A DNA stretch of 64,000 bases, taken from IMG/VR virus record IMGVR_UViG_3300008114_000011. The stretch is one strand, 5' to 3'. How positions within the stretch are numbered: the stretch's first letter is position 1; every line of letters begins with the position of its first letter. The notes below the pieces were generated by a model, which did not search any database, had not been told where the DNA came from, and saw only the letters and a program-made list of their open reading frames with translations. The stretch is from a virus (taxonomy: Duplodnaviria; Heunggongvirae; Uroviricota; Caudoviricetes). Both the position numbers and the translations under genes were made by a program. Positions 1 to 64,000 of the stretch are shown in pieces.

Positions 1-2
1 CA

Positions 3-266
3 TTGAGTTTAATTCATAAACAACAAACATCATACATGAGTTGGATTGATGAATTTATAACTGTTCGTAGAAGTAATTATATAAAATTAATTCATAAGAA
101 ACTACACACAAAAGATCTTACTTATTATAATATAAAGGTTATTGAACACCCATTTGAAATTAATAAGTCCTATTATGATTTAGAATTATGTGGTAATATC
201 CAAATAATAACAAATATCATAAAAGAGAAAATAAGAGACATAAAATTAAATCAATTAGGAATATAA
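3..266 (+). CDS. small protein of the C-terminal KLNELGI-tail family (5' end at window edge, alt start TTG)
   Basis: ORF ends ...IRDIKLNQLGI, the family tail, followed by stop. Confidence 0.5.
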   Translation: MSLIHKQQTSYMSWIDEFITVRRSNYIKLIHKKLHTKDLTYYNIKVIEHPFEINKSYYDLELCGNIQIITNIIKEKIRDIKLNQLGI

Positions 267-277
267 TATATTGTCAC

Positions 278-991
278 ATGGAACATAATGAAAATATTCT
301 AAATAAAATTAGATCCAATATAAAAGACTTTTGGAGATTGATTTCTATCGAGAAAAGTAAAGTTAAAGATGATAAATATTATGATATTACTTACATAAGT
401 TTAGAGTATTATAATAACAAACCACAATTTACTATTGAGTGTGAAATGCTTGATATAAAAGCTGAAGTTCGTGATAGTCTTATAGACTTCATCTTAAAAA
501 CAGATAGAGAAGAACTACCATCATTTGATGTAGAAAGTATTATCTATACACAAGAACAACAAAAACGATTAGAAGAACTTAGAACTCCAACTAAACAATA
601 TAAGTTTGATTATCGTCAAGTTATTGAAGCAAAGAAAGAATATTCAAAGTCTTTTGAAATAGGAGACCCAGTACACTACAATGGACACTATGGTATTATA
701 ACATTCAAACACCAATATCTTGGTGGTAACCAACTATGGAGTGTTAAAGTAGGAGATACCGAACATAGATATGTAGATGGTGTTTGTTTACGTAAACGAA
801 AAAAAGAAGATCTTACTAATATTTCAATTGATAAAAAACTTGATAAACTCTCTACTGAAAGACTTTTAAAGATGTATAAAAGAAGTTTGTTTATAAATCA
901 AGGAAGAGGAAATCTAAAAATAAAAAGAATACTTAACGAACGCGAACACGTTCAAAAAGGAGAAACTAAAGTAATAAATCACAAACACTAA
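278..991 (+). CDS. hypothetical protein (237 aa)
   Basis: long ORF with ATG start, tightly packed with neighbours. Confidence 0.55.
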   Translation: MEHNENILNKIRSNIKDFWRLISIEKSKVKDDKYYDITYISLEYYNNKPQFTIECEMLDIKAEVRDSLIDFILKTDREELPSFDVESIIYTQEQQKRLEELRTPTKQYKFDYRQVIEAKKEYSKSFEIGDPVHYNGHYGIITFKHQYLGGNQLWSVKVGDTEHRYVDGVCLRKRKKEDLTNISIDKKLDKLSTERLLKMYKRSLFINQGRGNLKIKRILNEREHVQKGETKVINHKH

Positions 992-1272
992 TGGAAAAAA
1001 TATTCTGTATAAAAACTTTTATATTATCAGGAACAGAAAACATTCTTGTAGAAGAAGGTAAATGGTATGTTGGTGAAGAGTTTATGAATAAAGTATATAG
1101 AATATTTGGTGAAGGTAAATCAACACCATCTGAATTAGTTATACCAGAACCAACAGGATTTAAAGTTGATGGTGTTGATATTTATGATAATTATATCGGT
1201 ATGTTTATGAAAGAACTATTCATAAACCATACCATGTTTAGAGATGAAAAACTTAATAAGATATTAGAATGA
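991..1272 (+). CDS. hypothetical small protein, degenerate tail (RDEKLNKILE)
   Basis: ORF; ATGA overlap with next gene. Confidence 0.5.
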   Translation: MEKIFCIKTFILSGTENILVEEGKWYVGEEFMNKVYRIFGEGKSTPSELVIPEPTGFKVDGVDIYDNYIGMFMKELFINHTMFRDEKLNKILE

Positions 1273-1499
1273 AAGTTATTTGTATAGATGATTATGACTT
1301 AGCTGGACGTAAAGTAAAACTAACACCAGGTAAAATATATAATGTTGATTCAAATAAAAACGGTTATTTATTTGATAAAGATAAAGGAGCATGGGTCGTA
1401 ACAAATGATGCTGGTATACAAAGATGGTATTACAAGGATGTTTTAATGCCACTAGAAAAATGGAGAGAAATTAGAATAAAAGAATTGGGAATATCCTAG
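1269..1499 (+). CDS. MKVICI-type small protein with C-terminal EWREIRIKELGI tail
   Basis: N-terminal MKVICI..LTPGKIYNV core and C-terminal family tail. Confidence 0.7.
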   Translation: MKVICIDDYDLAGRKVKLTPGKIYNVDSNKNGYLFDKDKGAWVVTNDAGIQRWYYKDVLMPLEKWREIRIKELGIS

Positions 1500-1507
1500 A
1501 AAATTAT

Positions 1508-1515
1508 TATATTTG
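1508..1515 (+). promoter_or_regulatory. Bacteroidetes-type -7 promoter box TAnnTTTG
   Basis: TATATTTG ~20 nt upstream of ATG 1534. Confidence 0.4.
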
Positions 1516-1533
1516 TTATAAAATCTAAAGAAT

Positions 1534-1986
1534 ATGGAAAAAACACCAATGCAACAACTTATCGATAAGATAGAACTTTATGACCAAAGAGGTGGTATTA
1601 ATATGCCTACACTTAAAGCAGTATTACAATCCTATCTTAGATTAGAAACTGAGTATTTAGAAAAACTAAAAGAAAATCAAACATCTAATATCAGTGAAGA
1701 TGCTTCTTTACTTATTGATAAGATAGATAAAGCAATTCAAAAGTTCGGCACTTACAGTTATGATGATAAAGGACCACATGAAGTAATGAACATGAATGAT
1801 ATCATAAAATTTCTAAAAAACAAACCTTTAAAAGAAATTGGTAAGATCCTATCCGAAGTATTAGACAACTACTCCAATTACTCAAGAGCATCTTATTTTG
1901 TTAATACTGTTATAGGAGAGTTTGATTATCTTCCTGAAGAAGAGTTTGAGCAATTACTTGATTGTGATAAAAGATTTGAATACTAA
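1534..1986 (+). CDS. hypothetical protein; N-terminus paralogous to 11292..11528
   Basis: MEKTPMQQLIDKIELYDQRGGINMPTLKAVLQSYL vs MADKTPMEQLIDKIDLYDKNGGINMFTLKDVLQSYL; TAnnTTTG box at 1508. Confidence 0.6.
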   Translation: MEKTPMQQLIDKIELYDQRGGINMPTLKAVLQSYLRLETEYLEKLKENQTSNISEDASLLIDKIDKAIQKFGTYSYDDKGPHEVMNMNDIIKFLKNKPLKEIGKILSEVLDNYSNYSRASYFVNTVIGEFDYLPEEEFEQLLDCDKRFEY

Positions 1987-1990
1987 GAAT

Positions 1991-2386
1991 ATGAAAGTAC
2001 TGACAGCAGAATTAGTGGCATCAAACAGAAGAGAAAAAATATCTGGTGGTGTTTATATTGAATTCGAAACCACAGAGAATGTTAAGAAAGGCGATTACTT
2101 TAAAGTAAGAGTTGGTAATGATAATTATGACTTCAAAGCAACTGGTATTAAAGTAATTGGTGAGAAACTAATGATAACAGCTAAAGAGGTTGGTTATTGG
2201 GCATGGAAACTCGAAGATAAACCAGAGATACAAAATATAATTCTATGGGATGATTCTATGGATGTGTATGGTGTTTGGGATAAAATGCCAAATTGGAAAG
2301 AACTATTAGTGGCTTATAGAAAAACCATTTGGTTTAGTAAGAGCTTAGAAGATAAGAGAGATCAATTATTAAGGACGATATTATGA
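1991..2386 (+). CDS. hypothetical protein (probable ATG at 1991; ORF-track start 1922 overlaps upstream gene)
   Basis: ORF; internal ATG right after upstream stop. Confidence 0.5.
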   Translation: MKVLTAELVASNRREKISGGVYIEFETTENVKKGDYFKVRVGNDNYDFKATGIKVIGEKLMITAKEVGYWAWKLEDKPEIQNIILWDDSMDVYGVWDKMPNWKELLVAYRKTIWFSKSLEDKRDQLLRTIL

Positions 2387-2727
2387 GTTTAGAAGATTGT
2401 TTTAACACACCATTTTTTGATTGGGTAATTGATAGTAATTATCCAAAATCAATTAAGTATTGGGATAAAATAACACATTCATTTAATAAAATGCCTCAAA
2501 GCACTCAGAAAGAATTAGAAGATGATATAGTTAAAGGAGCATTAGAAGAAATATATGATGTTCTTAAAAGAGAACCTCTTGCTGATTACTTCTGGTATAC
2601 CCATGATGGTAAACTAACTTGGACTACACCAGATTCTAAACTCGCACCTGGAGATTCATTAAGAATTAATAAAGAAAAGATTAAAGCCTTTTTTAGAGAA
2701 GAAAAATTAAATCAATTATTATCATGA
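2383..2727 (+). CDS. small protein with variant family tail (REEKLNQLLS)
   Basis: ATGA overlaps both sides; C-terminal tail variant. Confidence 0.55.
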   Translation: MSLEDCFNTPFFDWVIDSNYPKSIKYWDKITHSFNKMPQSTQKELEDDIVKGALEEIYDVLKREPLADYFWYTHDGKLTWTTPDSKLAPGDSLRINKEKIKAFFREEKLNQLLS

Positions 2728-3110
2728 ATGTCTTAAAAACCAAGAATCTAAAGTTAGAAATGATAGAAAGAATTCTAAGCTATTTAGATAGAAACAATAA
2801 ATTAAAAATAAGTGGAGATGATTTAATGGGTTATAAACCTAATCTTTACTTATTCAGTAATCCGGTTATGCCATTCATTATAACTAATATCTACTTTAAA
2901 GGAGATGTTTTAAATATAGATATTAAATCTAATGATGATTTCTATAATTATCATAATAAACCCATCTTAGAAACCATAGAAATATCACATAAAGAAGAAT
3001 GTTATAGATTGAAGTCTGACTTAAAATACTTATTAAGTATTAAAGCTCTTAGGAGTTTAGAAGGAATATTATATACAAATCATATTAGATATGAAAGTAC
3101 TTTGTATTAA
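2724..3110 (+). CDS. hypothetical protein
   Basis: ORF in coupled array. Confidence 0.5.
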   Translation: MNVLKTKNLKLEMIERILSYLDRNNKLKISGDDLMGYKPNLYLFSNPVMPFIITNIYFKGDVLNIDIKSNDDFYNYHNKPILETIEISHKEECYRLKSDLKYLLSIKALRSLEGILYTNHIRYESTLY

Positions 3111-3306
3111 TAATGATGATGTTAGTTCTATAACAGTTGGTAAGTGGTATAGAATTGCCGACCCCAAAGTATTTACTGAACAATTTAAGAATGGTAAATA
3201 TATAATATGTGATGATAAACATCGTTGGATTACTATAAGTCAAGATTTTTTTAAAACCATACAACAAATTAGAGAAGAAAAACTAAATGAATTAGGAATA
3301 TGTTAA
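3091..3306 (+). CDS. MKVLCI-type small protein with REEKLNELGI tail
   Basis: family N-core and C-tail. Confidence 0.7.
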   Translation: MKVLCINNDDVSSITVGKWYRIADPKVFTEQFKNGKYIICDDKHRWITISQDFFKTIQQIREEKLNELGIC

Positions 3307-3749
3307 TAGTTATTATATGTTTGTCTATAGCACTGGTAATCTCTGCTATAACCATATCAAACCTCCTTGATAAAAACACTACACTCAGAACAGAATTAGA
3401 TTCTGCTAAAAAGGTAGTTGTAAAAGAAAAAGAGATATTTGATATAATGCCTGGTGATACTGGGATAATAAAGGACTATGGGATTGTAAACACCAACCCG
3501 AAAAGAGATCCTGTTAAAATAGAATATAAAGTAACTTATGAGGTAACCATCTTAGAAGTATCAAAAGATAGTGTTAAGGTTACTGCTACTGATTTCTCTT
3601 CATTTGATCTTTATCCAAGAGATCCTAATAACAGACCTAGTATAATTAACTTTATGAAAGAGAAGTGGATAGATAAGAGAATAGTAGAGATAGTTGTTGA
3701 TCAGAAAAAGATCAGAGATAGAAAATTATCAGAATTAGGAATAGAATAA
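3300..3749 (+). CDS. membrane-anchored small protein with RDRKLSELGI tail
   Basis: N-terminal hydrophobic helix; family tail. Confidence 0.6.
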   Translation: MLIVIICLSIALVISAITISNLLDKNTTLRTELDSAKKVVVKEKEIFDIMPGDTGIIKDYGIVNTNPKRDPVKIEYKVTYEVTILEVSKDSVKVTATDFSSFDLYPRDPNNRPSIINFMKEKWIDKRIVEIVVDQKKIRDRKLSELGIE

Positions 3750-3759
3750 ATATAAAATA

Positions 3760-3978
3760 ATGGGAAGTGGACTAGATAAAATGTATGATGATTACGACGA
3801 CTATCAATACATTTGTAAAAATTTAGGTGAGAAATCAACTCGTGGTTACACCGAGTTCCGTTCACATGAAACTCAGGTTTTAAGAAAACACGGGTTTAAA
3901 AGTAAATATGATTATTTTGATTATTTACACAAACAAGAAGAACGAGATAAAAAGATAGAGAATATACTTAAAAGATGA
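3760..3978 (+). CDS. hypothetical small protein
   Basis: ORF. Confidence 0.45.
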   Translation: MGSGLDKMYDDYDDYQYICKNLGEKSTRGYTEFRSHETQVLRKHGFKSKYDYFDYLHKQEERDKKIENILKR

Positions 3979-4142
3979 AAATATTTAATAACCTATTATA
4001 CTTAATCGTCATATCTTTTTGGTTTTTTTGTATAATTTTTGTATCATTTATATATTTAATGACACCTAAAAAGTATAAAGATTCTCTTAGAAGAAAATTA
4101 AAGATTTTTATAAATGATTAAAAGAATTTTAATATATAACTA

Positions 4143-4403
4143 ATGAAGTATATTAAAAATTTTAAGATGCTAAAAGAGCAATCTCATAAAGAGTTGCTTT
4201 CATTAAGTGAATTAAGAAAAAAATATCCAGAAGCAGTATTGACAATGGATACTAAACCTGGAGGTTATTTCGTTAGAGTGGATATAAAGACACAAGGTGG
4301 TGAACTGAAGTATATTGGTTCTCTTAGAGGAACTGTCTCAAAAGAGAAAGCTTTAGAGTTTCTTAATTCAACAATTGATGATAATTACGATAAGTATTAC
4401 TAA
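4143..4403 (+). CDS. hypothetical small protein (N-term MKYIKNFKML)
   Basis: ORF after AT-rich intergenic. Confidence 0.5.
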   Translation: MKYIKNFKMLKEQSHKELLSLSELRKKYPEAVLTMDTKPGGYFVRVDIKTQGGELKYIGSLRGTVSKEKALEFLNSTIDDNYDKYY

Positions 4404-4413
4404 AAAATAAATA

Positions 4414-4692
4414 ATGATTATGAAATATTTACACAGATATAACGAAAGTAATGAAAATTTAGAAGGAGTTGCTCTTAAATTATATCCACCAGATCTATAT
4501 GAAGGAGATTATGGTAGCACCGAAGATTATAATAAAGATGTTAGAAATGCTTTCAAAGCTGGTGCTAAATGGCAATCAGAAAAAATGTACACCGAAGAAG
4601 ATATGAAACAATTTGGTTTATACTTAGGTGACAACCTTAAAAATTTAAAAGGTAAAACTATTGACGAGATTTTTGAAGAATTTATAAAGTAA
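4414..4692 (+). CDS. hypothetical small protein (N-term MIMKYLHRYNESNENL)
   Basis: ORF; N-terminus resembles shared MKYLKxFNE leader. Confidence 0.5.
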   Translation: MIMKYLHRYNESNENLEGVALKLYPPDLYEGDYGSTEDYNKDVRNAFKAGAKWQSEKMYTEEDMKQFGLYLGDNLKNLKGKTIDEIFEEFIK

Positions 4693-4697
4693 ATCAT

Positions 4698-4922
4698 ATG
4701 AAAGCTATTTGTATAAACGAATACGTCGGTGATACTTATATGGAACTAACTTTAGGTAAGATCTATAATGTCGTTAAAAAAGCTAAAGAAATAAAATTCC
4801 CGGATGATAAAATGAGATTCTTTATTATTAACGATGCTGGATATGGATCATACTATACGAGAAGAGTTATAATTCCATTAGATGAATGGAGAGAGAAACA
4901 ATTAAATGAATTAGGAATATGA
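4698..4922 (+). CDS. MKAICI-type small protein with EWREKQLNELGI tail
   Basis: family core LTLGKIYNV and tail. Confidence 0.7.
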   Translation: MKAICINEYVGDTYMELTLGKIYNVVKKAKEIKFPDDKMRFFIINDAGYGSYYTRRVIIPLDEWREKQLNELGI

Positions 4923-5140
4923 AAGCAATCTGCATAAGAAAATCCCACCCTGGATACTGCAAATGGGACCTCACCCCAGGAAAGGCCTACGACGTGCTGG
5001 AACAGGGGAAAGACAACAACACCGAAGAGCCGATCTACCTAATACAGGACGACGAGGGAAACACATACTGGTACAGCAAGATCACGGTGATGCCGATAGA
5101 TGAATGGAGAGAGAAAAGGCTAAAAGAGATAGGAATATGA
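4919..5140 (+). CDS. MKAICI-type family member with EWREKRLKEIGI tail, GC-rich codons
   Basis: family motifs; markedly higher GC than flanks. Confidence 0.7.
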   Translation: MKAICIRKSHPGYCKWDLTPGKAYDVLEQGKDNNTEEPIYLIQDDEGNTYWYSKITVMPIDEWREKRLKEIGI

Positions 5141-5189
5141 AAAAGATATTCATCTATAAAGTGAGACATATTGATTCAAAAAAGGAAGA

Positions 5190-5432
5190 ATGAAAGTTAT
5201 TTGTATAAACAACCATATGGATCAGATTCCACTTACTATGGGAAAAGTCTATGATATCAAACAAAGATTTTATAGATATGATTTTTCAAATATGAAATCT
5301 TTGTTTGATATAGAAGGAAAAGAACATTTTTCTATAAAGAACAACAAAGGTAAGGAATCTTGGTATACTAGAGAAGAAGTAGTTCCACTAGAAGAGTGGA
5401 GAGAAATTAAACTTAATGATTTATTAAAGTAG
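5190..5432 (+). CDS. MKVICI-type family member (tail EWREIKLNDLLK)
   Basis: family motifs. Confidence 0.65.
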   Translation: MKVICINNHMDQIPLTMGKVYDIKQRFYRYDFSNMKSLFDIEGKEHFSIKNNKGKESWYTREEVVPLEEWREIKLNDLLK

Positions 5433-5434
5433 TT

Positions 5435-5626
5435 ATGGAAATAAAATTTATTGAAAGTCACTCCTTCTTAGGGGAAGAAATGACTATGATAGTTAATGGT
5501 AATCATCACCGTTTAGAAATGAATAGGATGACATATGCTCAACATGCTGTAAAGATATTGAAAGATATTTATGATATTGATTTCAAACTAGAAGATGTTA
5601 AGTTTGAATGGGATGGGTATTTATAA
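5435..5626 (+). CDS. hypothetical small protein
   Basis: ORF. Confidence 0.4.
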   Translation: MEIKFIESHSFLGEEMTMIVNGNHHRLEMNRMTYAQHAVKILKDIYDIDFKLEDVKFEWDGYL

Positions 5627-5659
5627 AAAATTTGTTAATCACTAAAAAGAATTAGGAAT

Positions 5660-5887
5660 ATGAGAACATATGAAGAGTTAGTACCAGAGTTTGCTAGTAA
5701 AGGTAGAGAAGAGAAACAGAAATGGATTGATGAACTACCCATAGAAGAAATTAAAGTTCTTATAAATGGATTGAAGGGTGTTGCTTACACTGGTATATGG
5801 GATTCTTGGATTGAGTATATGGAAATGATTATACTTATAAAGATTGAATTGGAAAGAGAAAGGAAACTAAATGAACTTGGTATATGA
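5660..5887 (+). CDS. small protein with RERKLNELGI tail
   Basis: family tail; ATGA coupling. Confidence 0.65.
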   Translation: MRTYEELVPEFASKGREEKQKWIDELPIEEIKVLINGLKGVAYTGIWDSWIEYMEMIILIKIELERERKLNELGI

Positions 5888-6231
5888 TGTTAGAAGACTT
5901 TTTAAAATTTGTAAAAGATATTGGATTCACTCTCACTATTATAAGAGATGAGTTTATCTACCTTTCTTATGGAAGATACACGATAACCATATACAATCCG
6001 GAAGAACATAGTGGATTCGAAAAAAGATATAGTCTGGGGTTTAAAAAAAATGAACACAACGTTACATATATCACAAGTGGTTCCGAAACAACTTTGAGTA
6101 GGACTACCATTTGGCTTGGCGAAAAAGTCACGTCTAACAAGATAAACTTCAAATTAGATGACTTTGAAGTACTTGAAAATGAATTCAAAGATATTATTAG
6201 AGAAAGGAAACTAAATGAACTTGGTATATGA
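5884..6231 (+). CDS. small protein with RERKLNELGI tail
   Basis: family tail. Confidence 0.65.
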   Translation: MMLEDFLKFVKDIGFTLTIIRDEFIYLSYGRYTITIYNPEEHSGFEKRYSLGFKKNEHNVTYITSGSETTLSRTTIWLGEKVTSNKINFKLDDFEVLENEFKDIIRERKLNELGI

Positions 6232-6470
6232 ATGAGTTTAGAATAGGAGATATCGTAGTATGTATAGAAGGTGGAACAAATATACCATTCTCAGAAGGGA
6301 GATATCTAACGGAAGGTAAACAATATGAGATACAATCACTTAAATATTTAAATGGTAGAACCTATATATTCATAATTAACGATAGAAGGGCCAGGGAGAT
6401 ATATGATGTGAAAAGGTTCCGAAATTTTCAGAGAGAAAGAGATAATAAACTAAATGAACTTGGTATATGA
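6228..6470 (+). CDS. SH3/KOW-like small protein (GDIVVCIEG) with RERDNKLNELGI tail
   Basis: family tail. Confidence 0.65.
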   Translation: MNEFRIGDIVVCIEGGTNIPFSEGRYLTEGKQYEIQSLKYLNGRTYIFIINDRRAREIYDVKRFRNFQRERDNKLNELGI

Positions 6471-6700
6471 AAGTAGGAGACTTAATAAAACCCATCAACG
6501 GATTTAAATTTGGTAAAGGTAAAATGGAAATAATACAGATAATACCAGATACTAATATATCATCCGGACGAATACTCGTGAAGTACCATAATAGATCTAC
6601 ATTAAATAGAGAACCTTTAATGTCCTGGGAAGCCGCAGATGAATTTGTAGTAGATGTGGAGAGAATGAGAGATGAGAAATTAAACGAATTAGGAATATGA
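6467..6700 (+). CDS. small protein (MKVGDLIKP) with RDEKLNELGI tail
   Basis: family tail. Confidence 0.65.
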   Translation: MKVGDLIKPINGFKFGKGKMEIIQIIPDTNISSGRILVKYHNRSTLNREPLMSWEAADEFVVDVERMRDEKLNELGI

Positions 6701-6948
6701 ACGTAGGAGATTGGGTTAAGATAAGAAACATGGTAATGAAACCACACATTAAAATGAGAATAATAGAAATGAGGAAATACGTCGATCCGAACACATCCAC
6801 CAACTTCGTTATCGATCAGGTTCGCGTGAGGTACTATGATAAATGGTGGGTCAACGGAAAGGATATGTCTGGCTGGGAAAATGCATACGAATACGAATTG
6901 GATGTGGAGACAATGAGAGAAGAGAAACTTAAAGAACTGGGTATATGA
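6697..6948 (+). CDS. small protein (MNVGDWVKI, DUF2158-like start) with REEKLKELGI tail
   Basis: family tail. Confidence 0.65.
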   Translation: MNVGDWVKIRNMVMKPHIKMRIIEMRKYVDPNTSTNFVIDQVRVRYYDKWWVNGKDMSGWENAYEYELDVETMREEKLKELGI

Positions 6949-7235
6949 AAGATTTAAGAATAAACCAATCAACATTCCCACTTAAAAATGGTGGCACTGG
7001 TGTAATAGCAATATTCATGTATGCCGGTGATGAAGATCCAAAACCTATATTAGAAGATGCTATAAGAAAATATACCGAAGGAACTGATAACTACGATACC
7101 TTTATTGATGCTCAAATGAATTGTCCATGGGTAAGAGTAATCATAAGTGGTATAAGTGAAATGGAACAAATGAATTTTAATGACTTTATAGTTCAATGGA
7201 GAAGAGATCAAAAACTAAATGAACTTGGAATATGA
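6945..7235 (+). CDS. small protein with RDQKLNELGI tail
   Basis: family tail. Confidence 0.65.
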   Translation: MKDLRINQSTFPLKNGGTGVIAIFMYAGDEDPKPILEDAIRKYTEGTDNYDTFIDAQMNCPWVRVIISGISEMEQMNFNDFIVQWRRDQKLNELGI

Positions 7236-7591
7236 TAAAAGTTAGGGCTATATTAAAAAGAACCGGTGAAGAATTTAACATAGATATAATAAGAACTTCT
7301 AAGGCAATGCCTGGTTCCATTACAATAAACGTTAGAGATTTAGAAAATAAACTAAATATTGTAAGTGTAAGATATGAAGAAGAAGAAAGACCAAAAGTTT
7401 GGAATGCCGACGGAACCCCTAAATATATTAGAATAGAAACTTTCCATGAGTTTAATAAATATTGGGATGTTATTTGGGTTGATGTTGATAGTTATGATAG
7501 ATTAGGATCTAATAAAGAAAGATATGAGATGATATATGGGAGCTTTAAAAGAATCATAAGAGATCAAAAGTTAAATGAGCTTGGTGTATGA
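7232..7591 (+). CDS. small protein with RDQKLNELGV tail
   Basis: family tail. Confidence 0.65.
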   Translation: MIKVRAILKRTGEEFNIDIIRTSKAMPGSITINVRDLENKLNIVSVRYEEEERPKVWNADGTPKYIRIETFHEFNKYWDVIWVDVDSYDRLGSNKERYEMIYGSFKRIIRDQKLNELGV

Positions 7592-7782
7592 ACGATTTAC
7601 CGAATGATTTCGAAGAACTTATGAAAATTCTCTCAAAAAAGAGAAGTTCCGAACGTGATAAGAATAGGATAAAAGAAATCGATGATTTGACGAAATCATT
7701 TAGAGAGATGAGGTCAAAGAACAATTCTTTAAAAAGAAAGGGGTTTATTGAGAAGATTTTCCTATATTTGTATAAACATTAA
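7588..7782 (+). CDS. hypothetical small basic protein
   Basis: ORF coupled by ATGA. Confidence 0.4.
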   Translation: MNDLPNDFEELMKILSKKRSSERDKNRIKEIDDLTKSFREMRSKNNSLKRKGFIEKIFLYLYKH

Positions 7783-7787
7783 AGGAT

Positions 7788-8084
7788 ATGAGTAATTCTA
7801 AGAAGAAATCTTTAGAAAAGATAAGATTAAAAAATAGATACTTATCTGATCTTCATAAAAAACAGAATGAAGATTTTATGAAAAGTATAGGTAAAAATAT
7901 AGGTGAGTTTGTAACTTGTAAAAAAAGTCTTAAAGCACCTGGATTACTTGGTGGTTTCACAAAAGGTATATCATATAAAATACTTGGCTTTTGTGGTGAA
8001 CATGTTTGTTTATTAGATGATGAGAATAAAGAATATGATTCCATGGATTTATCCTTAAATTATTATAAAGAGTATTTTTATTAA
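7788..8084 (+). CDS. hypothetical small protein
   Basis: ORF. Confidence 0.45.
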   Translation: MSNSKKKSLEKIRLKNRYLSDLHKKQNEDFMKSIGKNIGEFVTCKKSLKAPGLLGGFTKGISYKILGFCGEHVCLLDDENKEYDSMDLSLNYYKEYFY

Positions 8085-8096
8085 ACAAAGACTAAT

Positions 8097-8318
8097 ATGA
8101 TAACAGAATACTCAACAACCGAACCAATAGTTACTAAAAGAGATATTATTAGATTAACCGTAAATATCATTCCGGTTGACTTTTATGTAGATGAAATAAT
8201 AGATGGAATTCCACAAATAAGTATTCTATTACCTTATCTCAATAATGTTGAATATACAGAGTATAGATTAGGAGCTACTCAACCTTTAAGAACAGGACAA
8301 GAATATGAAAAACTATAA
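8097..8318 (+). CDS. hypothetical small protein
   Basis: ORF. Confidence 0.4.
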   Translation: MITEYSTTEPIVTKRDIIRLTVNIIPVDFYVDEIIDGIPQISILLPYLNNVEYTEYRLGATQPLRTGQEYEKL

Positions 8319-8344
8319 CACATAATTTACTTTTAATATGGTTT

Positions 8345-8569
8345 ATGAAAGAAGGTGATATTGTTTTTTGTATTGATTCATCTGATCATGGTAAGAAACA
8401 GAAATTAACTTATGGTAAAGGATATACAATTAAAAGAATTGATAATTATAAATTAAATTCAAGTATATCCATTAAAAATGATAGTGGTGTAATTGGTATT
8501 TATAATTTTAATAGATTTATAACTCTCAAAGAATGGAGAGATAAGAAACTAAAAGAACTTGGGTTATGA
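8345..8569 (+). CDS. family member (LTYGKGYTI core, EWRDKKLKELGL tail)
   Basis: family motifs. Confidence 0.7.
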   Translation: MKEGDIVFCIDSSDHGKKQKLTYGKGYTIKRIDNYKLNSSISIKNDSGVIGIYNFNRFITLKEWRDKKLKELGL

Positions 8570-8835
8570 AAATGGTTTGTATAACAAATAAAATAAAAGG
8601 AAAAAACTTATCCAACCAATTAGTTGTTGGTAAAGAGTATGATTTCAAAGTGCAAGACTATGGTAGACTAACAAGTAATAGATATTGCTCTGTTTATTAC
8701 TATTGTACAAATGTTAGAGATAAATCAAATGCTTGGATAAGATTTACCGGTTCTGGTGGAGTTGATTGTATTTGGAGATGGTTTTCAACTAAACAGAATA
8801 TTAGAGATCAAAAACTAAAAGAGATTGGGATATGA
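8566..8835 (+). CDS. MKMVCI-type member with RDQKLKEIGI tail
   Basis: family motifs. Confidence 0.65.
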   Translation: MKMVCITNKIKGKNLSNQLVVGKEYDFKVQDYGRLTSNRYCSVYYYCTNVRDKSNAWIRFTGSGGVDCIWRWFSTKQNIRDQKLKEIGI

Positions 8836-9032
8836 ATGTAGATGAAGATTTACTAAGATATTTTATTATACATTCACAAGGAATTAAACACGACGGTCCT
8901 TTATTTGATATCAGATTACTTGGTAATTCAATTATGTTTAGACTGAATCCTAATAGTGGTGCTTATGGTGTTGATTATAACTACTATAAGAGTTTATTAA
9001 GAGATAAGAAACTAAAAAATCTTGGGATATGA
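8832..9032 (+). CDS. small protein with RDKKLKNLGI tail; shares ~70-nt near-identical segment with 15463-15535
   Basis: family tail; PLFDIRLLGNSIMFRLNPNS segment duplicated elsewhere. Confidence 0.65.
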   Translation: MNVDEDLLRYFIIHSQGIKHDGPLFDIRLLGNSIMFRLNPNSGAYGVDYNYYKSLLRDKKLKNLGI

Positions 9033-9247
9033 AAGAGATAAAGATTGGTACCAGATACCTTTGGATTGAAGATGGATATATCATAAGAGGAATTATAAAG
9101 GATATAAAAGAGAAAAACATAATCATACACTGGTATGGTAAGACAAACTATTCATACAAAATAGATTATTTTATGAATGAAACCAGAATACAGATGGATA
9201 AAGAGTATTATAGAGATCAGAAACTAAAAGATCTTCTGGGTATATAA
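9029..9247 (+). CDS. small protein with RDQKLKDLLGI tail
   Basis: family tail. Confidence 0.65.
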   Translation: MKEIKIGTRYLWIEDGYIIRGIIKDIKEKNIIIHWYGKTNYSYKIDYFMNETRIQMDKEYYRDQKLKDLLGI

Positions 9248-9262
9248 AAATAAAAACGAATT

Positions 9263-9481
9263 ATGAAGAAAGTAAAATGTAAACAATGTGATTGTGAAAT
9301 ATTTCATGAATATACATCAATAGAAAGTCTAAACACTGGCTTTTGGTCTAAAAAAAAGAAAGAGAAATATATATCTGAACTTGAACAGATACCATCAGAA
9401 ACATGTCATACTTCAATATATTTAACATGTGGTAATGGTCATTTCGATAATTACTTCTGTAATGTAGAAACTCGTGATTAA
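9263..9481 (+). CDS. Cys-rich small protein (CKQCDC..CHTS..CGNGH)
   Basis: ORF with zinc-ribbon-like cysteines. Confidence 0.45.
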   Translation: MKKVKCKQCDCEIFHEYTSIESLNTGFWSKKKKEKYISELEQIPSETCHTSIYLTCGNGHFDNYFCNVETRD

Positions 9482-9490
9482 ATTGGACTT

Positions 9491-9775
9491 ATGAAAATAT
9501 TAAAACTCTTATTAAAGATATTTGAGGAGAAACCTAAACTAAAAAAAGTTATTGATTATGGAAAGGATCATCCATCAATTGGTGATTTTATCATTTCAAT
9601 TTCAAATGATAGAGGTTTAATTTATGGCAAGAAATATGAAGTAACTCGATTATATTATAATAATGGTGCCATTAATGAACTTGGACATGGTGTTTCTGAT
9701 ATGAACCTATTTGTTTATGAAAGAGATTTATTACAGTACAATAGAGATAAAAAACTAAGAAAACTGGGTTTATAA
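9491..9775 (+). CDS. small protein with RDKKLRKLGL tail
   Basis: family tail. Confidence 0.65.
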   Translation: MKILKLLLKIFEEKPKLKKVIDYGKDHPSIGDFIISISNDRGLIYGKKYEVTRLYYNNGAINELGHGVSDMNLFVYERDLLQYNRDKKLRKLGL

Positions 9776-9780
9776 AAAAA

Positions 9781-9810
9781 AGTTTGAGTAGTCAATTAAC
9801 TACTCAAACT
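9781..9810. terminator. hairpin between convergent genes
   Basis: AGTTTGAGTAG-tcaattaa-CTACTCAAACT flanked by A-run / T-run. Confidence 0.45.
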
Positions 9811-10344
9811 AATATTATTTCCTACATAAAAAAGATAAGGAACACCACTTGGACTAGTTCCACTAACTGTCGGCGCACCATCCAAAGATGTCAATTTATT
9901 ATCTCTACAATCAAAAACATAAACCTTTTTTGGTGAACCTTCTAAAGATGTCAATTCATTTTTACTACAATCAAATCTTTCCACACCAATTTGTGGTGAT
10001 CCAACTAAAGTTGTTAATTGATTATTACTACAATTGAAATCCCCATTAATTTCTTTTGGAGCACCTTCTAAGGATGTTAATTGATTGTTACTACAATTGA
10101 AATCACCATTGACTTTATTAAACTTAACCGGTAACTTAGTTAGCTTTAAACCAGATAAATCAACATGACAATAAACATCAACAGATAAATCATCATTAAC
10201 TCTAAACCTTTTACCAATAGAGCTATCACCAATTAAATATAAATTACAAAGTCCAATCACTTTATTTTTAGCGGACTTTAACTTTTGTTCATCACTTTTT
10301 TCGAAGAAGTCAAAAAAACCTTCAAATGTTTTTAATTTTTTCAT
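9796..10344 (-). CDS. leucine-rich-repeat-like protein (~22-aa tandem repeats GDFNCSNNQLTSLEGAP) with MKKLKTFEGF N-terminus
   Basis: five tandem ~22-residue LRR-like units visible in protein and as ~66-nt DNA repeats. Confidence 0.65.
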   Translation of the reverse strand: MKKLKTFEGFFDFFEKSDEQKLKSAKNKVIGLCNLYLIGDSSIGKRFRVNDDLSVDVYCHVDLSGLKLTKLPVKFNKVNGDFNCSNNQLTSLEGAPKEINGDFNCSNNQLTTLVGSPQIGVERFDCSKNELTSLEGSPKKVYVFDCRDNKLTSLDGAPTVSGTSPSGVPYLFYVGNNISLSS

Positions 10345-10374
10345 TTCATTTATTTTTTTAAATATAATAATAAA

Positions 10375-10914
10375 TTATTTAAACTCTATAACAAACTTAA
10401 AATCATGTTTAAGTCCCACTATTTCACTTTCTGAAATTTTCTTTGAATATCTAAGTGAATTTACAGAGAAGTTTTCAGGTTTTAACCAATCTTGTTCACT
10501 ATATGTAAACATATAATAAGTAACCGAATAACCACTATCAGTTATTTTATTAGCAATTTCAAATAACTTCTTTTTATCAACCTTATCTAAAACTACATAG
10601 ATTGGTAAGTTTAATTTTTTTATATTCTTAGTTTTAATATAATCTGGATCATTTTTATAAAGGTATTCAATTGAATTTCCCATACTCAATAAATGAGCAC
10701 CTTTATCATTTGAATTATCAAAACTAGACTTTGATGTACTAACTAAATCACCTTCTTCAAAATTCAATTTAATCAATTTAACGCTTGGGTGGTTAAATGT
10801 AAACCTTCCTGGTGATGAATAGATAATAGCATCTGGTTTTATATTATTAAGTTCTTTTACTAAAGAAACTAAACTATCATTTGATAGTGACTCATATGTT
10901 TGTAAATATCTCAT
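10375..10914 (-). CDS. hypothetical protein (N-term MRYLQTYESL)
   Basis: ORF. Confidence 0.55.
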   Translation of the reverse strand: MRYLQTYESLSNDSLVSLVKELNNIKPDAIIYSSPGRFTFNHPSVKLIKLNFEEGDLVSTSKSSFDNSNDKGAHLLSMGNSIEYLYKNDPDYIKTKNIKKLNLPIYVVLDKVDKKKLFEIANKITDSGYSVTYYMFTYSEQDWLKPENFSVNSLRYSKKISESEIVGLKHDFKFVIEFK

Positions 10915-11210
10915 TATTCTTCATCATTATTTTCTGGTATCATATTACCTAAAGCATTAAAAATCTGAATACCATCAAAACCTTCAGTTCTTAATACATG
11001 ATAGAACTCAGCAAACTCTTGAGTTGAAAAATCTCTATTACCAAACTCAGCTTTAAATCTTTCGATAATTTCGGATGTTTTATCATCATTGATTACATTT
11101 TTCTTTCTTAAAAAATTGTCTAACTCTTTAGTTCTATCTGAACGTCTTTCATTTTCTTGATATGTTCCTCTATCACGTCCATAATTTTCAAATGTTTTAA
11201 TATTCTTCAT
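10914..11210 (-). CDS. hypothetical acidic small protein (N-term MKNIKTFENY)
   Basis: ORF; 3' ~40 nt duplicated at 16934-16970. Confidence 0.5.
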   Translation of the reverse strand: MKNIKTFENYGRDRGTYQENERRSDRTKELDNFLRKKNVINDDKTSEIIERFKAEFGNRDFSTQEFAEFYHVLRTEGFDGIQIFNALGNMIPENNDEE

Positions 11211-11258
11211 AATAATTTTTATTTTCTTTATATATTAAAAAGTAATTTTTATTTTTTT

Positions 11259-11266
11259 TATATTTG
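11259..11266 (+). promoter_or_regulatory. Bacteroidetes-type -7 box TAnnTTTG
   Basis: TATATTTG upstream of 11292. Confidence 0.4.
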
Positions 11267-11291
11267 TAGTATAAATTAAAAACGAAAAGAG

Positions 11292-11528
11292 ATGGCTGAT
11301 AAAACTCCAATGGAACAATTGATTGATAAGATTGATTTATACGATAAAAATGGTGGTATTAATATGTTTACATTAAAAGATGTTTTACAATCTTATCTTA
11401 AAATAGAGACTGAATATTTATCTAATTTAAAACTAGAGAAAGTAGAGAAGGTCAAGGAGGAGAAAAAACACCGTTGTCCAGAGTGTGGTAGATATAACTC
11501 AGGTACTTGTAATTGTTGGTTCTCTTAA
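11292..11528 (+). CDS. hypothetical protein, paralog of 1534..1986 N-domain with C-terminal zinc ribbon (CPECG..CNC)
   Basis: paralogy; TAnnTTTG box at 11259. Confidence 0.55.
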   Translation: MADKTPMEQLIDKIDLYDKNGGINMFTLKDVLQSYLKIETEYLSNLKLEKVEKVKEEKKHRCPECGRYNSGTCNCWFS

Positions 11529-11559
11529 TTGACTTCGTTAAAAATAAAACTGGAATAAT

Positions 11560-11823
11560 ATGAAAAGAATACTTTTAGGAATAGCAATCGGTATAACCGT
11601 AATCACTACATTATCAATGACTATTAGTGGTGCAACGAATGATAATAGATTTGGTGGAAACAGTGGTGTTATGTTAACTGTACCTGCTAAACCAACTTCG
11701 ACGGTATATGTAGGATACGATCAATTAAATAAATATCTACAAAAGGGATATCAAGTACAACAAGTAGTGACTGGTGATTATAATGAACCAAGAAATCATA
11801 GTTTCTTAATGGTTAAATATTAA
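11560..11823 (+). CDS. small secreted/membrane protein (signal-peptide-like N-terminus)
   Basis: hydrophobic N-terminus MKRILLGIAIGITVITTLS. Confidence 0.5.
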   Translation: MKRILLGIAIGITVITTLSMTISGATNDNRFGGNSGVMLTVPAKPTSTVYVGYDQLNKYLQKGYQVQQVVTGDYNEPRNHSFLMVKY

Positions 11824-11856
11824 AAGATTTTGGTGATTATTGTAAAAATATTACTA

Positions 11857-11950
11857 TATTTGTTTTAGTCAGGTGGCGGAATTGGTAGACGTTATTAGAG
11901 GTAAATCCATGTAGGTAAAATCGAAAGGTTCTCATACAGGTTCGAGTCCT
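11857..11950 (+). tRNA. tRNA-like gene (long-variable-arm type; GGCGGAATTGGTAGAC D-arm, GGTTCGAGTCC T-arm)
   Basis: acceptor AGTCAGG/CCTGACT pairing, canonical D and T arms; anticodon arm not resolved by eye; TAnnTTTG box immediately upstream. Confidence 0.5.
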
Positions 11951-12125
11951 GTCCTGACTACGAGGTTCTAACTATGTGTGGTTTTGTGTATTACATAGGG
12001 TGAGGTTTAGTAAATACCATTTATTGAATAAAAAATACACGCCAGGGCGGAAATGTAACTTAATACAACTGGGTTGACCTTGATCAGGTGTTACGTGAGT
12101 TCAAATCTCAATCTGTCCACTAAAT

Positions 12126-12215
12126 AGTCAGATCGTCTAATGGTAGGACGGCTAGATGACTCAGATACTGATTCTGAAAATTTTGCTTATATAGGTTCGA
12201 ATCCTTTTCTGACTA
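12126..12215 (+). tRNA. tRNA-like gene (D-arm CGTCTAATGGTAGGACG, T-arm GGTTCGAATCC)
   Basis: acceptor AGTCAGA/TCTGACT pairing; long extra arm; anticodon not resolved. Confidence 0.45.
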
Positions 12216-12224
12216 CGAACATGG

Positions 12225-12449
12225 TTGCTAAATAATATGAAAGACGAAATTAGAAAAATCATTGAGAGTGGTAATAATACTGATGATATTGTTGATAATA
12301 TATTAGAGTTATTAAAGAATAAATCAATAGTGGTTTATGATACTCGAGATAATATTGAATGGAAAAAAAATTTAAAACATATATTATTAGATAATAAAAA
12401 GTATGTTTTATATCCGAATAGAGAAAGAATTATAATTACTTGTGTATGA
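12225..12449 (+). CDS. hypothetical small protein
   Basis: ORF directly after tRNA-like gene. Confidence 0.4.
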   Translation: MLNNMKDEIRKIIESGNNTDDIVDNILELLKNKSIVVYDTRDNIEWKKNLKHILLDNKKYVLYPNRERIIITCV

Positions 12450-12506
12450 AGGGTAACTTCATAGATGAAATTAAGTTTGTGGGTATAACAGATTAAAACC
12501 CTCGTT

Positions 12507-12672
12507 AGTCAGGTGGCGGAATATTAACATCCCCGTTCTAGTTGTAAAAATAATGTGGTTAGAATCCACTACGGGGACAATGTTAATTTGGTAGACGCAC
12601 GAGAAGTACAATCGACAAGGCGGCCCTATAAACGGGAACGAGTGTGTACAGGTTCGAGTCCTGTTCTGACTT
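12507..12672 (+). tRNA. tRNA-like gene interrupted in the D-loop by a ~66-nt inverted-repeat insertion
   Basis: GTCAGGTGGCGGAAT[insert]TTGGTAGACGC...GGTTCGAGTCCTGTTCTGACT; insert ATTAACATCCCCGT...ACGGGGACAATGTTAAT. Confidence 0.4.
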
Positions 12673-12674
12673 CT

Positions 12675-12992
12675 ATGAGATCTATTAAAAAGGTCACCGA
12701 ATTATTTTATTTGGTGAATGAAAAAAATGATTATTCCGGTGAATACGATATAGAAATATTGTCAGAGATTACAGGGGAGGATTTTGATGATGAATCTATT
12801 GGAATATTTACAATAGATTCAAACAATACAATCGATGATGATTTTATATCAATCCGTCGTAAAACGATTTCAAGTGAACCATTTTTCTCTGAGGAGAAGA
12901 CAATATTCTATGAAGAGATACATCGAATAAGTATGAACGAATATAAGACATATTTAAGAGATAAGAAGATAAGTGAATTATTAAAAAAATAA
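12675..12992 (+). CDS. hypothetical protein with variant tail (RDKKISELLKK); ORF-track start 12555 overlaps tRNA-like gene
   Basis: internal ATG at 12675 after tRNA 3' end. Confidence 0.45.
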   Translation: MRSIKKVTELFYLVNEKNDYSGEYDIEILSEITGEDFDDESIGIFTIDSNNTIDDDFISIRRKTISSEPFFSEEKTIFYEEIHRISMNEYKTYLRDKKISELLKK

Positions 12993-13038
12993 TATGAGAG
13001 ATTTATAATAATTGGGTTTATAGTGTGTGATTTTTTAT

Positions 13039-13046
13039 TATATTTG
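13039..13046 (+). promoter_or_regulatory. Bacteroidetes-type -7 box TAnnTTTG
   Basis: TATATTTG upstream of 13063. Confidence 0.4.
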
Positions 13047-13062
13047 TTATAAAAGTATCTAA

Positions 13063-13542
13063 ATGAAAGTAATATTTTTAGACATAGATGGCGTTCTTAA
13101 CCTTTGTTACGAAGGTAGAGATGAATATGGATCACTATTTCATCCACACTTAGTAGACAATCTAAAACGATTGATTGATGAAACTGGTGCTAAGATTGTT
13201 ATAAGTAGTACTTGGCGTTTAAGTGGGTTAGAAATAATGAAAGAAATGTGGATTAAAAGAGGTTTACCAGGTGAGGTTATTGGTATAACTCCAAACTTTA
13301 TGAGACATTATGGCACAACTTTATGTAGAGGAAAAGAAATAGACGCTTATCTTAAAGAGAACAAAGATATTACGAGTTATTTAATCTTAGACGATGATAC
13401 AGATATGGAAGAACACCAACTACCTTATTTCGTAAAAACATCTGGTAATAAAGATCACGAAGATTGTGTTGATATTGGTTATGGTTTGACAAGAATCTGT
13501 ACGGATAAGGCAATAGAAATACTAAATAACTTAGAGTTATGA
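13063..13542 (+). CDS. HAD-superfamily phosphatase
   Basis: motif I FLDIDGVL near N-terminus, motif II VISSTWR; TAnnTTTG box at 13039. Confidence 0.65.
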   Translation: MKVIFLDIDGVLNLCYEGRDEYGSLFHPHLVDNLKRLIDETGAKIVISSTWRLSGLEIMKEMWIKRGLPGEVIGITPNFMRHYGTTLCRGKEIDAYLKENKDITSYLILDDDTDMEEHQLPYFVKTSGNKDHEDCVDIGYGLTRICTDKAIEILNNLEL

Positions 13543-13578
13543 ACTCGAATCTGATTTAAAACATTCTAAAGAAATTAA

Positions 13579-13956
13579 ATGTATAGAGAGTTCAAAAAAG
13601 GAGAAACATACCACGTAACATCAATCAGAGTTGATGGTACTGAAGGCTTTAGTATATTTAGACCCAACTCAACACAAAATGTATTCGACTCTATAATAGA
13701 TTGCCAAAGCTTCTCTAATATGAATAACCACTGGCACAAAAATAGTGTTGTATTCATTAGAAAATCAGATGGGGCCAACACTTACCCCTGGACATTAGGT
13801 GAAGGTACTTCTGTATGGAATAGACCAACTCGTCTTGCGACCGAACAAGAAAAACTAATATTAGATTCTGTACTACAAAGAGACGAGGCTCTAACAACTG
13901 CTGAAATTAGAGATATAAAGATTAATACCATTCTAAGTAAAAATGAAAAAAATTAA
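13579..13956 (+). CDS. hypothetical protein with decayed family tail (EIRDIKINTIL...)
   Basis: ORF. Confidence 0.45.
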   Translation: MYREFKKGETYHVTSIRVDGTEGFSIFRPNSTQNVFDSIIDCQSFSNMNNHWHKNSVVFIRKSDGANTYPWTLGEGTSVWNRPTRLATEQEKLILDSVLQRDEALTTAEIRDIKINTILSKNEKN

Positions 13957-14281
13957 AACCTGGTTCATTTATAGAACATATAAATTATTTTATAATGCAC
14001 CTGCTCCTAAATTTAAAATAGGTGACTCTGTTGTAACAGATGGTTATCTTAATACTAATGGTTATAAAATTGAAGGTGAAATAATCTCTATGAGATATAA
14101 TAAGCATGATAATATGTGGTTATGTGTAGTTAAGGATAATACACCATTTGAAAATAATCATACAACCAGTATGGGTTATGAATTTGACATTGATTTTCTA
14201 ACACTTACATTTCAAGAAGATCAATTACTACCTAGTAAATCTTATATTAGAAATAAAAAATTGGAAGAGTTAGGTATTTAA
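13943..14281 (+). CDS. small protein with RNKKLEELGI tail
   Basis: family tail. Confidence 0.6.
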   Translation: MKKIKTWFIYRTYKLFYNAPAPKFKIGDSVVTDGYLNTNGYKIEGEIISMRYNKHDNMWLCVVKDNTPFENNHTTSMGYEFDIDFLTLTFQEDQLLPSKSYIRNKKLEELGI

Positions 14282-14299
14282 ATAATAATAAATTAATAA

Positions 14300-14866
14300 A
14301 TGAAGTTTGAAACTGAACATTATAAATATTTTACATATTTATTGAATAAATATTTAATTTTAAAGGAAAAGTTCAAAGAAATATCTAATAGGGATTATAA
14401 ATTAAATATACTATTAAATCAAAAATATAGTGATATAGATGGAGATATTTCACAGTTAATTGATTTGATTGATAATTTATATGATGATTTGGATATAAAT
14501 AATTTGAATGAGAAAGTTTTATCTTGTATAGATTCACATATGGTAAAATTATCACACTTAATTAGTATTAATTATGGTAAGGGTGGCATTAGAACATCCT
14601 TGGAACGTGAATTGGATGGATATGCTGATAGAAATTTATGTGTATCTCCTGGTTTAACTGATATATCAAAATCAGGTGTCATACCAGCTAATTATTCAAA
14701 TGGAACTGGTGATGTACAAGAAATTATATATGCTACACATATATCAGGTGGTATGGATTCAACATTAAATATGCCTAATAGAATTGTCTTAGATAAATTA
14801 TCATATATTGATGGTGTCTTATTCAAATATAAAGGAATTTATAAATTAAGTAGTGATGGAAAATAA
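14300..14866 (+). CDS. hypothetical protein
   Basis: ORF. Confidence 0.5.
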   Translation: MKFETEHYKYFTYLLNKYLILKEKFKEISNRDYKLNILLNQKYSDIDGDISQLIDLIDNLYDDLDINNLNEKVLSCIDSHMVKLSHLISINYGKGGIRTSLERELDGYADRNLCVSPGLTDISKSGVIPANYSNGTGDVQEIIYATHISGGMDSTLNMPNRIVLDKLSYIDGVLFKYKGIYKLSSDGK

Positions 14867-15116
14867 ACTAAGTATTGGAGACTTCGTCAAATATAAATCT
14901 CATCCAAGTATATCACATTTCACTCGTAAATATCATAGAGGTCAGATAATCGATATCATAGAACCTTATACATGTCCTCATACCGGATCTCCTGAACCAG
15001 GTTCGATAACCATAGTAAGAGAAGATGGTTCTATAAACACAGACTATCATTATGTATTCGAATTAGATAGGGAGAAAATGAGGGATGATAAACTAAAGGA
15101 ATTAGGAATATGTTAA
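14853..15116 (+). CDS. small protein with RDDKLKELGI tail
   Basis: family tail. Confidence 0.65.
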   Translation: MMENKLSIGDFVKYKSHPSISHFTRKYHRGQIIDIIEPYTCPHTGSPEPGSITIVREDGSINTDYHYVFELDREKMRDDKLKELGIC

Positions 15117-15388
15117 AAGATATTATGACCGCAAAGCTGATTGCCAAGGAAGACTACTTCCTAACGCTCGACCTGGGATATAAAAATCCCACCCCCAACA
15201 AGGTGCTCACGAGAGGGAAGATCTACGAGTGCGAGGACATCTCCGGGACATCCCCTGATGATTTCCCTGATTATGACAAGTACTACAAGGTGATCGGCGA
15301 CGACGGAAACCGTCTGACCCTTGGCAAAGGAAGGTTCTTCTCCATAGAAGAGACGAGAGAAATGAAGCTGAAAGAAATTGGACTATGA
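15110..15388 (+). CDS. family member with REMKLKEIGL tail, strongly GC-rich codon usage
   Basis: family tail; GC-rich island. Confidence 0.65.
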   Translation: MLKDIMTAKLIAKEDYFLTLDLGYKNPTPNKVLTRGKIYECEDISGTSPDDFPDYDKYYKVIGDDGNRLTLGKGRFFSIEETREMKLKEIGL

Positions 15389-15872
15389 AACTCAAGATAG
15401 GAGATTGGGTCTTGCCGAAGAACCACATACGACAAAGCCCGCACATCAAAATGAAGGTCATAGACACGAGGGTCCTTTATTTGATATTAGATTAGTTGGT
15501 AATTCAATTATGTTTAGACTGAATCCTAATAGTAGAATTAACGATTTAGTTGAAACTATTGGATTCAAAATAAATAAACTATTAATTGATAACATTGCAT
15601 CAAAGAGTAGATTAGAAGTATTGGAATTCAGAAAAGGAAATATTTCAATCAAACTGGAAGCTACTAATTTTGGGAATAGATATGATTTTTTAATAAGTGA
15701 AGATGTTGAATACTCATATAATAGAAATGATATTGAAAAAAGAAGAGATCCAGGATTTAGATATACTGGATCCAGATTAGTCGGTACAGATACCAAAATC
15801 GATTATGGTTATATTAAATATGATTCATTTACATTAAATCTAAGTTCTTCACAAACTGAACCAGATTTTTAA
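15378..15872 (+). CDS. chimeric ORF containing PLFDIRLVGNSIMFRLNPNS segment; coding status uncertain
   Basis: ORF track; no family tail; mosaic. Confidence 0.3.
   Translation: MDYETQDRRLGLAEEPHTTKPAHQNEGHRHEGPLFDIRLVGNSIMFRLNPNSRINDLVETIGFKINKLLIDNIASKSRLEVLEFRKGNISIKLEATNFGNRYDFLISEDVEYSYNRNDIEKRRDPGFRYTGSRLVGTDTKIDYGYIKYDSFTLNLSSSQTEPDF
15385..15495 (+). pseudogene. truncated family member (MKLKIGDWVLPKNHIRQSPHIKMKVID..., homolog of 6697..6948 N-terminus)
   Basis: 36-codon ORF matching GDWV..KPHIKM+IIE then running out of frame into a segment copied from 8832..9032. Confidence 0.4.
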
Positions 15873-16003
15873 ACTATTATAGAAATAATAAAAAAAACCT
15901 TTAAAGGAGAATTGAGAGATATTAAAATCAATCAACTGATGAGTTAATTGAAAAAATTTATTATCTTTGAGTAAGTTTTGTTATTTAAATAAACATAAAC
16001 ATA

Positions 16004-16216
16004 ATGAAAAAGTTAATTAAAGAATATGAGAAGCTCAATCCTGGGTGTAAGATTAAGTACATACCTGAAAATTTTGCTTCTATTGAAATTTATAATAGTG
16101 GTGGATTAATTGCTATATTAGAGCCATTTGAATTGAGAGTGGAAGTGGAAAGAATGGTGAAAAATAAAGCTGAAGTTCGTGATAAAAAACTTAGTGAGTT
16201 ACTTGGAGAAAATTAA
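16004..16216 (+). CDS. small protein with RDKKLSELLGEN tail
   Basis: family tail variant. Confidence 0.55.
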   Translation: MKKLIKEYEKLNPGCKIKYIPENFASIEIYNSGGLIAILEPFELRVEVERMVKNKAEVRDKKLSELLGEN

Positions 16217-16308
16217 AACTAACGGTTATGGAGATATAAAGATTAACAACATTATAGAAACTAATTGAAAAAATTATTATCTTTGATGTGTAAATTAAAA
16301 CCACCAGA

Positions 16309-16638
16309 ATGGCATCATCCAGAAAACGAAGACTTAAAATTAAAAAAGGTGAAACTCATAAGAGTATAGAAATTAAATATTGTAAGCCAGAAATATCTAT
16401 ACAACATACTCGTGAATATTCAAAGATATTTGTTGAATGGGAAGATAAAAACGAAAAATCAGAAGATCTACGTAGAGAAGGTAAATACCATATAGTGTCA
16501 TATACTTATAGAAATAAACAAGAGTTGGATGATAATATCCAAAAGATCTCCGACTTAAAGAATATATTCCCATATCTAAGTATAAAATCATCACTTATTA
16601 AGTATTTGAAAACTCTAAGACCATTATCATATGTTTAA
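16309..16638 (+). CDS. hypothetical basic protein
   Basis: ORF. Confidence 0.4.
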   Translation: MASSRKRRLKIKKGETHKSIEIKYCKPEISIQHTREYSKIFVEWEDKNEKSEDLRREGKYHIVSYTYRNKQELDDNIQKISDLKNIFPYLSIKSSLIKYLKTLRPLSYV

Positions 16639-16870
16639 AAAGGGAGATATATTAATTGCTAAAACGAGCTCAATTTATAATAACCATAATAAATTGACTA
16701 TTGGTAAAGAATATGTAATAAAAAATACATATGGTGGTCTAAATATTTATGATGATACTTTAAAAGCTTGGTTCTTTTCTCCAGATGAATATGATATTCA
16801 TTACTATGGGAAATTCTTTTATACCAAAGAGGAGTTGAGAGATATGAGATTATCCACTTTACTTGAATAA
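16631..16870 (+). CDS. family member (LTIGKEYVI core, RDMRLSTLLE tail)
   Basis: family motifs. Confidence 0.55.
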   Translation: MFKKGDILIAKTSSIYNNHNKLTIGKEYVIKNTYGGLNIYDDTLKAWFFSPDEYDIHYYGKFFYTKEELRDMRLSTLLE

Positions 16871-16987
16871 AATTGATAATATTTTATTTATATATTTTTC
16901 TTTGAAAAGAATTTTGAAATGATAGATATTTCATTATTCTTCATCATTATTTTCTGGTATCATATTACTATTAAACTCCAACCTGCT

Positions 16988-17560
16988 TTATACACATACT
17001 TGAAGAAGTGAACCTTTATTTAATAATACTACTAATTTACCATCAATATTTAACCAATTATTCATGATGGTTTCTTTACTCCATTCCCACGCCTCCTTCT
17101 TGTATATATTCAATAAAAAACCATATCTCTCAAAAAACGACCAGATTGAAGTGCTTACGTAAATTCGTCTATCTCTACTTTTATCATAAAAAATTATATT
17201 GTCACCTGGATTATACCTATAAAGAACACATCCAGGGTGATCCTTACTCTCAACTTTTTCCATATCAGAAAAGTTTTTATTTAACCAATCAATACATACA
17301 TTCTCTATTGGTTTATCAGTAACTATAATTCCTTTACTTGTTTTATGAGAGTAATATCCTTCCTCTTCTATCCATGATTTTAAATGGTTTATTTTATCTT
17401 CACTAGGTTCTTCACTAAATTCAAATAAACGAAACATAGATGTATCTCCGTACTTCTCATCAAAGGTAACCTCATCAACCTCTATTGGATCTAAAGCAGA
17501 TGTTACAATCCATTTAGGATCTTCTCCATCGAAGTTTTCAAATAATTTTAAGTATTTCAT
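16988..17560 (-). CDS. hypothetical protein with MKYLKLFENF N-terminus
   Basis: ORF; shared N-terminal decapeptide. Confidence 0.55.
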   Translation of the reverse strand: MKYLKLFENFDGEDPKWIVTSALDPIEVDEVTFDEKYGDTSMFRLFEFSEEPSEDKINHLKSWIEEEGYYSHKTSKGIIVTDKPIENVCIDWLNKNFSDMEKVESKDHPGCVLYRYNPGDNIIFYDKSRDRRIYVSTSIWSFFERYGFLLNIYKKEAWEWSKETIMNNWLNIDGKLVVLLNKGSLLQVCV

Positions 17561-17915
17561 ATTTCTATATATTATTTATTAAATGATTCAGATGGATAGA
17601 TTCATTAAATTTTCTTATCTTCATAAAGTATATATTAACTTTGTTTATTCTAAAAAAATTCATATCTTTATATAAACTAAAAATAGAATTATGAAATTGT
17701 CTCCATTTACCTCATTAGTAATTAGTATGATATTCACCATCATTTGTACAATGGTCGTATTATCACATATACACCAAAACTTCCCTAATTGTAAATAATC
17801 ATGAAAGAAGGAGTACAACCATGGCATATCATTTTATCAGTAGTTCCACTGGTTATTACCGTCATAATTCTAATATTCATAGTACTCAAAAGAATATCAA
17901 AAGACTTAGATTAAA

Positions 17916-18098
17916 ATGAAAGGAATAAACAATATTAAATCAACCTCATCAGTAGATAAATTTACCGATGATGTATGTGTTTTTAGAGAACATAATGAAC
18001 TAAGACTTGAGTTCGATTGTCAAGAAACAATCATTCTCACATTAACAAAAGAACAATCAGAACAAATGATTCTTATGTTAGAGAAAATGTATAAATAA
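17916..18098 (+). CDS. hypothetical small protein
   Basis: ORF. Confidence 0.35.
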   Translation: MKGINNIKSTSSVDKFTDDVCVFREHNELRLEFDCQETIILTLTKEQSEQMILMLEKMYK

Positions 18099-18099
18099 T

Positions 18100-18399
18100 A
18101 TGAGTTCTAAGAAACGGAGACAAGCATTAAGAAAATGCTCACACCCTATGAATATATTAGAGGGTAAAGGCGTAAAGTTTACATCCGGCCCATGGGAAGG
18201 TTGTGATGCAAATATAGGACGTAGAAGTAAAAAGGGTATTTGGGACATAACGGTTCGATACCCGAAAAATGGGTCTTATCAAACCAATATTTGGTGGGAT
18301 CTTCATAAAATAAAAGATAAACACCTATTTGAATATTCAGAAGATGTTAGAATACTTCTGAGAGATGTTAGATTAGCAAACTTATTAAAAACTTATTAA
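18100..18399 (+). CDS. small basic protein with RDVRLANLLKTY tail variant
   Basis: ORF. Confidence 0.5.
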   Translation: MSSKKRRQALRKCSHPMNILEGKGVKFTSGPWEGCDANIGRRSKKGIWDITVRYPKNGSYQTNIWWDLHKIKDKHLFEYSEDVRILLRDVRLANLLKTY

Positions 18400-18400
18400 A

Positions 18401-18637
18401 ATGAAAACACAAATAACAATAGATGTTAGTGCTCACCTACCTAATGGTAAGTTTATAGGTGATGAACAATTAAAAATGATTATATGGCAATTTGAGAATA
18501 TTGGTGGGAAATATATTAATTCTCAATATATCAGACCAGAAAATCTTTCTCAACAGCCTTATTATAGTTCAACATTTGAATTTGAGTGTAAGGAAGATCC
18601 TTCATTCTTCACCCCATTAAGTATGAAAGTTATTTAG
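18401..18637 (+). CDS. hypothetical small protein
   Basis: ORF. Confidence 0.4.
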   Translation: MKTQITIDVSAHLPNGKFIGDEQLKMIIWQFENIGGKYINSQYIRPENLSQQPYYSSTFEFECKEDPSFFTPLSMKVI

Positions 18638-18699
18638 ATTTTAATCATTTTTATTTGAAAAGAGTAACAAAGTTACTATATTTGTAAAAGAGTTAAACT

Positions 18700-19062
18700 A
18701 TGAATACCACCAATATTTTAAATAAGTTAAAAGATTTCTTAGAGAAACATGATTATGTAAAAGATGCATTCCCTGAAATCTTAGAGAAACATAATGTAAC
18801 CAATATTAAATCAGAGTTCGCTGATAAACTGGATACAATAACAGATCCATTCGAAAGACTTATAGTAGGAATGCATATGGTGGACCTCATCGATGAAGAC
18901 CAGGCAGATGATCAAGTCCTATCCGACCTAAATGAAAGACACCAATCTCTTATTAAGGTTTGGTTATATATGAATGATAACAAAATACAAAGAGCAGAAG
19001 AATCTTTAAGAGTATATCTGGCTCAGATAAGAGATTCGAGACTTACACATTTAGGTATATAA
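18700..19062 (+). CDS. small protein with RDSRLTHLGI tail
   Basis: family tail; TAnnTTTG box upstream. Confidence 0.55.
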   Translation: MNTTNILNKLKDFLEKHDYVKDAFPEILEKHNVTNIKSEFADKLDTITDPFERLIVGMHMVDLIDEDQADDQVLSDLNERHQSLIKVWLYMNDNKIQRAEESLRVYLAQIRDSRLTHLGI

Positions 19063-19074
19063 TCTATTAAAACT

Positions 19075-19332
19075 ATGAAATTCGAAATAGACTTCAACGA
19101 TACTCATTACCAAAATGATGATCTCCTAATAAAATTAGGAGCCAAATTAGTACCCACTGGAAGTACTAAATATCCACCATTTGAAGTATTCGAAATTGAA
19201 ATCGATAGTTTAGATAAACTAAAAGATATTACTGAGATCGTAGATGAAGAACTCTACGCAATATCAAGTTTAGTTATATCATTTGATCCAGCAACTATAT
19301 TTATAGATTTCATGGAGAAAAAGAGATACTAA
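19075..19332 (+). CDS. hypothetical small acidic protein
   Basis: ORF. Confidence 0.4.
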   Translation: MKFEIDFNDTHYQNDDLLIKLGAKLVPTGSTKYPPFEVFEIEIDSLDKLKDITEIVDEELYAISSLVISFDPATIFIDFMEKKRY

Positions 19333-19667
19333 TGGATTATAGTACAGATTTAAATACTTTTACTAGCCAAAAAGTATTCAACTATGGTACTGATTGCCAA
19401 TTTTACCATGAGTTAAAGTCGCATTATGAGTGGAATATAACTCTTGATGGGTTTTATGATGATGAATACTCTGGTTGGAGATGGTCTATTAATATTAGTT
19501 ATCCAGGTGGAACTATGATGTGTGGTGGTTATGGAGATAATAATGAGATTCTATTTAAAACATATAAGGATGCTTTAGAATACGCAATTGAAATTATCTG
19601 TGGAAACAGATCTGATGGTAAAGAATTAAGAAGAGATATGAGATTAAAATTAATATTAGAATTATGA
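19332..19667 (+). CDS. small protein with RDMRLKLILEL tail variant
   Basis: ORF. Confidence 0.5.
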   Translation: MDYSTDLNTFTSQKVFNYGTDCQFYHELKSHYEWNITLDGFYDDEYSGWRWSINISYPGGTMMCGGYGDNNEILFKTYKDALEYAIEIICGNRSDGKELRRDMRLKLILEL

Positions 19668-19823
19668 ATATATTCCAAATAAGAGAAATAATTGCTGAGA
19701 GTGGTAGACTAAAAGTTAAAGAAGTATTAGAATACTTTGAAAGTCTTCACCCTCAAGCTGATCCTAAAATCGTGGAGGAACAAGCTAAAGAAATGATTAA
19801 AGAAGCTAAAAAATACATATAAA

Positions 19824-20084
19824 ATGAAAAATGTAATCTTAGGTGGTCTTATCACCATCATAACACTCGCTCTATTTAGTTATACAACAACTGATAATAG
19901 TCGCACCAATTATAATCATAGAACGATTTACAACATCCCTCTTAAACAAAGGAGAGTAATTACAACGAATGATATCAAAGTAGTAAATAAACTCGTTAAA
20001 GGAGGTTATAGAGTCGAATTCGTTACAGAGAATTGGTATAATAGTAATGGATCAGAAACAACTTATACTCTAATCTTATACTAA
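19824..20084 (+). CDS. small protein with N-terminal TM/signal
   Basis: hydrophobic N-terminus. Confidence 0.45.
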   Translation: MKNVILGGLITIITLALFSYTTTDNSRTNYNHRTIYNIPLKQRRVITTNDIKVVNKLVKGGYRVEFVTENWYNSNGSETTYTLILY

Positions 20085-20245
20085 AGATGAAAAAATTAAT
20101 TTATTCACCAGCCATTTCACTAATACTACATATTTTTATGTTTTATATGTTGTGGTTTTATTGGTCACTTCCAATGATTATAGTTTGGTCTATTTTTCTT
20201 GTAATTTACAATGAGAGAAGATACAATTGGAAAAAGTCCAGAAAA

Positions 20246-20271
20246 TACTAAAATCCGCACGTTTTTTAGTA
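20246..20271 (+). repeat. 26-nt GC-cored inverted-repeat element, orientation A (TACTAAAATCCGCACGTTTTTTAGTA)
   Basis: copy 1 of 8. Confidence 0.8.
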
Positions 20272-20364
20272 TTTTACTACGTAAAAATCTAAACTAAGTT
20301 TAGTATACCTGAGCTTGTGAAATCCAGATAAAATGCTTATCTTTGTTAATAATAATTTTATTAT

Positions 20365-20598
20365 ATGACAAAGTCCGAAATATTCAAATCTCAATTTCCC
20401 GATTTTTGTGGAACTCTTGGTTTCTATACTGAAGATTGCCAAATGGTAAACTTCATCGATGTTGAATCTGATATAGTTGAATTTGCAACATTAGTACCTA
20501 TGAGTTGTTCTAAAACCAAAGCACATTCAATTACATTATCCGAACTACTTGATGAAATGCCGGATAATGATTTTGAAAAATTCCTTGAAATTTTTTAA
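20365..20598 (+). CDS. hypothetical small protein
   Basis: ORF in repeat-delimited cassette. Confidence 0.4.
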   Translation: MTKSEIFKSQFPDFCGTLGFYTEDCQMVNFIDVESDIVEFATLVPMSCSKTKAHSITLSELLDEMPDNDFEKFLEIF

Positions 20599-20608
20599 AT
20601 TATAAGAT

Positions 20609-20965
20609 ATGGCATCTAAGAAAGCTAGAAAAAAGTTAAGACCCAAAGAAGATAAACAAAATTATCTAAAAGCTTATGTTTCATGGGACTTTGGGTTTAA
20701 ATCATTCAGAATATTAAATCGTGATAATTTTGATGTTATTTCAGAAAGAAAACTAATTAAAGATGGTAAACAATGCTGGTTTGATCTATCTAACGTTAAA
20801 GATGAAGTTGAAAGATATGCCACAGAAAGAGATTTATCTACATGGGGTTTAGGAGAATTATACCAATGTATCGATGATGAAGGGTTTAGTTATTCACATA
20901 AAGATCCTAACTTAGAAGGAGTTAAATCAAAGGCGAAACAAAAATCAATTATATTGATAGATTAA
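20609..20965 (+). CDS. hypothetical basic protein
   Basis: ORF. Confidence 0.45.
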   Translation: MASKKARKKLRPKEDKQNYLKAYVSWDFGFKSFRILNRDNFDVISERKLIKDGKQCWFDLSNVKDEVERYATERDLSTWGLGELYQCIDDEGFSYSHKDPNLEGVKSKAKQKSIILID

Positions 20966-20977
20966 AATATAATACAT

Positions 20978-21163
20978 ATGAAAGTAAGAAAAGGTGATAG
21001 TGTTAAGTTATTAAACGGCTTTAAAGAGACTATAAATGAAATTGATGTACATAAAGGTAAATTCAATATAAATGGTGAATATAATTATATGTCATTTATT
21101 ATTGCTGATATTATAGAATTAAATGGCGTAGATGTTAGATATAATACAAATTTGACTTTTTAA
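20978..21163 (+). CDS. hypothetical small protein
   Basis: ORF. Confidence 0.35.
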   Translation: MKVRKGDSVKLLNGFKETINEIDVHKGKFNINGEYNYMSFIIADIIELNGVDVRYNTNLTF

Positions 21164-21432
21164 AAAAATAAACTATGATAGCAATTATTCTTATACCAAT
21201 AATAATCACCAGTTTCCTTATCGGGAAATATACAGAGAGATTTCAATGGAATAAACTAATCAAATTAGGTAGAATTCCTAAACCAAATAACCCTAATCTA
21301 AATCATTCAGATTATTGGGCAAATAACTAGACTAAACAAACTAAAACATAAATATATGGAATACTTAGCTTATACATTTTTTGGAATGGTTATATACATT
21401 CTTGCTTATTTACTATTAAAACCTGAGAAATA

Positions 21433-21657
21433 ATGAATTTAGCAGACCAAATGAAAGCTGATATTAACTTTAATAAGATAATATCACAACTACAAAGAGA
21501 ATTCTCTTCCGGTAAATCTCAAGTTCTTATTGATAGCAACCTTTTAGAGAATAACATACAACGCCTTAGAGACGAAGGCTTCCATGTTGATACTGATGGT
21601 TTCCAATATAATGGTGGTGCCTACGTTTCATTCAAGAAGAAAAATCAATGGATGTAA
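21433..21657 (+). CDS. hypothetical small protein
   Basis: ORF. Confidence 0.4.
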   Translation: MNLADQMKADINFNKIISQLQREFSSGKSQVLIDSNLLENNIQRLRDEGFHVDTDGFQYNGGAYVSFKKKNQWM

Positions 21658-21664
21658 ATCAGAT

Positions 21665-21982
21665 ATGATTAAAAATCCAAAATTTACTCAGATTGGTGAA
21701 GAAGTTCATGATGATATAATTGAACTAATTCAGGATATTACTGTTTCTGGTATTCATTATTCTTCAAAGCCATATAGTAATTGTGAAATCAAAATAAAGA
21801 GTATTCTACTTACACTCGTATTTGGTAAATGGTCATATCTTATCAATTATGAAATAGGTGATAAAAATATGAATTTCTATACTTCTGAGAGACATAGTTC
21901 ATTAGATAATAAAATTGAAGAATATTTAGATAAACATATGACCCAAATAATAAGGGATGAGAAAATAAGAGAAATACTTTGA
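21665..21982 (+). CDS. small protein with RDEKIREIL tail variant (ORF-track start 21584 overlaps upstream gene)
   Basis: internal ATG. Confidence 0.45.
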   Translation: MIKNPKFTQIGEEVHDDIIELIQDITVSGIHYSSKPYSNCEIKIKSILLTLVFGKWSYLINYEIGDKNMNFYTSERHSSLDNKIEEYLDKHMTQIIRDEKIREIL

Positions 21983-22410
21983 AAATGGTCTTTACCATGT
22001 CAATGAAACAAAAAACAAACCAAATGATTAACACACGTATCTTCAATATAAAGTCATTTAAAGGGTTCACCTTAGGTAAAGAGTATCTTATATTAGATAA
22101 CTCACCAGGGACTAAGAAATCACACGAAATCATTGGCTCAAATGATCATGACTGGATAGCATTCCACTATCAATATGATGGATATGTAAGTCCATATGAG
22201 TATTTTGATTACCTATCTAAAAGGAACGCTATGCGTAAAAAGAAAATAGGCAAACAAAAGAATGAAAAGAAAGAAAGATTCTATATCATAGATGATTTTG
22301 GAAAAAGAAGATCATTCACAAGAAATGAATTAAATATGATATTCACTAATAATAGTGATGATATAACTTTAGAAATACGTAACGCTAAACTAAATACTTT
22401 AAATATATGA
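21979..22410 (+). CDS. small protein (FTLGKEYLIL core) with RNAKLNTLNI tail
   Basis: family motifs. Confidence 0.5.
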   Translation: MKMVFTMSMKQKTNQMINTRIFNIKSFKGFTLGKEYLILDNSPGTKKSHEIIGSNDHDWIAFHYQYDGYVSPYEYFDYLSKRNAMRKKKIGKQKNEKKERFYIIDDFGKRRSFTRNELNMIFTNNSDDITLEIRNAKLNTLNI

Positions 22411-22736
22411 TAGATTTATTAGAAATAATACTTATAGTAGGATTATTGGTATTCACATTTTTTCTTTTTACCACACTTTGGTTATTAATTAAATACCCAA
22501 AGTATGCAAATAAAATGATAAGTAAAATGATATGGGGTAAAGAGTGGGTTAAAAAGAATAAAAAACTAAATCCATAAGAAGTTGTTTTTATGAAATAAAA
22601 ACCCTACTCACTTGTGAGAGTCATATAAAATGACTATCTTTATAATGTCAATGAGAACATCGAAGACGGGTCCGTATAACTCCAATACGTAGAGGGTAAA
22701 CTCCAACCTGCTTATATAAATAATAAAACAAATAAA

Positions 22737-22762
22737 TACTAAAAAACGTGCGGATTTTAGTA
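22737..22762 (-). repeat. 26-nt element, orientation B (TACTAAAAAACGTGCGGATTTTAGTA)
   Basis: copy 2. Confidence 0.8.
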
Positions 22763-22780
22763 TTTTGTCTCATTTTTATT

Positions 22781-22788
22781 TATATTTG
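22781..22788 (+). promoter_or_regulatory. -7 box within conserved promoter TTATATTTGTATAAACTAAA (copy 1), 20 nt after a 26-nt repeat
   Basis: identical 20-mer at 23979-23998. Confidence 0.45.
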
Positions 22789-22834
22789 TATAAACTAAAT
22801 GTTATGGCTAAAACTAATACTAAATTAAATAGAA

Positions 22835-23041
22835 ATGGAAAAGTTTTTTAAAATACTAATAATAGTTTGTGCAATATTTATAGTTGTGAATAATTACCAA
22901 AATGGAATTGATAAAAATTACCCAATAATGCAATTAGGTGTAACATCTTTATGGATGTTGGTATCTTTTATTCTGTATAAAAGTATTAATAGTAAAGGTA
23001 AACTAAAAAGAAAACCTTTAAATTTTGAGGAAAAATACTAA
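22835..23041 (+). CDS. small membrane protein (2 TM)
   Basis: ORF flanked on both sides by the 26-nt repeat. Confidence 0.4.
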   Translation: MEKFFKILIIVCAIFIVVNNYQNGIDKNYPIMQLGVTSLWMLVSFILYKSINSKGKLKRKPLNFEEKY

Positions 23042-23061
23042 AAAACGTGCGGATTTTAGTA
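23036..23061 (-). repeat. 26-nt element, orientation B
   Basis: copy 3. Confidence 0.8.
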
Positions 23062-23107
23062 TAATCTAAACAAAGTTTAGTATATTTGTTCTACAAAACA
23101 AGTTCCT

Positions 23108-23386
23108 ATGAAAACTACCGAAGAATATAAAATGGATACTTTCCGTATGTGGGAAGGAGACTGCCACCCAGCTATATACAAGAAAAATAAAAAAGGTGAA
23201 TGGGATTACCTATTCCTCGTCAGTAGCAAAGAAGAGGGACAGGCATACCTGGAAGACCACTCCACCATAAAGAGACGATACATTCAGGACCGCGTACTAA
23301 TCTACACCCTTTTCGTGATACCAGCGTCAGCTCTGTTGTTATGGTCAATAATAGTAGGTATATTGGCAGTAACCGGGAATATGTAA
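23108..23386 (+). CDS. small membrane-anchored protein, GC-rich
   Basis: ORF; C-terminal TM. Confidence 0.45.
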   Translation: MKTTEEYKMDTFRMWEGDCHPAIYKKNKKGEWDYLFLVSSKEEGQAYLEDHSTIKRRYIQDRVLIYTLFVIPASALLLWSIIVGILAVTGNM

Positions 23387-23421
23387 TCAAGATTTAATGT
23401 AGGTAAAATTATTTTATTAAA

Positions 23422-23715
23422 ATGAAAACACATTTGACTAACCCCAAGACAAATAAAACATTAGTCTTGGACCACAATATAGAACAGACTGTTTTTGATT
23501 CAATATTTAATGATTCAAAAGAATTGTTTTATAATAAACAAGAAGAAATTGAAGAAATATATGGTGTTTCTTTTGATTTATGTGATTTGAAAATTGATGG
23601 TGAATTATTATATGGTTATTTTATCAACGATTTAACTTCAGATGAAATTTTAGAAGAAATATTTAACGATTTAAATAAATTCATCATAGATAATATTGGA
23701 GAAGTAATAAACTAA
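23422..23715 (+). CDS. hypothetical acidic protein
   Basis: ORF. Confidence 0.45.
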   Translation: MKTHLTNPKTNKTLVLDHNIEQTVFDSIFNDSKELFYNKQEEIEEIYGVSFDLCDLKIDGELLYGYFINDLTSDEILEEIFNDLNKFIIDNIGEVIN

Positions 23716-23728
23716 AAGAATTAGGAAT

Positions 23729-23932
23729 ATGGACCAACAAATGAATATTATATGTATAGCTGAAGGTACTTACAAAATAACTAAAGGCAAGACCTACCAA
23801 GTAAACGCACATTCAACTCACCAATATTGGATCATAGATGATGAAGGTCATATGCAATTGATAGGTAAAGACTTTTTCAGAACACAACAAGAAATAAGAG
23901 AAGAGAAGTTAAATGAACTTGGAATAATCTAA
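23729..23932 (+). CDS. family member (NIICIAEGTYKITKGKTYQV, REEKLNELGII)
   Basis: family motifs. Confidence 0.65.
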   Translation: MDQQMNIICIAEGTYKITKGKTYQVNAHSTHQYWIIDDEGHMQLIGKDFFRTQQEIREEKLNELGII

Positions 23933-23945
23933 ATTTTACTAATAA

Positions 23946-23971
23946 AATACTAAAATCCGCACGTTTTTTAG
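23946..23971 (+). repeat. 26-nt element, orientation A
   Basis: copy 4. Confidence 0.8.
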
Positions 23972-23980
23972 TATTTATTT

Positions 23981-23988
23981 CTTATATT
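23981..23988 (+). promoter_or_regulatory. -7 box within conserved promoter TTATATTTGTATAAACTAAA (copy 2)
   Basis: identical 20-mer at 22779-22798. Confidence 0.45.
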
Positions 23989-24012
23989 TGTATAAACTAA
24001 AAATAAACAACC

Positions 24013-24177
24013 ATGATAACCTTATTCAAAAAACTATTCAATAAAGATTGTAATCACAAGTGGGAACTTGTACAAAACGATAAAAAACTAAATATCAAAG
24101 TCCACCAATGTGACAATTGCAATAAAAGAAAATTAAATGTATCAACATCATTCGGTAATGAAGTAATTGAATTATAA
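24013..24177 (+). CDS. 54-aa zinc-ribbon-like protein (below ORF-track cutoff)
   Basis: ATG 24013 sits ~25 nt after TAnnTTTG box at 23981; CNHKW..HQCDNCNKRK. Confidence 0.3.
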   Translation: MITLFKKLFNKDCNHKWELVQNDKKLNIKVHQCDNCNKRKLNVSTSFGNEVIEL

Positions 24178-24500
24178 TCTTAAAGGTTAGATACAAACCT
24201 AATCAGCGTCCATCTCCATAATCCAATAGGAGGCAAATATATCTAACCTTCAATGAAACTAAGGCATTGAGCCAAGATGCTGTTAGTGTGCGTTATTTAT
24301 TAGTAGAATGGCTTGAGGGCAACCCTATTATCGAATGTTTAGAGTATTGGAGTAATCTACCTAAATACGAAGGTTTTAAAATAGAACACACTATTTGTCG
24401 TATTACTAATGCACACTAACGTATCGGGGCTTTGCGTAGTAGTCCTTAGTAGAAACTTAAAATTAACCACGACACTTGATAGGGCTATTACACAAAGCCC

Positions 24501-24731
24501 TTGTTATGTGCCGTTAAATTTCACAAAATGAGATACGAAGAAAAAATTATCGAACACACAGAAGAAGAAACAGACTTCTTACCACTCAAAGAAGCAATAG
24601 TGAATATCGAATTTTCTCAAGGTGACTTGATTGAAATGAGAGATATTTTAAGACAATTTAAGCCTAATTTATGGGCAAAAGGATTGTTGTCAGATATAGA
24701 AGCCACACTCGAAAAGGTGTCGGTGTATTAA
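24501..24731 (+). CDS. hypothetical small protein
   Basis: ORF between two GC-richer non-coding segments. Confidence 0.35.
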   Translation: MLCAVKFHKMRYEEKIIEHTEEETDFLPLKEAIVNIEFSQGDLIEMRDILRQFKPNLWAKGLLSDIEATLEKVSVY

Positions 24732-24871
24732 TGGCCCGTTTTGCGGTTTTGTGTTAGGCTACGAAGCCTTGGCATTGAGCGGTCGAGCAGCTTGCACAAA
24801 ACCGCTGTTATACGCTGGCACGGGTAATTTAGTAGGAACTTAATTTGAAACACAAATAAAAATCAAAAGCA

Positions 24872-25174
24872 ATGGCAACAGTAATTTATGAAATACCAAA
24901 CTCCGTAAAGGAAATGTTTGAACAAGGCGAAAATAGTTATCGCATTATTGACTATTCAATACAGGAAATGGATAACATCCAAAGTATGCAACATTTCCTT
25001 GACTGTATAGGTGCAACAACGGATAATATCGAAACAGATGATGGAACGCAAGTAGTAGTAATTCATCCCGATTTTGACCACAAACTTGTAATTGATAGTG
25101 GTGGGTTGGGTGATTTTTATTCTCACGGTTATGACGTAACTCTCTATTCGGAAACGGTCAGTAGTGCTTGTTAA
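24872..25174 (+). CDS. hypothetical acidic protein
   Basis: ORF. Confidence 0.4.
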   Translation: MATVIYEIPNSVKEMFEQGENSYRIIDYSIQEMDNIQSMQHFLDCIGATTDNIETDDGTQVVVIHPDFDHKLVIDSGGLGDFYSHGYDVTLYSETVSSAC

Positions 25175-25188
25175 ATATAAAAAACATC

Positions 25189-25398
25189 ATGAAAGATTAC
25201 AAGAAAGGTGATGAATTCACATCTAAAAACTCAGGGACTATTTCAACAATAATAGAGATTGCATCGGAAGATGTCCTAAACTGGTACGGATTAGAAGGTC
25301 CAGCGTTCTGGATAAATGAGAATGGAAGCTCTCAATTAAGACTTTGTACCATAGAAGGCCTCAAAGAACTATTCATTATACCCGAAGAGAAAAAATAG
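25189..25398 (+). CDS. hypothetical small protein
   Basis: ORF (probable start MKDYKKGDEF). Confidence 0.4.
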   Translation: MKDYKKGDEFTSKNSGTISTIIEIASEDVLNWYGLEGPAFWINENGSSQLRLCTIEGLKELFIIPEEKK

Positions 25399-25474
25399 GT
25401 TTCTGACTTCGTGGAAAAATAGTGAACCTTCGTTAACTCAGGTACTAAACTTCGTTTAGAGTTTCTAAAGAAAC

Positions 25475-25500
25475 TACTAAAATCCGTGCGGATTTTAGTA
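25475..25500 (+). repeat. 26-nt element variant (TACTAAAATCCGTGCGGATTTTAGTA, near-perfect palindrome)
   Basis: copy 5. Confidence 0.7.
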
Positions 25501-25584
25501 TCATTAGCTTGTGATATACAGATAAAATCATTATCTTTATACTCACAGAGTGAGAGTATAAAATACTAAAACAAAATAAGAGAT

Positions 25585-26004
25585 ATGAACCTTGACACTA
25601 TAATAAAATCACAAATAATCGGATTAGAAATCGGAATAATAAACGTTATCAAAACAACCGAGTTTAACGTACACGCAATCGCAAACGAATTATCCGATAT
25701 ATTAGGTAAAGAAAATATCCAAATATTCAAAGTTGGTACCCACACAGGTATATCAATACCAGAAATCGTTAAACAATTCGATAACTTCGACTACTCTAAA
25801 CCAATCATAATCGTTACAAACAAAGACGCAATCTATAAACATATCATACCAAGAAACGGTAAAGTAATTCAATCTAAATGCCCAAAAACAGGCTTCCTAA
25901 TCCTAAACGATGTTAAATGGAAATTCACACGTTTCCAATCTACTTTCGAAGGAACAATAACTCAACTAAGAAGAGATTACCAATTAGAAACACTAATAAA
26001 TTAA
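25585..26004 (+). CDS. hypothetical protein with RRDYQLETLIN tail variant
   Basis: ORF. Confidence 0.5.
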   Translation: MNLDTIIKSQIIGLEIGIINVIKTTEFNVHAIANELSDILGKENIQIFKVGTHTGISIPEIVKQFDNFDYSKPIIIVTNKDAIYKHIIPRNGKVIQSKCPKTGFLILNDVKWKFTRFQSTFEGTITQLRRDYQLETLIN

Positions 26005-26019
26005 AAAATAGGTTAGGTG

Positions 26020-26093
26020 GGTAGCTCAACTGGAAAGAGCCTCTCATTAAGAGAGAGATTAAGGTTCGAATCCTGTCCCTTCTGACCTATACT
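26020..26093 (+). tRNA. tRNA-like element, possibly degenerate or partial (GTAGCTCAACTGG D-arm, GGTTCGAATCC T-arm, candidate TAA anticodon)
   Basis: D-arm, anticodon hairpin CTCTC-ATTAAGA-GAGAG and T-arm are recognisable but the acceptor stem pairs poorly. Confidence 0.35.
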
Positions 26094-26108
26094 AAACTTC
26101 AGAGAAGA

Positions 26109-26134
26109 TACTAAAATCCGCACGTTTTTTAGTA
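26109..26134 (+). repeat. 26-nt element, orientation A
   Basis: copy 6, directly after the tRNA-like element. Confidence 0.8.
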
Positions 26135-26348
26135 TCTTCTTTAGTTCTGATTGATCCGAGCCGCCCGAAATCACCGATTAAAATTGTTAAAAACCAGGTA
26201 AAAACCCAGTGGATTTTTTACTGAAAAATGACCCTCTGGAAACGTAAGCAGGTCAAGGCTTTCCGAGAGGTGTGTATATACAAATTGGTGCTGAAAATAA
26301 GGCTACTGGTAGAGAAAATGAAATGGCGATAGAGTTTACACAAAAATA

Positions 26349-26374
26349 TACTAAAAAACGACCGGATTTTAGTA
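26349..26374 (-). repeat. 26-nt element variant (TACTAAAAAACGACCGGATTTTAGTA)
   Basis: copy 7. Confidence 0.65.
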
Positions 26375-26389
26375 TGTTGAAAAATAAGG

Positions 26390-26415
26390 TACTAAAAAGT
26401 GTGCGGAATTTAGTA
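26390..26415 (-). repeat. 26-nt element variant (TACTAAAAAGTGTGCGGAATTTAGTA)
   Basis: copy 8. Confidence 0.6.
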
Positions 26416-26571
26416 TTAACTAAAAGTGAAGTATGACTTTGAAATCGTTCCATTCAAATTAAATCAAAACTAATTCAAATTCTATAAACGTAAAATTGTT
26501 CACATTACACTATAATTTATTTTTATTATTCGTATAGAGTTCTTATATTTATTAAATCAAAACGAAAATAT

Positions 26572-26913
26572 ATGAATGTATTTGATCTAAAAAACAAAAA
26601 GGGATATTTCTTTGACGGATTTACACTTCTTTCTGGTTATATCGGTGGTGGTGAATCAGTATATAGTAGATACTTATCAGGTAAAGTTATTTATGACAAA
26701 CCAGTTTGGTTTTCCAGAACTTGGAGACACGGTTATAAATACGATAATTGGGATTTTAGTAATTTTGAATTCATACCATACGATACATTCAAAAACTTAG
26801 AAACTTATCTTAAATTCATTGAGAAAGCAACCTACAATGAAATTAAAATGTACTTCAAATTGAAAGAGGTAATGAAGTCAGAAGACTTTATAGAATGTGG
26901 GATTAAATTATAA
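26572..26913 (+). CDS. hypothetical protein
   Basis: ORF. Confidence 0.45.
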   Translation: MNVFDLKNKKGYFFDGFTLLSGYIGGGESVYSRYLSGKVIYDKPVWFSRTWRHGYKYDNWDFSNFEFIPYDTFKNLETYLKFIEKATYNEIKMYFKLKEVMKSEDFIECGIKL

Positions 26914-27144
26914 AATAATATGAAACAGATTAATTTATTACTGGATAAGATTTCTAACATTCTTCTGAGTTAGAGGTTATAGTTTATACCAAGGGTATAG
27001 ATTTATTAAATGAGATGTATTAAAATTTTTTTACCTAACGGTAAGAAGTAGTTATTTTTTATTTATATTTGTAGAAATATCTCACTATGAAAGGACACAA
27101 TAGTTATGTGGGAATTAGGTTTATTTAATGGTAATTTATAAGTT

Positions 27145-27609
27145 ATGGAAGGTAGATTATTTAAGGTTGATGATGTTTGGAGGTTAGTCAATTCAAAGAA
27201 TTCAATAATAGCAACGAGTGATTTAGAGTATCAGAGAGCTTTTAGGTGTTATAAACTATCTAATGATAATTGTGAGTTTATATATGATTATGAAAAAATA
27301 TACAATGATTTTAAATTAAATAATCAGTATTGGTTTGCTAAACTTAAAGATGGTAGTATTTTATCTTGTGGATATGGATTAGTTGAAAACGAATTTAATG
27401 GTGATACTTGGTTTGAAATTGGTAAAATAATACCAGATGAGTTGAAAAGTATAGATGGGTATTATACTTTTGATGAGACTCATGATTTAATTAATAATAA
27501 TGGTATAAAAATTGGTAAATTAAGTGATATTGGATATAATAGTCATCCAGATGAAAATAGTTTTGTTCTGATACCTAAATCTGATATTATTGAAACTTAT
27601 TTCAAATAG
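27145..27609 (+). CDS. hypothetical protein
   Basis: ORF; TAnnTTTG box at ~27070. Confidence 0.45.
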   Translation: MEGRLFKVDDVWRLVNSKNSIIATSDLEYQRAFRCYKLSNDNCEFIYDYEKIYNDFKLNNQYWFAKLKDGSILSCGYGLVENEFNGDTWFEIGKIIPDELKSIDGYYTFDETHDLINNNGIKIGKLSDIGYNSHPDENSFVLIPKSDIIETYFK

Positions 27610-28019
27610 CGAAGCTTTCATCAATTTTATTACTTATAACGTCTGATGATAAATTATCGTTTTAATGTTGTTTATCATTTGTTATGTGTAGGTTTTTAGT
27701 TAATTAAAAAAATATAAATATGAAAAAGATAATAGAAGAAATAGATTTTTTGTGGAAAGGTGATAGAAGTATGTTAATTACTATGTGGTTATGTATATTG
27801 TTAGCACTTGTAGTTTTAACTGAACTTGGTTTTAACATATACTTCACTTTTTTTAATTAATGTTAAGAAAACTTACACATAACGGTTGAGAATATAAGCA
27901 GTTATTAACGAAAACTTAAATTGAAACACAGAACTTAATTATTAACAGACAACTTTTATTTGAAAGTAATGAAATAATTGCTTATATTTTTTGTTAGTTT
28001 TAGTATTTAATTTTAATTC

Positions 28020-28274
28020 ATGATTATGAAAAAAACAGATTTGATTTCTTATTTAAAAATATTAGGTGGTTTATCACTTACATTTCCATTATCTCATGCG
28101 TTTTTTGCACTTGACTTTGGGTTAGTAAAAGGTGGATTTATAGCACTTGGTTTATATTTTTTGATGATGTTAATTGCAATACCAATGTTTAACTACCTTG
28201 AATATGGTAAATTTTGGTATTGGGTAAGTGATAAACATAGAGATAGTTTTGATAAAATTAAATATTGGAACTAA
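28020..28274 (+). CDS. small membrane protein
   Basis: two hydrophobic helices. Confidence 0.4.
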   Translation: MIMKKTDLISYLKILGGLSLTFPLSHAFFALDFGLVKGGFIALGLYFLMMLIAIPMFNYLEYGKFWYWVSDKHRDSFDKIKYWN

Positions 28275-28353
28275 CGGTTGGTTGTATATGTAGGTTTTTT
28301 AATTCTAACCTTTAATATATACTATGACTTAATAAAAAACTTGCATATACACC

Positions 28354-28803
28354 TTGTTATATACCGTAAAAATGTGGGATGGTAAAAAATTAAAATTAGA
28401 TATGAAACATAAAATAAAAACAACTCTACGAGAGTTTATTAGGGAAGAACTTGAAAAATTAGATTATTTTTCAACTAATATAGATGGACATCGTTTTGAA
28501 TTGTTGAAAGATGGTGAAGTGGTAGGTTGGACAATGTTTAGTAATGTCATTAAAAATAATAAATTCAATAATCAACCACATATAAGTTTGTGGGATTTAA
28601 TGATAAAAGAACAATATAGAAAGAAAGGATATTCTAAAATATTAATGGAAAAAGTTTTAGAATATTTAAGATACAGTGTAGATATTGTGGATTTACAGGT
28701 TATGGAACATAATAAACCTGCAGTAAATTTATATAAGAGTTTTGGATTTGAAATTTATCATAATACTGGACAAGGTGTTCTTTATATGTCAAAAAAATTT
28801 TAA
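28354..28803 (+). CDS. GNAT-family N-acetyltransferase
   Basis: acetyl-CoA motif A Q-YRKKGYSKILMEKVLEY and motif B NKPAVNLYKSFGF. Confidence 0.6.
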   Translation: MLYTVKMWDGKKLKLDMKHKIKTTLREFIREELEKLDYFSTNIDGHRFELLKDGEVVGWTMFSNVIKNNKFNNQPHISLWDLMIKEQYRKKGYSKILMEKVLEYLRYSVDIVDLQVMEHNKPAVNLYKSFGFEIYHNTGQGVLYMSKKF

Positions 28804-28920
28804 TTTTTTTAAGAAGGGTGTAAAATTTTTATTGTATATAACGGTTGAGAATATGTTTCGTTTCAATGATAAATATTCTTTGTTAGATTGCGTTTCAATG
28901 TGATCTAACGATACTCAGAT

Positions 28921-28948
28921 ATATTTAGGTTTTCTTTTTAATATATAC
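28921..28948 (+). promoter_or_regulatory. local promoter-like repeat ATATTTAGGTTTTCTTTTTAATATATAC
   Basis: near-identical copy at 29227-29258, related copies at ~28295 and ~27690, each ~25-30 nt upstream of an ATG. Confidence 0.45.
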
Positions 28949-28968
28949 TTAAAAATAATAAACGAGTT

Positions 28969-29217
28969 ATGAATAAATTAACACACCTTAAAAGATTTAA
29001 CGAGTCAGAAGAAAACTTGAATATATCTGATGTTAGTGAGAGTAGATGGAATATGATTCCAGATAGATGTGAATATAATGGTAAAATATACAGAATTCTC
29101 AATATAGAACTACAAGGTGGATATTTTACACTACAAGATTTAGAAGCAGAAAGAGGTGACATTCAAGTTTTAGATGATATAGATATGGATAAATGTATTC
29201 CAGTCTATTCTCACTAA
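28969..29217 (+). CDS. small protein with conserved N-terminal leader (..FNESEENLNISDVSES)
   Basis: leader shared with 29276..29644. Confidence 0.5.
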   Translation: MNKLTHLKRFNESEENLNISDVSESRWNMIPDRCEYNGKIYRILNIELQGGYFTLQDLEAERGDIQVLDDIDMDKCIPVYSH

Positions 29218-29226
29218 CGGTCACAG

Positions 29227-29258
29227 ATATATTTAGGTTTTCTTTTTAATATATAAAC
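29227..29258 (+). promoter_or_regulatory. local promoter-like repeat (copy 2)
   Basis: see 28921-28948. Confidence 0.45.
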
Positions 29259-29275
29259 TAAAATAATTTACAAAG

Positions 29276-29644
29276 ATGAAAGGTAAAAATAACATACAAA
29301 GTTTCGAAGAGTTTAAAGAAAACTTGAATATATCTGATGTTAGTGAGAGTAAAACTATTGGAGATATAATAGATGATAACACTAAAGATTCTAATGGATT
29401 TTTTTGGGGTGTATTTTCTGATACTATGAATTTTTTCATTGTTGATAAGGGGTTTAATGTTATATTTGAAACACCTGCGTTTTTTAATGGAAAATGGACA
29501 AATGATGTAAAAGAAGCAATGAAAAAATATGGAATAGACGACAACAAATCAAGAATGAGAACTGATAATAACATAGAAAAATTAAAAAAATCCATTAAAC
29601 TAGAATATGATTTATGGAAAATGTATAGTGATAGAACTAAATAG
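29276..29644 (+). CDS. small protein with conserved N-terminal leader (..FEEFKENLNISDVSES)
   Basis: leader shared with 28969..29217. Confidence 0.5.
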   Translation: MKGKNNIQSFEEFKENLNISDVSESKTIGDIIDDNTKDSNGFFWGVFSDTMNFFIVDKGFNVIFETPAFFNGKWTNDVKEAMKKYGIDDNKSRMRTDNNIEKLKKSIKLEYDLWKMYSDRTK

Positions 29645-29693
29645 TTTTATTCTCACTAATGGTTTGTGTATATGTATAGTTAAATTTTTTAAT

Positions 29694-29873
29694 ATGAAAG
29701 TTAAATGTATAAAAAACAGTATTGATTCAATGACAATACAAATGCCTTGGATAAAGGTAGGAGAAATTTATGAAGTAGTTGGTGAGCATTGGTCAAGGGA
29801 AGATTATTTTGCAGTAAAAGGTGAAGGCGGTTGTATTGCGTTTTATAGGAAGAGTTGGTTTGAAAAAATTTAA
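29694..29873 (+). CDS. MKVKCI-type family member lacking the C-terminal tail
   Basis: N-core MKVKCIKNS..KVGEIYEVV; internal ATG of ORF 29607..29873. Confidence 0.45.
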   Translation: MKVKCIKNSIDSMTIQMPWIKVGEIYEVVGEHWSREDYFAVKGEGGCIAFYRKSWFEKI

Positions 29874-29969
29874 TTATTCATATACGCTGTTAGCAAATCG
29901 TTTTAATGTTTGCTAACTAGATTATATCTCTAAATCAACATTAATAATTAATTTACAAATACTTAACAT

Positions 29970-30770
29970 ATGAAAAAGACAAATTATTACGAAATTTGTA
30001 ATCAAAAATTGAAGTATTTAAACTATTCAGATAGGACTATCAAGTCCTATCTTTATTATATTAATCAATTTTTAGAAAATACTAAAATACCACCAACCAG
30101 ATTAACAGCAACAGATTTCCAACAATATCTCAATAATTACAATTTTACCTCCACCTCACAACAAAATCAAGTCATAAACTCAATAAGATTCCTATACAAA
30201 GAATCACTTAATAAAAAATATGATAAGGTTGATTTTAAAAGACCTAGATCTGAAAAGAAACTACCAAAAGTAATTGATGGCGATTATATCAAATCTAAAC
30301 TTTCTAAAATAGAAAACCTTAAGCATAAAACTATACTTACTTTAACCTATTCAGTTGGTTTAAGAGTTTCCGAAATAATAAATCTTAAAATAGAAGATAT
30401 TGACTCCAAAAGAATGATTATTCATATTAAAAATGCTAAAGGTAAAAAAGATAGAATTGTACCACTTTCAGAAAACGTACAAAATCTAATAAAAATATAT
30501 TCAGAAAAATATACACCAAAAGAATATCTTTTTAATGGTCAATCCACAAACAAATATTCAATACAATCCTGTCAAAATATCTATAAAAAATATATTGATG
30601 AAAATTCATCTATACATACCCTCAGACACTCAGCCTTTACCAACCTCTTAGAAAATGGAACAGATCTAAGAATAATACAGAAAATAGCAGGTCACTCATC
30701 CACCAAAACAACAGAGATATATACACACGTTTCTAATCAACTTTTAAATAAAGTTAATCTACCAATTTAA
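29970..30770 (+). CDS. tyrosine recombinase/integrase (XerC/D-like)
   Basis: C-terminal catalytic block HTLRHSAFTNLLENGTDLRIIQKIAGHSSTKTTEIYTHV (R..H-x-x-R..Y). Confidence 0.85.
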   Translation: MKKTNYYEICNQKLKYLNYSDRTIKSYLYYINQFLENTKIPPTRLTATDFQQYLNNYNFTSTSQQNQVINSIRFLYKESLNKKYDKVDFKRPRSEKKLPKVIDGDYIKSKLSKIENLKHKTILTLTYSVGLRVSEIINLKIEDIDSKRMIIHIKNAKGKKDRIVPLSENVQNLIKIYSEKYTPKEYLFNGQSTNKYSIQSCQNIYKKYIDENSSIHTLRHSAFTNLLENGTDLRIIQKIAGHSSTKTTEIYTHVSNQLLNKVNLPI

Positions 30771-30794
30771 CTTTTCTTTGAAAAGAATTATTAA

Positions 30795-31256
30795 ATGATT
30801 ATATTTGTATATAATCACACACATAATATGATAAAGTTTGTTAAGAAGTCGAGTTCGGGGTCTACAAAAGAGGTGGATTTAATATTATCTGATGTTAGTA
30901 ATTGTAAATCATTAGCATCTTCTATCTTATTAAGAAAATATTTAATGGAGATGGATGTGGATTATATAGAGAAGATGGATTTGATTAATAAACGTATTGA
31001 GTTTAGTAGAAGTTATTTAGAGAGTGTTTTATCTCGTGATGGTGATATTAAGTGTACTTATTGTGGTAAGGGAGATTTGGTTATTGAGTATGATGGGATG
31101 CGTGTCAAAGAAAGTATAAAGGCTACGATTGATCATATCGTTCCTGTATCAAGAGGAGGAGGTAGGTTTGATGTTAGTAATATAACTCCATGTTGTGGTG
31201 AGTGTAATGGTAAGAAGGGTAATAAGTCATTAGATGATTTTCTAAAGTCGATTTAA
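30795..31256 (+). CDS. HNH endonuclease
   Basis: CTYCGK...IDHIVPVSRGGGRFDVSNITPCCGECNGKKGNK. Confidence 0.7.
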   Translation: MIIFVYNHTHNMIKFVKKSSSGSTKEVDLILSDVSNCKSLASSILLRKYLMEMDVDYIEKMDLINKRIEFSRSYLESVLSRDGDIKCTYCGKGDLVIEYDGMRVKESIKATIDHIVPVSRGGGRFDVSNITPCCGECNGKKGNKSLDDFLKSI

Positions 31257-31257
31257 T

Positions 31258-31650
31258 ATGAATAAGATCACATTTTGTTTATCGGATAAGGCTGAATCAT
31301 TTTCATTTGATTTTGATTACTTTACTTTATTGGATGATGGTTCCATAACTTATAGTGGTGTAAATAGACATACTGGTTTTAGCACTAACGAGTTTTATGA
31401 TATTGAGAATATTTTTAAACAAAATGAGAGGTTTGATTTAATTGTATTGAGATGTTTTAGAATTAGAATAAATACTGTAAATAGGGTTATACATGGAGAG
31501 ATTACAAGTTTTGAGAGTTCTGGTCTTAGTAAGGTAAATTTAACTATTAAACCTAAGTTTATTTGGGATCTCGATCTTGGTGATGAGTTTTACAAACATT
31601 TACCAGCAATCAGAAGAGAAATAAAATTAAATAATATTATAGGAATATGA
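31258..31650 (+). CDS. hypothetical protein with RREIKLNNIIGI tail
   Basis: family tail. Confidence 0.55.
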   Translation: MNKITFCLSDKAESFSFDFDYFTLLDDGSITYSGVNRHTGFSTNEFYDIENIFKQNERFDLIVLRCFRIRINTVNRVIHGEITSFESSGLSKVNLTIKPKFIWDLDLGDEFYKHLPAIRREIKLNNIIGI

Positions 31651-31946
31651 CATTAGAAGAATTAAGAGATCGTCCTTTAGAAGAAAAGGTAGATTATATA
31701 TGTGACTACGTTATCTCTCATGGATTGGGACCAAAGTTTAGAAATATTTCTTTCCGTGGAGTAATTGTTGAATATAAGGATATATTTGATGCTATTAGAG
31801 AAGTTAATAGGAGTTTAAGACCAGCTGAATATCATACCGATTGGTATCGATTAGGTGCTAATGTATTTAAAAATGAATTAGTTAAGGGAGTTTTAAATCA
31901 TGAATTGATATTCCCACGTATAAAAGAAGAAATATCAAAGTTATGA
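31647..31946 (+). CDS. hypothetical protein, tandem paralog A
   Basis: MTLEELRDRPLEEKVDYI...VKGVLNHELIFPRIKEEISKL. Confidence 0.55.
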   Translation: MTLEELRDRPLEEKVDYICDYVISHGLGPKFRNISFRGVIVEYKDIFDAIREVNRSLRPAEYHTDWYRLGANVFKNELVKGVLNHELIFPRIKEEISKL

Positions 31947-32242
31947 CATTAGAAGAGTTAAGAGAAAAGTCTTTAGAAGAAAAGGTGAATTATATTTTTG
32001 ATTATGTTACGTCTTATGCTCGTGAAAGAGAAGATAGGTTTAAAGATATACCTTTACGTGTATTAATTGATGAGTATGATGATATAATTGATGTTTTCAG
32101 AGAAGTTAATTATGGTCTAAGAAGATTTTGGAGTCAACCCGGATATCGAGCAAGTATTGAATATAAGAGAGAAGTAGTTAAGGGAGTTTTAAATCATGAA
32201 TTGTTATTCCCACGTATAAAAGAAGAAATATCAAAGTTATGA
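31943..32242 (+). CDS. hypothetical protein, tandem paralog B
   Basis: near-identical N- and C-termini to 31647..31946. Confidence 0.55.
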   Translation: MTLEELREKSLEEKVNYIFDYVTSYAREREDRFKDIPLRVLIDEYDDIIDVFREVNYGLRRFWSQPGYRASIEYKREVVKGVLNHELLFPRIKEEISKL

Positions 32243-32565
32243 GAGTGGTAACTGAAAGCCCAGAGAACTGGGTTATATTAAAAATTGACGGTGTTGATGG
32301 TGTTTACTATCGAGTTTTCGGTGGTTGGCGTGGTGGTTATGCCGGCAGTGATCGTTGGAAGATGAACTCTGGTATTGTTAAGGTGGAATCTGATAGTGAT
32401 TACTATTACTTTATAGGAGCTAGTGGTAGTTGTTATAAATGTCACAAGGAGAGTTATGCTGGTTTCAGTGGTTGGGTTTATGGAGTTTTGTCTAAGATAA
32501 TGGATGGAAGTCCGGTTCCTATTGAGGTTTTAGATGAAATGAATTTTGAGGAGTTAGGTATTTAA
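32239..32565 (+). CDS. hypothetical protein ending ..EELGI
   Basis: ORF; partial family tail. Confidence 0.5.
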   Translation: MRVVTESPENWVILKIDGVDGVYYRVFGGWRGGYAGSDRWKMNSGIVKVESDSDYYYFIGASGSCYKCHKESYAGFSGWVYGVLSKIMDGSPVPIEVLDEMNFEELGI

Positions 32566-32604
32566 TTTATTATACGGAATTTGTAAATTAAAAAAGATAT
32601 TAGG

Positions 32605-32865
32605 ATGAAAGATGGGATGGTTCAGTGTGTATCAAATGGTTGTGGTTATTACAAGAGTTTGAAGGTTGGTAAGTGGTATAAATTTAGAGAGGTATCTGAT
32701 TTAGTGGTCCCACCTCGGCTCGAAGGTCAATATTTAATTTACTTTGATGATTATGTTTCTGGACCAAAGGGTTCTCAAATGCTCAGATGTTCTTATCCAA
32801 AGAAATTATTTAGAACGGTTTCTGATAGAAGAGATTTTAAACTTAAAAAGATCGGTGTAATATAA
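32605..32865 (+). CDS. family-like small protein (LKVGKWYKF core, RRDFKLKKIGVI tail)
   Basis: family motifs; GC-richer. Confidence 0.5.
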   Translation: MKDGMVQCVSNGCGYYKSLKVGKWYKFREVSDLVVPPRLEGQYLIYFDDYVSGPKGSQMLRCSYPKKLFRTVSDRRDFKLKKIGVI

Positions 32866-32870
32866 AAAAT

Positions 32871-33170
32871 ATGAATGGAATTTTAATATCATTAGTAGTC
32901 GTATTAGGAATTATTGCGATTGCTGTATTATTTTTAATTTGGAAGATTGTTTCTTTCAAAAGTAAAATTGAGGATACTGTTGTCGATAGTATCAAAGAGG
33001 TTATTGTAACAAGAGGACCTGAGGCTGTTAAGTATGTTAATGGTAAGATTAGTAAACCAAAACCACCAAGAAGTCAGATAATAAAAGAAGGGCGTGATCC
33101 AGTTCCTGCACCACCAAAAGATAGGATTTTAAAAGAAGGTGAACAACCACCTAAACCAGATAATTTATAA
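32871..33170 (+). CDS. small membrane protein with Pro/Lys-rich tail
   Basis: N-terminal TM. Confidence 0.4.
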   Translation: MNGILISLVVVLGIIAIAVLFLIWKIVSFKSKIEDTVVDSIKEVIVTRGPEAVKYVNGKISKPKPPRSQIIKEGRDPVPAPPKDRILKEGEQPPKPDNL

Positions 33171-33172
33171 AT

Positions 33173-33889
33173 ATGAGAAATAATTTAGTAGAGATATTTC
33201 ACGATACTCAAATCAAGTCCGTGAAGTTTAATGATGGTGTTACAACACAACATTCAAATAATGAGATAGTTGGACCTTATTTATCAGTTTATAAAGGTAA
33301 TGTTAAGGTCGTTAATTTAGATACGGTATCTGCTCTTGTAGAGTTATCTAAGTCTGGTAAAACTTGTGGCTTGAATATGGCTTCGTATAAGAAACCGGGT
33401 GGTGGAGTTCGTAATGGAGCCAGAGCTCAAGAAGAATGTTTATTTAGATGTTCTAACTTAATCAATTCAATTGTAGAAGATTTTTATCCATTAGAAGATG
33501 GTACTTGTCTTTATACATCAGATGCTACATTCTTTAAAGATAAGGATTATAATGATATGGAACCGGTTGAGTGTGATATTATTACGATAGCTGCTATAAA
33601 CTTAAACAGTCGTAGTTATGATAAAGAGACTTATGAAGAGATTACACTCCAAAAGATAAGATTGATGCTTACTATCCCATCTAAACATGGTGTTGAGAAC
33701 TTGGTTTTGGGAGCTTTTGGTTGTGGTGTTTTTGGGAATGATCCCCATGTGATGTCAGAATTATTTAGAAAGGTTTTAGTTGAAGAAGGTTATTCATCTT
33801 TATATAAAGAGGTTGTTTTTGCTGTTATAAACGATCATAATTCTGTTGGTAATAATTATAGTGTGTTTTCTGATAAATTCTACTCTTAA
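33173..33889 (+). CDS. bacterial-type poly(ADP-ribose) glycohydrolase-like macrodomain protein (DUF2263 family)
   Basis: PARG signature GGG-x7-QEE (KPGGGVRNGARAQEE) plus GAFGCGVFGNDP. Confidence 0.65.
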   Translation: MRNNLVEIFHDTQIKSVKFNDGVTTQHSNNEIVGPYLSVYKGNVKVVNLDTVSALVELSKSGKTCGLNMASYKKPGGGVRNGARAQEECLFRCSNLINSIVEDFYPLEDGTCLYTSDATFFKDKDYNDMEPVECDIITIAAINLNSRSYDKETYEEITLQKIRLMLTIPSKHGVENLVLGAFGCGVFGNDPHVMSELFRKVLVEEGYSSLYKEVVFAVINDHNSVGNNYSVFSDKFYS

Positions 33890-34317
33890 CCAAATTGAAT
33901 TAAAATACTCATTGAATTATTAAAATTACCGCGCCCACTTAGAATAGATTTTCCATCTATATAATCTAAGTGTTCTTTCAGAAGAACAATAAAATTATTA
34001 AGTATTTCATTATCAGAAGGTGAAAAATCAAGTCTAGTTTTTTTAGATGTCTCAATCGAATTTTTGTGAATAACTAAAGAAATTCCATTTATCTTTTTTC
34101 TAGCTCTACCAGCATCTCTTGATGTGTTATAATCATCAACATTTATAAATGATTGTTTCCAATCTTTACTGAATTGAAAGGTATATTGAATATCAAATCC
34201 CTCATCTTCTATGATATATGATATACTTTTAATATCTTCTAGTATTTCATTAGCCTTTTTATTATTTTCAATGAGTTCTTCAATAGTGAATTTTTCAAAT
34301 AGTTTTAGATATTTCAT
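33886..34317 (-). CDS. hypothetical protein with MKYLKLFEKF N-terminus
   Basis: ORF; shared N-terminal decapeptide. Confidence 0.5.
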   Translation of the reverse strand: MKYLKLFEKFTIEELIENNKKANEILEDIKSISYIIEDEGFDIQYTFQFSKDWKQSFINVDDYNTSRDAGRARKKINGISLVIHKNSIETSKKTRLDFSPSDNEILNNFIVLLKEHLDYIDGKSILSGRGNFNNSMSILIQFG

Positions 34318-34471
34318 AGTGTATATATTAAAATAATTTAGTATATTTGTTATATGAAACTAAAGAGATTTTTATTGAAGGAATTGAGACCTATTTTAGG
34401 TAGTCTTTTATTCTTTATATTCATAACAGCACTACATGGGTTGTTATGGGGATTTATAATCACTGTAATAT

Positions 34472-34717
34472 TTGTTTCTCTTTGTTTATTTTTATATAGA
34501 TAGTATGGAAAATTTTATTAGAAATTTTATTGGAAAGGGACCAGATAAAGGGTTTAGGGGTATTTTAGTTGTAATAATACTATGTCTTTTATTATGGACA
34601 TCAATTTTCACAATCGAGTTTGTAACTGGTTTATTTATGCCAAGAATGTTGACTGGTGCGATTGCTGCCATATCAGGGGTTTTAATTGGAACTTGGGTTG
34701 GTCGTTTAACTGATTAA
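34472..34717 (+). CDS. small membrane protein
   Basis: ORF; 2 TM. Confidence 0.35.
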   Translation: MFLFVYFYIDSMENFIRNFIGKGPDKGFRGILVVIILCLLLWTSIFTIEFVTGLFMPRMLTGAIAAISGVLIGTWVGRLTD

Positions 34718-34718
34718 G

Positions 34719-35027
34719 ATGGAACATTTATTAAAAGATAAGAATTTCATGAAGTTAGTTAACATTGCTGAGGTGTTATCTGAATTCATAGTTAAGGAAT
34801 CAGAAAGTGGTTCATTACTTAGACTTTATAAGCAATGTGATTACATCAGAGATGCTGTTAATAAGTTCAATCAGAAGTTTGATGGTGAGAAAGCACTATT
34901 CTACAATAGAATATTTGAAAGAAGTTTAGAGAAGTCTATGAAGATATTGGAGATTGATGGGTTTCATCAATCTGAGATTTATTTTGTACAAGATTTATTA
35001 AGTCATATAAGATCATTTAAAAAATAA
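34719..35027 (+). CDS. hypothetical protein
   Basis: ORF. Confidence 0.4.
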   Translation: MEHLLKDKNFMKLVNIAEVLSEFIVKESESGSLLRLYKQCDYIRDAVNKFNQKFDGEKALFYNRIFERSLEKSMKILEIDGFHQSEIYFVQDLLSHIRSFKK

Positions 35028-35029
35028 AT

Positions 35030-35233
35030 ATGAGATACGCAATTAAACACAAACCCACTAATACCTTTTTATATGAAGATGAGGGTGGTGCCTTTTTAAT
35101 TCCTGAGGAAGAGGCTTTTATAACATTTGGTAGAAAATTAGATGCTGAAGAAATGCTAGATTGTTATGATGATGTTATTTACACAGAGAATGGAGATTTT
35201 CCAGTTAATGAATTTGAAGTAGTTGAAATATAA
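35030..35233 (+). CDS. hypothetical small acidic protein
   Basis: ORF. Confidence 0.35.
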   Translation: MRYAIKHKPTNTFLYEDEGGAFLIPEEEAFITFGRKLDAEEMLDCYDDVIYTENGDFPVNEFEVVEI

Positions 35234-35236
35234 GTT

Positions 35237-35674
35237 ATGAGTTATACAAAAGAAGAATTTTACAAAGCGTTTATTGAAACGCAAAAGTTAACAGGTCAGG
35301 GAACATCTGGAATTGTTAAAGTTGCTGGTGGTCCAACAATCGCAAAGATACTTGATGATTTAATCGAAGAAGGTCTTTGCGTGGCTGAGAATACTGGTGG
35401 TTCATTAGGTCACCCAGAGTCTAATATCTTTTACATGCCATCAAAAGGTTATAATGTTTGGCGAGAAGAAAACAGTATGGCGGCGTTAGAGTGTGTTAGG
35501 TATTACATTGCTAAACAAAGAGGTGAGAAATATAGTGGAGATCGTTTCTTAAAGATTGACGAGAGTTCGTTTGAAGAAGGTGGTCCATTCCACGAGTTCT
35601 ATAATAATTGGTTAGAACGAAATAGAGAGGAGTTAGATGTGATGATGAATCTATCAGATGTTTATCCGAATTAA
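35237..35674 (+). CDS. hypothetical protein
   Basis: ORF followed by terminator hairpin. Confidence 0.45.
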   Translation: MSYTKEEFYKAFIETQKLTGQGTSGIVKVAGGPTIAKILDDLIEEGLCVAENTGGSLGHPESNIFYMPSKGYNVWREENSMAALECVRYYIAKQRGEKYSGDRFLKIDESSFEEGGPFHEFYNNWLERNREELDVMMNLSDVYPN

Positions 35675-35677
35675 ATA

Positions 35678-35707
35678 AAAGTCCTGATGAAAATCAGGAC
35701 TTTTTTA
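35678..35707 (+). terminator. rho-independent terminator
   Basis: GTCCTGAT-GAAA-ATCAGGAC stem-loop followed by TTTTTT. Confidence 0.6.
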
Positions 35708-35915
35708 TTTAATATATAATGAATGAGATACTTAAAGTTATACGAAGCTTACTTCAAGAAAGAAGATATTGATATACAAAAGGTTTGTGATATTTATGAA
35801 GATGTTAAGTCAATTGGATATATTCTTTTGATGAGAGTTTTATTAAGGTTGAAGGTTGGAGACCACCACAAAGAAAAGATATAATTATATCAAAAAATTA
35901 TTTTATGGAAAAGGT

Positions 35916-36203
35916 TTAGGTCCAAAGTGATTTTCTGATTTTCATAAGACGAAGTAACATTTCATCATCTTCATCATCAGAGTTTAACTTCCAATCTCTA
36001 TCTGAACGAATTTTCCACCATTGATAAAGAAATCTTACTTCATCTACAAAATCTTTGTGAGCTTCATAATTACAATGAGTGTCAACTCCTTCTTTTTCAA
36101 CACAATCTACAAGAATTTGAAAGCAAGAGTGTAACATAATGACATCTCGATCAATCCAAGCGTCTGATGCTTTTGGAAGTGTTGTTATTTTAACAAGTCT
36201 CAT
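35916..36203 (-). CDS. hypothetical protein
   Basis: ORF coupled to 36190..37002. Confidence 0.4.
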   Translation of the reverse strand: MRLVKITTLPKASDAWIDRDVIMLHSCFQILVDCVEKEGVDTHCNYEAHKDFVDEVRFLYQWWKIRSDRDWKLNSDDEDDEMLLRLMKIRKSLWT

Positions 36204-37002
36204 ATAAATCTGTTATTTCAATTTTAAATTTCTGATAAGTTTCATCACTTATACCTAATTTTTCTAACCAATTCTTAAAGTATTGATCTAATTCATTACT
36301 TCTCGGATGTGTTCCTAAATGATAAAGTTCAAAATCTTTTCTATTTTGAATTTTATCAGCGATCAACATATCATTTACATCTTTTAAAGGAGATAATCTA
36401 ATTTCTTCTAAAGAATTAATCTCTCTTTTAGATAAGTATTCATTTGCTACTGAACGATATTCTGTTAAAGCAATTATAGTCTTTGTATCAAATTCCTTTA
36501 ATTGGTCATAGTTTTGTTTTAATGCCTCATCACTTTGAATAATAGGGTGTAACATATAAGCCTTTTTAGCTGTTTCTGATGCTCCTATTTTTTCTAAAAT
36601 ATAAAGACCTTCATCTATGTGGTTCATTAAGTAAACACCACTACGAGTTGCCTTTTGATCACCATAAAATTGTGATATTGTTTTGTATTCTTTCGTATCT
36701 TCAAAATCTACTTCTACGAATGGTATATCATTCTTTTTTAAGTAATCTGAAATGTTACAATCAGTTGACGTTATAATTTTATTTGTTATCCACTCTTTGT
36801 AAATTCCTTTACCTCGGTACCCATCTAATATATAAATTGATTGGTATGGTAGTCCACCTTTAATAAAATAAGCAATAACAACACCTTCATCCGGAGTTAT
36901 TATTTCATTTAATGAAAAACCAAATCGTAACAATTGTTTAGCTCTCGCCATAAAATATTCAATTGCTTCATCAGTTGTTTTAGCGTCGTGGTTAAATCTC
37001 AT
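36190..37002 (-). CDS. hypothetical protein (270 aa)
   Basis: long ORF; no motif recognised. Confidence 0.5.
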   Translation of the reverse strand: MRFNHDAKTTDEAIEYFMARAKQLLRFGFSLNEIITPDEGVVIAYFIKGGLPYQSIYILDGYRGKGIYKEWITNKIITSTDCNISDYLKKNDIPFVEVDFEDTKEYKTISQFYGDQKATRSGVYLMNHIDEGLYILEKIGASETAKKAYMLHPIIQSDEALKQNYDQLKEFDTKTIIALTEYRSVANEYLSKREINSLEEIRLSPLKDVNDMLIADKIQNRKDFELYHLGTHPRSNELDQYFKNWLEKLGISDETYQKFKIEITDLYETC

Positions 37003-37423
37003 TTATAATTTGTTTTAGTTTTAATTCTCTATTCCAAGAAACAGACTCTTCTATTATCCCCTCTGATATTAGTATATCAATTTTTTCAATAAAAGGTTTT
37101 TTATCAAAGAATGTTCCAATGGTTCTCACACCATCACCATCATATGACTTTATAGTAGGATTTATGATATTGATATTATCAACATCTTTGGTATGTTCTT
37201 TTGTTTTTATTTCACCTGATTCATCTTTATAAAGATTTTGTTCTGAATAGATAACTCTTCTTAATATAAAGACTTCCTCTGATTTAGAAGAATAATTACT
37301 ATTCCAGAATCCACTTTCAATGAAAAATGAATCTCCATTTTCTAAATGAATACCATAATCAACCTTTTCTTTATTATGAAAAGAAAGTTCTATACTTTTA
37401 ATAACTTTATATGCTTTTAACAT
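36992..37423 (-). CDS. hypothetical protein
   Basis: ORF. Confidence 0.45.
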   Translation of the reverse strand: MLKAYKVIKSIELSFHNKEKVDYGIHLENGDSFFIESGFWNSNYSSKSEEVFILRRVIYSEQNLYKDESGEIKTKEHTKDVDNINIINPTIKSYDGDGVRTIGTFFDKKPFIEKIDILISEGIIEESVSWNRELKLKQIINEI

Positions 37424-37561
37424 TAGTTATAATAAGTTAAATCATAGATAAGTGCGTCTAAAGCAATCGCTTTTGTCATAAGTTTTATTAGTTCTGTGTC
37501 AAAGTAGTCTTCGTACTGGTTCATGATTTTTATTTTTATATAAATATAGTTATTTTAAATT

Positions 37562-37590
37562 AAAAAAGAGGTCTGTGACCTCTTTTTTTT
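37562..37590. terminator. bidirectional terminator hairpin
   Basis: AAAAAAGAGGTC-TGT-GACCTCTTTTTTTT, immediately 3' of minus-strand gene 37589..38272. Confidence 0.55.
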
Positions 37591-38272
37591 ATGAGTTAAT
37601 CATATAACTTGCTAAGTTTTTCCAAGTATCTGGGTAACAACATCTGATTTTTGAAATCATAATTAATGTTCTCATATTCAACTCACACTTATCTTTGTTA
37701 AGATCTAAGAAGTTTAATGCTTCTTCTTTTACTTTAATGTCATAGTCTGGTAAGATATTTGGTAGGATAAATTTCATACGTTGTATCTTTTCAGATGGAG
37801 TCATTGACAAGTCAACAGTTAAAGATCTTGATAAAACTGCTTGATCAATACTAGACTTATTTTTATTTGAAATAAAGATGATATTACCTGTAAACTTAAA
37901 TTGTTGTGGGTATTCATCACTCTTATTCATTTTAGCCATCCAAGAAATTTCACGAGTATCATAAGAGTCAAGTGCTGACTTTAAGATATTAACAGCAACT
38001 CTATCATCTAGTACTGAGTCACAATCGTCAAAAATAATCAACTTACCATTGTTATCGTAAAGAGTATTATAAAGACCTCTTGCTGTTGAGTAACCTTTAA
38101 AGAAAACATAATCATCTGGTTGTAAACCACTCTCATTAATAGATTCTTTAACTGTATGAGTTTTACCTAAACCACCTTCACCAGTTACTAAGATAGAAGG
38201 AGTTATACCAGCTACTACCATTGAGGTTAAGTCTTGTAAGAAATTAAATTTTTGATTGATGTCGTATACCAT
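37589..38272 (-). CDS. P-loop NTPase (AAA-like ATPase)
   Basis: Walker A LVTGEGGLGKTHT, Walker B LIIFDDCD. Confidence 0.6.
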   Translation of the reverse strand: MVYDINQKFNFLQDLTSMVVAGITPSILVTGEGGLGKTHTVKESINESGLQPDDYVFFKGYSTARGLYNTLYDNNGKLIIFDDCDSVLDDRVAVNILKSALDSYDTREISWMAKMNKSDEYPQQFKFTGNIIFISNKNKSSIDQAVLSRSLTVDLSMTPSEKIQRMKFILPNILPDYDIKVKEEALNFLDLNKDKCELNMRTLIMISKIRCCYPDTWKNLASYMINS

Positions 38273-38315
38273 TTTTCTCAGATTTTGTTTAACAAATATA
38301 GTGAAAAATGTTTAT

Positions 38316-38507
38316 TTAATTCGTGTATTTTGGTTTTTTTCTAAATTTTTTTGTTCTTCTACCACTTGAACATTTTTTTCTTACCTTATGAACTTCGTGA
38401 AACATTTTGATAGAATCTTCTTTTCTATCATTCATTCTTTGTTGGTATATATTGTAATTATTACAAGAAGTTAAAATTAATACTATTATAATTAATACTA
38501 TTTTCAT
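38316..38507 (-). CDS. small putative lipoprotein (MKIVLIIIVLILTSCNN)
   Basis: signal peptide with lipobox-like TSC. Confidence 0.35.
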   Translation of the reverse strand: MKIVLIIIVLILTSCNNYNIYQQRMNDRKEDSIKMFHEVHKVRKKCSSGRRTKKFRKKPKYTN

Positions 38508-38854
38508 ACTAAATCATCTAAATTTTTTCTTCTTCTATATTTCTTTTTTGATTCTTCTAATTGTTTATCAGCGTTTCTATAATCAGCACTCTTAAATATT
38601 AATAAAGTAGCATCATTAAGATTTTCTTTTATACAATCATCACATATAGCAATAATGAATTGGTCCATATCATGGACAGATCCGTATCCAGCATCAATTA
38701 TATGTATAATACCATTATTGATCATTTCATTATTGATGGTTAATCTTCTACCTTGTTTCTCAACAGATCTCCAAAGTAAATCTTCTTCGGTTTCATCAAG
38801 ATTTTTATCAATAAATGGTGATACATTATTTTTCTTACAACAGATACAATACAT
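38504..38854 (-). CDS. hypothetical Cys-containing protein
   Basis: ORF. Confidence 0.4.
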   Translation of the reverse strand: MYCICCKKNNVSPFIDKNLDETEEDLLWRSVEKQGRRLTINNEMINNGIIHIIDAGYGSVHDMDQFIIAICDDCIKENLNDATLLIFKSADYRNADKQLEESKKKYRRRKNLDDLV

Positions 38855-39060
38855 TACTTTTTCTTTTTAAGTTTTTTTGTGAATTCAACCATTGAAATAC
38901 AAATATCATTCACACCTTTAATATAATCTGTTTCTTCACAATCGTTGTGATGACACCATTGATAGTTTCTATAAACATGATACCTTAATTTTTCAATTAC
39001 TTTATCAAGCTTATCATTTTTCTTTTTTAATTTATTCTTTTTTTTCTTGTCTTTTTTCAT
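38854..39060 (-). CDS. hypothetical Lys-rich small protein
   Basis: ORF. Confidence 0.35.
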   Translation of the reverse strand: MKKDKKKKNKLKKKNDKLDKVIEKLRYHVYRNYQWCHHNDCEETDYIKGVNDICISMVEFTKKLKKKK

Positions 39061-39128
39061 ACAACATATTTAGTGTAAAATTAAATAAAGTTTTTTAAAA
39101 TTCATATCGATTTAAAAAAAATATTTTT

Positions 39129-39136
39129 TATATTTG
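39129..39136 (+). promoter_or_regulatory. Bacteroidetes-type -7 box TAnnTTTG
   Basis: TATATTTG upstream of 39153. Confidence 0.4.
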
Positions 39137-39152
39137 TCAAAAATTGTATTAA

Positions 39153-39794
39153 ATGAGTAAGATTTGGAAAATAACAAGTAAGAAGTATTATGGTCAGAAT
39201 AACCAATATACTTACAACAACATAACATATGTTTATAGCGAGAAAAAACTAAATCAAGAGTTAAAAAAGTCAACAGAGGGTACAGTTGAAGTTTTTGAAT
39301 TAACCAAAACTTTTGATATCGCAGCTCATTTATCTTCTTTAGTTAGAGATAATCAACTAGATAGTTTACTTTGTGTTGATGATGAAAAATCAATTCTTCA
39401 CTCTAAATTTATTGAGTTATTAGAAAGTGCTAACACACCTAATAGAGAATATGATAGACGTTATCTCAACTCTCTTAAAAAAGAATGGGACTTCTTAAAG
39501 AAAAGTGATGAACCAGCACTTAAAAAGTTTTTTGCGAAATATAGAACTTACTTATTACATTATGCTAATGATAGTGTTGAGTGGTATCAAACACTTTTAA
39601 GTATTTACAATTTTGCTGATATAAAACCAATTTATACTTCAAATTGGACTTATAATAGAGTAACTAACCGACATGAAAGTGTTAAAAAGTTAGTTCTTGA
39701 TTTAACAGAAGATCAAAAAACCAATTTTGCTGAAGCCAAGAAAGTAGTAAGTGCTGAGAAAAAGGCTAAAAAGAAACTTAAATTACAAAAGTAA
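39153..39794 (+). CDS. hypothetical protein with Lys-rich C-terminus
   Basis: ORF; TAnnTTTG box at 39129. Confidence 0.45.
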   Translation: MSKIWKITSKKYYGQNNQYTYNNITYVYSEKKLNQELKKSTEGTVEVFELTKTFDIAAHLSSLVRDNQLDSLLCVDDEKSILHSKFIELLESANTPNREYDRRYLNSLKKEWDFLKKSDEPALKKFFAKYRTYLLHYANDSVEWYQTLLSIYNFADIKPIYTSNWTYNRVTNRHESVKKLVLDLTEDQKTNFAEAKKVVSAEKKAKKKLKLQK

Positions 39795-40057
39795 TGAAAC
39801 TATTTCTACTTAGATGTTACCTAATAATTCTACATTTATTTGATTTAAACCTTTTTTATTTCTTCACAAAATATATATTAGGTGTAGATTTAATTTTTGG
39901 TAATATACCACTAGTTTTCAAATTATTAATGTTATACATAATGTATAATATGATTAAGTGGATTATTAAAAAAAGTGAATTAGATCAAACATTCGAATCA
40001 TTAATAGAAAAAGAACTATCTAAAAATGATATACAAGATAGAAATAGAGATAAATAA
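39794..40057 (+). CDS. small membrane protein
   Basis: ORF; hydrophobic. Confidence 0.3.
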   Translation: MKLFLLRCYLIILHLFDLNLFYFFTKYILGVDLIFGNIPLVFKLLMLYIMYNMIKWIIKKSELDQTFESLIEKELSKNDIQDRNRDK

Positions 40058-40526
40058 AACCACTTTTTTGTCTGGTGATAGATGGGGTAATAACTTAACA
40101 AAAGTTATTGAATCTATTTATCACCAAACTAATAGTTTGATGTTACATTCATATTCAAGTCAAGAAACTTGGGGCAATAGTTATTGTTTAAAAAACATTA
40201 AAAAGTTTAATTTAGACAGATTGAAACACAAAAGAGTTTTCATTAGAGATTTAAGAATGTTTCACGAAGAAGATGGTGGTAGATTTCTAAAAGAAGAAAC
40301 AAGTGAGTTTTTAAAACATTTTACAGGTGATGTAGATATTTATCTACCTTTTTATCATAATCAACATTATCATGAGAATAAATGGATTACTAAGTTGGGA
40401 GATTTCTTTTCTTATGTAGAAGAAAACTTCGATGTGAAAGACTTTATCAAATTTTCTGATAATGATGCTTACTCCACCATTTCAAAAAACATAATTAGAG
40501 ATATTAAACTAAGTGATTTAATCTAA
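40026..40526 (+). CDS. hypothetical protein with RDIKLSDLI tail variant
   Basis: ORF. Confidence 0.5.
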   Translation: MIYKIEIEINKTTFLSGDRWGNNLTKVIESIYHQTNSLMLHSYSSQETWGNSYCLKNIKKFNLDRLKHKRVFIRDLRMFHEEDGGRFLKEETSEFLKHFTGDVDIYLPFYHNQHYHENKWITKLGDFFSYVEENFDVKDFIKFSDNDAYSTISKNIIRDIKLSDLI

Positions 40527-41150
40527 AGAGTTTCTTAACCAATCAACCTTTGATTCGTGTACTAACAAACAAGGACTTGATGTGAAAAACTCAACACCTC
40601 CACGTAAATTAGCTTTATCTAATTTAGATAAGTCTTCTAAAGGAACTTTAAAATCTGGAGTATAATTAACCATTATAAAATTATCTTTACTAATTTGTTT
40701 TCTACCAACTAATTCACTTCCACCAGGTCTATCATTAGATAAAGCCCATAAGTCAACAATTGGACAAAAAACAATTTCTGAATTATCATAAGGTATAACT
40801 AAGAACATATCACTATCAACTAAAAATTTCAGTGTATCAAGATTGGTACCACCAATCAACGAATTCTTTCTTTTAACTGGGAAATTAGGATCATCAGCTA
40901 TGTCATTAAAAAATTTAGGAAATGCAACTGGTCTAGCATTACGAGGACTTGGTTGAAATAATTGTAAATCAGACTTACTAACTTTATTTTTACCTCTCCA
41001 CAACAAATCATTACTAAATGAGAAGTTTTTACAATTTTGTCTTAATAAGTCTAAGAATTCCTGTTCGTTAAGATCTTTACATCTTTCTATTCTTTCTAAA
41101 TTTGTATCAACACCAGCAATACTCTCTTTAAATGATTTTAAATATTTCAT
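40518..41150 (-). CDS. hypothetical protein with MKYLKSFKES N-terminus
   Basis: ORF; shared N-terminal decapeptide. Confidence 0.5.
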   Translation of the reverse strand: MKYLKSFKESIAGVDTNLERIERCKDLNEQEFLDLLRQNCKNFSFSNDLLWRGKNKVSKSDLQLFQPSPRNARPVAFPKFFNDIADDPNFPVKRKNSLIGGTNLDTLKFLVDSDMFLVIPYDNSEIVFCPIVDLWALSNDRPGGSELVGRKQISKDNFIMVNYTPDFKVPLEDLSKLDKANLRGGVEFFTSSPCLLVHESKVDWLRNSLD

Positions 41151-41331
41151 AGATTATATATTAAACTTTTAGCTTTATTTTATTATATTTGTAATGTACC
41201 TTCTGGTAGTTATATAATACTTGATATATAAAATGATTATAACTTTACAGAGACCAACCGAAGAGGAACCGAACAGCAACAAGAATATAGAAGTGGTGTT
41301 GTGGGTACATTTTTAATAAATAAATTTAAAT

Positions 41332-41820
41332 ATGAAGATTTTGATTCTTGGTAACATGAGGTCTGGAAAAGACACACTCGCTGAATTATTAAATGAGTAT
41401 TTCGGAATGACTTACAGATCTTCATCCGAAATGGCAAATGAGCTATTCATTTACGACACAATTAAAGATGAATATGGTTACCAATCAATCGAAGAGTGTT
41501 TTGAAGATAGAGTAAACCATAGAAGTTTATGGTATAAACTTATCTGTTTCTTCAACAAAGAAGATAAAGCCAAGTTAGCAAAAGCCATCTTGAAAGAAAA
41601 TGATTGTTATGTTGGAATGAGAGATTTAGAAGAGTTTGAAGCGTCTAAACATCTTTTTGATATAATCATATGGGTTGATGCTTCAAAGCGTCTTGGTAAC
41701 TCTGAAATCACAAATAAAATATCAATCGAAGATGCTCATATTGTTGTACATAATAATGGTACATTTGAAGAGTTTCAAGAAAAAGCAAAAGTAATCGGTA
41801 AATTATTGTTTAAAAAATGA
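41332..41820 (+). CDS. deoxynucleoside monophosphate kinase-like (T4 Dnk-like P-loop kinase)
   Basis: MKILILGNMRSGKDTLAELL resembles T4 gp1 MKLIFLSGVKRSGKDTTADF; C-terminus HIVVHNNGTFEEFQEK resembles T4 LVITNDGSLEELFSK. Confidence 0.6.
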   Translation: MKILILGNMRSGKDTLAELLNEYFGMTYRSSSEMANELFIYDTIKDEYGYQSIEECFEDRVNHRSLWYKLICFFNKEDKAKLAKAILKENDCYVGMRDLEEFEASKHLFDIIIWVDASKRLGNSEITNKISIEDAHIVVHNNGTFEEFQEKAKVIGKLLFKK

Positions 41821-42071
41821 AGATTGATATCGATGTAATGAGGAAGATACTAATTATCTTAAAAGAAGAAAACACAGCAAATGTAAATGATATTTGGTTT
41901 GATGATTGTGTTGAGGTTATTAGACTTAGAGAAATCCACGTAGAAATGTTATCAGTTGATTTATTCCACCCGGAACGCAGAATAATGGGTAATTTTTATT
42001 TCGGTAAATGTAGAGTTAATGAGGTTTTAAGAAAAGAAAGAGAAAATAAATTAAATGAGTTAGGTATTTAA
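41817..42071 (+). CDS. small protein with RENKLNELGI tail
   Basis: family tail. Confidence 0.6.
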   Translation: MKIDIDVMRKILIILKEENTANVNDIWFDDCVEVIRLREIHVEMLSVDLFHPERRIMGNFYFGKCRVNEVLRKERENKLNELGI

Positions 42072-42103
42072 AATATTTTTATTATCTTTACAAAAAAAAC
42101 AAT

Positions 42104-42394
42104 ATGATATTTAGATTTTTAATCGCATTTGTTCCACTTATTATAGTCATGATTATGATCTATAAGGTATTGGAAAAACCAAAGAAAGTACGTGAACCCA
42201 GTAAGTTTATGACTTTAATCAACAAACCTTTTTTTAAAATACCGATTGGTATTATTATTTCACTAATCTCAATCTTATTAGCTCTGAGATTTGCGAAAGT
42301 CTTACCACTTGTTGGTAAAATCGCGGTGATTGGATTAGAATTCACAATCATCTATTTAGTAGTAAATTATTTAATAATCAATAAACAAAAATAA
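42104..42394 (+). CDS. small membrane protein (3 TM)
   Basis: hydrophobic. Confidence 0.4.
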   Translation: MIFRFLIAFVPLIIVMIMIYKVLEKPKKVREPSKFMTLINKPFFKIPIGIIISLISILLALRFAKVLPLVGKIAVIGLEFTIIYLVVNYLIINKQK

Positions 42395-42396
42395 AA

Positions 42397-43242
42397 ATGG
42401 AAATGACACCAAAAAACATCATTAAATTAGTAGCGATTTCTTTAGTTTCGCTTATCAGTATTATCATCTTTATCACGTCTTGGGAAGATGTAGAACAAGG
42501 TTCAGAAGGGTTCCTTTATAAACCATATAGTGGAGGTATCCAAAAAGAAGTAATCTATGACGAGGGTACTTACTTTGTAGCTCCTTGGAACGAAATGGTT
42601 ACTTACAACATTCGTCAACAATCAAAACGTGATACAACAACCGTAATGGATATCAACGGTACAGATATCACAGTTGTTTTATCAACTAACTATTCAGCGG
42701 CTAAAGGTAAAACACCTAAACTACACTTAAAACACGGACCTGGTTATATCCAAGTTATTGATGATAAAGTGAAAGGTGCTATTAAAGACGTAATTGGTCG
42801 ATATACTTACCAAGAGGTTTACTCAACTAAACGTGAAGCACTTGAAGAAGAGATTGAGGAAATCCTAAGAGAAGACTTTTCTAAAAACTTTATAACATTG
42901 AACTATGTTGAGTTAGCAGACGTAAACTTACCAGGAGCAATTGCGAATGAGATTGTTAGTAAAGAAACTCAAAAACAGCGAAACTTAACTTCTGAGTTAA
43001 AGAAAACTGAAGAGAAAAACTTAGCAGACGCTAGAATTGAAAAAGCACGTGGTGACTCTTCTTTAATCATTACAGCAACCTTTAAAGCAGAAGCAATTAA
43101 GAAAGAGGCTCAACAATTAAATAAAAACCCTCAGTATATCGAATACATTAAGTGGAAAGGATACGCTGATGGTCAAGGTTCACCTTATGGTTCTGGCAAC
43201 GTCTTTGGTTCAGGGACTACTGTGATAAAAGGAATTAAGTAA
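42397..43242 (+). CDS. SPFH/band-7 (prohibitin/HflC-like) membrane protein
   Basis: N-terminal TM then SPFH-type core and coiled-coil region. Confidence 0.65.
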   Translation: MEMTPKNIIKLVAISLVSLISIIIFITSWEDVEQGSEGFLYKPYSGGIQKEVIYDEGTYFVAPWNEMVTYNIRQQSKRDTTTVMDINGTDITVVLSTNYSAAKGKTPKLHLKHGPGYIQVIDDKVKGAIKDVIGRYTYQEVYSTKREALEEEIEEILREDFSKNFITLNYVELADVNLPGAIANEIVSKETQKQRNLTSELKKTEEKNLADARIEKARGDSSLIITATFKAEAIKKEAQQLNKNPQYIEYIKWKGYADGQGSPYGSGNVFGSGTTVIKGIK

Positions 43243-43256
43243 TAAACAGTTTAACT

Positions 43257-43289
43257 AAATGAGTCACCTAAATGGTGACTCATTTTTAT
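43257..43289 (+). terminator. rho-independent terminator
   Basis: ATGAGTCACC-TAAAT-GGTGACTCAT followed by TTTTT. Confidence 0.6.
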
Positions 43290-43300
43290 TTATAATAAAT

Positions 43301-43897
43301 ATGAATATCTTTAAAAGACTTTACAATTACTTTTTAGAAAAAGTTGAGAAACAAAAAGAAATAATTGAGGAAAAAGAAATAGAACGCAAGGTAGAAAAAG
43401 CTCTTAACAATGTATGTAAAAGTTGTAATGGTATTGGAATAGTAGATCATGAAAATGCTGAGTTTCGAACTGTTAAACATTGGTGTAACTGTAAAGTGCA
43501 TGAAAATGGTAGACCACCAGGTGATGCTTGGTCATTTGATATTAGATGGAGAGAGTGTTATAAGATGATTATAATGTCTAATTCTGAATTTGATAAACCA
43601 AACATGACATCTATTTCCGAAATTAAAACATCTCTACCAAGACCGGAACTAGTATTTGAACCTTATATAAAACTTTATATACATGAAGATAATAAAGTAG
43701 TAAAGATTGTTACATTTGAGAAAAAATATGGGTATAATAGATTCTTAGGTTTAGGAAATTATAAACCAGAAGTATCAAATACAAAAAAAGTTTTTTATTG
43801 GGATCATATTGATGTTCAATCGTGGATCACAGATGAAGATAATAAAATTTTTCTTAGTGAATTAAGAGATATTAAATTAAAAGAACTCGGAATATAG
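43301..43897 (+). CDS. hypothetical protein with CxxC..CNC zinc site and RDIKLKELGI tail (ORF-track start 43259 lies inside terminator)
   Basis: family tail; ATG at 43301. Confidence 0.55.
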   Translation: MNIFKRLYNYFLEKVEKQKEIIEEKEIERKVEKALNNVCKSCNGIGIVDHENAEFRTVKHWCNCKVHENGRPPGDAWSFDIRWRECYKMIIMSNSEFDKPNMTSISEIKTSLPRPELVFEPYIKLYIHEDNKVVKIVTFEKKYGYNRFLGLGNYKPEVSNTKKVFYWDHIDVQSWITDEDNKIFLSELRDIKLKELGI

Positions 43898-43920
43898 TTT
43901 ATTTTCCATATCTTTGTTAT

Positions 43921-44130
43921 ATGGAAAAAATAAACAAAATATTGAACAACGGCTTTAGTGATATAAAAGTATTTTATGAAAAAGTTGATGATGAATATAT
44001 TGTTTATCAAAAGTATAATTTTTTCTGGGTGAAATTTAAAAGTAAAGTTATTTCTTGTAGAAATTTTGAAACTTTAAAAGAAGTAGATAATAGATGTAAT
44101 TTAGGACTATTTGAGAAATCCTCAAAATAG
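43921..44130 (+). CDS. hypothetical small protein
   Basis: ORF. Confidence 0.35.
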   Translation: MEKINKILNNGFSDIKVFYEKVDDEYIVYQKYNFFWVKFKSKVISCRNFETLKEVDNRCNLGLFEKSSK

Positions 44131-44152
44131 ATAATTAATATCATGATGTTAC

Positions 44153-44410
44153 ATGAAAGTTAAATGTATTTCCAATCAAAAGAGATGGGGTGGGTCAGTT
44201 AGTACCTACCCTTTAGTAGTTGGTAAAGTATATAATGTTATATCAACTGGTCACGTACCATTTGTTTCGAGAAGATATGATGATTATAGTGGACCTTTCT
44301 ATAAAGTCACTAATGAAGATGGTGTAGAGGGTAATTATAGTGATGATATTATGAGACCATTAAATAAGTCTGAAATGAGAGACGAATTGTTAAAAGAGTT
44401 GGGTATATGA
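44153..44410 (+). CDS. MKVKCI-type member with RDELLKELGI tail
   Basis: family motifs. Confidence 0.65.
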   Translation: MKVKCISNQKRWGGSVSTYPLVVGKVYNVISTGHVPFVSRRYDDYSGPFYKVTNEDGVEGNYSDDIMRPLNKSEMRDELLKELGI

Positions 44411-44625
44411 TTGGAATTATTTGGGTTTGTGTTGACAATACTGCTAATGAACATAGACTAACTGTTGGTAAAAAATATACCGAGATTTTAAATAAATTTG
44501 CTGATCTTGATTGTATTTTAATAAAAGATGATAATGGTATGATATCAGAGGTTTATCAACCTGGTTTCTTTATTAAAATTGATGAATGGAGAGATAGTCA
44601 GTTAAGAAAAATTGGAATAAAATGA
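44407..44625 (+). CDS. family member (LTVGKKYTEI, EWRDSQLRKIGIK)
   Basis: family motifs. Confidence 0.65.
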   Translation: MIGIIWVCVDNTANEHRLTVGKKYTEILNKFADLDCILIKDDNGMISEVYQPGFFIKIDEWRDSQLRKIGIK

Positions 44626-44858
44626 TAAAAGTAATTTGTATAAATGAACCAGATATTTCTTATACAAGAAATAAAAAGTTAGAATTGAATAAACAATACA
44701 ACGCTAAAACCAATGAGGTTTCTTTAGGTTTTTCATATGGTATTGTTTATATGTATAAGATATTTGATGGTAATAACTATCTTGGTGAGTATTATAGACG
44801 TGATTTTCTCACTGTTGAAGAATATCGTGATAAAAAATTAGAATCAATTTTAGACTAA
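44622..44858 (+). CDS. MIKVICI-type member (tail RDKKLESILD)
   Basis: family motifs. Confidence 0.6.
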   Translation: MIKVICINEPDISYTRNKKLELNKQYNAKTNEVSLGFSYGIVYMYKIFDGNNYLGEYYRRDFLTVEEYRDKKLESILD

Positions 44859-45163
44859 TGAAATTCTTCACTGATTATAAAAATTTAAAATGTAACTATG
44901 AACAATTTGAGTTCATAAAACCTTATCTTTATGCTGATGGTTGGGATTGGTATAATGGTGATATATTCTTGTATGACGAATCAAATGAAAATATTGATGA
45001 TTATCTTGATGATTTAGTTATGATACAACCACATTATAAATATGAAGAAGATAAAAATCATAAATTCTTTATTCCTTATTATGAAGATGAAATTGAATAC
45101 TTAAAATTTGAAAAAGATGTTAAAGAAATAATCAGAGAAATTAAATTAAATGAATTATTATGA
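44858..45163 (+). CDS. acidic small protein with REIKLNELL tail
   Basis: family tail. Confidence 0.55.
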   Translation: MKFFTDYKNLKCNYEQFEFIKPYLYADGWDWYNGDIFLYDESNENIDDYLDDLVMIQPHYKYEEDKNHKFFIPYYEDEIEYLKFEKDVKEIIREIKLNELL

Positions 45164-45411
45164 GCCCGTATAAAATATCTGGTGTAGAAAGGCGAAAACT
45201 CAAAAAAGAACTTTCTGAATTAAAATACTTTGTTAAAATGTTTTGGCACTTCGAAGATATAGATAGAGTTTATGGTGGTGGTTTAACAGACAAAGAATGT
45301 GATGATTTAATAGAAGAAAAGAATAAAGAAATAGAAAAGTTAGAAAGTTTATTAAATGAACCTTCTGATCAAATAGTTAGAGATTTTAAATTAAATGAAT
45401 TAGGTATATGA
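45160..45411 (+). CDS. small protein with RDFKLNELGI tail
   Basis: family tail. Confidence 0.6.
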   Translation: MSPYKISGVERRKLKKELSELKYFVKMFWHFEDIDRVYGGGLTDKECDDLIEEKNKEIEKLESLLNEPSDQIVRDFKLNELGI

Positions 45412-46004
45412 TAGTTTTAGTATTGTTATTGATAGCATCACAAGTTTTTCTATTTGTGAAATATTCAGAGTTATTAAAAGTAAAGAAAGAAAGTGAAGAG
45501 GTTATTGAAAAGTATAAAGATGTTAAGATAGTTGCTAATATACCTGAAGAGCCTCAATATGAAGATATCGAACCTGATTATAAAACATTTTATAATTTTA
45601 TGGAGAACATAAAGTTAGAAAACTGGAAGGTAAAGATTGATGATGATTATTGTACGGATACTTATTCATATTGGACGGTTTTGATTGAGTCACATGATGG
45701 TGAATATTGTATGTATATTTCATTAAATTGTTACGATGGTAAACAAGTTGAATTTTCAACTTGTCGAATTGGTAGAACACAATTAGGTGTCGGTAATACA
45801 GAACATCATCTATACATAAAAAGTACAACAAAACACCAAATTAAGAAAGATGTTACTATATTTGCATGGGATTATATTATCAAATATTATGAAGATAAAA
45901 ATCAGAAAATATTTGATAAAATAAAAGATAATATTGATGTTATCAATAAGAGTATGAAAACATTAAATCGTAGTAATAGATTGGATGGTATTTTAAAATT
46001 TTAA
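45408..46004 (+). CDS. membrane-anchored hypothetical protein
   Basis: N-terminal TM. Confidence 0.45.
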   Translation: MIVLVLLLIASQVFLFVKYSELLKVKKESEEVIEKYKDVKIVANIPEEPQYEDIEPDYKTFYNFMENIKLENWKVKIDDDYCTDTYSYWTVLIESHDGEYCMYISLNCYDGKQVEFSTCRIGRTQLGVGNTEHHLYIKSTTKHQIKKDVTIFAWDYIIKYYEDKNQKIFDKIKDNIDVINKSMKTLNRSNRLDGILKF

Positions 46005-46006
46005 TT

Positions 46007-46366
46007 ATGAATATTAAAATAGGAGAACGAGAATACAAAACCATGGATATGCTTGGGAAAGCATCAGAATTAAAAAAAGCCGGAACTGTTGTACTTCATC
46101 TTTATGATTGTGTTGAAGATGATTTAAATTACTTAAAATCATTTCCGGAAATTGATAAAATGGTGTGTATGAAAAGACATTACACTTGGGTATTCTTGAA
46201 TTGTGAGATTCAGACTTTACATTTCGCTCCTGCGAGATGGAGTTATAATCATGAACACAAAGATTTAATTGTTACTTTTAAATTCAAAGATATAGTTGGC
46301 TCACATAGTGATGAATTGGTAAAAGGTAAAATCAGAGATAAAAAATTAAAAGAATTATTAAAATAA
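46007..46366 (+). CDS. small protein with RDKKLKELLK tail
   Basis: family tail. Confidence 0.55.
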   Translation: MNIKIGEREYKTMDMLGKASELKKAGTVVLHLYDCVEDDLNYLKSFPEIDKMVCMKRHYTWVFLNCEIQTLHFAPARWSYNHEHKDLIVTFKFKDIVGSHSDELVKGKIRDKKLKELLK

Positions 46367-46404
46367 TTTCCCGTCTGAGGGAGTAAGTTTTTTATATATA
46401 GATA

Positions 46405-47193
46405 ATGGGAAAACATTATTTATATAAACATATAAGAAATGATAGTAATATCATTTTCTATATTGGTATAGGGACAAAAAATAAATCTGATATAACTTAT
46501 AATAAGTATAGTAGGGCTTTTAATAAAAAAAGGAGAAATAAACATTGGTTAAATACAGTTTCTTTATTGAATGATGATTATTCAATTGAGATAGTATGTG
46601 AGACCGATGATTATGAATATGTGAAAAGTCTAGAAAAAAATCTGATTTTATTTTATGGTAGAAAGGATCTAGGTTTAGGTAATTTAGTAAATATGACAGA
46701 TGGTGGTGATGGTCAAATAAAAAGAGTTTGGAGTGAAGAGTCTAGGAAGAAGGCATCTAAATCACACATTGGTAAAGTAATTGATGGTGAGTGGAAGAAA
46801 AATTTAATAAAAGCTAGATTTGGAAATAAATCACATTCTGGTCGAACTTTTTCAGATGAACATAGAAAAAAAATATCAGAAGCAGGTAAGGGAAAAATAC
46901 CTTGGAATAAGAATAGAGAATTATCCAATGATGAGATTGAAAAAATAAAAAAGGGTATAGAAGAAAATAAAAAAATTTGTTATATTTGTAATGTTGAGTG
47001 TGACTCTGCTAATTATAATAGATGGCATGGTGATAAATGTGAGATGGGATCTATTTTAGATAGGGTTGATGAGATAAAGGATTTATTGTATAATAAAGTT
47101 CCTTTACTTAGGATTAGTAGAGTTTTAGGAATAAAGTATAAATTATTGAGAAGATTAAAAGAGTCAGTTTTATTTAAAGAAGAATTATTATGA
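46405..47193 (+). CDS. GIY-YIG homing endonuclease with NUMOD3 repeats (I-TevI-like)
   Basis: YLYKHI..IIFYIGIG..R..NKHW GIY-YIG core; repeated SEESRKKASKSHIGK / SDEHRKKISEAGKGK. Confidence 0.8.
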   Translation: MGKHYLYKHIRNDSNIIFYIGIGTKNKSDITYNKYSRAFNKKRRNKHWLNTVSLLNDDYSIEIVCETDDYEYVKSLEKNLILFYGRKDLGLGNLVNMTDGGDGQIKRVWSEESRKKASKSHIGKVIDGEWKKNLIKARFGNKSHSGRTFSDEHRKKISEAGKGKIPWNKNRELSNDEIEKIKKGIEENKKICYICNVECDSANYNRWHGDKCEMGSILDRVDEIKDLLYNKVPLLRISRVLGIKYKLLRRLKESVLFKEELL

Positions 47194-47963
47194 AATATTT
47201 AAAAAAGAAATATCCGGATGGTAGCTTTTATGTTGAAGTAGAGGATTTTAGTGAACCTATAATAACCGAAAGAATAAATTCATATGAGGACCTTTTTTTC
47301 ATAAAATCCATCAAAGAGGTTTGTGATTTTAATGGAATTAAAGATGTTGAGTTATTTATACCATGTATGTTTCAACAGCAACATGACCGTAGATTTTTTG
47401 ATAATCAATCATTTGAACTAAAGATAGTTTGTGACTTTATCAACTCATGTAATTTTAGTAAAGTTTATGTTTTCCATCCACATTCTGATTCCACTCAAAT
47501 GGGATTGAATAATATTAGAGTTGTTGATAATTCTAAATTTATATCAAGTGTTTTAAGTAGAATTGATTCTAATCCAATATTATTTTCAACAGATGCTGGT
47601 TCATTTAAATGGATAAATAAATTAGTTGATAAAATAGGATTTAATGGTGATGTTTATTGTGCTAGTAAGTCTAGAGATTTAAAAACACATGATTTGAAGC
47701 AAGTTATTGATTGTTCTGATTTTGGTGGTAGAGATATATTAGTATTGGATGATTTATGTGTAAAGGGTGGTACATTTATAGGTCTATTGAATATGTTAAA
47801 GGAGAGAAATGTTGGTAAGATATACTTAGCAGTTAGTCATATGACTATTCAAGATCCAAATACAAGTCTTGAGTGTTATGATAAGATATTTACTACTAAT
47901 AGTAAGTATGACTATTATGTTCTAAATAATTTAGAATTGATTGATTATAAAAGTATTATATAA
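47190..47963 (+). CDS. ribose-phosphate pyrophosphokinase (Prs)-like phosphoribosyltransferase-fold enzyme; possibly a phage Adps-type ADPR pyrophosphokinase
   Basis: FHPHSD (cf. Prs MDLHADQ), PRPP-binding loop ILVLDDLCVKGGTF, LAVSHMT. Confidence 0.65.
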   Translation: MKYLKKKYPDGSFYVEVEDFSEPIITERINSYEDLFFIKSIKEVCDFNGIKDVELFIPCMFQQQHDRRFFDNQSFELKIVCDFINSCNFSKVYVFHPHSDSTQMGLNNIRVVDNSKFISSVLSRIDSNPILFSTDAGSFKWINKLVDKIGFNGDVYCASKSRDLKTHDLKQVIDCSDFGGRDILVLDDLCVKGGTFIGLLNMLKERNVGKIYLAVSHMTIQDPNTSLECYDKIFTTNSKYDYYVLNNLELIDYKSII

Positions 47964-47968
47964 AAGAT

Positions 47969-48826
47969 ATGAAAAACTTTAAAATAGGAGGTGTTCCCGA
48001 ACACTTCAACTTACCTTGGCGTTTAGCCATTGAAGAAGGAAGATTAAATGATTTAGATGTAAATCTACACTGGTCTGATATGACTGGTGGTACTGGTCAA
48101 ATGATTAAAGGTTTACAAGCAGGTTCAATTGACATCGCAGTTCTTCTTACTGAAGGAATTACAAAAGCAATTTTAGATGGTTTGGATGCCAAAATATTAA
48201 CAGTTTATGTTAAAAGTCCATTACGATGGGGTATTCACGTACCTTTTAATTCAGAAATGAAAACTTCTGATGATATCAAAGGTAAAACATTTGCTATCTC
48301 AAGAGAAGGTTCTGGTTCACACTTAATGGCTTATGTAAACTCATTTCAAAGAGGTTGGAATACCGATGATTTAAAGTTTGAAGTTGTTGGTGATGTTTAT
48401 GGTGGTTTATGGGCTTTAGAGAATGGGCAGTCTGATGTTTTCTTATGGGAAAAGTTTACAACTTATCCATTTGTTAAAGCAGAGAAATGTAAATGTATCG
48501 GTGAAGTTGTAACACCTTGGCCCTGTTTCGTAGTTGCTGTTAGAAACGAGATCTATGAACAACACAAAGATTTGTTAAGAGAAGTTATGAAAGTCGTTGG
48601 TGGTGTCGCAAATGAGATTAAAAACCCATCATTACATGATTTCTATTCAAATGAAATTTCTTGGAGATATAACTTAGAAAAAGATCAAGCTTCTACTTGG
48701 TTGAATGAAGTAGAATGGAACTACACTGGTGATAATGATGTTAATGATTATGAATTAGTAGTTGATTATCTACAAAAAATATCTCTTATTGAAGAAAATA
48801 AAGACTGGAAATCTAAATTATTTTAG
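47969..48826 (+). CDS. NMT1/THI5-like (periplasmic-binding-fold) protein, tentative
   Basis: FKIGGVPEHFNLPW N-terminus resembles the NMT1/ThiY/THI5 family; weak. Confidence 0.35.
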   Translation: MKNFKIGGVPEHFNLPWRLAIEEGRLNDLDVNLHWSDMTGGTGQMIKGLQAGSIDIAVLLTEGITKAILDGLDAKILTVYVKSPLRWGIHVPFNSEMKTSDDIKGKTFAISREGSGSHLMAYVNSFQRGWNTDDLKFEVVGDVYGGLWALENGQSDVFLWEKFTTYPFVKAEKCKCIGEVVTPWPCFVVAVRNEIYEQHKDLLREVMKVVGGVANEIKNPSLHDFYSNEISWRYNLEKDQASTWLNEVEWNYTGDNDVNDYELVVDYLQKISLIEENKDWKSKLF

Positions 48827-48862
48827 AGGTAATAGGTTCTTATATATATAAGTATAAAAGAA

Positions 48863-49846
48863 GTGATACTTATGTTAGAAGAATTTATAAAAAAATCGAT
48901 AGTTAAATTTGGTAATAAATTTGATTATAGTAAGTTTAATTATGTGAATGCTAAAACTAAATCTATAATCATATGCCCAGTACATAAAGATTTTTTTCAA
49001 ACACCTGATAAGCATTTACGTTCAAAATATGGATGTAAATTATGTTGGGAAATTGAAAAAAAGAAAATAAAAAGAGATTATGTAAAGGGTCCAAATATCA
49101 TTTCAAAAGATGAGTTCTTGGGTAGATGTTATGAGAAGTTTGGTGATAAATTCAAATACGATTTATCAAACTACAATGGGTTTGTTGGTGATTATATAAA
49201 AATAACTTGTTCAGAACATGGTGATTTTTATACAAAACCGAATATACATTTATTAAGTAATAACACCTATGGGTGTAAATTATGTGCTAATGATAATAGA
49301 GTACTCAATAAAACACAAACCTATGATGATGTTATAGAAAAATTATCAAATATTTATAATGATAAATATATTTATCCTGAATATAATAGAGATACTTATA
49401 TTAACAAGAGGTCGAAAATAGATATAATTTGTCCGGATCATGGGCTATTTGTTAAGAGTGTTCAAAAACACCAAAGCGGTCAATATTGTTTTGAGTGTAA
49501 AATTAAGAATATGGTTTTTAATAATATTTTAGTTGGTGGTTACACTGAGAAATTATTTGAAGATAAACCAGAATTAAAGGATAAAAAATCTAAATTATAT
49601 TATTTGAGAATAAATAATGGTGATTATTATAAAATAGGAATAACAACAGTTTCGGTTGAAAGTAGAATAAAGTCATTGAAGAGTAAATCTAAAGGTTTTA
49701 TAAAAGATGTTGAGATTTTATTTGAAAAGGAAATGTCTTTATATGAATCATATATCATGGAGAGTAAAATATTAAATGATAATATAGATAGTAGAGTTTA
49801 TAAAAAATGGAGTACTGAAATTTTCAACAAAAATGTTTTGGAATAA
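48863..49846 (+). CDS. homing-endonuclease-like protein: three zinc-ribbon modules plus C-terminal T5orf172/GIY-YIG-like domain
   Basis: three CP-xHG-x-F..H..GC-xxC repeats; KLYYLRINNGDYYKIGITT..R C-domain. Confidence 0.5.
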   Translation: MILMLEEFIKKSIVKFGNKFDYSKFNYVNAKTKSIIICPVHKDFFQTPDKHLRSKYGCKLCWEIEKKKIKRDYVKGPNIISKDEFLGRCYEKFGDKFKYDLSNYNGFVGDYIKITCSEHGDFYTKPNIHLLSNNTYGCKLCANDNRVLNKTQTYDDVIEKLSNIYNDKYIYPEYNRDTYINKRSKIDIICPDHGLFVKSVQKHQSGQYCFECKIKNMVFNNILVGGYTEKLFEDKPELKDKKSKLYYLRINNGDYYKIGITTVSVESRIKSLKSKSKGFIKDVEILFEKEMSLYESYIMESKILNDNIDSRVYKKWSTEIFNKNVLE

Positions 49847-49881
49847 TAGAATAATTATTATCTTTATAAAAAATAAAAACT

Positions 49882-51462
49882 ATGAACTTTTTAGAAATTT
49901 ATTATACCGATGTGTATAAAACAGGACACAAACCAATGCTACCAGTGGGTAGTGTTTTGATGCAATCAAATTTTACACCAAGGAGTGGTAAATATAGCAA
50001 TTGTCCAAATAATGGTAAAATTGTTTCGTTTGGTCAACAAATGATGGTGAGAAAAATGAAACAAGATTGGGATGTTAACTTTTTTCAAAGACCAATTGAA
50101 GAAATCGATCAATTTGGGAAGGATTTAACAGATATGTTAATGCTGAGTGATCCTTTTGATGTTACTCACTTCAAAGAACTACATAAATTGGGATATCTTC
50201 CGATTGAGTTTAGAGCAATCACTGAAGGTGAGAGAATTCCGTATAAAATACCATTATCGACTATCGTTAATACTAAACCTTTAAATGGTCAAGTTTTTGA
50301 CTGGATAGTTAATTACTTAGAAACTATTAATTCTGCTGAATCTTGGCAAGCACCAACTTCAGCGACGCTATCATTCGCATTAAGAGAGTTATCAACAAAG
50401 TGGATCACAAAAACAGATCCGGAGAGTTTGTGGTTTGTTGACTATCAAAATCATGATTTCTCAATGAGAGGTATGGGTGGTAAATCAGCTATTGTTAATA
50501 GTGGTTTAGGATTTGCTACTTGTTCGAGAGGTTCAGATACACTACCTGTTATACCAGCTGCTAGAATGTATTATGATGAAAAAGATGTTTGTATCAACTC
50601 TGTTATCGCATCTGAACATGCTATTATGTGTTCATTGACTGGATTTTTCATTAAGACTAAAGATGGTTCTTGGGATAAGGTTGGTAACTTTGAAGTTGAG
50701 ACATTTAGGTATTTATTAAGAACTTTTCCAACTGGAATATTGTCATTAGTATCTGATACTTGGGATTTATGGAGAGTTATTACGGAGTACTGTCAAATAT
50801 TAAAAGATGAAATTTTAGCAAGAGATGGCAAACTTGTTATCCGTCCTGACTCTGGTGATCCAGTAGATATTATTTGTGGTAGCATAACTCCAGATATGTC
50901 TTCTTATAATGAAAGATACAAACAACCTCAATATAAAGGTGTTATCGAGTTATTATGGGATATCTTTGGTGGTACTGAAACATCAACCGGATATAAAAAA
51001 TTAGACTCACACATTGGTGCTATCTATGGTGACTCTATTAACTATAAGAGAGCTGAGAGTATTTATGAAAGATTATCAGCTAAAGGATTTGCAACAACAA
51101 ACATCGTTCTCGGTGTGGGATCCTATTCACTTCAGATGGTAACACGCGATACACATGGTATGGCTCAAAAAGCAACCTACATCGAAATTGAAGTTGATGG
51201 TGATGTTGAAGGTATCAACATCTTTAAAGACCCTATCACTGATGATGGTACTAAAAAATCAGCAACTGGATTACTAAAAGTAGTTAAAGTTGATGGTGAG
51301 TTTACATTAATTGATAAATGTACTTGGGATGATGTTAACTCGGAAGATAATGAGCTGAAAGTTATCTTCAAAGATGGTAAGTTCTATAACGAAACGACTT
51401 TGACCATCATACGTGGGAAGTTAGAGGATCTTGTTTCTAAAGAACAACCTGAATTAGTTTAA
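49882..51462 (+). CDS. nadV: nicotinamide phosphoribosyltransferase (NAMPT/NadV) family
   Basis: TDVYKTGH, IRPDSGDPVD and NIFKDPITDDGTKKSATGLL match NAMPT blocks. Confidence 0.85.
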   Translation: MNFLEIYYTDVYKTGHKPMLPVGSVLMQSNFTPRSGKYSNCPNNGKIVSFGQQMMVRKMKQDWDVNFFQRPIEEIDQFGKDLTDMLMLSDPFDVTHFKELHKLGYLPIEFRAITEGERIPYKIPLSTIVNTKPLNGQVFDWIVNYLETINSAESWQAPTSATLSFALRELSTKWITKTDPESLWFVDYQNHDFSMRGMGGKSAIVNSGLGFATCSRGSDTLPVIPAARMYYDEKDVCINSVIASEHAIMCSLTGFFIKTKDGSWDKVGNFEVETFRYLLRTFPTGILSLVSDTWDLWRVITEYCQILKDEILARDGKLVIRPDSGDPVDIICGSITPDMSSYNERYKQPQYKGVIELLWDIFGGTETSTGYKKLDSHIGAIYGDSINYKRAESIYERLSAKGFATTNIVLGVGSYSLQMVTRDTHGMAQKATYIEIEVDGDVEGINIFKDPITDDGTKKSATGLLKVVKVDGEFTLIDKCTWDDVNSEDNELKVIFKDGKFYNETTLTIIRGKLEDLVSKEQPELV

Positions 51463-51512
51463 TTTAAACAAGGCACCAAACTTGTAAACTAATTTCTTTA
51501 TTCACTCGTTAA

Positions 51513-51541
51513 AAAACCCACTCAATTGAGTGGGTTTTTTG
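51513..51541. terminator. bidirectional rho-independent terminator between convergent genes
   Basis: AAAACCCACTCA-AT-TGAGTGGGTTTTTT. Confidence 0.7.
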
Positions 51542-51548
51542 TTTATAG

Positions 51549-51932
51549 TTATTCAAATATAGATACTTTTATTTGTGGATTTCTAATAAGTTCTCCATAT
51601 TCCATACCATCATCATATGTTATTACACATTCGTAATTTGGATATTCATCTTTTACTTTTTTAATACCACTATTTATATCATTCATTATATCTTTTGTAA
51701 TTTGGAGATCTTTTATATAATCTTCAATTTTCATAAGAGGTGATCCATCCCAATTATTTCGATAATCTACTTTTGGCTCTGGTAACTTTTCAAACTCTAT
51801 TAAAACAAAATCTTCATCATCAATATATTTGATTTTATCAGACTCTATTAAATCAATAAAGCATAATTTTACATAGTCGTAGTCAAAACTATCATCTTCA
51901 ATATTCTCATTAAACTTTTTTAAGTGTTTCAT
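51549..51932 (-). CDS. hypothetical acidic protein with MKHLKKFNEN N-terminus
   Basis: ORF; shared N-terminal motif. Confidence 0.5.
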   Translation of the reverse strand: MKHLKKFNENIEDDSFDYDYVKLCFIDLIESDKIKYIDDEDFVLIEFEKLPEPKVDYRNNWDGSPLMKIEDYIKDLQITKDIMNDINSGIKKVKDEYPNYECVITYDDGMEYGELIRNPQIKVSIFE

Positions 51933-51947
51933 ATTTATCTTTATATT

Positions 51948-53663
51948 TTATGTACAATCTGGACAATCAATTCTACCATCACCATCACATCGATTACACC
52001 AAATTCTACCTTCACCATCACAATCACCACACTCTCTGGTACCATCACCACCACATCTATCACATTCGTTAGTACAGTCACCCTCACATTCAGAACAATC
52101 TTGTTTACCTGATCCACTACAATAAGAACACTCATTTCCCTCATCATCTTCTCCAGTTCCATCACAACTAGAACAGTCTTCTTTTCCAGTTCCTTCGCAG
52201 TTATCACAAGGTAGAGTACCGTGTCCATCACAATTAGAACATTCTACTTCACCAGAGGCACCACATTCTTCACAATCATATCTTCCATCACCCTCACATT
52301 CATAGCAATCAATTCTTTCATCACCACCACATCTTTCACATTCTTCTCCATTACCACCATCAGTTTCTCTTAGTTCGTAATAGTTACTATTTATTACTAA
52401 TTTTTGCTCATTTGTTAAGAATCCATAATCCCATTCATAATAACAAAGAGTATCTAAATAAGGGTATTTACTAAAGCCGTTCATTTCTAAATCAACTTTA
52501 ATTGTTCCGATGTTTGAATCAGAACCATTAAACATAAACTCTTCCTCTGAAATATTTTGATTTTTCTTATAAACATATCCCATTTTAATTGCGTATTTAA
52601 TAAACAATTCTTGGTCTGGTGAATTACTCACATAAATTCTATCCATAAATGGTTTTCCTTCTGATTCGGTATGTTTTACTAAATTATATTTCGTTATTAC
52701 TCCTTCATCATCACCACCATCCCATGGCATATATTCTGGTTTTTTCCAAAGAAGAGCTCTACCTATAATTTTAGTTGGATCTTCTTTAGATTTTAATATA
52801 ACTAATCCAACACTTTTAGGATTTTTAGAATATATGTTTAAGTAGTCTTGACATCTAGCATGTCTCATACAAGATGCTCCTAAAGTATGATTACCACCTC
52901 GATAATAATTACCTTCATAATAAAACTTTTTAATATCATCACCTTCAACCAATTCAAAATCAGAGAATATATTTTCTTTTTTAGCTTTAGTGGCAATTGA
53001 AAACTTAGTTACAAAATCTTCAACTTCAGTTCCTTTAACTTCTTTACCAGCTTTCTTCAATAGTGATTGAACGAATGATCCAACTCTAACTTCTTGTGAG
53101 GAAACCGCTCCCTCACCAATTTTAAGACCATAATCTTCAATGATAAGATCAATATTCTCACCACTTCTATTAAATCTTATATGATAAATTTTACGTCCTT
53201 GATCAAGATACCATTTTAATCTATTTTTTACATCCTCATCATTAAAATCATCAATACTTGTTATCTGTTTAGTAATAGTAGCTTTTTGGTTTCTTTGAAG
53301 TAATTCATACCAATTCAAAAAACCTTTTTCGACTCTTGGATCTTCAAATAATTTAGCAAATGATGTAAATATTTCTTTTGATAAGATAGACAATGATGCG
53401 CCAAAATCAATTATAACACAAGAGTTTTTAGACTTTTTATCGGATTTAAATTGTATAAAGTTGTCTTTATCATCAGAAATATCAATAAAGTTTGTATCAA
53501 CATCAACGTCAACACCCTCTAAATCTAAAATCTCTTTTGAAAGTGGACTATTAACCGACTTCAAAATTTCTTTGAAATCATCTTTATAAACCATATTACC
53601 TTCAAGTAGTAAATTGAGTTTACTCTCGTTTAGGAAACTATCATATCTTAAAATATTACTCAT
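51948..53663 (-). CDS. hypothetical protein, paralog of 61155..62276, with C-terminal array of ~12 DnaJ-type CxxCxGxG zinc-finger units
   Basis: shared core GxSCM..GRALLWKKP..FMDRIYV..KYPYLDTLC; tail CERCGGD..CYECEGDG..CEECGASG.. Confidence 0.6.
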   Translation of the reverse strand: MSNILRYDSFLNESKLNLLLEGNMVYKDDFKEILKSVNSPLSKEILDLEGVDVDVDTNFIDISDDKDNFIQFKSDKKSKNSCVIIDFGASLSILSKEIFTSFAKLFEDPRVEKGFLNWYELLQRNQKATITKQITSIDDFNDEDVKNRLKWYLDQGRKIYHIRFNRSGENIDLIIEDYGLKIGEGAVSSQEVRVGSFVQSLLKKAGKEVKGTEVEDFVTKFSIATKAKKENIFSDFELVEGDDIKKFYYEGNYYRGGNHTLGASCMRHARCQDYLNIYSKNPKSVGLVILKSKEDPTKIIGRALLWKKPEYMPWDGGDDEGVITKYNLVKHTESEGKPFMDRIYVSNSPDQELFIKYAIKMGYVYKKNQNISEEEFMFNGSDSNIGTIKVDLEMNGFSKYPYLDTLCYYEWDYGFLTNEQKLVINSNYYELRETDGGNGEECERCGGDERIDCYECEGDGRYDCEECGASGEVECSNCDGHGTLPCDNCEGTGKEDCSSCDGTGEDDEGNECSYCSGSGKQDCSECEGDCTNECDRCGGDGTRECGDCDGEGRIWCNRCDGDGRIDCPDCT

Positions 53664-53753
53664 AACTTATATATAAAAATGTTTAACTTAAAAAAATTTT
53701 TTCACATTTTATGAAAAGAAACTTTTCGATTTTGATAATAAATATATACTATT

Positions 53754-54587
53754 ATGGAAAAGGGATATATTTATAAAATAATTTCACCAACTAACAGGAT
53801 TTATATTGGTAAAACTTTTAATTTGGAAAAGAGAGTAAGATCTTATAAAGGTTTATGGTGTAAAAAACAAAGAGTTTTGTATAAATCATTAGTTAAATAT
53901 GGTTGGGATAAACATAGTTTTGAGATACTATTTGAAGATTTTTGTAGTGAGGAATATTTATCTGAGTTGGAGACAAAGTATATAATTGAATATAATAGTT
54001 TTCGAAGATACAACTATAAATTTGGAATGAATTTAACTCTTGGTGGTGAAGGATCTTGTGGATTAAAACATACGGATAAAACTAAAAAAATGATATCCGA
54101 AACTAAGAAAAAGGCTAAAAGAACGGAGAAAGAGATTTTAGCAAGTGAAAAAAGAAGAGGGACTAAGGTTTATAAAAGTGAAGAGTGGATTAAAAATAAC
54201 GCAGAGAGTATAAAAAAACCAATATTGCAATATGATTTGGATGGTAATTTTATCAAAGAATGGAAAAGTGCTAAAGATATTGAATTGGAATTGGGATTTT
54301 CTAGGAAAAACATTTCCTGTAATGTTAGATATAAAAGTAATAGTGCATTTAACTTTATATGGATTTTTAAAAATGCCGATCTTAAAATAGATGATATTCT
54401 AATAAGGAGAAAAAGAGAAAGAAAAAAACCAACTAATAGTATTAAGGTTTTAGATATTGAATGTAATATTGTCTATGATAGTATAATGGATGTAGTTAAA
54501 AATACTAACATGACATATGCTAAAGTTTATCGAGTTATATACAGTAATGATGAGAATAAAAAGTATATTATATATGAAGAGAAATAA
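53754..54587 (+). CDS. GIY-YIG homing endonuclease with NUMOD-type DNA-binding repeats
   Basis: GYIYKI..IYIGKT..R..Y core; HTDKTKKMISETKKKAK repeat. Confidence 0.75.
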   Translation: MEKGYIYKIISPTNRIYIGKTFNLEKRVRSYKGLWCKKQRVLYKSLVKYGWDKHSFEILFEDFCSEEYLSELETKYIIEYNSFRRYNYKFGMNLTLGGEGSCGLKHTDKTKKMISETKKKAKRTEKEILASEKRRGTKVYKSEEWIKNNAESIKKPILQYDLDGNFIKEWKSAKDIELELGFSRKNISCNVRYKSNSAFNFIWIFKNADLKIDDILIRRKRERKKPTNSIKVLDIECNIVYDSIMDVVKNTNMTYAKVYRVIYSNDENKKYIIYEEK

Positions 54588-54978
54588 AATATCTATGGAT
54601 TTTGATAGCACTATGTCACGTAAAGATGTACAAGAATACGCAACCAAACTAGTAAATGAAGGTTATGAAGTTTGGATTGTAACAAGTCGATGTGCTACTG
54701 AACCAGCTTTAGCCAAGGGTTGGTGGTGGGTTGAAAAACAAAATCAAGAGTTATATGATGTTGCTGAATTGGTTGGTATTCCAAGAGAAAGAATACAATT
54801 TACAGAACACGTTGATAAGATTGAGTTTTTAGAAGGTAAAAACTTTATTTTTCATTTAGATGATGATCCGGATGAATTATGGGCTATTATTAGAAGTGGT
54901 GATCCTTGTAAACCGGTAAATGTTGAACATTTTGAATGGTTAGAAACTTGTAAAGAAATTTTAAAAAAATGTAAATAA
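54574..54978 (+). CDS. HAD-like phosphatase/nucleotidase (start uncertain)
   Basis: DxDxT motif ISMDFDSTMS, motif II VWIVTSR. Confidence 0.5.
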   Translation: MKRNKISMDFDSTMSRKDVQEYATKLVNEGYEVWIVTSRCATEPALAKGWWWVEKQNQELYDVAELVGIPRERIQFTEHVDKIEFLEGKNFIFHLDDDPDELWAIIRSGDPCKPVNVEHFEWLETCKEILKKCK

Positions 54979-55133
54979 TATTAAACTTTTTTTTATTTTT
55001 GTAAAAAAAGTAATTATGAATAAGTGTAGAAGTAGAGAAATTAAACCGTTGAAAAGAAGATATAGAAAACAAGTTAAATTTCATAATTATTTGAAAGAAT
55101 TTTTGTTCGATTTAAGAATTTTATTACAGTAAT

Positions 55134-55571
55134 ATGATTAATATAGGTGATAAACAAATAGAATGTTCTGTTCATGTTGTTCAGACATCAAAATTATCAA
55201 ATATAAGACGATTTGATGATACTTATGATATTTTAGGTAAGAATATACCAGGTGGTGAAAATTGTTTATTAGAGTTTCGTATTTTTGATAAAGTAGTTGC
55301 TACTTCTGACTTAGAAGATGAATACCCAAATATCGGATATGATTTTATTTGGACTTGGATTAAAAGTCCAAGTATTAGATCAGTTAAGGTTTCCTATGAT
55401 AGTGATAACAAAGTTAAAATACACAATGGTGTTGTAGTTGTTTCACCAGTTAAAAAGTTATATTCTGAAACAGATGTTATTGATATGTTATCATATGCTT
55501 TAACTAGTGATAGTAGTGAAAATATTAAAGAAAAAATAATTGAAGTGTTGGGTTGGTTTAAAACTAAATAG
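55134..55571 (+). CDS. hypothetical protein
   Basis: ORF. Confidence 0.4.
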   Translation: MINIGDKQIECSVHVVQTSKLSNIRRFDDTYDILGKNIPGGENCLLEFRIFDKVVATSDLEDEYPNIGYDFIWTWIKSPSIRSVKVSYDSDNKVKIHNGVVVVSPVKKLYSETDVIDMLSYALTSDSSENIKEKIIEVLGWFKTK

Positions 55572-55576
55572 TTTTT

Positions 55577-56014
55577 ATGAGGAGTTGGATTTTGTTTTTG
55601 ATTTTTTTACCATTTGTTACTTTCTCTCAATGGAATTTACATGAGGAAGTAACAAGTGGTTTAGATGCTTATAGAGTTGCTGATATTAAATCAGGTAATA
55701 GTGAATTGTTATTACAAGAGTATTATGAAGATGTTATGTTTTGTTTACATGACTCTACTTTTATTTCTGATACACAGACCGTAGTTTTAGAAATAACATA
55801 TGGTTTAGAAACAAAAACTTTTATCCTAAAAGACTTAATTGTTAATGACTATACTATTATACTATCTCCTGATGTAAAAAAAGAAGAATATTTTAATTAT
55901 TTGGAATTATCAAGGTCTATTAAAATTTCTTTAGTAGGAACTTCACCAACAAAGTGTTATCAGTTTAGTACAATAGGTACTATTAATGCTTATAACTACA
56001 TTATAGATTTATAA
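55577..56014 (+). CDS. secreted hypothetical protein (signal peptide)
   Basis: MRSWILFLIFLPFVTFSQ. Confidence 0.45.
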   Translation: MRSWILFLIFLPFVTFSQWNLHEEVTSGLDAYRVADIKSGNSELLLQEYYEDVMFCLHDSTFISDTQTVVLEITYGLETKTFILKDLIVNDYTIILSPDVKKEEYFNYLELSRSIKISLVGTSPTKCYQFSTIGTINAYNYIIDL

Positions 56015-56024
56015 ATTAAGAAAC

Positions 56025-57749
56025 ATGAAAAGAATATTATTTTTACTAACACTATTATTATCATTTAGTTCATTAGCAACTAATTATTATATTAGTTCAA
56101 CCGGAAACAATACAAACAATGGAACATCATCTATTACACCAAAATTAACATTAGCAAACGTTTTCAGCACCTATAATTTAGGTTCTAATGATACTATTTT
56201 CGTTGAAGCAGGAACTTATTCTGAGACAGGTATTACTGTTGGTACTGATGATGAAGGTTTTGTAATTTCTGGTGCGGCTTTATCATCTGGTGTACCTACA
56301 TCTATTTTTGATGCAGGTAGTACCGCAAGATGGTTATTGTTAAATAACACAAATAATGATAATATCACAATCACTAAATTAATTATAAAGGATCATAAAA
56401 ATTCTGATGGAGGTGATCCAGGAGGTGGTGGAGCAATTAAAATAATTGCTGGATGTACAGGATTTAAAGCAACTTATTGTCAGTTTGATAATTGTGATAC
56501 AAGAACTGCCTCTTTACATCACCGAGGTGGTGTTATTTATTCTGCTGAGGGAATAACCATCGATTATTGTACTTTCAAAAATTGTAATGCTGAATATTAT
56601 GGTGGTGCTATTTCAATAGAATTATCACCAACATCATCATCATCAATAAAACATTCAATTTTTTATTCAAATACCGCTACTAATTACGGAGGTGCTATAT
56701 TCTTTGGTGTTGGATCTACCTCTACTCTAACATTAGAAAACTGTTTATTTTATGAAAATAATACATCATCAGGAGAGGCTGTTATTGTTGCTATGAATAC
56801 ATATAGTACATTAAATATTATGAACTGTACTATAACTGCTAATGGTAATGCTTCTGTTGGAACTGGAGGTGTTTTGGCTTTATCATCAGCTAAAATAAAT
56901 TTAATAAATACAATTATTTATAATAATTTAGGTAATACTTTCAATGATGTTTATAATAATGCCGCTACCGTTAACATGACAAATTGTTGTTATGGAAATT
57001 CAGCTGAGATAAAATCAGCTACATCAAATACATCACCGTTAATATCAAATCCACTATTCACAAATAGTGCTAGTGATGATTATACACTTTCTGGTACATC
57101 ACCTTGTATAGATTGGGGAACAACAACCGGAGCACCAACTGATGATTTGAGACATTATAGTCGTATTGGTAATCCAGATGTTGGATGTTATGAATCAAAT
57201 GGTATTGCTTTACCAATTGAGTTGATTTACTTTAAAGTTAAATTTGAAGATGGTGTTGTTAAATTAAGATGGTCAACAGCATCAGAACACAATAATGATT
57301 ATTTCACAATTGAAAAGTCAAAAGATGGTTTAGATTATGATATAGTTACAACTCTACCAGGTGCTGGTAATTCAACTCAAAGAATAAACTATCAAGCAAT
57401 TGATCGAAATATTGAAACTGGAATAACTTACTATCGATTAAAACAAACTGATTATAATGGTGATTATAAAAGAACAGATTGGGAGTCTATATTAATTCAA
57501 TTAAATATTGAGAACTTAACGGTTTATCCAAATCCAATTACAAATGAAATAAATGTTTCTTTACATTCATCTTTTAGTAAGGTTGAAGACTTATTGATAT
57601 ATGATTTAACCGGTAAACAATTTTATAAAAAATCATTAGATTTACAATTAGGTGATAATTATTTTGATGTAGAGTTACCACAACTTTCTAAAGGTCTTTA
57701 CATACTACAAATAGGTGATAAGAAACTTAAACTTGAATATAATGATTAA
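56025..57749 (+). CDS. secreted right-handed beta-helix (pectin-lyase-fold) protein with T9SS C-terminal sorting domain
   Basis: signal peptide; Gly/Asn/Thr-rich beta-helix repeats; C-terminal ~80 aa match Por secretion-system CTD (..LTVYPNPITNEINVS..LYILQIGDKKLKLEY). Confidence 0.7.
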   Translation: MKRILFLLTLLLSFSSLATNYYISSTGNNTNNGTSSITPKLTLANVFSTYNLGSNDTIFVEAGTYSETGITVGTDDEGFVISGAALSSGVPTSIFDAGSTARWLLLNNTNNDNITITKLIIKDHKNSDGGDPGGGGAIKIIAGCTGFKATYCQFDNCDTRTASLHHRGGVIYSAEGITIDYCTFKNCNAEYYGGAISIELSPTSSSSIKHSIFYSNTATNYGGAIFFGVGSTSTLTLENCLFYENNTSSGEAVIVAMNTYSTLNIMNCTITANGNASVGTGGVLALSSAKINLINTIIYNNLGNTFNDVYNNAATVNMTNCCYGNSAEIKSATSNTSPLISNPLFTNSASDDYTLSGTSPCIDWGTTTGAPTDDLRHYSRIGNPDVGCYESNGIALPIELIYFKVKFEDGVVKLRWSTASEHNNDYFTIEKSKDGLDYDIVTTLPGAGNSTQRINYQAIDRNIETGITYYRLKQTDYNGDYKRTDWESILIQLNIENLTVYPNPITNEINVSLHSSFSKVEDLLIYDLTGKQFYKKSLDLQLGDNYFDVELPQLSKGLYILQIGDKKLKLEYND

Positions 57750-58476
57750 ACAAAAATTAGACGAATACTTAGAGTTTGATTCATCTTTGTTATTTGGTGA
57801 TGATACTTTCATCACTAATGAATTAAAAGATCGTGGAATAATTTATAATAAGTTAGTTAGAGTTTTTGGTGGAGCTTTAAGAGATATTATAGCCGGTCAA
57901 AAAATCAATGATGTGGATATATTAATTGGTACTAAATCAATGAATTTTGTTGATAAAGTATTAGTTGAGAATGGATATATTTATCATGAAAATTTAGCAC
58001 CTAAAGATCTATCATCTGTTTATGATATGAATATGGTTATATCTGAACCCTATTCTTATGTTAAAGGAACTAAAGTGGTTCAACTTATAAGACCAAGAGT
58101 TATGTCTGTTGAAAGACCATCCGATGTTACTCAAGATTTATACACGCAAACGTTTATTGATTTGATTGCTAATGTTGATATTAGTTGTTGTGGTATATCT
58201 TATGATGGTAAAAACTTATATCAAAACTATCCAGGTGCTATTTCACATGCTAAACATAGAAAGTTTCTTGTAAATAACTTAGCTAAAATGTATAATCAAA
58301 AAAGAATTAGTTCTAGAAGATGGAAGCTGATAAATAGAGGTTGGGAAGAGTTGAATGGAGTTGCTGATTATAGAGATTTTAAAATAGATGCTATTTTTGA
58401 TATCGAAAATTTTGAATATATAGATGAATCAAAAACCATAAATAAAAAGAAGAATAAAGAGTTCGATTTGTGGTAA
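57742..58476 (+). CDS. nucleotidyltransferase, CCA-adding/poly(A) polymerase head-domain family
   Basis: VFGGALRDIIAGQKINDVDILIG matches GGxVRDxLLG..DxDI (ORF-track start is GTG at 57715). Confidence 0.5.
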   Translation: MIKQKLDEYLEFDSSLLFGDDTFITNELKDRGIIYNKLVRVFGGALRDIIAGQKINDVDILIGTKSMNFVDKVLVENGYIYHENLAPKDLSSVYDMNMVISEPYSYVKGTKVVQLIRPRVMSVERPSDVTQDLYTQTFIDLIANVDISCCGISYDGKNLYQNYPGAISHAKHRKFLVNNLAKMYNQKRISSRRWKLINRGWEELNGVADYRDFKIDAIFDIENFEYIDESKTINKKKNKEFDLW

Positions 58477-58499
58477 TAAAAATAAAAAATAAAAAATAA

Positions 58500-59033
58500 A
58501 TGAGAAAACCCTTTAAGAGAGTAGAACCAAAAAGAAAACACAAAATTAATTTAGAAATAACATCAAGTGATGTTAGATTGATTGGTAATGGAGAACCAAT
58601 CGTTATTTCTAGAAATGAAGCTATTAGAATGGCTGAAGCAGAGGAAAAAGATTTGATTATGATTAATGAAAATCAAACTCCACCTATTGTTAGAATTGAG
58701 GACTACAACAAATTTCTTTATAATCAAGAAAAGATTGAGAAAGAGAAAAAGAAAAATGCTGTTAAATCCTCTTTAAAAGAAATACAATTATCGGTTAATA
58801 TATCAGATCATGATTTAGAAACTAAATCTAAAAAAGGTAGAGAGTTTTTAAGTGACGGTGATAAAGTAAAAGTTGTTATCTCTTTAAAAGGTAGAGAGAA
58901 AGCATCTCCAGAAAGAGGTGAGTTAGTTATGTTAAAATTTGCTCAATCCGTTGAAGAGTTTGGTACACCAGAGGCACTTCCTAAATTAGAATCCGGAAAG
59001 TGGTTAATGATTTTGAAATGTAAAAAGAAATAA
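58500..59033 (+). CDS. infC: translation initiation factor IF-3 homolog
   Basis: near full-length collinear match to bacterial IF3: VRLIG..GE..IS..EA...AEE...DL+.I.....PP+.RI.DY.KFLY...K...K.K......KEI......D..D...K......FL..G.KVK....+GRE.......++.......F........K.EG+..+M+L. Confidence 0.85.
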   Translation: MRKPFKRVEPKRKHKINLEITSSDVRLIGNGEPIVISRNEAIRMAEAEEKDLIMINENQTPPIVRIEDYNKFLYNQEKIEKEKKKNAVKSSLKEIQLSVNISDHDLETKSKKGREFLSDGDKVKVVISLKGREKASPERGELVMLKFAQSVEEFGTPEALPKLESGKWLMILKCKKK

Positions 59034-59136
59034 CTATCTTCACTTTATGAAGAAAACCATTCTAATATTAGGATTTTTTTTAGGAGCTATTGCCGGTATG
59101 ATAGCTTATAAATTAGAAAAACTATTCAAATGAGTA

Positions 59137-61158
59137 TTAAACCCATTTATCATTTTTTCTTTTAAGAAGTTTATCTCCTTCTAATTTATAAAACTTATAT
59201 TTTTTATCAATAGAAGTTATAACATAATATTTATCTGGTCCTAATTCCTTATATCTTTTCATATTACCAGTTACCTTAACACCATCCACTTCACCACCCA
59301 TTTGTTTGGCATAAGCCCATTTAATATAGTGTGGATCAACGTGTCTCGATCTTAATTTATCTTGTTCAATTGATGTTTCTAATGTAGATAATAAGTGAAT
59401 AAAAACTATTTCATATCCATTCTCTCTTGCTAAATCAAATATATCCTTAATGTGTTCATAACCAGTATCAGTATATTCTTTACCAGCACCGGTTGTATCA
59501 TAGATAAAGTTTTGACCAGTTTTCATAAAACCTTTCATCTTCATTAAGTTTAATTCAGACGCATTTTTTGTTCTACCACCTTCTTCTTTTTCTTTTCCTT
59601 TATAATAAACATTTGGATCTTTTGTGTAAAGAAGTGAAATATCATCAGTTGAGAAGTCTTTAATGTTTGTATTTTTTGTATGTAAATAATTATTCACAAA
59701 GTGTGAATTATGTAGTATTGTTGGTAAGTTACCACCTATGAAGTTATGATGTTTATCTAAGACTATATCATAAACATAATCATTATGTTCTATTGTTGAT
59801 ATATTAGTTATTTTATCAAAAAATAAGTTATTGTGATGATTAATATATGTTTCTGGTATATAAACATTATTCTCATTTAAAAAATTACATATTTTATTAA
59901 AACGTTTTTTCGTTATTACTCTTCTATATTTATAACTTCTAGTAAATCTATATCCAGTTTCATCTTCTGGTATAAATTCGGTAATAAAAAATAAAAAAAC
60001 AAATTTAAATAATAAGGATTTTTTATCATATATAGTCAGGGTAACAAGTGATGATTTTAATTTATTTGGAGAAATATTAAATAAATATATTAGATGTAGT
60101 AGAAAAAAAATTAAACCAATTGAAAAAACTAATACAAATATTGGTGGATTTATACCAAATGATGACATGGTGGAATTAATTTATAATAATAAATTAAACA
60201 TTAAAAGTGCATAAGATAAATCAGTAGCCATTTCATATGACGATGTGTAATATTCAACTCTATTTTCAAATACAGAACCATCACAAGATAAATAACTACC
60301 TAAGAAATGTTTTAATGATTCACTGTTTGATATTATATCATCCGGAATTCTAACTTTATGTGATTTGTTGCCAAAAATATAATCACCACATATTTCAGAA
60401 ATATTTGAAATAAAATCATATTTATCTTTTTTAAATCTTCGATTTCCTAATTTAATATCATCTGAATATTGAACACTATGTCTTATTTTTTTAGATTTTA
60501 CTGTTAATATTTTATTTTCTTTTTCGACACATTTTCTAAAATCATCTATTATATCAATATCTATATTTGTTAGTGTTAGAAATTTACTATTTTTATTTTT
60601 TATAAAATTACCATCACTTAACGAATAACCAATAATCCTTGATAATTCATTACTTATTTTTGATTTATTATTAAAAGTGTTATTTATTATTCTAGGTCTG
60701 GCTAACTTATCATCTATTGTTATTTCTGATGATTTTTTCCAAATAATATCACCGTTTTTTTCTAAAACTAATAATGGGTGTATAGGTGTAACTTTTATAT
60801 CAACACCCGTTTGTGTTTTTATATTTATTAACTTTTCTGAATAGCCTCTATATAAACTCGAAATCTCATTTTCCACAAACTCACCACTATCATTTAATGA
60901 TTTAACATATAAGTTTTTAACAGGAATATTTATTTCACCAATTTTTGATTCGGTGTTATAGTTATCTATCAATTTACCAATTTTAGTCATTTTATTATTC
61001 ACTAAAATGGGTGTATTATATTCTAAGCACTTTCCAATACCGGGAGCACCGATTAGGAAAACAGCTAATCCTTTTTCTTTATCTAATATTTCTGGAATTG
61101 GTTCATTCTTTGACCATTCTTCTTTTATGTAATTGAAAAATTCTTTTATATATCTCAT
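59137..61158 (-). CDS. P-loop kinase-like gene interrupted by a LAGLIDADG intein; intein reading frame contains an in-frame TAA (60181-60183)
   Basis: Walker A GAPGIGK|C-LEYNTPI (intein start) ... VYDIVLDKHHNFIGGNLPTILHN|S (intein end), restoring GAPGIGKS. Confidence 0.6.
59707..61029 (-). mobile_element. intein with LAGLIDADG homing-endonuclease domain (~441 codons)
   Basis: blocks A (CLEYNTPI), C (RIIGYSLSDGNF), E (HFLGSYLSCDGSV), F/G (VYDIVLDKHHNF..ILHN). Confidence 0.65.
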
Positions 61159-62276
61159 ACTAATCTATTTATTTTAGTTTCAATTCCTTTTCTTTTCAAA
61201 AAGATGTGACCATCTCCACAAACATCACAGATTCCATTGTAACTTGAGAAACATTCACCATCACATTCATAACATTGATCATCACCACCATCCGTTTCAT
61301 GTAACCAATTACAATTCTTAGATGGTAAGTTTGATAACTTTTTACCTTTTAAGAAACAAAGTGTATCAATGAATGGATATTTATTGAAGTTTGATTTTTC
61401 TAATTTGACAGATATTTCGCCAAAAAATTCCTTATTATCATATAAAAAACAAACATTTGTTTCCGTATGACTATTCATTTTCTGTTTATATAAAAATTTA
61501 TTCTCATTAGCAAAATTTTTAAACTTTATAACATCAGAATCATTATTTACATAAACTCTATCCATAAAATATTTAGCATCACAAGGTGACTTTTTTAGTT
61601 TCCAAACTAAAGCTCGACCACAAATTTGATCAGTTTCTTTATTGTGTAGAATTAAAAGACCAACTTTATTATCATTCTCCACATATAGTTTTAATTTACC
61701 CCTAGCATCACCCATACAAGATCCTCCTAAAGTCCCATTAGTGTTTAAGTAATTAGATGTGTTATAATATTTGATAATATCATCACCTTTAACAATTTTA
61801 AACTGCCATTTATCATTTATTTCTAATGATTTATATGCGTTCACAAAGTCTTCAACATCTTTATCGGTTAAATTAAAATTAATAGATTTTGAACTTTGTA
61901 TCATAGACACAATAGATCTCAAAACTCTACCAATTTTCATTTCAGATCTCCCTAATGTGTATGGCAAATCTGGATCTTCATCATTATCCCAATCTTTAGG
62001 AACTTTATCATTCATAGTGAAACTAACCATATCAACTCGATTGGTAGTATCAAAAAAGTTTTGAGTTATTGAATCATCTTTTAATTGATGAAATGGATCT
62101 GCTTTTCTATTTAAGAATTCATCAATGATTTTAGAAATATCACCCACTCTACCAGATTGTCTAGATAATTCGGAAATCTTTCTATGAAATTCGGATGTCG
62201 AATATAAATACCCCTCTAATAAGATGACTAAATCATTATTTAATTTTTCTAAAATAAATTGGTTATACTTTCTCAT
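61155..62276 (-). CDS. hypothetical protein, paralog of 51948..53663 N-domain with short Cys-rich tail
   Basis: GGSCMGDARG..GRALVWK..FMDRVYV..KYPFIDTLC; tail CYECDGEC..CDVCGDG. Confidence 0.55.
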   Translation of the reverse strand: MRKYNQFILEKLNNDLVILLEGYLYSTSEFHRKISELSRQSGRVGDISKIIDEFLNRKADPFHQLKDDSITQNFFDTTNRVDMVSFTMNDKVPKDWDNDEDPDLPYTLGRSEMKIGRVLRSIVSMIQSSKSINFNLTDKDVEDFVNAYKSLEINDKWQFKIVKGDDIIKYYNTSNYLNTNGTLGGSCMGDARGKLKLYVENDNKVGLLILHNKETDQICGRALVWKLKKSPCDAKYFMDRVYVNNDSDVIKFKNFANENKFLYKQKMNSHTETNVCFLYDNKEFFGEISVKLEKSNFNKYPFIDTLCFLKGKKLSNLPSKNCNWLHETDGGDDQCYECDGECFSSYNGICDVCGDGHIFLKRKGIETKINRLV

Positions 62277-62294
62277 TTCTTATATATTTAATCT

Positions 62295-62906
62295 TTATCT
62301 TTTAATTCTTTTAATAGCACCTTTTATAACAGATTTATGATCAAATGCCATATCAACAATAGTTTCACCACTATAACTAACATCAATCCAATCACATTCA
62401 TCAGCATCATCAGCCGCGGATGTTTCAGGTATATCACTTAAAATAACTGAGAAAGCATAAGAAATACAATTCTTATTTCTTGGATCTCTCCACGGTTCAT
62501 TGAATACATCAATAAATCTCAAATATCTTTTAGGTACTTTTAAACTTGTTTCTTCTTCCAACTCACGAATAGCAGCATCTATTGGTTCTTCACCTTCGTC
62601 AATGTTCCCACCAGGACAAGCCCACTTGCCTTTAAATGGATCTTTATTTCTTAGAATTGCCAACATCTTATAATTTGAGCCAGTATCAACTAAAATAACT
62701 AAATCGACACAAGACATACCCGTATCAACTATCATATCACCATTCAATCTAAAAACATATGTATAACCTTTCTTTATTTGATTTATAGAATTATTTACAA
62801 AATTTCCAGAAGTTGTATAAACTTTACGATCTTTTATATCTAGAACCTTAACAGGTCCAAACCAATCACTCGAATTAAATTGGTTATAAGTTTTAATTTT
62901 TAACAT
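62295..62906 (-). CDS. Nudix hydrolase (ADP-ribose pyrophosphatase-like)
   Basis: Nudix box GGNIDEGEEPIDAAIRELEEETSL. Confidence 0.75.
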   Translation of the reverse strand: MLKIKTYNQFNSSDWFGPVKVLDIKDRKVYTTSGNFVNNSINQIKKGYTYVFRLNGDMIVDTGMSCVDLVILVDTGSNYKMLAILRNKDPFKGKWACPGGNIDEGEEPIDAAIRELEEETSLKVPKRYLRFIDVFNEPWRDPRNKNCISYAFSVILSDIPETSAADDADECDWIDVSYSGETIVDMAFDHKSVIKGAIKRIKR

Positions 62907-62949
62907 AATGTATATATAAAATATTAAAAAAATTTTTTAATTTTGTAGA

Positions 62950-63375
62950 ATGAATTTAGATAGTTTAAGAGATTGGCTTGACTCAGAAGAAGGTCAACAA
63001 AGTATTATTGAGTTTGGTGAAAAACTCAAAAGAAAAAGAGAAAGACAAGAAAGATATACTCAATATATCCATGATAACTTCAGAGATAATCTCGATGAAC
63101 TTATTCAAAAGATTTATGATAAGTATAGTTCTGATAAGTATCGTGATCGTGAATATAGTTTAGGTAGAGAACCTATGGAAGTTCTTTACTGGACACTACT
63201 TGAGTATTCTAAAGAATATGGTGTAGAGTTTACTGAACAAGAGTATGAAGATTATTCTTGTATGTTTACCGGTGAAATGTATTACTTAGGTGATTGGGTA
63301 TTTGAGGTTCTTCACGGACAAGGATCTTGTGTAGAAGTTTATAAAAAAGACCAATTAAAAAGAAACTCTCAATAA
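62950..63375 (+). CDS. hypothetical acidic protein
   Basis: ORF. Confidence 0.4.
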   Translation: MNLDSLRDWLDSEEGQQSIIEFGEKLKRKRERQERYTQYIHDNFRDNLDELIQKIYDKYSSDKYRDREYSLGREPMEVLYWTLLEYSKEYGVEFTEQEYEDYSCMFTGEMYYLGDWVFEVLHGQGSCVEVYKKDQLKRNSQ

Positions 63376-63392
63376 TTATTGAGAGTTTTTCT
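63361..63392. terminator. palindromic hairpin between convergent genes
   Basis: AAACTCTCAATAAT/ATTATTGAGAGTTT perfect palindrome then TTT. Confidence 0.45.
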
Positions 63393-63954
63393 TTGTTAGG
63401 TTTTCAATATCTTTTAAAATTGATTGTTGCCAAGGAATATCACCACCTATATAAGGTATAACAACGTCCAGGTCTTCGTTTATAGGTAATTCAGTAATAT
63501 CATCATTATCTAAGTTGAATATATTTAATATATTTTCTTTATATTTCTCCTTAAACTCGTTTATATTATCACCTGTATATTCATAAATAGGATAAGCATC
63601 AATTCTTGAGTATCCAAGAGATTTTAAATCTTTATGAATAAATATCTTATCCAACTTAAATGCTGATCTTTTAACATTATACTTTTGTTTAATCTCTTCC
63701 GCGAGTTTCTTAGTTCTTGTATCATAATCATCATCTAACTTAATAACACAACTATCATTTTCTATTTCTCTTAATAAAACTTGAGAAGCCCACTCACCAA
63801 TATTTAAATTTAATTCACTACAATACTTTTTAATAGTAGAATGAGTTTTACCAGGTATTGTAATCGTTTTTGGTTTATTTTTTTCTCTCAATTCTTTTTC
63901 CATTTGCTTAACCTTCTTCTTCATTTCGATTAAGTCTTCTTCTGTAAAGTCCAT
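63376..63954 (-). CDS. hypothetical protein
   Basis: ORF. Confidence 0.45.
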   Translation of the reverse strand: MDFTEEDLIEMKKKVKQMEKELREKNKPKTITIPGKTHSTIKKYCSELNLNIGEWASQVLLREIENDSCVIKLDDDYDTRTKKLAEEIKQKYNVKRSAFKLDKIFIHKDLKSLGYSRIDAYPIYEYTGDNINEFKEKYKENILNIFNLDNDDITELPINEDLDVVIPYIGGDIPWQQSILKDIENLTKKNSQ

Positions 63955-64000
63955 ATAATTATTTTTATTTTTAATTATATATATAATAATTATCTCTCCC

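Follow-up and report, generated by a model that had tools for sequence, protein, structure and literature searches.

The gene at 4919..5140 is very probably a xenolog, received recently by the paralog array of a phage of 28% GC from a related phage lineage whose GC content is about 50%. The stretch of DNA analysed, called the window hereafter, comprises 64,000 nucleotides of a member of the Caudoviricetes (IMG/VR record IMGVR_UViG_3300008114_000011). The case is a clear, two-way and well-resolved instance of phage mosaicism and not a new kind of system; mosaicism itself is well known, and here the donor lineage was identified. Since donor and recipient differ so widely in GC content, the direction and recency of an exchanged tract, and its breakpoints to within a few nucleotides, can be read from the sequence.

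Composition and junctions of gene 4919..5140

The ORF 4919..5140 lies on the + strand, runs from ATG to TGA and encodes a protein of 73 amino acids, MKAICIRKSHPGYCKWDLTPGKAYDVLEQGKDNNTEEPIYLIQDDEGNTYWYSKITVMPIDEWREKRLKEIGI. A preliminary description had noted a GC-rich gene with GC-biased codons amid AT-rich flanks, and both observations held on recomputation. The GC content of the gene was 0.473, against 0.279 in the upstream flank (4400-4918), 0.269 in the downstream flank (5141-5660) and 0.285 in the whole window, which corresponds by our own arithmetic to 105 G+C in 222 nt where 63 are expected (about +6 binomial SD). The sliding-window profile proposed at that time as a check was not uniform: 200-nt windows had a mean GC of 0.285 (sd 0.049) and peaked at 0.50 at 4919..5140, the sole higher peak being at 15041-15510 (0.52). 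GC at third codon positions (GC3) reached 0.62, an outlier of about 5 SD among the 143 ORFs of the window (mean 0.215, sd 0.079, median 0.197), and the GC excess is located at synonymous sites. Codon usage was scored as a per-codon synonymous-codon log-likelihood ratio (LLR) of a GC-lineage table versus the window table. The gene scored +1.17 per codon, where the window median is -2.02 (sd 0.61); its copy in the GC-rich contig L004 scored +1.19, a value typical of the genes of that contig (+1.0 to +1.96). Both the base composition and the synonymous codon usage of the gene thus deviate from those of the resident genome, as a xenolog would.

The neighbours of the gene are native paralogs of AT-type composition. 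Upstream, 4698..4922 (+ strand; GC 0.289, GC3 0.23) shares 40% amino-acid identity with 4919..5140, and its TGA overlaps the ATG of that gene to form the left junction; the exact 4698..4922 protein was found on 8 contigs from 4 sources. Downstream, the family alignment also includes 5190..5432 (+ strand; GC 0.272, GC3 0.23), whose coding sequence contains at 5254-5311 (+ strand) an inverted repeat whose 21-nt arms are 95% complementary and lie 16 nt apart. The retention of the family core and tail, as first described, was seen in the same alignment: the 4919..5140 protein carries the core MKxICI..LTxGKxYxV..DDxG..EWRExxLxEIGI and the tail. The ATGA coupling ascribed to the gene was borne out for the upstream overlap, while the downstream ATGA opens merely a stub of 18 codons. 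This stub, 5137..5193 (+ strand; translation MKKIFIYKVRHIDSKKEE and a stop), keeps ATGA overlaps at both ends, its own TGA overlapping the ATG of 5190..5432. Its counterpart in the alignment is ATGAAAGTCATCTGCATAAGAGAT, with which the next paralog of the donor opens (MKVICIRD...), and the stub is identical in all assemblies of the AT-rich lineage and in the short contig L001. The stub is the decayed 5' end of that paralog and marks the right breakpoint.

Both breakpoints could be placed closely. On the left, donor-type sequence starts at the ATG and is preceded by the tail of the native paralog, ...GAATTAGGAATATGA, with recipient/donor identity limited to GGAATATGAAAG. No family-type tail (...ELGI) was found directly upstream of the gene in any donor context recovered as DNA, so that crossover homology on this side is documented for only 12 nt around the ATG. 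To the right of the TGA, the window reads ATGAAAAAGATATTCATCTATAAAGTGAGACAT, which can be aligned to the start of the paralog that comes next in the donor, then continues with AT-type sequence up to 5190; the right breakpoint falls about 35 nt inside that paralog. The gene is bracketed by a 64-nt repeat of the tail/ATGA/head junction (family D1 of the repeat search), with a left copy at 4872..4935 and a right copy at 5090..5153 (both + strand), the latter formed by the import's own tail and the head of the stub. The two copies are 77% identical and match exactly over 20 nt (TAGATGAATGGAGAGAGAAA) and again over 13 nt (TAGGAATATGAAA), which makes short-homology recombination at family junctions plausible.

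Copies in two phage lineages and other exchanged tracts

The exact 4919..5140 protein was found in a public collection, where it belongs to a 90%-identity cluster of ten sequences, and it is encoded on 8 contigs, four of which are 50-200 kb long. The copies recovered as DNA fall into two groups. Group A, the AT-rich lineage, consists of the window and of L002 (NCBI GCA_031544975.1), L003 (JGI 3300008264), L008 (NCBI JACCDY assembly) and L016 (Logan SRR12685669); its loci have a GC content of 29-30%, with 26-30% in the 1-kb flanks of the gene, and its gene copies lie 0-2 nt apart, with identical junctions on both sides in at least five assemblies. Group B, the GC-rich lineage, comprises L004/L007 (one 36-kb contig, JACCDW010520324.1, of which the analysis covered 14 kb), L005 and L009-L015, with locus GC of 43.5-51.7% and flanks near 50%, the exception being the upstream side in L005 (0.38). 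The higher-GC homologs whose search had been advised were therefore found, in metagenomic contigs of a 47-52% GC lineage: at least ten of these contigs carry copies 96-97.3% identical in nucleotides to the gene of the window, a near-identical gene in a lineage whose genome has the composition of the island. In group B the gene heads a tandem trio, being followed by two paralogs of the same composition (82-86% nt identity), and is preceded by an HNH gene, by a gene of 116/123 amino acids downstream of an SHMT gene, or by an intergenic region. These composition-matched contexts bear out the preliminary proposal of a recent acquisition by recombination with a higher-GC relative.

Group B is a phage lineage related to that of the window and not unrelated DNA. 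It has the same ATGA-coupled arrays of small genes with ...KLKELGI tails as the window, and backbone orthologs of the two lineages, such as 9263..9481, 11560..11823, 16309..16638 and 16631..16870 in the window, share 39-72% amino-acid identity at a GC content of 0.26-0.31 (window) versus 0.48-0.57 (group B). Because these orthologs have diverged so far, the islands stand out as recent. The gene itself differs from the donor-lineage copies by 1.4-4% in nucleotides and its GC3 equals that of the donor (0.62 vs 0.61), which shows that the transfer was recent and was not followed by amelioration. The closest copies with full GC-lineage context differ at 6-9 of the 222 sites, and none of those sampled is the exact donor.

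Searches of other collections returned distant relatives at most. The region 4000-9000 had no nucleotide match among GenBank phages, and the protein gave two weak tblastn matches there (33-38% identity), in uncultured phage records of 630-640 kb. IMG/VR contained one distant family member (L006, 34% identity, locus GC 65.6%) and no matches to the flanking genes, and a scan of JGI metagenome DNA returned just one further short contig. A more distant relative of about 30% GC, L022, has an ortholog of the upstream gene (73% aa identity) after which the gene is absent, and its gene order differs generally; this locus was the sole yield of the search for an empty site, which returned no clean one in close relatives of the AT-rich lineage.

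Four more GC-rich islands had been listed in the preliminary description, and they proved to be of different kinds. The island 15110-15470 was upheld, with a GC content of 0.468, a GC3 of 0.62 and an LLR of +0.78. It corresponds to a second GC-type tract, 15124..15471 (+ strand), made of gene 15110..15388 and of 86 nt from the start of the gene that follows it in the donor; the tract is 92.5% identical in nucleotides to L004 5727-6086 and has the same donor lineage as 4919..5140. On the left, the tract ends at the start codon; on the right, it stops 86 nt inside that following gene, at a microhomology (ACACGA(C)GG, about 8 nt) shared with a native paralog of 8832..9032, which indicates that the conserved junction is not required for exchange. 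The join removes the N-terminus of the native paralog, and translation of the donor fragment comes to a dead end after 36 residues, MKLKIGDWV...TRVLYLILD followed by a stop. A 73-nt duplicate shared by 15461-15533 and 8885-8957 (94.5% identity, GPLFDIRL[VL]GNSIMFRLNPNS) links the truncated gene to 8832..9032.

The GC-rich segment 6780-6900 (GC 0.463) was likewise recovered, inside a mosaic ortholog, 6697..6948 (+ strand), whose 5' third is AT-type and whose remainder is close to L004 6000-6260. The identity is 82% in nucleotides overall, with near-identical blocks from about 6770 onwards and a diverged 5' part; the whole gene has a GC3 of 0.49 and an LLR of -0.14. For 23108-23386, the deviant composition stood in a milder form and a shared origin found no support. 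This gene (+ strand; GC 0.416, GC3 0.46, LLR -0.01) encodes a 92-aa protein with a hydrophobic C-terminus, and no close donor was found among the contigs searched: its best matches outside the AT-rich lineage were 79.8% in nucleotides with L017, part of a 187.7-kb contig of a third lineage of about 34% GC, and 77% with L021, a contig of 47% GC. The region 32239-32865 had to be dropped as an island of codon usage: its GC content is 0.357 with a GC3 of merely 0.26-0.30 and a raised GC1, so that its GC is driven by amino-acid composition. Further 200-nt peaks of at least 0.40, at 12441-12730, 24591-24930, 35281-35570 and 51951-52380, were no GC3 outliers.

One tract points the other way. The AT-type gene 6228..6470 (+ strand; GC 0.31) has its counterpart at L004 6780-7022, which has a GC content of 0.32 and a GC3 of 0.235 amid a background of about 50% GC. 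Only 4 mismatches separate the two between the ATG and the last 5 codons, and BLAST gave 94.2% identity over 277 nt including flanks; this gene has moved from the AT-rich into the GC-rich lineage. The same GC-rich contig also contains, at about 2400-4000, a 1.6-kb block of 26-33% GC with AT-type codons (LLR about -2). Just 86 nt of this block match the window (29261-29346, 87%), so that its source was a different AT-rich relative.

Probable route and direction of the transfer

The gene would have been transferred by recombination in a co-infected cell, and we infer that both lineages co-infected one host. The most likely mechanism would be recombination through short homology or microhomology, using the conserved tail/ATGA/head junction with its exact blocks of 20 and 13 nt. 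Selection would then retain those recombinants in which gene boundaries and translational coupling are preserved. By the same process, no fewer than three further tracts have passed from one lineage to the other, in both directions.

A homing endonuclease could instead have driven the import: a donor HNH enzyme would, during co-infection, cut an HNH-less junction in the AT-rich phage and repair would copy donor DNA, the tract being the gene with or without the HNH gene, which was lost afterwards or never included. We consider this account unlikely, while a role of the HNH gene in the transfer is possible. An HNH gene does abut the gene in L004, in L001 and in one 5.3-kb contig, as co-conversion would require of the donor, and its absence from the same spot in other donor contigs indicates that the HNH gene is itself mobile. 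The protein variant P0009 ends in the tail '...ELGIADG', like the 78-aa paralog that precedes the HNH gene in L004 (9232-9468), which suggests, as judged from the P0009 protein only, that the HNH cassette adjoins other family members too. The 477-bp contig L001 carries the closest allele of all (98.6% identity to 4919..5140, 3 differences) and brings together an HNH gene of GC type, an allele that is GC-type in its 5' part and window-type in its 3' part, and an AT-type stub, the pattern expected from homing with co-conversion. The window also has its own HNH endonuclease gene at 30795..31256 (+ strand; Pfam HNH, 5.8e-11). This gene is 84.3% identical in amino acids and 79.4% in nucleotides to L004 9518-9976, with a GC content of 0.31 versus 0.51, and is the AT-composition ortholog of the HNH gene found immediately upstream of the GC-rich gene in some donor contigs. 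The shared HNH gene is fully adapted to the composition of each lineage, in contrast to the unameliorated islands. However, no HNH gene lies at or near 4919 in five assemblies of the AT-rich lineage, most donor contigs lack one beside the gene (it is absent in L009-L015), and none was found near the counterpart of 15124-15471 or the reverse tract in L004. Moreover, L001, at only 477 bp and with at least 85 identical nt shared with both lineages, could be either a real recombinant or a short-contig assembly chimera.

Preferring recombination from the GC-rich lineage into the AT-rich one also means weighing the opposite direction and an origin in a bacterial host, which together we regard as very improbable. 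Two-way traffic at neighbouring genes speaks for a reversed transfer, but the composition and codon LLR of the gene fit the GC-rich lineage and not the AT-rich one, and the GC-rich lineage has tandem paralogs of the same composition as well as more alleles (0-6 differences among copies) and more contexts. Only at gene positions 67-72 does group A have states of its own (GCC TAC), and these match paralog 2 of the GC-rich lineage. These features taken together indicate a transfer from GC-rich to AT-rich. A host origin is unsupported, since a search of 185,579 representative genomes of bacteria and archaea returned no relative of the gene.

Still less credible is selection for GC in place without any transfer, for instance for translation efficiency, for an embedded RNA structure or for avoidance of nucleases or defence systems, akin to the non-AT-biased maintenance of selected copies first suggested as an alternative. 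The gene is indeed intact and conserved in 15 of 15 copies. Such maintenance is nevertheless superfluous and fails to explain an identity of 96-98.6%, synonymous sites included, to copies in GC-rich genomes, and the adjacent members of the family have the usual AT-type codons. The island showed no excess of RNA structure on either strand (folding z +0.46 and +0.97) and no Rfam match, and a structured RNA inside it was rejected. Least probable of all, with a negligible chance, is a chimeric join with reads of a co-occurring GC-rich phage: mixed reads are conceivable, as both lineages occur in assemblies with JACCD and JACCE prefixes that suggest a single submission, but for an artefact to arise the assembly would have to switch twice in 256 nt, at points where just about 12 nt are shared. 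Identical junctions recur in the window, L002, L003, L008 and L016, at least five assemblies made independently and drawn from NCBI, JGI and Logan, with 8 contigs involved, four of them of 50-200 kb. This effectively rules out the assembly chimerism that had been named as a possible refutation.

Protein family, known systems and the phage

The AlphaFold model of the 4919..5140 protein (pLDDT 87.8) has five strands and a C-terminal helix, and its predicted five-stranded barrel superimposes on solved SH3 domains; the protein is thus predicted to be an SH3-like small beta-barrel with a C-terminal helix. It may serve as a dispensable accessory binding module of the hyperplastic region of the phage. 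A profile built from the window paralogs matched 3,423 clusters (50% identity) at E <= 0.001 and 282 at E <= 1e-10, most matches being 60-90 aa long with the same tail and some being long proteins with 3-16 barrel repeats. Among eight of these multi-repeat relatives scanned, six matched Pfam DUF6501 (up to 1.8e-20), three of those also matching DUF7244. The family itself gave only sub-threshold matches in Pfam and PHROGs: the 4919..5140 protein matched DUF6501 (PF20111) at 14.6 bits (E 0.031), below the gathering threshold of 23.8, and the paralog 23729..23932 scored 23.3 bits (5.7e-05). The weak matches to DUF6501 and DUF7244 (PF23896) cover the barrel core, whereas the helix tail conserved at the C-terminus, R[DE]xKLxE[LI]G[IL], is absent from these models. 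The family, very large and unnamed, groups small SH3-like phage proteins that have the C-terminal tail in common.

The tail decapeptide R[DE]xKLxE[LI]G[IL] is common to proteins with unrelated N-terminal parts. It occurs in at least 27-31 ORFs of the window, for example 3091-3306, 5660-5887, 5884-6231, 6945-7235, 7232-7591, 13943-14281, 18700-19062 and 41817-42071, and in many of them the stop codon lies in an ATGA overlap with the start of the next gene. A string search of the literature for the decapeptide found no description of it. In the GC-rich lineage, 14 of 16 tails keep the GGA-ATA-TGA end, and tail GC3 is 0.36 versus 0.63 in the gene bodies, the remainder of these tails having some lineage-typical codons. 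The helix is probably conserved as protein, with the last two codons constrained by the ATGA overlap as well.

Several known systems resemble the present one in part. Morons of lambdoid phages, as Hendrix, Juhala and colleagues are said to have described them, are single inserted genes whose base composition sets them apart from the conserved genes on either side. Like them, 4919..5140 is a small, phage-derived gene of foreign composition between two residents, with breakpoints at or near gene boundaries. Classical morons come with a promoter and a terminator of their own and have no kinship with the adjacent genes, whereas this gene is a paralog of its neighbours and leaves no intergenic space. 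A reading as a moron was rejected: ATGA overlaps are present at both ends and no promoter- or terminator-like site flanks the gene. Across the region, a scan with a sigma-70-type consensus only gave 19 promoter-like sites versus 22.7 expected in shuffled sequence, and there was 1 terminator-like site versus 1.1 expected. An integron-type cassette was also rejected, with no inverted repeat at 4872-4935 or 5090-5153, right breakpoints inside the next gene and not at a fixed site, and the sole tyrosine-recombinase-like ORF of the window, 29970-30770, 25 kb away. This integrase-like ORF (+ strand; phrog_1, 2.4e-40) lies directly 5' of the HNH gene 30795-31256.

The amelioration framework for horizontally acquired DNA, attributed to Lawrence and Ochman, was reportedly developed for bacterial chromosomes. 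The import retains the GC3 of its donor and the older shared HNH gene matches the composition of each lineage, as in that framework; here, in contrast, the partners are related phages more than 20 GC points apart that exchange DNA both ways. In T-even phages, free-standing homing endonucleases (Seg and Tev enzymes) bring about co-conversion of flanking markers. A free-standing, variably present HNH gene beside the gene in some donors recalls this system, but the recipient site has no endonuclease gene and other exchanged tracts have none nearby. Cassettes in the hyperplastic regions of T4-type phages are reportedly shuffled via repeated promoter/stem-loop (PeSL) junctions, as Arbiol et al. 2010 are said to have proposed. 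Co-oriented arrays of small genes, a repeated junction sequence and single cassettes swapped between related phages are common to both cases, whereas the junction here is coding (C-terminal helix tail, ATGA and N-terminal head) and some breakpoints bypass it.

The conserved coding junction, made of the C-terminal R[DE]xKLxE[LI]G[IL] helix, the GGA-ATA-TGA/ATG overlap and the MK[AV]ICI head, might act as a portable cassette boundary that allows single mini-genes to be swapped, with their coupling kept, between lineages more than 20 GC points apart. We hold this idea to be tentative and rather doubtful. If it were true, frequent two-way exchange would imply that the 28% and about 50% GC lineages replicate in the same host cells, and if they share host cells, base composition would be set by phage-intrinsic mutation bias and not by the host. 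The pair of lineages offers a natural system for the rate at which imported DNA ameliorates, the homology needed by phage recombination and host sharing across GC contents.

As for the phage, 118 of the 143 ORFs of the window lie on one strand. The window encodes a nicotinamide phosphoribosyltransferase whose best matches in GenBank phages (45-46% aa identity) include Tenacibaculum phage PTm1, and a 574-aa protein (56025-57749, + strand) with a type IX secretion C-terminal sorting domain (Por_Secre_tail, 1.5e-09); this domain and the PTm1 match hint at a Bacteroidota host. At 59137-61158 (- strand), matches of adjacent ORFs to intein splicing and LAGLIDADG domains suggest a gene interrupted by an intein. 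Two tRNA-like elements, at 11867-11960 and 12126-12215 (+ strand), scored 35.2 and 40.3 bits against the Rfam tRNA model and are called by ARAGORN in neither case. The second has about 19 extra nt in the region of the anticodon arm; the first, at 94 nt, is similarly over-long and is 99% identical to L017 18960-19058, in the phage lineage of about 34% GC.

Follow-up and report, generated by a model that had tools for sequence, protein, structure and literature searches.

A short N-terminal tag on otherwise unrelated proteins of a huge-phage clade as a candidate capsid-targeting signal

In this study, we asked why proteins with nothing else in common should begin alike in a 64,000-nt stretch of phage DNA (the window, meaning the whole stretch analysed), and where such a beginning might direct its bearers. 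A preliminary description had drawn attention to a decapeptide shared by about 10 unrelated, mostly minus-strand genes, with the caveat that AT-rich codon bias alone could produce it. We find that about 16 window proteins, otherwise unrelated, begin with one short N-terminal tag of the consensus MK-Y/H-L/I-K-x-F/Y-E, in its fuller form M-K-[Y/H]-[L/I]-K-x-[F/Y]-(0-3 residues)-E. The regular expression ^M[KR].[LI][KQ].[FY] gives 10 core matches among 144 curated window genes and degenerate forms are carried by about 6 further genes, whereas shuffling the residues within each N-terminal position of the 144 genes yields a mean of 0.85 matches and a maximum of 5 in 5000 shuffles; the shared decapeptide thus stands more strongly than first proposed. 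A strict regular expression matches 8 of 166 window ORFs and none of 304 internal Met positions, while Markov-simulated sequence gives about 0.01 matches. In IMG/VR, the exact codon pattern for MKYLKxFE is present in at least 120 stretches, compared with 1 for a permuted pattern of the same composition. The counting against composition-matched controls that had been proposed at the outset therefore finds the motif far commoner than the controls do and, although a genome of 28% GC favours K, Y, L, F, N and I, codon usage alone is ruled out and the chance that the likeness is a compositional artefact is negligible, since matches in the Markov, column-shuffle and permuted-pattern controls are in every case rarer by a factor of 10 to 100 or more.

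Every tagged window gene belongs to a unit headed by a AATATATA box, and the units and their genes are as follows.

4131–4403, plus strand: box (4131–4138), 4-nt spacer and 86-aa gene (4143–4403) starting MKYIKNFKMLKE (tag MKYIKNFKML)
4420–4692, plus strand: tagged gene MKYLHRYNES, ATG at 4420, second gene in the unit of the 4131 box
9796–11236, minus strand: three-gene unit with box at 11229–11236
10914–11210, minus strand: gene with MKNIKTFENY, unit of box 11229–11236
10375–10914, minus strand: gene with MRYLQTYESL, same unit
9796–10344, minus strand: gene with MKKLKTFEGF, LRR protein, same unit
16988–17573, minus strand: box (17566–17573), 5-nt spacer and 190-aa gene with MKYLKLFENF
17565–17636, minus strand: remnant copy with box (17629–17636), 4-nt spacer and 19-aa ORF (17565–17624; MKIRKFNES...) reading MKIRKFNESIHLNHLINNI and then a stop, which falls inside the following box
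28969–29217, plus strand: gene in unit 28894–29217, box at 28940–28947, tag core LKRFNES at residues 7–13
29276–29644, plus strand: gene in unit 29206–29644, box at 29248–29255, tag core IQSFEEF
33886–34329, minus strand: box (34322–34329), 4-nt spacer and 143-aa gene with MKYLKLFEKF
35711–35884, plus strand: box (35711–35718) directly 3' of a terminator-like hairpin, 4-nt spacer and 53-aa ORF (35723–35884; MRYLKLYEAY) starting MRYLKLYEAYFKKE
40518–41162, minus strand: box (41155–41162), 4-nt spacer and 210-aa gene with MKYLKSFKES
51549–53675, minus strand: two-gene unit with box at 53668–53675
51948–53663, minus strand: 571-aa gene with degenerate tag MSNILRYDSFLNES (ILRYDSFLNES) and C-terminal CxxC array
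51549–51932, minus strand: gene with MKHLKKFNEN, unit of box 53668–53675
60181–62918, minus strand: three-gene unit with boxes at 62911–62918 and 62281–62288
62295–62906, minus strand: NUDIX gene with degenerate tag MLKIKTYNQF, unit 60181–62918
61155–62276, minus strand: gene with degenerate tag MRKYNQFILEK, paralogue of 51948, same unit
60181–61158, minus strand: gene starting MRYIKEFFNYIKEE, P-loop protein with intein interruption

All eight N-termini quoted in the preliminary description are present, although its minus-strand coordinates are the low, stop-codon ends of the genes (the N-termini are encoded at 10344, 11210, 17560, 34317, 41150, 51932 and 61158) and MKYLHRYNES, which it placed at 4414, starts at the internal ATG at 4420. 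To these we add the genes at 4143 and 10375, the 53-aa ORF and the 19-aa remnant. Pfam and PHROGs searches on the tagged window proteins recognized only the LRR and NUDIX proteins. The reported preponderance of minus-strand genes was also found (odds ratio 7.8, p=3e-4); the tag is associated more strongly with an upstream AATATATA box (odds ratio 22.7, p=1.5e-6), to which the strand bias is secondary. The same association is seen in the complete, 642-kb phage LR756502 (odds ratio 6.9, p=2e-12), where the box also lies 4–29 nt upstream of the terminase, portal, protease/scaffold, major capsid protein (MCP), gp15-like and gp25-like genes and is shared by every structural gene examined, tail genes included. 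Because it stands at the head of the tagged units and before the genes for terminase, portal, protease, capsid and tail, we read the box as a putative late promoter, and the tagged genes would accordingly be expressed late. A Bacteroidota -7 promoter element (TAnnTTTG) within the tag codons was considered and rejected, its register being wrong.

A second shared leader, ENLNISDVSES, had been described on the adjacent genes 28969 and 29276, and was found in these two only. The shared 34-nt block is real, being 100% identical at 29011–29044 and 29318–29351, but a peptide leader is not supported: the block is conserved as nucleotides and not as peptide and, since it forms the 3' arm of a long hairpin that encloses the late-type promoter, it is probably not a peptide signal. 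The arms of the two hairpins are located as follows.

28894–28936 and 29009–29051, plus strand: hairpin arms of gene 28969, enclosing box 28940, start codon and tag; ENLNISDVSES encoded by the 3' arm
29206–29245 and 29315–29351, plus strand: hairpin arms of gene 29276, flanking box 29248; dG -42.6 kcal/mol, z -6.5

The stems are about 36–40 bp long, with codons 15–27 as the 3' arm paired with upstream DNA, and the ATG is placed in a loop of about 70 nt, the stem sequestering neither the ribosome-binding site nor the start codon. With the 5' arm placed ahead of the late-type box, the stem can form in read-through transcripts only. Both genes are oriented like the presumably early genes upstream of them, and the hairpin probably silences read-through early transcripts. 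In T4, the late promoters of gene e and I-TevI lie within an inhibitory RNA hairpin (PMC3014915), the 5' arm of which is likewise upstream of the promoter. However, the T4 start codons are inside the stem, and as the start codon is in the loop here, the stem might act through cleavage of its double-stranded RNA just as plausibly as through a block of the ribosome site. A flanking hairpin as a general feature of tagged genes was rejected: in the window only 28969 and 29276 stand out, and such hairpins are rare in LR756502.

The tag is virus-specific and widespread. Hundreds of proteins of related phages carry it, and 309 tagged ORFs fall into 168 unrelated cargo families, among them LRR, C39 and M43 peptidases, lysozyme, SET, and zeta-toxin-like and AAA_33 kinases. 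Metabolic enzymes also occur among the tagged proteins (pterin dehydratase, DeoC, NUDIX and RNA ligase) and would be unexpected inside a capsid. LR756502 has 74 tagged genes among its 956 (7.7%), and tagged genes form tandem arrays; such a share, about 8% of the genome, is far above any known repertoire of capsid-targeting sequences (CTS). In 596 Gb of GTDB genomes only 39 stretches matched, few of them at ORF starts, and those few were often on AT-rich contigs with several tags. A second group of contigs, with a GC content of about 22%, has immediately before the ATG a motif ending AAAT[AT]TAA[CT][AT]T (often GCAAATAAATTTAACAT), which was found upstream of 97 ORFs, 81 of them tagged. The window has 25 homologous genes in common with LR756502, and 104 of 120 tag-bearing loci likewise share at least one homologous gene; the window is part of a huge phage from a clade that includes LR756502 and LR745206 (630–735 kb, with T4-type head genes), the hosts of which are likely Bacteroidota. 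For the phage of the window itself, IMG/VR yielded no more than a relative of 68% identity, and the exact NAMPT protein was located on contigs of at most 50–200 kb. A search of a phage collection with 12 kb of the window gave no near-identical DNA, and a cultured relative carrying the tag was looked for and not found, the first 50 kb of Tenacibaculum phage PTm1 having neither tag nor AATATATA box. No description of the motif came up in full-text searches of a paper collection, whether these used the tag sequences or the topic of capsid targeting in huge phages.

Selection acts on the tag as a peptide. Synonymous codons are used in tags just as in N-termini that lack the tag and identical tags diverge at silent sites, while among orthologues residues are replaced and the physico-chemical pattern is kept; in the 16988 family the tag is invariant across 24 homologues with overall identity down to 38%. 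In both families modelled, the tag is predicted not to be part of the cargo fold: in otherwise confident AlphaFold models, residues 1–10 of the 40518 protein (210 aa, with an ADP-ribosyltransferase-like fold) and residues 1–9 of the 16988 protein have pLDDT values below 50, the latter lying outside the fold. Positions 4 (L/I) and 7 (F/Y), the selected core, are the most conserved, and Glu at position 8 is 76% conserved even though it is absent from the selection regular expression. In LR756502, 72 of the 74 tags have a Glu at positions 8–14, the commonest endings being IFE, FNE, YNE or LFE, then Ser; window tags end in LFE, LYE, ILE, LNE, LKE or IKE, and also in TFE, FKE or FNE.

The sequence relationships indicate that the clade has a T4-type head module of gp20, gp21-scaffold and gp23. 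There are no head genes in the 64,000-nt window, and the head machinery of its phage is deduced from relatives at 30–58% identity. LR756502 matches Portal_T4 (1e-57), Gp23 (4e-28), a T4-type terminase and Peptidase_S77, the last under the Pfam gathering score. A profile of three protease sequences compared with the PDB found only T4 gp21 (5JBL; E=9e-4), and the alignment brings the His and Ser motifs into register; a single-sequence phmmer search of the PDB with the LR756502 protease domain gave no match. The gp21-like protease of the clade is fused to a scaffold with about 12 tandem SEY[IL]AENLD repeats, that is, [IL]-x-E sites. Genes for the gp21-type protease, scaffold and gp23-type capsid protein are present in LR756502 and at loci L078 and L085, and at these two loci tagged genes lie immediately 3' of the MCP gene.

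The best reading of the tag, to which we give an even chance, is that of a CTS-like packaging signal, as its likeness to the T4 CTS had suggested from the beginning. Accessory proteins expressed late would carry it at their N-terminus as a short linear signal; by the T4 mechanism, the tag would dock its cargo on the scaffolding core while the prohead assembles, the gp21-like protease of the prohead would cleave after the conserved Glu of the tag, and the mature cargo would be retained in the head and ejected with the DNA into the next host. Scaffold binding, cleavage and packaging are thus proposed by analogy. In the T4 CTS, targeting depends on residues 4 and 7 and processing on residues 8 and 10 (PMC9026906, PMC8442874), the targeting residues of IPIII being Tyr4 and Phe7 (PMC9026906). 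Like the T4 CTS MKTYQEFIAE, the tag takes up about 10 residues at the N-terminus of proteins that have no other relationship, and both peptides have Met-Lys, a hydrophobic residue at position 4, an aromatic one at position 7 and a terminal Glu; both come from phages with a gp20/gp21/gp22-like/gp23 head module and both are tied to late-type promoters, here as judged from sequence. T4 Alt, a packaged ADP-ribosyltransferase, also resembles the tagged cargo with that fold. The analogy holds in that the tag is non-random, conserved at the peptide level, outside the fold, virus-specific and associated with a late-type box, but it is imperfect at P3, which is L or I in T4 and in only 35 of the 74 LR756502 tags, the others having F, Y or T. 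Furthermore, the tag is on about 8% of genes (74 in LR756502, with 168 families across the clade) compared with a handful in T4, the phages differ in host lineage and have genomes four times larger, and T4 cargo is packaged and cleaved whereas tagged cargo is known from its sequence. As only M1, K2 and F7 coincide, we keep the tag apart from the T4 CTS as a separate sequence family, the relationship being one of analogy or of very remote divergence.

That the tag is a peptide signal sending its bearers somewhere other than the capsid seems to us unlikely, though well above negligible. The tag might dock proteins on a different late structure or phage factor, engage an assembly chaperone, provide a membrane or compartment address, or act as a degron that times turnover. 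Peptide-level conservation, modularity and a position outside the fold would suit any short linear motif, and 74 tagged genes in LR756502, with metabolic enzymes among the cargos, would be easier to reconcile with a general sorting or stability tag. However, there is no known system of such a kind with such a tag, and it would be left unexplained why the tag occurs together with a T4-type prohead protease and scaffold, why a conserved Glu follows a hydrophobic residue and why tagged genes adjoin the MCP gene. Sec, Tat and lipoprotein signals were also rejected, the tag being too short for them and carrying too much charge: such signals have a hydrophobic core of 10–20 residues after a basic N-region, whereas the 8–11 residues of the tag include Lys and Glu along their whole length and lead into acidic or polar residues.

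It is improbable, in our view, that the first ten codons are conserved to optimize the translation of late mRNAs, with the peptide as a by-product. In many tagged genes the AATATATA box is only 4–5 nt from the ATG and the mRNAs may therefore be leaderless or nearly so; N-terminal codons affect initiation and early elongation, and little use of Shine–Dalgarno sequences has been reported in Bacteroidota, the likely hosts. Against this, the synonymous sites of the tag are as free as those of other N-termini, and the conserved hydrophobic, aromatic and Glu pattern outlasts amino-acid replacement. Furthermore, 41 of the 74 tagged genes in LR756502 and 5 in the window have no abutting box, whereas the gp15-like gene, a 482-aa protein and homing endonucleases have the box at the same spacing and no tag.

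We regard it as quite improbable that promoter and tag form a DNA cassette, modelled on the mobile promoter cassettes of T4-type phages, which provides homology for the recombinational shuffling of accessory genes and is conserved through its spread. The tandem promoter-plus-tag remnant at 17565–17636, the mosaic structure of 28969 and 29276 with their identical blocks, the tandem arrays of tagged genes and the GC-poor contigs, with their motif before 97 ORFs, would fit such a history. However, silent-site divergence between identical tags argues against homogenization at the DNA level, the tag is retained in operonic genes without a promoter, and an AT-rich stretch of 24–30 nt with variable third positions would offer poor homology for recombination.

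Returning to the capsid-targeting reading, partial parallels exist outside T4. Large phages such as phiKZ and SPN3US, which belong to a different lineage, load many proteins into the head and trim them after Glu with a prohead protease, as proposed here; to our knowledge, their head proteins have a common cleavage motif, S/A/G-x-E, and no common N-terminal decapeptide. Encapsulin cargo-loading and microcompartment encapsulation peptides are, like the tag, short, terminal and detached from the fold, and suffice to address unrelated enzymes into the interior of a protein shell, encapsulins being HK97-fold shells. However, these are cellular or domesticated compartments in which neither proteolytic removal nor ejection takes place, and encapsulin peptides are usually C-terminal and microcompartment peptides longer amphipathic helices, whereas the tag is short and N-terminal.

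Whatever its destination, a virus-specific linear motif is present on about 8% of a proteome. We tentatively suggest, at somewhat less than an even chance, that a T4-like huge-phage clade has expanded capsid targeting into a general delivery system that brings about 70 late proteins per genome into the head. A tag of 8–11 residues would then allow the virion to inject a large, rapidly exchangeable set of effectors together with its DNA, drawn from more than 160 unrelated families and including ADP-ribosyltransferase-like, LRR, peptidase, kinase, methyltransferase and lysozyme proteins. If packaging is indeed its role, the injected proteome of uncultured 600-kb megaphages could be read from sequence alone, so that candidate effectors of anti-defence and host takeover could be listed directly, and the tag might serve as a short, portable means of loading foreign proteins into large capsids. 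T4 capsid targeting would then be an ancient principle that tolerates changes of sequence and can be extended to dozens of cargos.

The N-terminal decapeptide that is found on unrelated proteins of the window (here the tag; consensus MK-Y/H-L/I-K-x-F/Y-E) is present at all of the N-termini quoted in the preliminary description; the coordinates quoted there for minus-strand genes are stop-codon ends and not N-termini. The following genes can be added:

Additional tagged genes of the window
4143, plus strand: MKYIKNFKML
10375, minus strand: MRYLQTYESL
35723-35884, plus strand: 53-aa ORF, MRYLKLYEAY
51948, 61155 and 62295, minus strand: degenerate tags in the N-terminal sequence

It had been cautioned from the outset that AT-rich codon bias could be the source of the tag. 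A strict regular expression matches 8 of 166 window ORFs versus about 0.01 in Markov-simulated sequence and none of 304 internal methionines, and the tag core (^M[KR].[LI][KQ].[FY]) matches 10 genes in a curated set of 144, versus a mean of 0.85 and a maximum of 5 in 5000 trials when residues were shuffled within each N-terminal position of this set. The motif is thus far more frequent at N-termini than in the controls, and therefore an origin from composition is refuted.

The window has a GC content of 27-31%, dense small plus-strand ORFs and one tRNA-Leu(taa), and it reads as phage DNA. No close DNA relative was found among deposited phages. Twenty-five of its genes have homologues in LR756502, a complete 642-kb genome of an uncultured huge phage, with 30-58% identity, and a 629-kb metagenomic contig encodes a homologue of one tagged protein with 74% identity; on the basis of these homologues, the window is assigned to a clade of 630-735-kb huge phages (LR745206, LR756501-4). 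The major capsid protein of the clade is gp23-like, and its next relatives are found in Lak megaphages and Bacteroidota jumbo phages, followed by Sphingomonas phage PAU and T4-like cyanophages.

The tag extends well outside the window. A codon pattern for MKYLKxFE occurs in at least 120 stretches in IMG/VR, nearly all at the start of a real ORF, on contigs of 17-33% GC of which many exceed 100 kb; a permuted pattern of identical composition gave 1 stretch. Of these tag-bearing loci, 104 of 120 have at least one homologue in common with LR756502 and several have its head or tail genes. In 596 Gb of bacterial and archaeal genomes there were 39 stretches, few of them at ORF starts, and several of the ORF-start matches lie on AT-rich MAG contigs with two to four tags, which look like mis-binned phage. 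Within 1.02 Mb around the IMG/VR matches, the core is present on 309 ORFs, which fall into 168 unrelated families once the tag is removed. Only about 20 of 150 family representatives have a Pfam match, and among these are LRR, C39 and M43 peptidases, lysozyme, SET, methyltransferase, zeta-toxin-like and AAA_33 kinases, OmpA, pterin dehydratase and DeoC. LR756502 has the core on 74 of its 956 genes (7.7%) and a looser form on up to 124.

Most tagged genes are preceded by a short DNA motif, the box (AATATATA), in the form (T)TTAATATATA, whose end is typically 4-5 nt from the ATG. Tagged genes without a box of their own sit downstream in box-headed units (11210>10914>10344, 53663>51932, 62906>62276>61158 and 4143>4420), so that every tagged window gene is contained in such a unit. 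The odds ratio of the association between tag and box is 22.7 in the window (p=1.5e-6) and 6.9 in LR756502 (p=2e-12). The minus-strand excess of tagged genes noticed earlier was confirmed (odds ratio 7.8) and arises because tagged genes go with box-headed units. Among the LR756502 genes that have this box 4-29 nt upstream are those for the terminase, portal, protease/scaffold, major capsid, gp15-like and gp25-like proteins, and from the genes that it precedes we infer that it is the late promoter of the clade, a counterpart, by gene content, of the T4 late promoter TATAAATA. A second upstream motif is found in L001, L002, L016, L021, L025, L029, L059, L104 and other loci (GC about 22%, contigs of 180-330 kb), where it ends AAAT[AT]TAA[CT][AT]T right before the ATG (often GCAAATAAATTTAACAT). 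Of the 97 ORFs that it precedes, 81 are tagged, and it may define another class of promoter in a sister group. Immediately upstream of the 17560 N-terminus (gene 16988, minus strand), a second AATATATA box and a 19-aa tag-only ORF (MKIRKFNESIHLNHLINNI and a stop) occupy 17565-17636 on the minus strand, the stop codon of the ORF (17565-17624, minus) falling within the following box; this looks like a tandem duplication or a truncated cassette.

The evidence points to selection on the peptide and not on the nucleotide sequence. Tags that had not been used as search seeds give the logo M-K-[Y/H]-[I/L]-K-x-[F/Y]-E-x-[F/I/Y/L], in which Glu8 is 76% conserved though it lies outside the selection pattern, with synonymous codons all represented; in LR756502, synonymous codon fractions are the same in tags and untagged N-termini. 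The identical octapeptides at 17560 and 34317 (gene 33886, minus strand) differ at three silent sites. Orthologues of 40518 keep the pattern while residues vary (MKYLKSFKES, MRYLKNFDFF, MEIKKFDTFLEG, MIKRYNQFVEN), and in the 16988 family all of 24 homologues have an unchanged tag, at overall identities down to 38%. AlphaFold gives confident folds for the 40518 and 16988 families (mean pLDDT 88 and 80) with residues 1-10 and 1-9, respectively, unstructured (pLDDT <50). A conserved terminal peptide that is predicted to be unfolded and is found on unrelated cargos is the hallmark of short linear signals.

The head genes of LR756502 are in T4 gene order:

Head genes of LR756502
T4-type large terminase
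Gp20 portal (E=1e-57)
699-aa protein, N-terminal domain with a weak Peptidase_S77 match (E=4.6e-4, below gathering score)
Gp23 capsid protein (E=4e-28)

When a profile of three protease-domain sequences was compared with the PDB, T4 gp21 (5JBL) was the sole significant match (E=9e-4), with GE-x-DHP and SSR motifs aligning to the gp21 active-site region. The rest of the 699-aa protein (LR756502 225272-227371, corresponding to 25272-27368 of locus L166) is scaffold-like, with about 12 tandem 14-residue repeats SEY[IL]AENLDKNI-Y, each of which contains [IL]-A-E, the T4 gp21 cleavage motif. The fusion is also present in the tag-bearing loci L078 and L085 with 11 repeats (L085 673-2763), and here a tagged gene with a box at +4 directly follows the capsid gene. 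A protein of about 510 aa is encoded beside the capsid gene (L085 5047-6582; L092 988-2529; LR756502 229975-31351); it has no Pfam match and, from motifs seen by eye, looks like an M28/M20-type peptidase. In L085 and L092 it has a tag-like start, MNL[LF]K[YF]xQIFE, with a box at +4, and its LR756502 homologue is without the tag.

The adjacent plus-strand genes 28969 and 29276 also have ENLNISDVSES in common, which had been put forward as a second shared leader. They share two blocks of 100%-identical DNA, a promoter block of 27-32 nt and a 34-nt block encoding ENLNISDVSES, between which the 5' UTR and the first 13 codons have diverged. Each block is the inverted repeat of the other:

Hairpin arms, plus strand
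28894-28936/29009-29051: gene 28969 (dG -36.5, z -3.6)
29206-29245/29315-29351: gene 29276 (dG -42.6, z -6.5)

RNA folding gives stems of about 36-40 bp, with the box, the ATG and the primary tag (LKRFNES and IQSFEEF) enclosed between the arms. A similar hairpin is absent from all other tagged window genes and rare in LR756502. The proposal of a second leader is therefore not borne out, and a role as nucleic acid, not as a second targeting peptide, best accounts for ENLNISDVSES. Both genes run in the same direction as upstream plus-strand genes, and the 5' arm would be present in read-through transcripts only. T4 gene e and I-TevI have a late promoter within an inhibitory hairpin (PMC3014915). 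The late-type box of 28969 and 29276 likewise lies inside a long hairpin; however, their start codon is in the loop, so that the RNA could just as plausibly be inactivated by cleavage of the double-stranded stem.

Two GIY-YIG homing-endonuclease-like genes and a DUF723-type gene (Pfam call on an identical gene) have a box and no tag (46405-47193, 48863-49846 and 53754-54587, plus strand). These AATATATA-preceded genes lie around an NAD-salvage set (47190-51462, plus; 62295-62906, minus) that includes a phosphoribosyltransferase-family protein (weak Pribosyltran match, on an identical gene), a NAMPT with 45% identity to Tenacibaculum phage PTm1 and a NUDIX hydrolase (62295, minus) whose 72-residue N-terminal extension opens with a degenerate tag. 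In a P-loop kinase-like gene (59137-61158, minus), an intein with LAGLIDADG-like motifs interrupts the coding sequence after GAPGIGK-C; the intein is itself divided over two ORFs (60181-61158 and 59137-60168), either through a stop or frameshift or as a split arrangement. In the paralogues 51948-53663 and 61155-62276 (minus), a conserved central domain is combined with a CxxC array at the C-terminus; members of their family number 9-16 per genome in LR745206 and LR756501-4, and 72-kb Cellulophaga phages have a shorter homologue. Two further paralogous groups are present:

Other paralogues, plus strand
1269-1499, 3091-3306, 4698-5432, 8566-8835, 44153-44858 and others: large family of 63-90 aa starting MK[VA]ICI..., with ...GK.Y, scattered in small-gene arrays
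31647-31946 and 31943-32242: adjacent 99-aa proteins, both beginning MTLEELR(D/E)(R/K)(P/S)LEEKV

In T4, the capsid-targeting sequence (CTS) is MKTYQEFIAE, with targeting assigned to residues 4 and 7 and processing to residues 8 and 10, and it is removed by gp21, which cuts after Glu (PMC9026906, PMC8442874). The clade tag likewise has Met-Lys, L/I at position 4 and F/Y at position 7, but its sequence identity to the T4 peptide is minimal. Glu is at position 8, 9 or 11 in 62 of the 74 LR756502 tags and within 8-14 in 72; the commonest P3-P1 triplets are IFE, FNE, YNE and LFE, the next residue is most often Ser, and P3 is L/I in only about half of tags. A full [LI]xE cleavage site, the resemblance pointed out previously, is present in seven window genes, and others have TFE, TYE, FKE or FNE:

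Candidate cleavage sites in the window
Full [LI]-x-E: LFE (16988, 33886), LYE (35723), ILE (61155), LNE (51948), LKE (4143), IKE (60181)
Other hydrophobic-x-E: TFE (9796, 10914), TYE (10375), FKE (40518), FNE (51549)

The most economical reading is that the tag is a CTS-like packaging signal. We give this roughly an even chance, because the head genes of the clade are known from relatives and not from the window, because of the P3 residues and the minimal identity, and because the tagged set, at about 8% of the proteome and with some metabolic enzymes in it, far exceeds every known CTS repertoire. In this reading, docking of the tag onto the scaffold core would be followed by its removal by the gp21-like protease, which would cut after Glu; the cargo would stay in the head and then be ejected with the DNA. 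The T4 head holds about 1000 internal protein molecules (PMC8442874); by rough scaling, a 640-kb head could have room for a few thousand, and therefore capacity does not exclude packaging. A short linear signal might instead be some other peptide-level address or a stability tag, which we regard as unlikely. That the tag codons optimise translation of near-leaderless late mRNAs is improbable, as silent sites are free, operonic genes are also tagged, and genes with the same box and spacing occur without a tag. Slightly more doubtful still is that promoter and tag together form a recombination cassette.

Full-text literature searches for the tag strings, or for capsid targeting in huge or jumbo phages, gave nothing relevant. 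As a CTS-like packaging signal, the tag would apply the T4 principle through a peptide of different sequence, in another lineage of much larger phages, and to a number of cargos that is without precedent.

Follow-up and report, generated by a model that had tools for sequence, protein, structure and literature searches.

The nearest characterised analogue of the RNA genes described here is RNA C of bacteriophage T4. RNA C and RNA D (species 1 and 2; genes rnaC and rnaD) are stable small RNAs in T4, encoded in the phage tRNA cluster on the tRNA strand, and no function has yet been established for them (PMC3014915, PMC9697503). In rnaC, the 3' two-thirds comprises a 7-bp acceptor stem, a T arm (CCGGG-UUCGAAU-CCCGG), a D-like loop and a middle part that is not an anticodon arm. 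A comparable molecule has been a laboratory design: Ponchon and Dardel in 2007 reportedly engineered a 'tRNA scaffold' in which the anticodon arm was swapped for an arbitrary structured RNA, the tRNA body being said to secure processing by tRNA enzymes and protection from nucleases. Transfer-messenger RNA (tmRNA, RF00023) also has an acceptor/T-arm domain with the anticodon side replaced by a large insert, is devoid of a D stem and is charged by a synthetase blind to the anticodon. In eukaryotic systems, the TMERs of murine gammaherpesvirus 68 and mascRNA are non-decoding viral or cellular tRNA-like units that recruit RNase P and RNase Z to free small RNAs, the functional small RNA lying downstream of, and not inside, the tRNA-like unit. 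The YrlA-type Y RNAs of bacteria and phages possess a tRNA-like domain modified by tRNA enzymes, with cleavage by RNase P and addition of CCA in M. smegmatis (PMC4201824). They are non-coding, with T and D arms and tertiary contacts, and are circularly permuted, so that they end in the Ro-binding stem on the anticodon side and the 'acceptor' is closed by a loop. In addition, archaeal tRNA introns at non-canonical positions, including the D arm, are described (PMC3241643); they are excised by the archaeal splicing endonuclease at a bulge-helix-bulge, a motif with its splice sites in two 3-nt bulges 4 bp apart, to yield a decoding tRNA.

The four elements reported here (E1 to E4), and the viral family to which two of them belong, share features with these systems and differ from each. 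As in T4, they are small RNAs of phage genomes, and members of the family are found in phage tRNA arrays on the tRNA strand. The covariance model of the family frame (R1, see below) matches rnaC at 27.7 bits, although the likeness in sequence is limited to generic tRNA features, rnaC carries a 46-nt 5' extension outside the frame, and T4 holds two such RNAs instead of a family with interchangeable cargos, with no D-loop insert known. The engineered scaffold has the same architecture as E1-E3 and the family, but is a product of the laboratory, whereas the family would be natural and evolved, with a second insertion site in the D loop. A tag reading frame, a pseudoknot series and the G3-U70 of alanine identity, all features of tmRNA, are absent from the elements (position 3-70 is U-A), and E1-E3 have the D stem that tmRNA lacks; no tmRNA was found by ARAGORN or Rfam in the window, i.e., the whole stretch of 64,000 nucleotides analysed. 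In contrast to YrlA, whose genes adjoin the Ro60 (TROVE) gene, E1-E4 end in the acceptor stem, show no Rfam match to YrlA, and no TROVE domain was detected among the 44 window ORFs scanned with Pfam. As with the TMERs and mascRNA the elements are non-decoding, but here the cargo lies within the frame.

The tRNA-Like Cluster

A strict scan, in which a T arm (TTCRANY loop, G53-C61) was sought together with a 7/7 acceptor stem, revealed exactly four frames in the window, compared with a mean of 0.17 in shuffled windows. All four are on the + strand and lie inside 806 nt (11867-12672), in agreement with a previous reading of the sequence alone, which had proposed a cluster of tRNA-like genes at this place. 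They are listed below, together with the insert carried by E3:

E1: 11867..11960, + strand, tRNA-framed RNA gene, 94 nt
E4: 12045..12119, + strand, divergent tRNA-like frame, 75 nt (strict scan and folds)
E2: 12126..12215, + strand, tRNA-framed RNA gene, 90 nt
E3: 12507..12672, + strand, tRNA-framed RNA gene, 166 nt
D-loop module of E3: 12523..12588, + strand, structured RNA insert at positions 16/17

E2 and E3 occupy the coordinates that this sequence-only reading had given them, and E1, which it had placed at 11857-11950, required a shift of 10 nt. The 3' end GGTTCGA(G/A)TCC...CTGACT is common to E1, E2 and E3 (repeat family D1), as had been noted; the common start quoted with it, GTCAGGTGGCGGAATTGGTAGACG, is present in E1 and E3 only, the 5' part being AGTCAGATCGTCTAATGGTAGGACG in E2.

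None of the four elements is a decoding tRNA. The 5-bp anticodon stem with a 7-nt loop, U33 and R37 is absent from all of them; the anticodons had been regarded as not resolvable by eye, and in fact there is no anticodon arm, with unrelated sequence in its place. ARAGORN called none of the four. The Rfam tRNA model, which had been suggested as a check, gave 35.2 bits for E1 and 40.3 bits for E2 (cut-off 29) and no match for E3 and E4. Its local alignments to E1 and E2 are confined to the acceptor, D and T arms and jump 27 and 32 nt, respectively, at the place of the anticodon arm. The acceptor/T-arm helix parts are kept in E1-E4, and a cargo RNA replaces the anticodon arm. All four have a 7-bp acceptor stem and a TΨC-type T loop, the T stems of E2 and E4 being weak (3-4 bp). 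E1-E3 also keep a D arm with G18 G19 and the core positions U8, A14 and A15-U48, which E4 lacks, as well as U54 U55 C56 and A58 of the elbow and core.

In E1 the acceptor stem (11867-11873/11953-11959) is followed by a tRNA-Leu-type D arm (11876-11892), the non-tRNA cargo (11893-11935), the T arm (11936-11952) and discriminator A 11960; CCA is not encoded. E1 scored 83.5 bits with R1, partly by construction because it is in the seed alignment. Its frame-constrained fold (-9.1 kcal/mol) is much weaker than the unconstrained minimum free energy (MFE) fold (-20.5 kcal/mol).

E2 has the acceptor AGTCAGA/TCTGACT, the D arm CGTCT-AATGGTA-GGACG (12134-12150), a T arm at 12191-12207 with the stem AUAGG/CCUUU and discriminator A, and can be described as a variant of the family frame (45.9 bits with R1). 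A long interrupted arm (12151-12185) ending in UCAGA-UACUGAU-UCUGA takes the place of the anticodon arm; it is about twice the normal length and its candidate loop, UACUGAU, has A at position 33. The frame-constrained fold of E2 equals the unconstrained MFE (-21.7 kcal/mol). The D arm of E2 differs from that of E1 and E3, a difference which had previously gone unnoticed.

E4 corresponds to the segment 12030-12125, for which no matching acceptor stem had been found by eye; such a stem exists, GGGCGGA (12045-12051) pairing with TCTGTCC (12112-12118) in 7 bp, two of them G-U. The T hairpin TGAG-TTCAAAT-CTCA directly adjoins it, and A is the discriminator. A D arm cannot be recognised in E4 (G18 G19 are missing), an anticodon arm is lacking, and the interior forms a 5-7-bp stem with two small hairpins. 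E4 matched neither Rfam (E<=10) nor R1, and is without the acceptor, A73 or T-arm sequence features of the family; its 3' frame had no exact match in IMG/VR. It is the least certain of the four elements. Like E1, it folds no better than shuffled sequences.

In E3 the acceptor (12507-12513/12665-12671, with G7-U66) and the T arm (12648-12664) enclose a D arm divided by the insert and a cargo at 12599-12647; the discriminator is T 12672. The R1 score of 18.8 bits is low because the D-loop insert breaks the alignment, in which only the 3' part is aligned. The frame-constrained fold (-41.5 kcal/mol) is close to the MFE (-41.7 kcal/mol).

In the window the elements alternate with small ORFs of the same strand. 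For the ORF between E2 and E3 no homologue was found in IMG/VR, and another ORF has its start codon at 12675, 3 nt past E3. No bona fide tRNA lies alongside E1-E4 in the window, the closest being a borderline one at 26015. A near-identical contig (L254) is uninformative because it shows no differences across the cluster. Among cultured phages, megablast found no close relatives and sensitive blastn no homologue, and the joined frame halves matched only ordinary tRNAs by BLAST. Searches of IMG/VR for exact matches revealed none for the frames of E2 and E4 or for the cargo of E1, and the cargos of E2 and E4 likewise had no relatives in the collections searched. Two other roles were considered and discarded: stop-codon recoding by suppressor-type tRNAs, as the ORF statistics fit the standard code, and antisense action of the cargos within the window, where the longest complementary runs (10-11 nt) are at chance level.

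The Viral Frame Family

E1 and E3 are members of a large, virus-specific and apparently undescribed RNA family; no description of such a family was found in Rfam 15 or in the full-text literature searched. Both carry the exact 16-mer AGTCAGGTGGCGGAAT, which occurs in at least 120 viral contigs, nearly all of them, among the matches listed, with the corresponding 3' frame. The family frame consists of the acceptor AGTCAGG/CCTGACT, A73, a tRNA-Leu-type D arm and the T arm ACAGG-TTCGAAT-CCTGT. E1 matches its acceptor, A73 and T arm exactly, and E3, which also has the 3' frame, deviates only in G7-U66, a G in the T loop and T73. The covariance model R1, built from 48 viral members, yielded 203 matches spread over 100 loci, the largest arrays having 9-10 on one contig. 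When 596 Gb of prokaryotic genomes were searched, the matches to the 16-mer were almost all chance occurrences in coding DNA, and only about eight true elements were found, all on MAG contigs.

The alignment of the frame (A6), which is fitted to the model and may hold a few true tRNAs, comprises 125 distinct sequences and has 98.9% of its cells paired. Double-sided changes were present in 14 of the 15 frame pairs, with 62 double-sided cells compared with 6.4 in shuffles, while slid controls were paired in only 31-42%; this indicates that the frame is under selection as RNA. As an exact 16-mer served as the seed of the family, the apparent constancy of the frame sequence is partly a bias of the search. 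Of 154 frame elements, only two combine U33 and R37 with an anticodon stem of 5 bp, and four encode CCA. T is present at position -1 in 84%, N73 is A in 86%, and 95% keep C74. Minimal frames of 67-70 nt exist. The strand of the element was that of the nearest separate tRNA in 70 of 70 cases, 45 of them within 500 nt of it, and co-orientation was observed in all 29 multi-element loci.

The D arm UGGCGGAAUUGGUAGACGC is that of ordinary phage and bacterial tRNA-Leu, and the 5' half matches annotated tRNA-Leu genes by BLAST; some members have non-Leu D arms on an unchanged acceptor and T arm. Among the array members, a few that share the frame are credible as tRNAs, such as the Lys-UUU gene at 13031-13101 of L055 (66 bits with Rfam), from which we conclude that the frame derives from real tRNA genes. 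In 20 array loci Rfam detected tRNA, tmRNA and GOLLD only, and tmRNA genes share phage RNA islands with the family (L244, L089).

The D-Loop Module of E3

Comparison of E3 with E1 confirmed the previously reported D-loop insertion, as E3 has 66 extra nt (12523-12588) between GGCGGAAT and TGGTAGACGC. Its arms are ATTAACAT-CCCCGT and ACGGGG-ACA-ATGTTAAT. When the insert was folded alone, as had been proposed, it gave -18.2 kcal/mol (z = -2.9), with a basal stem, a 3-nt bulge, the stem CCCCGU/ACGGGG and a three-way junction whose second hairpin is T-loop-like (GUGG-UUAGAAU-CCAC). The same 65-70-nt module was found in 13 viral contigs (12 loci besides L089, one of them a duplicate, with at least two pairs of near-duplicates), in 12 of which it occupies the identical D-loop site. 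The basal stem covaries (ATTAACAU/AUGUUAAU, GUUAACA/UGUUAAC, GUUUAAAC/GUUUAAAC) and the module is paired with at least eight different cargos on the anticodon side. Several of these relatives have an ATG within 2-3 nt downstream. No Rfam match to the module was obtained.

Three origins had been suggested for the insert: a degenerate tRNA, a small mobile insertion or an unusual D-loop intron. An event at the level of DNA, by which a miniature inverted-repeat transposon or an excisable intron would have entered an otherwise ordinary element, could be argued from the inverted ends (8 + 6 bp), from the clean gain of 66 nt relative to E1 and from L241, in which a homologous module is free-standing between tRNAs, outside any tRNA frame, so that the unit can occur alone. 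Nevertheless, there is a single copy in the 64-kb window and no target-site duplication; the position is exactly the same in 12 contigs and in the window; the changes in the basal stem are compensatory, which indicates selection at the RNA level; and L039, L080, L348 and L364 hold different hairpins at the same site. With regard to introns, the E3 insert is, like the archaeal ones, a structured segment outside the anticodon loop. It differs from them in having no bulge-helix-bulge at its junctions (by inspection), no anticodon arm to restore and a bacterial-phage setting: both junctions are at the base of a continuous helix, and the sole bulge (ACA) is one-sided and 8 bp in. No group I or II intron was detected by Rfam in the region. 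We therefore consider a DNA-level event extremely unlikely. The degenerate tRNA and the mobile insertion are likewise contradicted by the conserved site, the compensatory stem and the varied cargos across the 13 contigs. Judging from these comparisons, the insert behaves as a selected RNA module, conserved and structured.

The Cargos

The cargos of the family are hypervariable (88 distinct among 94 elements, and hundreds in the family as a whole) and range from about 25 to 130 nt, the frame being far more conserved. They share no common motif past the end of the D arm, and a helix closing at the anticodon-stem position was not enriched relative to shuffles in a crude test. Nevertheless, they fold better than shuffles (mean z = -0.72, p = 1e-8), and cargos recur (84-100% identity) in contigs that, over their 250-nt flanks, are no more alike than background. 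In the F1 cargo family (21 sequences), compensatory changes were present in 20 of 27 pairs, together with invariant unpaired stretches. Rfam revealed no known RNA families among the cargos of the 20 array loci.

Interpretation of the Elements

In our opinion it is on balance probable that E1-E4 are genes for non-decoding, tRNA-shaped RNAs, in which the frame would act as a scaffold processed and stabilised by the enzymes of tRNA maturation. This is suggested by the four frames of the window, the viral family and its covariation, the tRNA-operon context, the conservation of cargos, the D-loop module and the parallel with T4 RNA C. We infer transcription, cleavage by RNase P and RNase Z, CCA addition and stability of E1-E4 from these sequence comparisons. 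The elements would be co-transcribed with neighbouring genes, and the host RNase P would cleave the 5' end, with which the U at -1 and the 7-bp acceptor are consistent. The 3' end would then be trimmed to N73 and CCA added. The L-shaped frame may shield the RNA, in the manner of a natural 'tRNA scaffold' delivering stable small RNAs, and the activity would reside in the cargo.

The same features could be read in other ways. If the frames were only cut signals for RNase P and RNase Z that divide polycistronic phage transcripts and set mRNA ends, as in the tRNA-punctuation model of mitochondria, the cargo would be drifting filler. The alternation with small ORFs of the same strand, the ORF starting 3 nt past E3 and the ATG just past several relatives of the D-loop module would be expected in this case, as would motif-free cargos of such different lengths and so much less conserved than the frame. 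Filler, however, should not be kept (near-)identical in unrelated genomic contexts nor accumulate the extensive compensatory changes and invariant single-stranded motifs of the F1 cargo. In addition, since frames of 67-70 nt exist, long cargos and a D-loop module would be a needless load in compact phage genomes, and many loci present back-to-back arrays with tRNAs and no intervening ORFs. Therefore, we regard a role limited to punctuation as unlikely. Conservation and covariation of the cargos would also be left unexplained if the elements mimicked tRNA through the acceptor end, as decoys, sponges or amino-acid donors for leucyl-tRNA synthetase (LeuRS), EF-Tu or host anti-phage toxins that attack or modify the acceptor ends of tRNAs, the frame itself then being the active part. 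The Leu-type D arm and 5' half speak for such mimicry, together with a conserved frame sequence in which C74 is kept in 95% and with A73, A15-U48 and G18 G19. The latter are the identity set of E. coli LeuRS, which ignores the anticodon. An RNA-repair-type HAD phosphatase gene downstream of E3 would also fit. Nevertheless, non-Leu D arms occur on the same acceptor and T arm, in 80 related metagenome loci the HAD gene shows no linkage with the elements, consistent co-occurrence was seen for no protein family, and a decoy must compete with the whole tRNA pool of the host; consequently, mimicry seems to us quite unlikely.

Functionless pseudogenes, decaying after duplication in phage tRNA arrays, would be compatible with the few credible tRNAs of the same frame, with the decayed appearance of the element at 26015-26084 (see below) and with the folds of E1 and E4. 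But neutral decay would erode all arms alike, while here the frame is almost fully paired with compensatory changes and the middle is replaced; decay would not produce inserts as long as 130 nt or a recurrent D-loop module, and cargos are conserved across unrelated contexts. This explanation, already disfavoured for the family, is very unlikely for the elements.

Beyond the window, the scaffold reading can be extended, with slightly less than even odds in our opinion: a large class of modular RNAs, so far undescribed, would exist in uncultured phages (mostly of lakes) on a tRNA-derived scaffold with two insertion sites, one at the position of the anticodon arm and the other in the D loop (16/17), into which well over a hundred structured modules would be plugged and exchanged between phages as cassettes. 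In that case, modules such as the one in the D loop of E3 and the F1 cargo would represent new classes of functional RNA. It must be noted that standard annotation would either miss the elements (as ARAGORN does) or label them as tRNAs of weak score or undetermined type (as Rfam does, at 31-50 bits), so that phage tRNA counts in viromes would be inflated by non-decoding RNAs. If E1-E4 and their relatives are indeed scaffolded RNAs, phages would have arrived long ago at the design that biotechnologists use to express recombinant RNA. Likewise, the family would provide a catalogue of over 100 compact RNA modules already tested by evolution, which could easily be expressed and assayed because each has built-in boundaries, and a wide comparative context for T4 RNA C and RNA D, a puzzle of 50 years' standing.

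Neighbouring Genes and the 25-30 kb Region

The HAD phosphatase gene (HAD_SAK_2) lies 390 nt downstream of E3. A link with the elements was discarded, as the 80 metagenome loci with this gene are mostly without frame matches, their flanks are unrelated and the gene alone is conserved. When the ORFs of 129 sequences, namely 128 loci and a part of the window, were clustered all against all, the result was equally negative for a nearby protein partner, no ORF family being present in more than 16 of the sequences. A weak match to PolyA_pol, the CCA-adding family, at 57715-58476 was unconfirmed by NCBIfam or PDB sequence search.

Fragments similar to tRNA 3' ends had been indicated near the integrase region. 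One of them, TTCTGACTTCG, is present at 25401-25411, and at the second site the sequence is TTCTGACC (26077-26084). The tyrosine recombinase is encoded at 29970-30770, about 4 kb away, and 'near' is thus a loose description. Two features were recognised at these sites:

25390..25411, + strand, fragment in which AAAAAATAGGTT is joined directly to TCTGACTTCG (direct repeat D6)
26015..26084, + strand, borderline tRNA (ARAGORN Leu(taa); Rfam 30.3 bits, cut-off 29; R1 24.7)

The TTCTGACC site is the 3' end of the borderline tRNA, whose D arm and anticodon arm (CUCUC-AUUAAGA-GAGAG, anticodon UAA) are good but whose T and acceptor stems are defective. Its 3' half is similar to the family frame, apart from one missing base and three additional ones, and it is possibly a decayed relative. 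The fragment at 25390-25411 looks like this same element minus its interior, because the same 12-mer precedes the element at 26015.

Four tRNA-like elements that do not decode

The tRNA-like cluster of the window is real and lies far above chance. Sequence inspection showed four elements, all in one orientation, within 806 nt:

E1, 11867-11960, + strand, found in the sequence and by the strict frame scan
E4, 12045-12119, + strand, acceptor stem GGGCGGA/TCTGTCC with two G-U pairs, found by the strict frame scan
E2, 12126-12215, + strand, found in the sequence and by the strict frame scan
E3, 12507-12672, + strand, found in the sequence and by the strict frame scan

The scan accepted only elements with a TTCRANY T loop that has G53-C61 as its closing pair, four or more of the five T-stem pairs and, directly adjoining the T arm, an acceptor stem with all 7 bp formed. 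On both strands of the window it returned exactly these four elements, against 0.17 per window in block-wise dinucleotide shuffles. The sequence-only reading had described three elements and a loose fragment; the elements were recovered but number four, the fragment, for which no acceptor stem had been seen, being E4, the least certain of the four. E1 had been placed 10 nt too low. The start ascribed to three elements is shared by E1 and E3 (AGTCAGGTGGCGGAAT) but not by E2, which begins with AGTCAGATCGTCTAATGGTAGGACG, while the common 3' block (C/T)AGGTTCGA(G/A)TCC...CTGAC is indeed present in E1, E2 and E3. As had been seen, GGCGGAAT and TGGTAGACGC immediately flank the 66 extra nt of E3 (12523-12588), which places them in the D loop, after position 16 and before position 17.

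E1-E4 are not decoding tRNAs. ARAGORN predicted none of the four in the window as a tRNA, and the Rfam tRNA model matched E2 (40.3 bits) and E1 (35.2 bits), covering only the acceptor stem with the D and T arms (the frame) and skipping 32 and 27 nt, respectively, in the place of the anticodon arm. E3 and E4 had no match at all to that model. For E2, the frame-constrained fold equalled the free minimum (-21.7 kcal/mol), with an interrupted arm of about twice the normal length, tip UCAGA-UACUGAU-UCUGA and A at position 33. The fold of E3 (-41.5 constrained, -41.7 free) comprised the frame, the 66-nt D-loop module and an irregular cargo, as we call the RNA replacing the anticodon arm, and the frame of E1 was weak by the energy model (-9.1 vs. 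-20.5 free). By simple criteria, decoding is possible in only 2 of 154 frame elements, and very few array members have a credible anticodon arm (e.g., contig L055, 13031-13101, Lys-UUU, Rfam 66 bits). The frame is thus descended from real phage tRNA genes and now mostly put to another use.

A viral family with a selected frame

The 16-mer opening E1 and E3 occurred in at least 120 IMG/VR contigs, a lower bound for the family size, and in nearly all of those the matching 3' frame ...(T)ACAGGTTCGAATCCTGTCCTGACTAC followed 40-250 nt further on. Seeding by exact words samples one sub-lineage and overstates the constancy of the frame. In 596 Gb of prokaryotic genomes the 16-mer gave almost solely chance matches within coding DNA, and the approximately eight true elements were all on MAG contigs; therefore, the family is essentially viral. 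A covariance model of the frame (R1; 15 base pairs, 48 members) gave 203 matches in 100 loci, including diverged copies without the 16-mer, with arrays of up to 9-10 frames per contig. In the window it matched E1 (83.5 bits), E2 (45.9 bits), the 3' part of E3 and a borderline tRNA at 26015 (24.7 bits); the assignment of the latter (26015-26084) is uncertain.

Frame structure is under selection. Among 125 distinct sequences in an alignment fitted to the model (A6), standard pairs occupied 98.9% of pair cells and double-sided changes affected 14 of 15 frame pairs; cells with such changes numbered 62 vs. 6.4 in shuffles, and slid controls paired at only 31-42%. Acceptor stems were replaced whole (AGCAAGG/CCTTGCT, AACAGAG/CTCTGTT, GGTCAGG/CCTGACC), and the tRNA core and elbow nucleotides were invariant or almost so. 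The D arm is of ordinary tRNA-Leu type, the 5' half alone matching annotated phage tRNA-Leu genes; some array members have other D arms, and the really constant part is the acceptor stem plus the T arm.

Over 154 elements in 93 loci, position -1 was T in 84%, the discriminator was A in 86% and position 74 was C in 95%, with CCA encoded in four. All 70 elements having a separate tRNA in the DNA analyzed were on its strand (45 of them at 500 nt or less), and co-orientation held in 29 of 29 multi-element loci. The RNA islands with frames also hold large tRNA sets, tmRNA and GOLLD RNA. No protein family was consistently found near the elements, so that host enzymes are the likely processors. RNase P, a 3' nuclease and the CCA-adding enzyme require a 7-bp acceptor stem stacked on the T arm, together with an elbow that is intact and a U at position -1. 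Because the frames possess these established substrate features, the three enzymes are predicted to act on them.

Cargo and D-loop module

Cargos were diverse (88 distinct among 94 unique elements), with middles unrelated between elements. Some cargos, identical or 84-100% so, recurred in contigs with both 250-nt flanks at background identity, which indicates that the element itself, and not its neighborhood, was inherited or transferred. One cargo family, F1, was traced to 35 contigs; its 21 distinct sequences showed compensatory changes in 20 of 27 predicted pairs, covarying in an 8-bp helix directly after the D arm and in an inner hairpin whose stem is swapped wholesale, with fixed unpaired stretches ACCAUAAAGAGAG and GGUGGUAUAAAU. 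Compared with shuffles, cargos as a whole had somewhat more stable folds (mean z = -0.72, p = 1e-8). Several results thus say that the cargo matters. A single shared cargo function is disfavored, since comparison of the cargos gave no common motif and many contain extra T-arm-like hairpins. No relatives of the window's own cargos were found, nor antisense targets inside the window; hence it is by analogy with the family that the cargos of E1-E4 may be individually significant. Some cargos hold a second complete T-arm-like hairpin (e.g., GGTCGGTTCGAGTCCGAT), giving "double-elbow" elements:

L077, 13264-13356
L018, 2390-2481
L040, 3721-3808
L066, 9413-9581

The core of the module of E3, GTGGTTAGAATCCACTACGGGG, was present in 13 IMG/VR contigs, in 12 of them at the identical D-loop position, combined with at least 8 different anticodon-side cargos and two different acceptor stems; in contig L241 it is free-standing, after a tRNA-type 3' end and before the next tRNA. 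Its inner part is almost invariant and its basal stem varies in a compensatory manner (ATTAACAU/AUGUUAAU, GUUAACA/UGUUAAC, GUUUAAAC/GUUUAAAC, AAUACGAA/UUCGUAUU). The fold (z = -2.9 and -3.8 for two versions) has two stems separated by a 3-nt bulge, followed by a three-way junction in which one hairpin is T-loop-like. In other members of the family, this site is occupied by different hairpins. The insert is most readily understood as a second site for cargo, projecting at the D loop's outer side. At two module loci (L244, 2090-3056; L089, 5724-6218), GOLLD RNA (311.9 bits) and tmRNA lie beside large tRNA arrays.

Interpretation and related RNAs

Beside the observed architecture, family, covariation, context and cargo conservation, we infer transcription, processing and stability for E1-E4, and on balance lean to the following reading. 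The elements would be co-transcribed with the neighboring + strand genes, cut out by tRNA-maturation enzymes and kept as persistent L-shaped RNAs unable to decode, with the frame as a naturally occurring tRNA scaffold and the function residing in the cargo and the D-loop module. That the frames are mere RNase P/Z punctuation for mRNAs would suit the ORF start located 3 nt after E3, but cargo conservation speaks against it and we regard it as unlikely. It is a little less likely still that they are acceptor-end mimics, possibly leucylated decoys, and their being pseudogenes is improbable. An origin of the E3 insert as a DNA-level insertion or intron is the least probable of all: the recurrent site in 12 contigs, the varied cargos and the compensatory basal stem rule out the degenerate tRNA or mobile insertion (transposon) once proposed, and the geometry at the junctions excludes a bulge-helix-bulge intron.

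The tRNA scaffold engineered for recombinant RNA combines frame and cargo in the same way. The nearest characterized case is RNA C, a stable RNA of the phage T4 tRNA cluster whose 3' part is recognized as a frame (R1, 27.7 bits); in rnaC (70908-71046 of phage T4, L253) the 3' 92 nt hold the 7-bp acceptor stem, the T arm and a D-like loop, and a 46-nt 5' extension lies outside the frame. RNA C has yet to be assigned a role (PMC3014915, PMC9697503). The tmRNA likewise joins a tRNA top to a replaced bottom, but its defining features are all absent from the elements, and Y RNAs of the YrlA type, which also resemble tRNA, have a circularly permuted layout and a link to Ro60 (PMC4201824). No Rfam 15 family covers the elements of the window or their modules, and no description of such a family was found in the literature searched, whose coverage was partial. 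The elements would thus be a variation on phage tRNA-like stable RNAs, a known kind, and not categorically new.

Genome setting

The window is AT-rich (25-34% G+C), with tightly packed small ORFs that fit the standard genetic code, and no cultured phage with DNA-level similarity was found. It encodes:

tyrosine recombinase and HNH nuclease
GIY-YIG/NUMOD homing endonucleases
intein-containing proteins, NAPRTase and a type-IX-secretion sorting-domain protein
NUDIX and translation factor IF-3
PARG

Because of the type-IX-secretion sorting domain, it is probably part of a large phage with a Bacteroidota host.

Around the borderline tRNA, a palindromic element of about 34 nt (core ACTAAAATCCGTGCGGATTTTAGTAT), perhaps a terminator or regulatory repeat, has four copies within 1 kb:

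25469-25502
26103-26136
26343-26376
26384-26417

The 12-mer AAAAAATAGGTT is joined straight to TCTGAC at 25390-25411, and at 26003-26085 the body of the tRNA-like element stands between the two, which looks like "empty" and "filled" forms of one site.

Homing-endonuclease-type ORFs lie at 46405-47193 (NUMOD3), 53754-54587 (GIY-YIG and NUMOD1) and 30795-31256 (HNH), and two neighboring ORFs have intein splicing and LAGLIDADG domains (59137-61158, - strand). An NAD/ADP-ribose metabolism set (47190-51462, 62295-62906, 33173-33889) includes a phosphoribosyltransferase domain below the Pfam cut-off, NAPRTase, NUDIX and a microbial-type PARG. A translation gene unusual in phage, infC (58500-59033, + strand), encodes a full-length IF-3 (Pfam IF3_N and IF3_C; NCBIfam infC equivalog, 142.5 bits). 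A weak match to the PolyA_pol head domain of the CCA-adding enzyme family (57715-58476, + strand; 20.2 bits vs. cut-off 23) would bear on tRNA-like genes without CCA, but neither NCBIfam nor a sequence search of PDB confirmed it. About 580 nt of the window (9781-10361), holding an LRR-like ORF (9796-10344), are missing from L254, a metagenome contig that is otherwise near-identical (99.3%); this is a strain-level indel. Finally, a HAD_SAK_2 phosphatase gene of the "Swiss Army Knife" RNA-repair type (13063-13542, + strand; 96.9 bits) has copies 70-88% identical in lake metagenomes, where the gene alone is similar and the flanks are otherwise unrelated, a pattern of extreme single-gene mosaicism.
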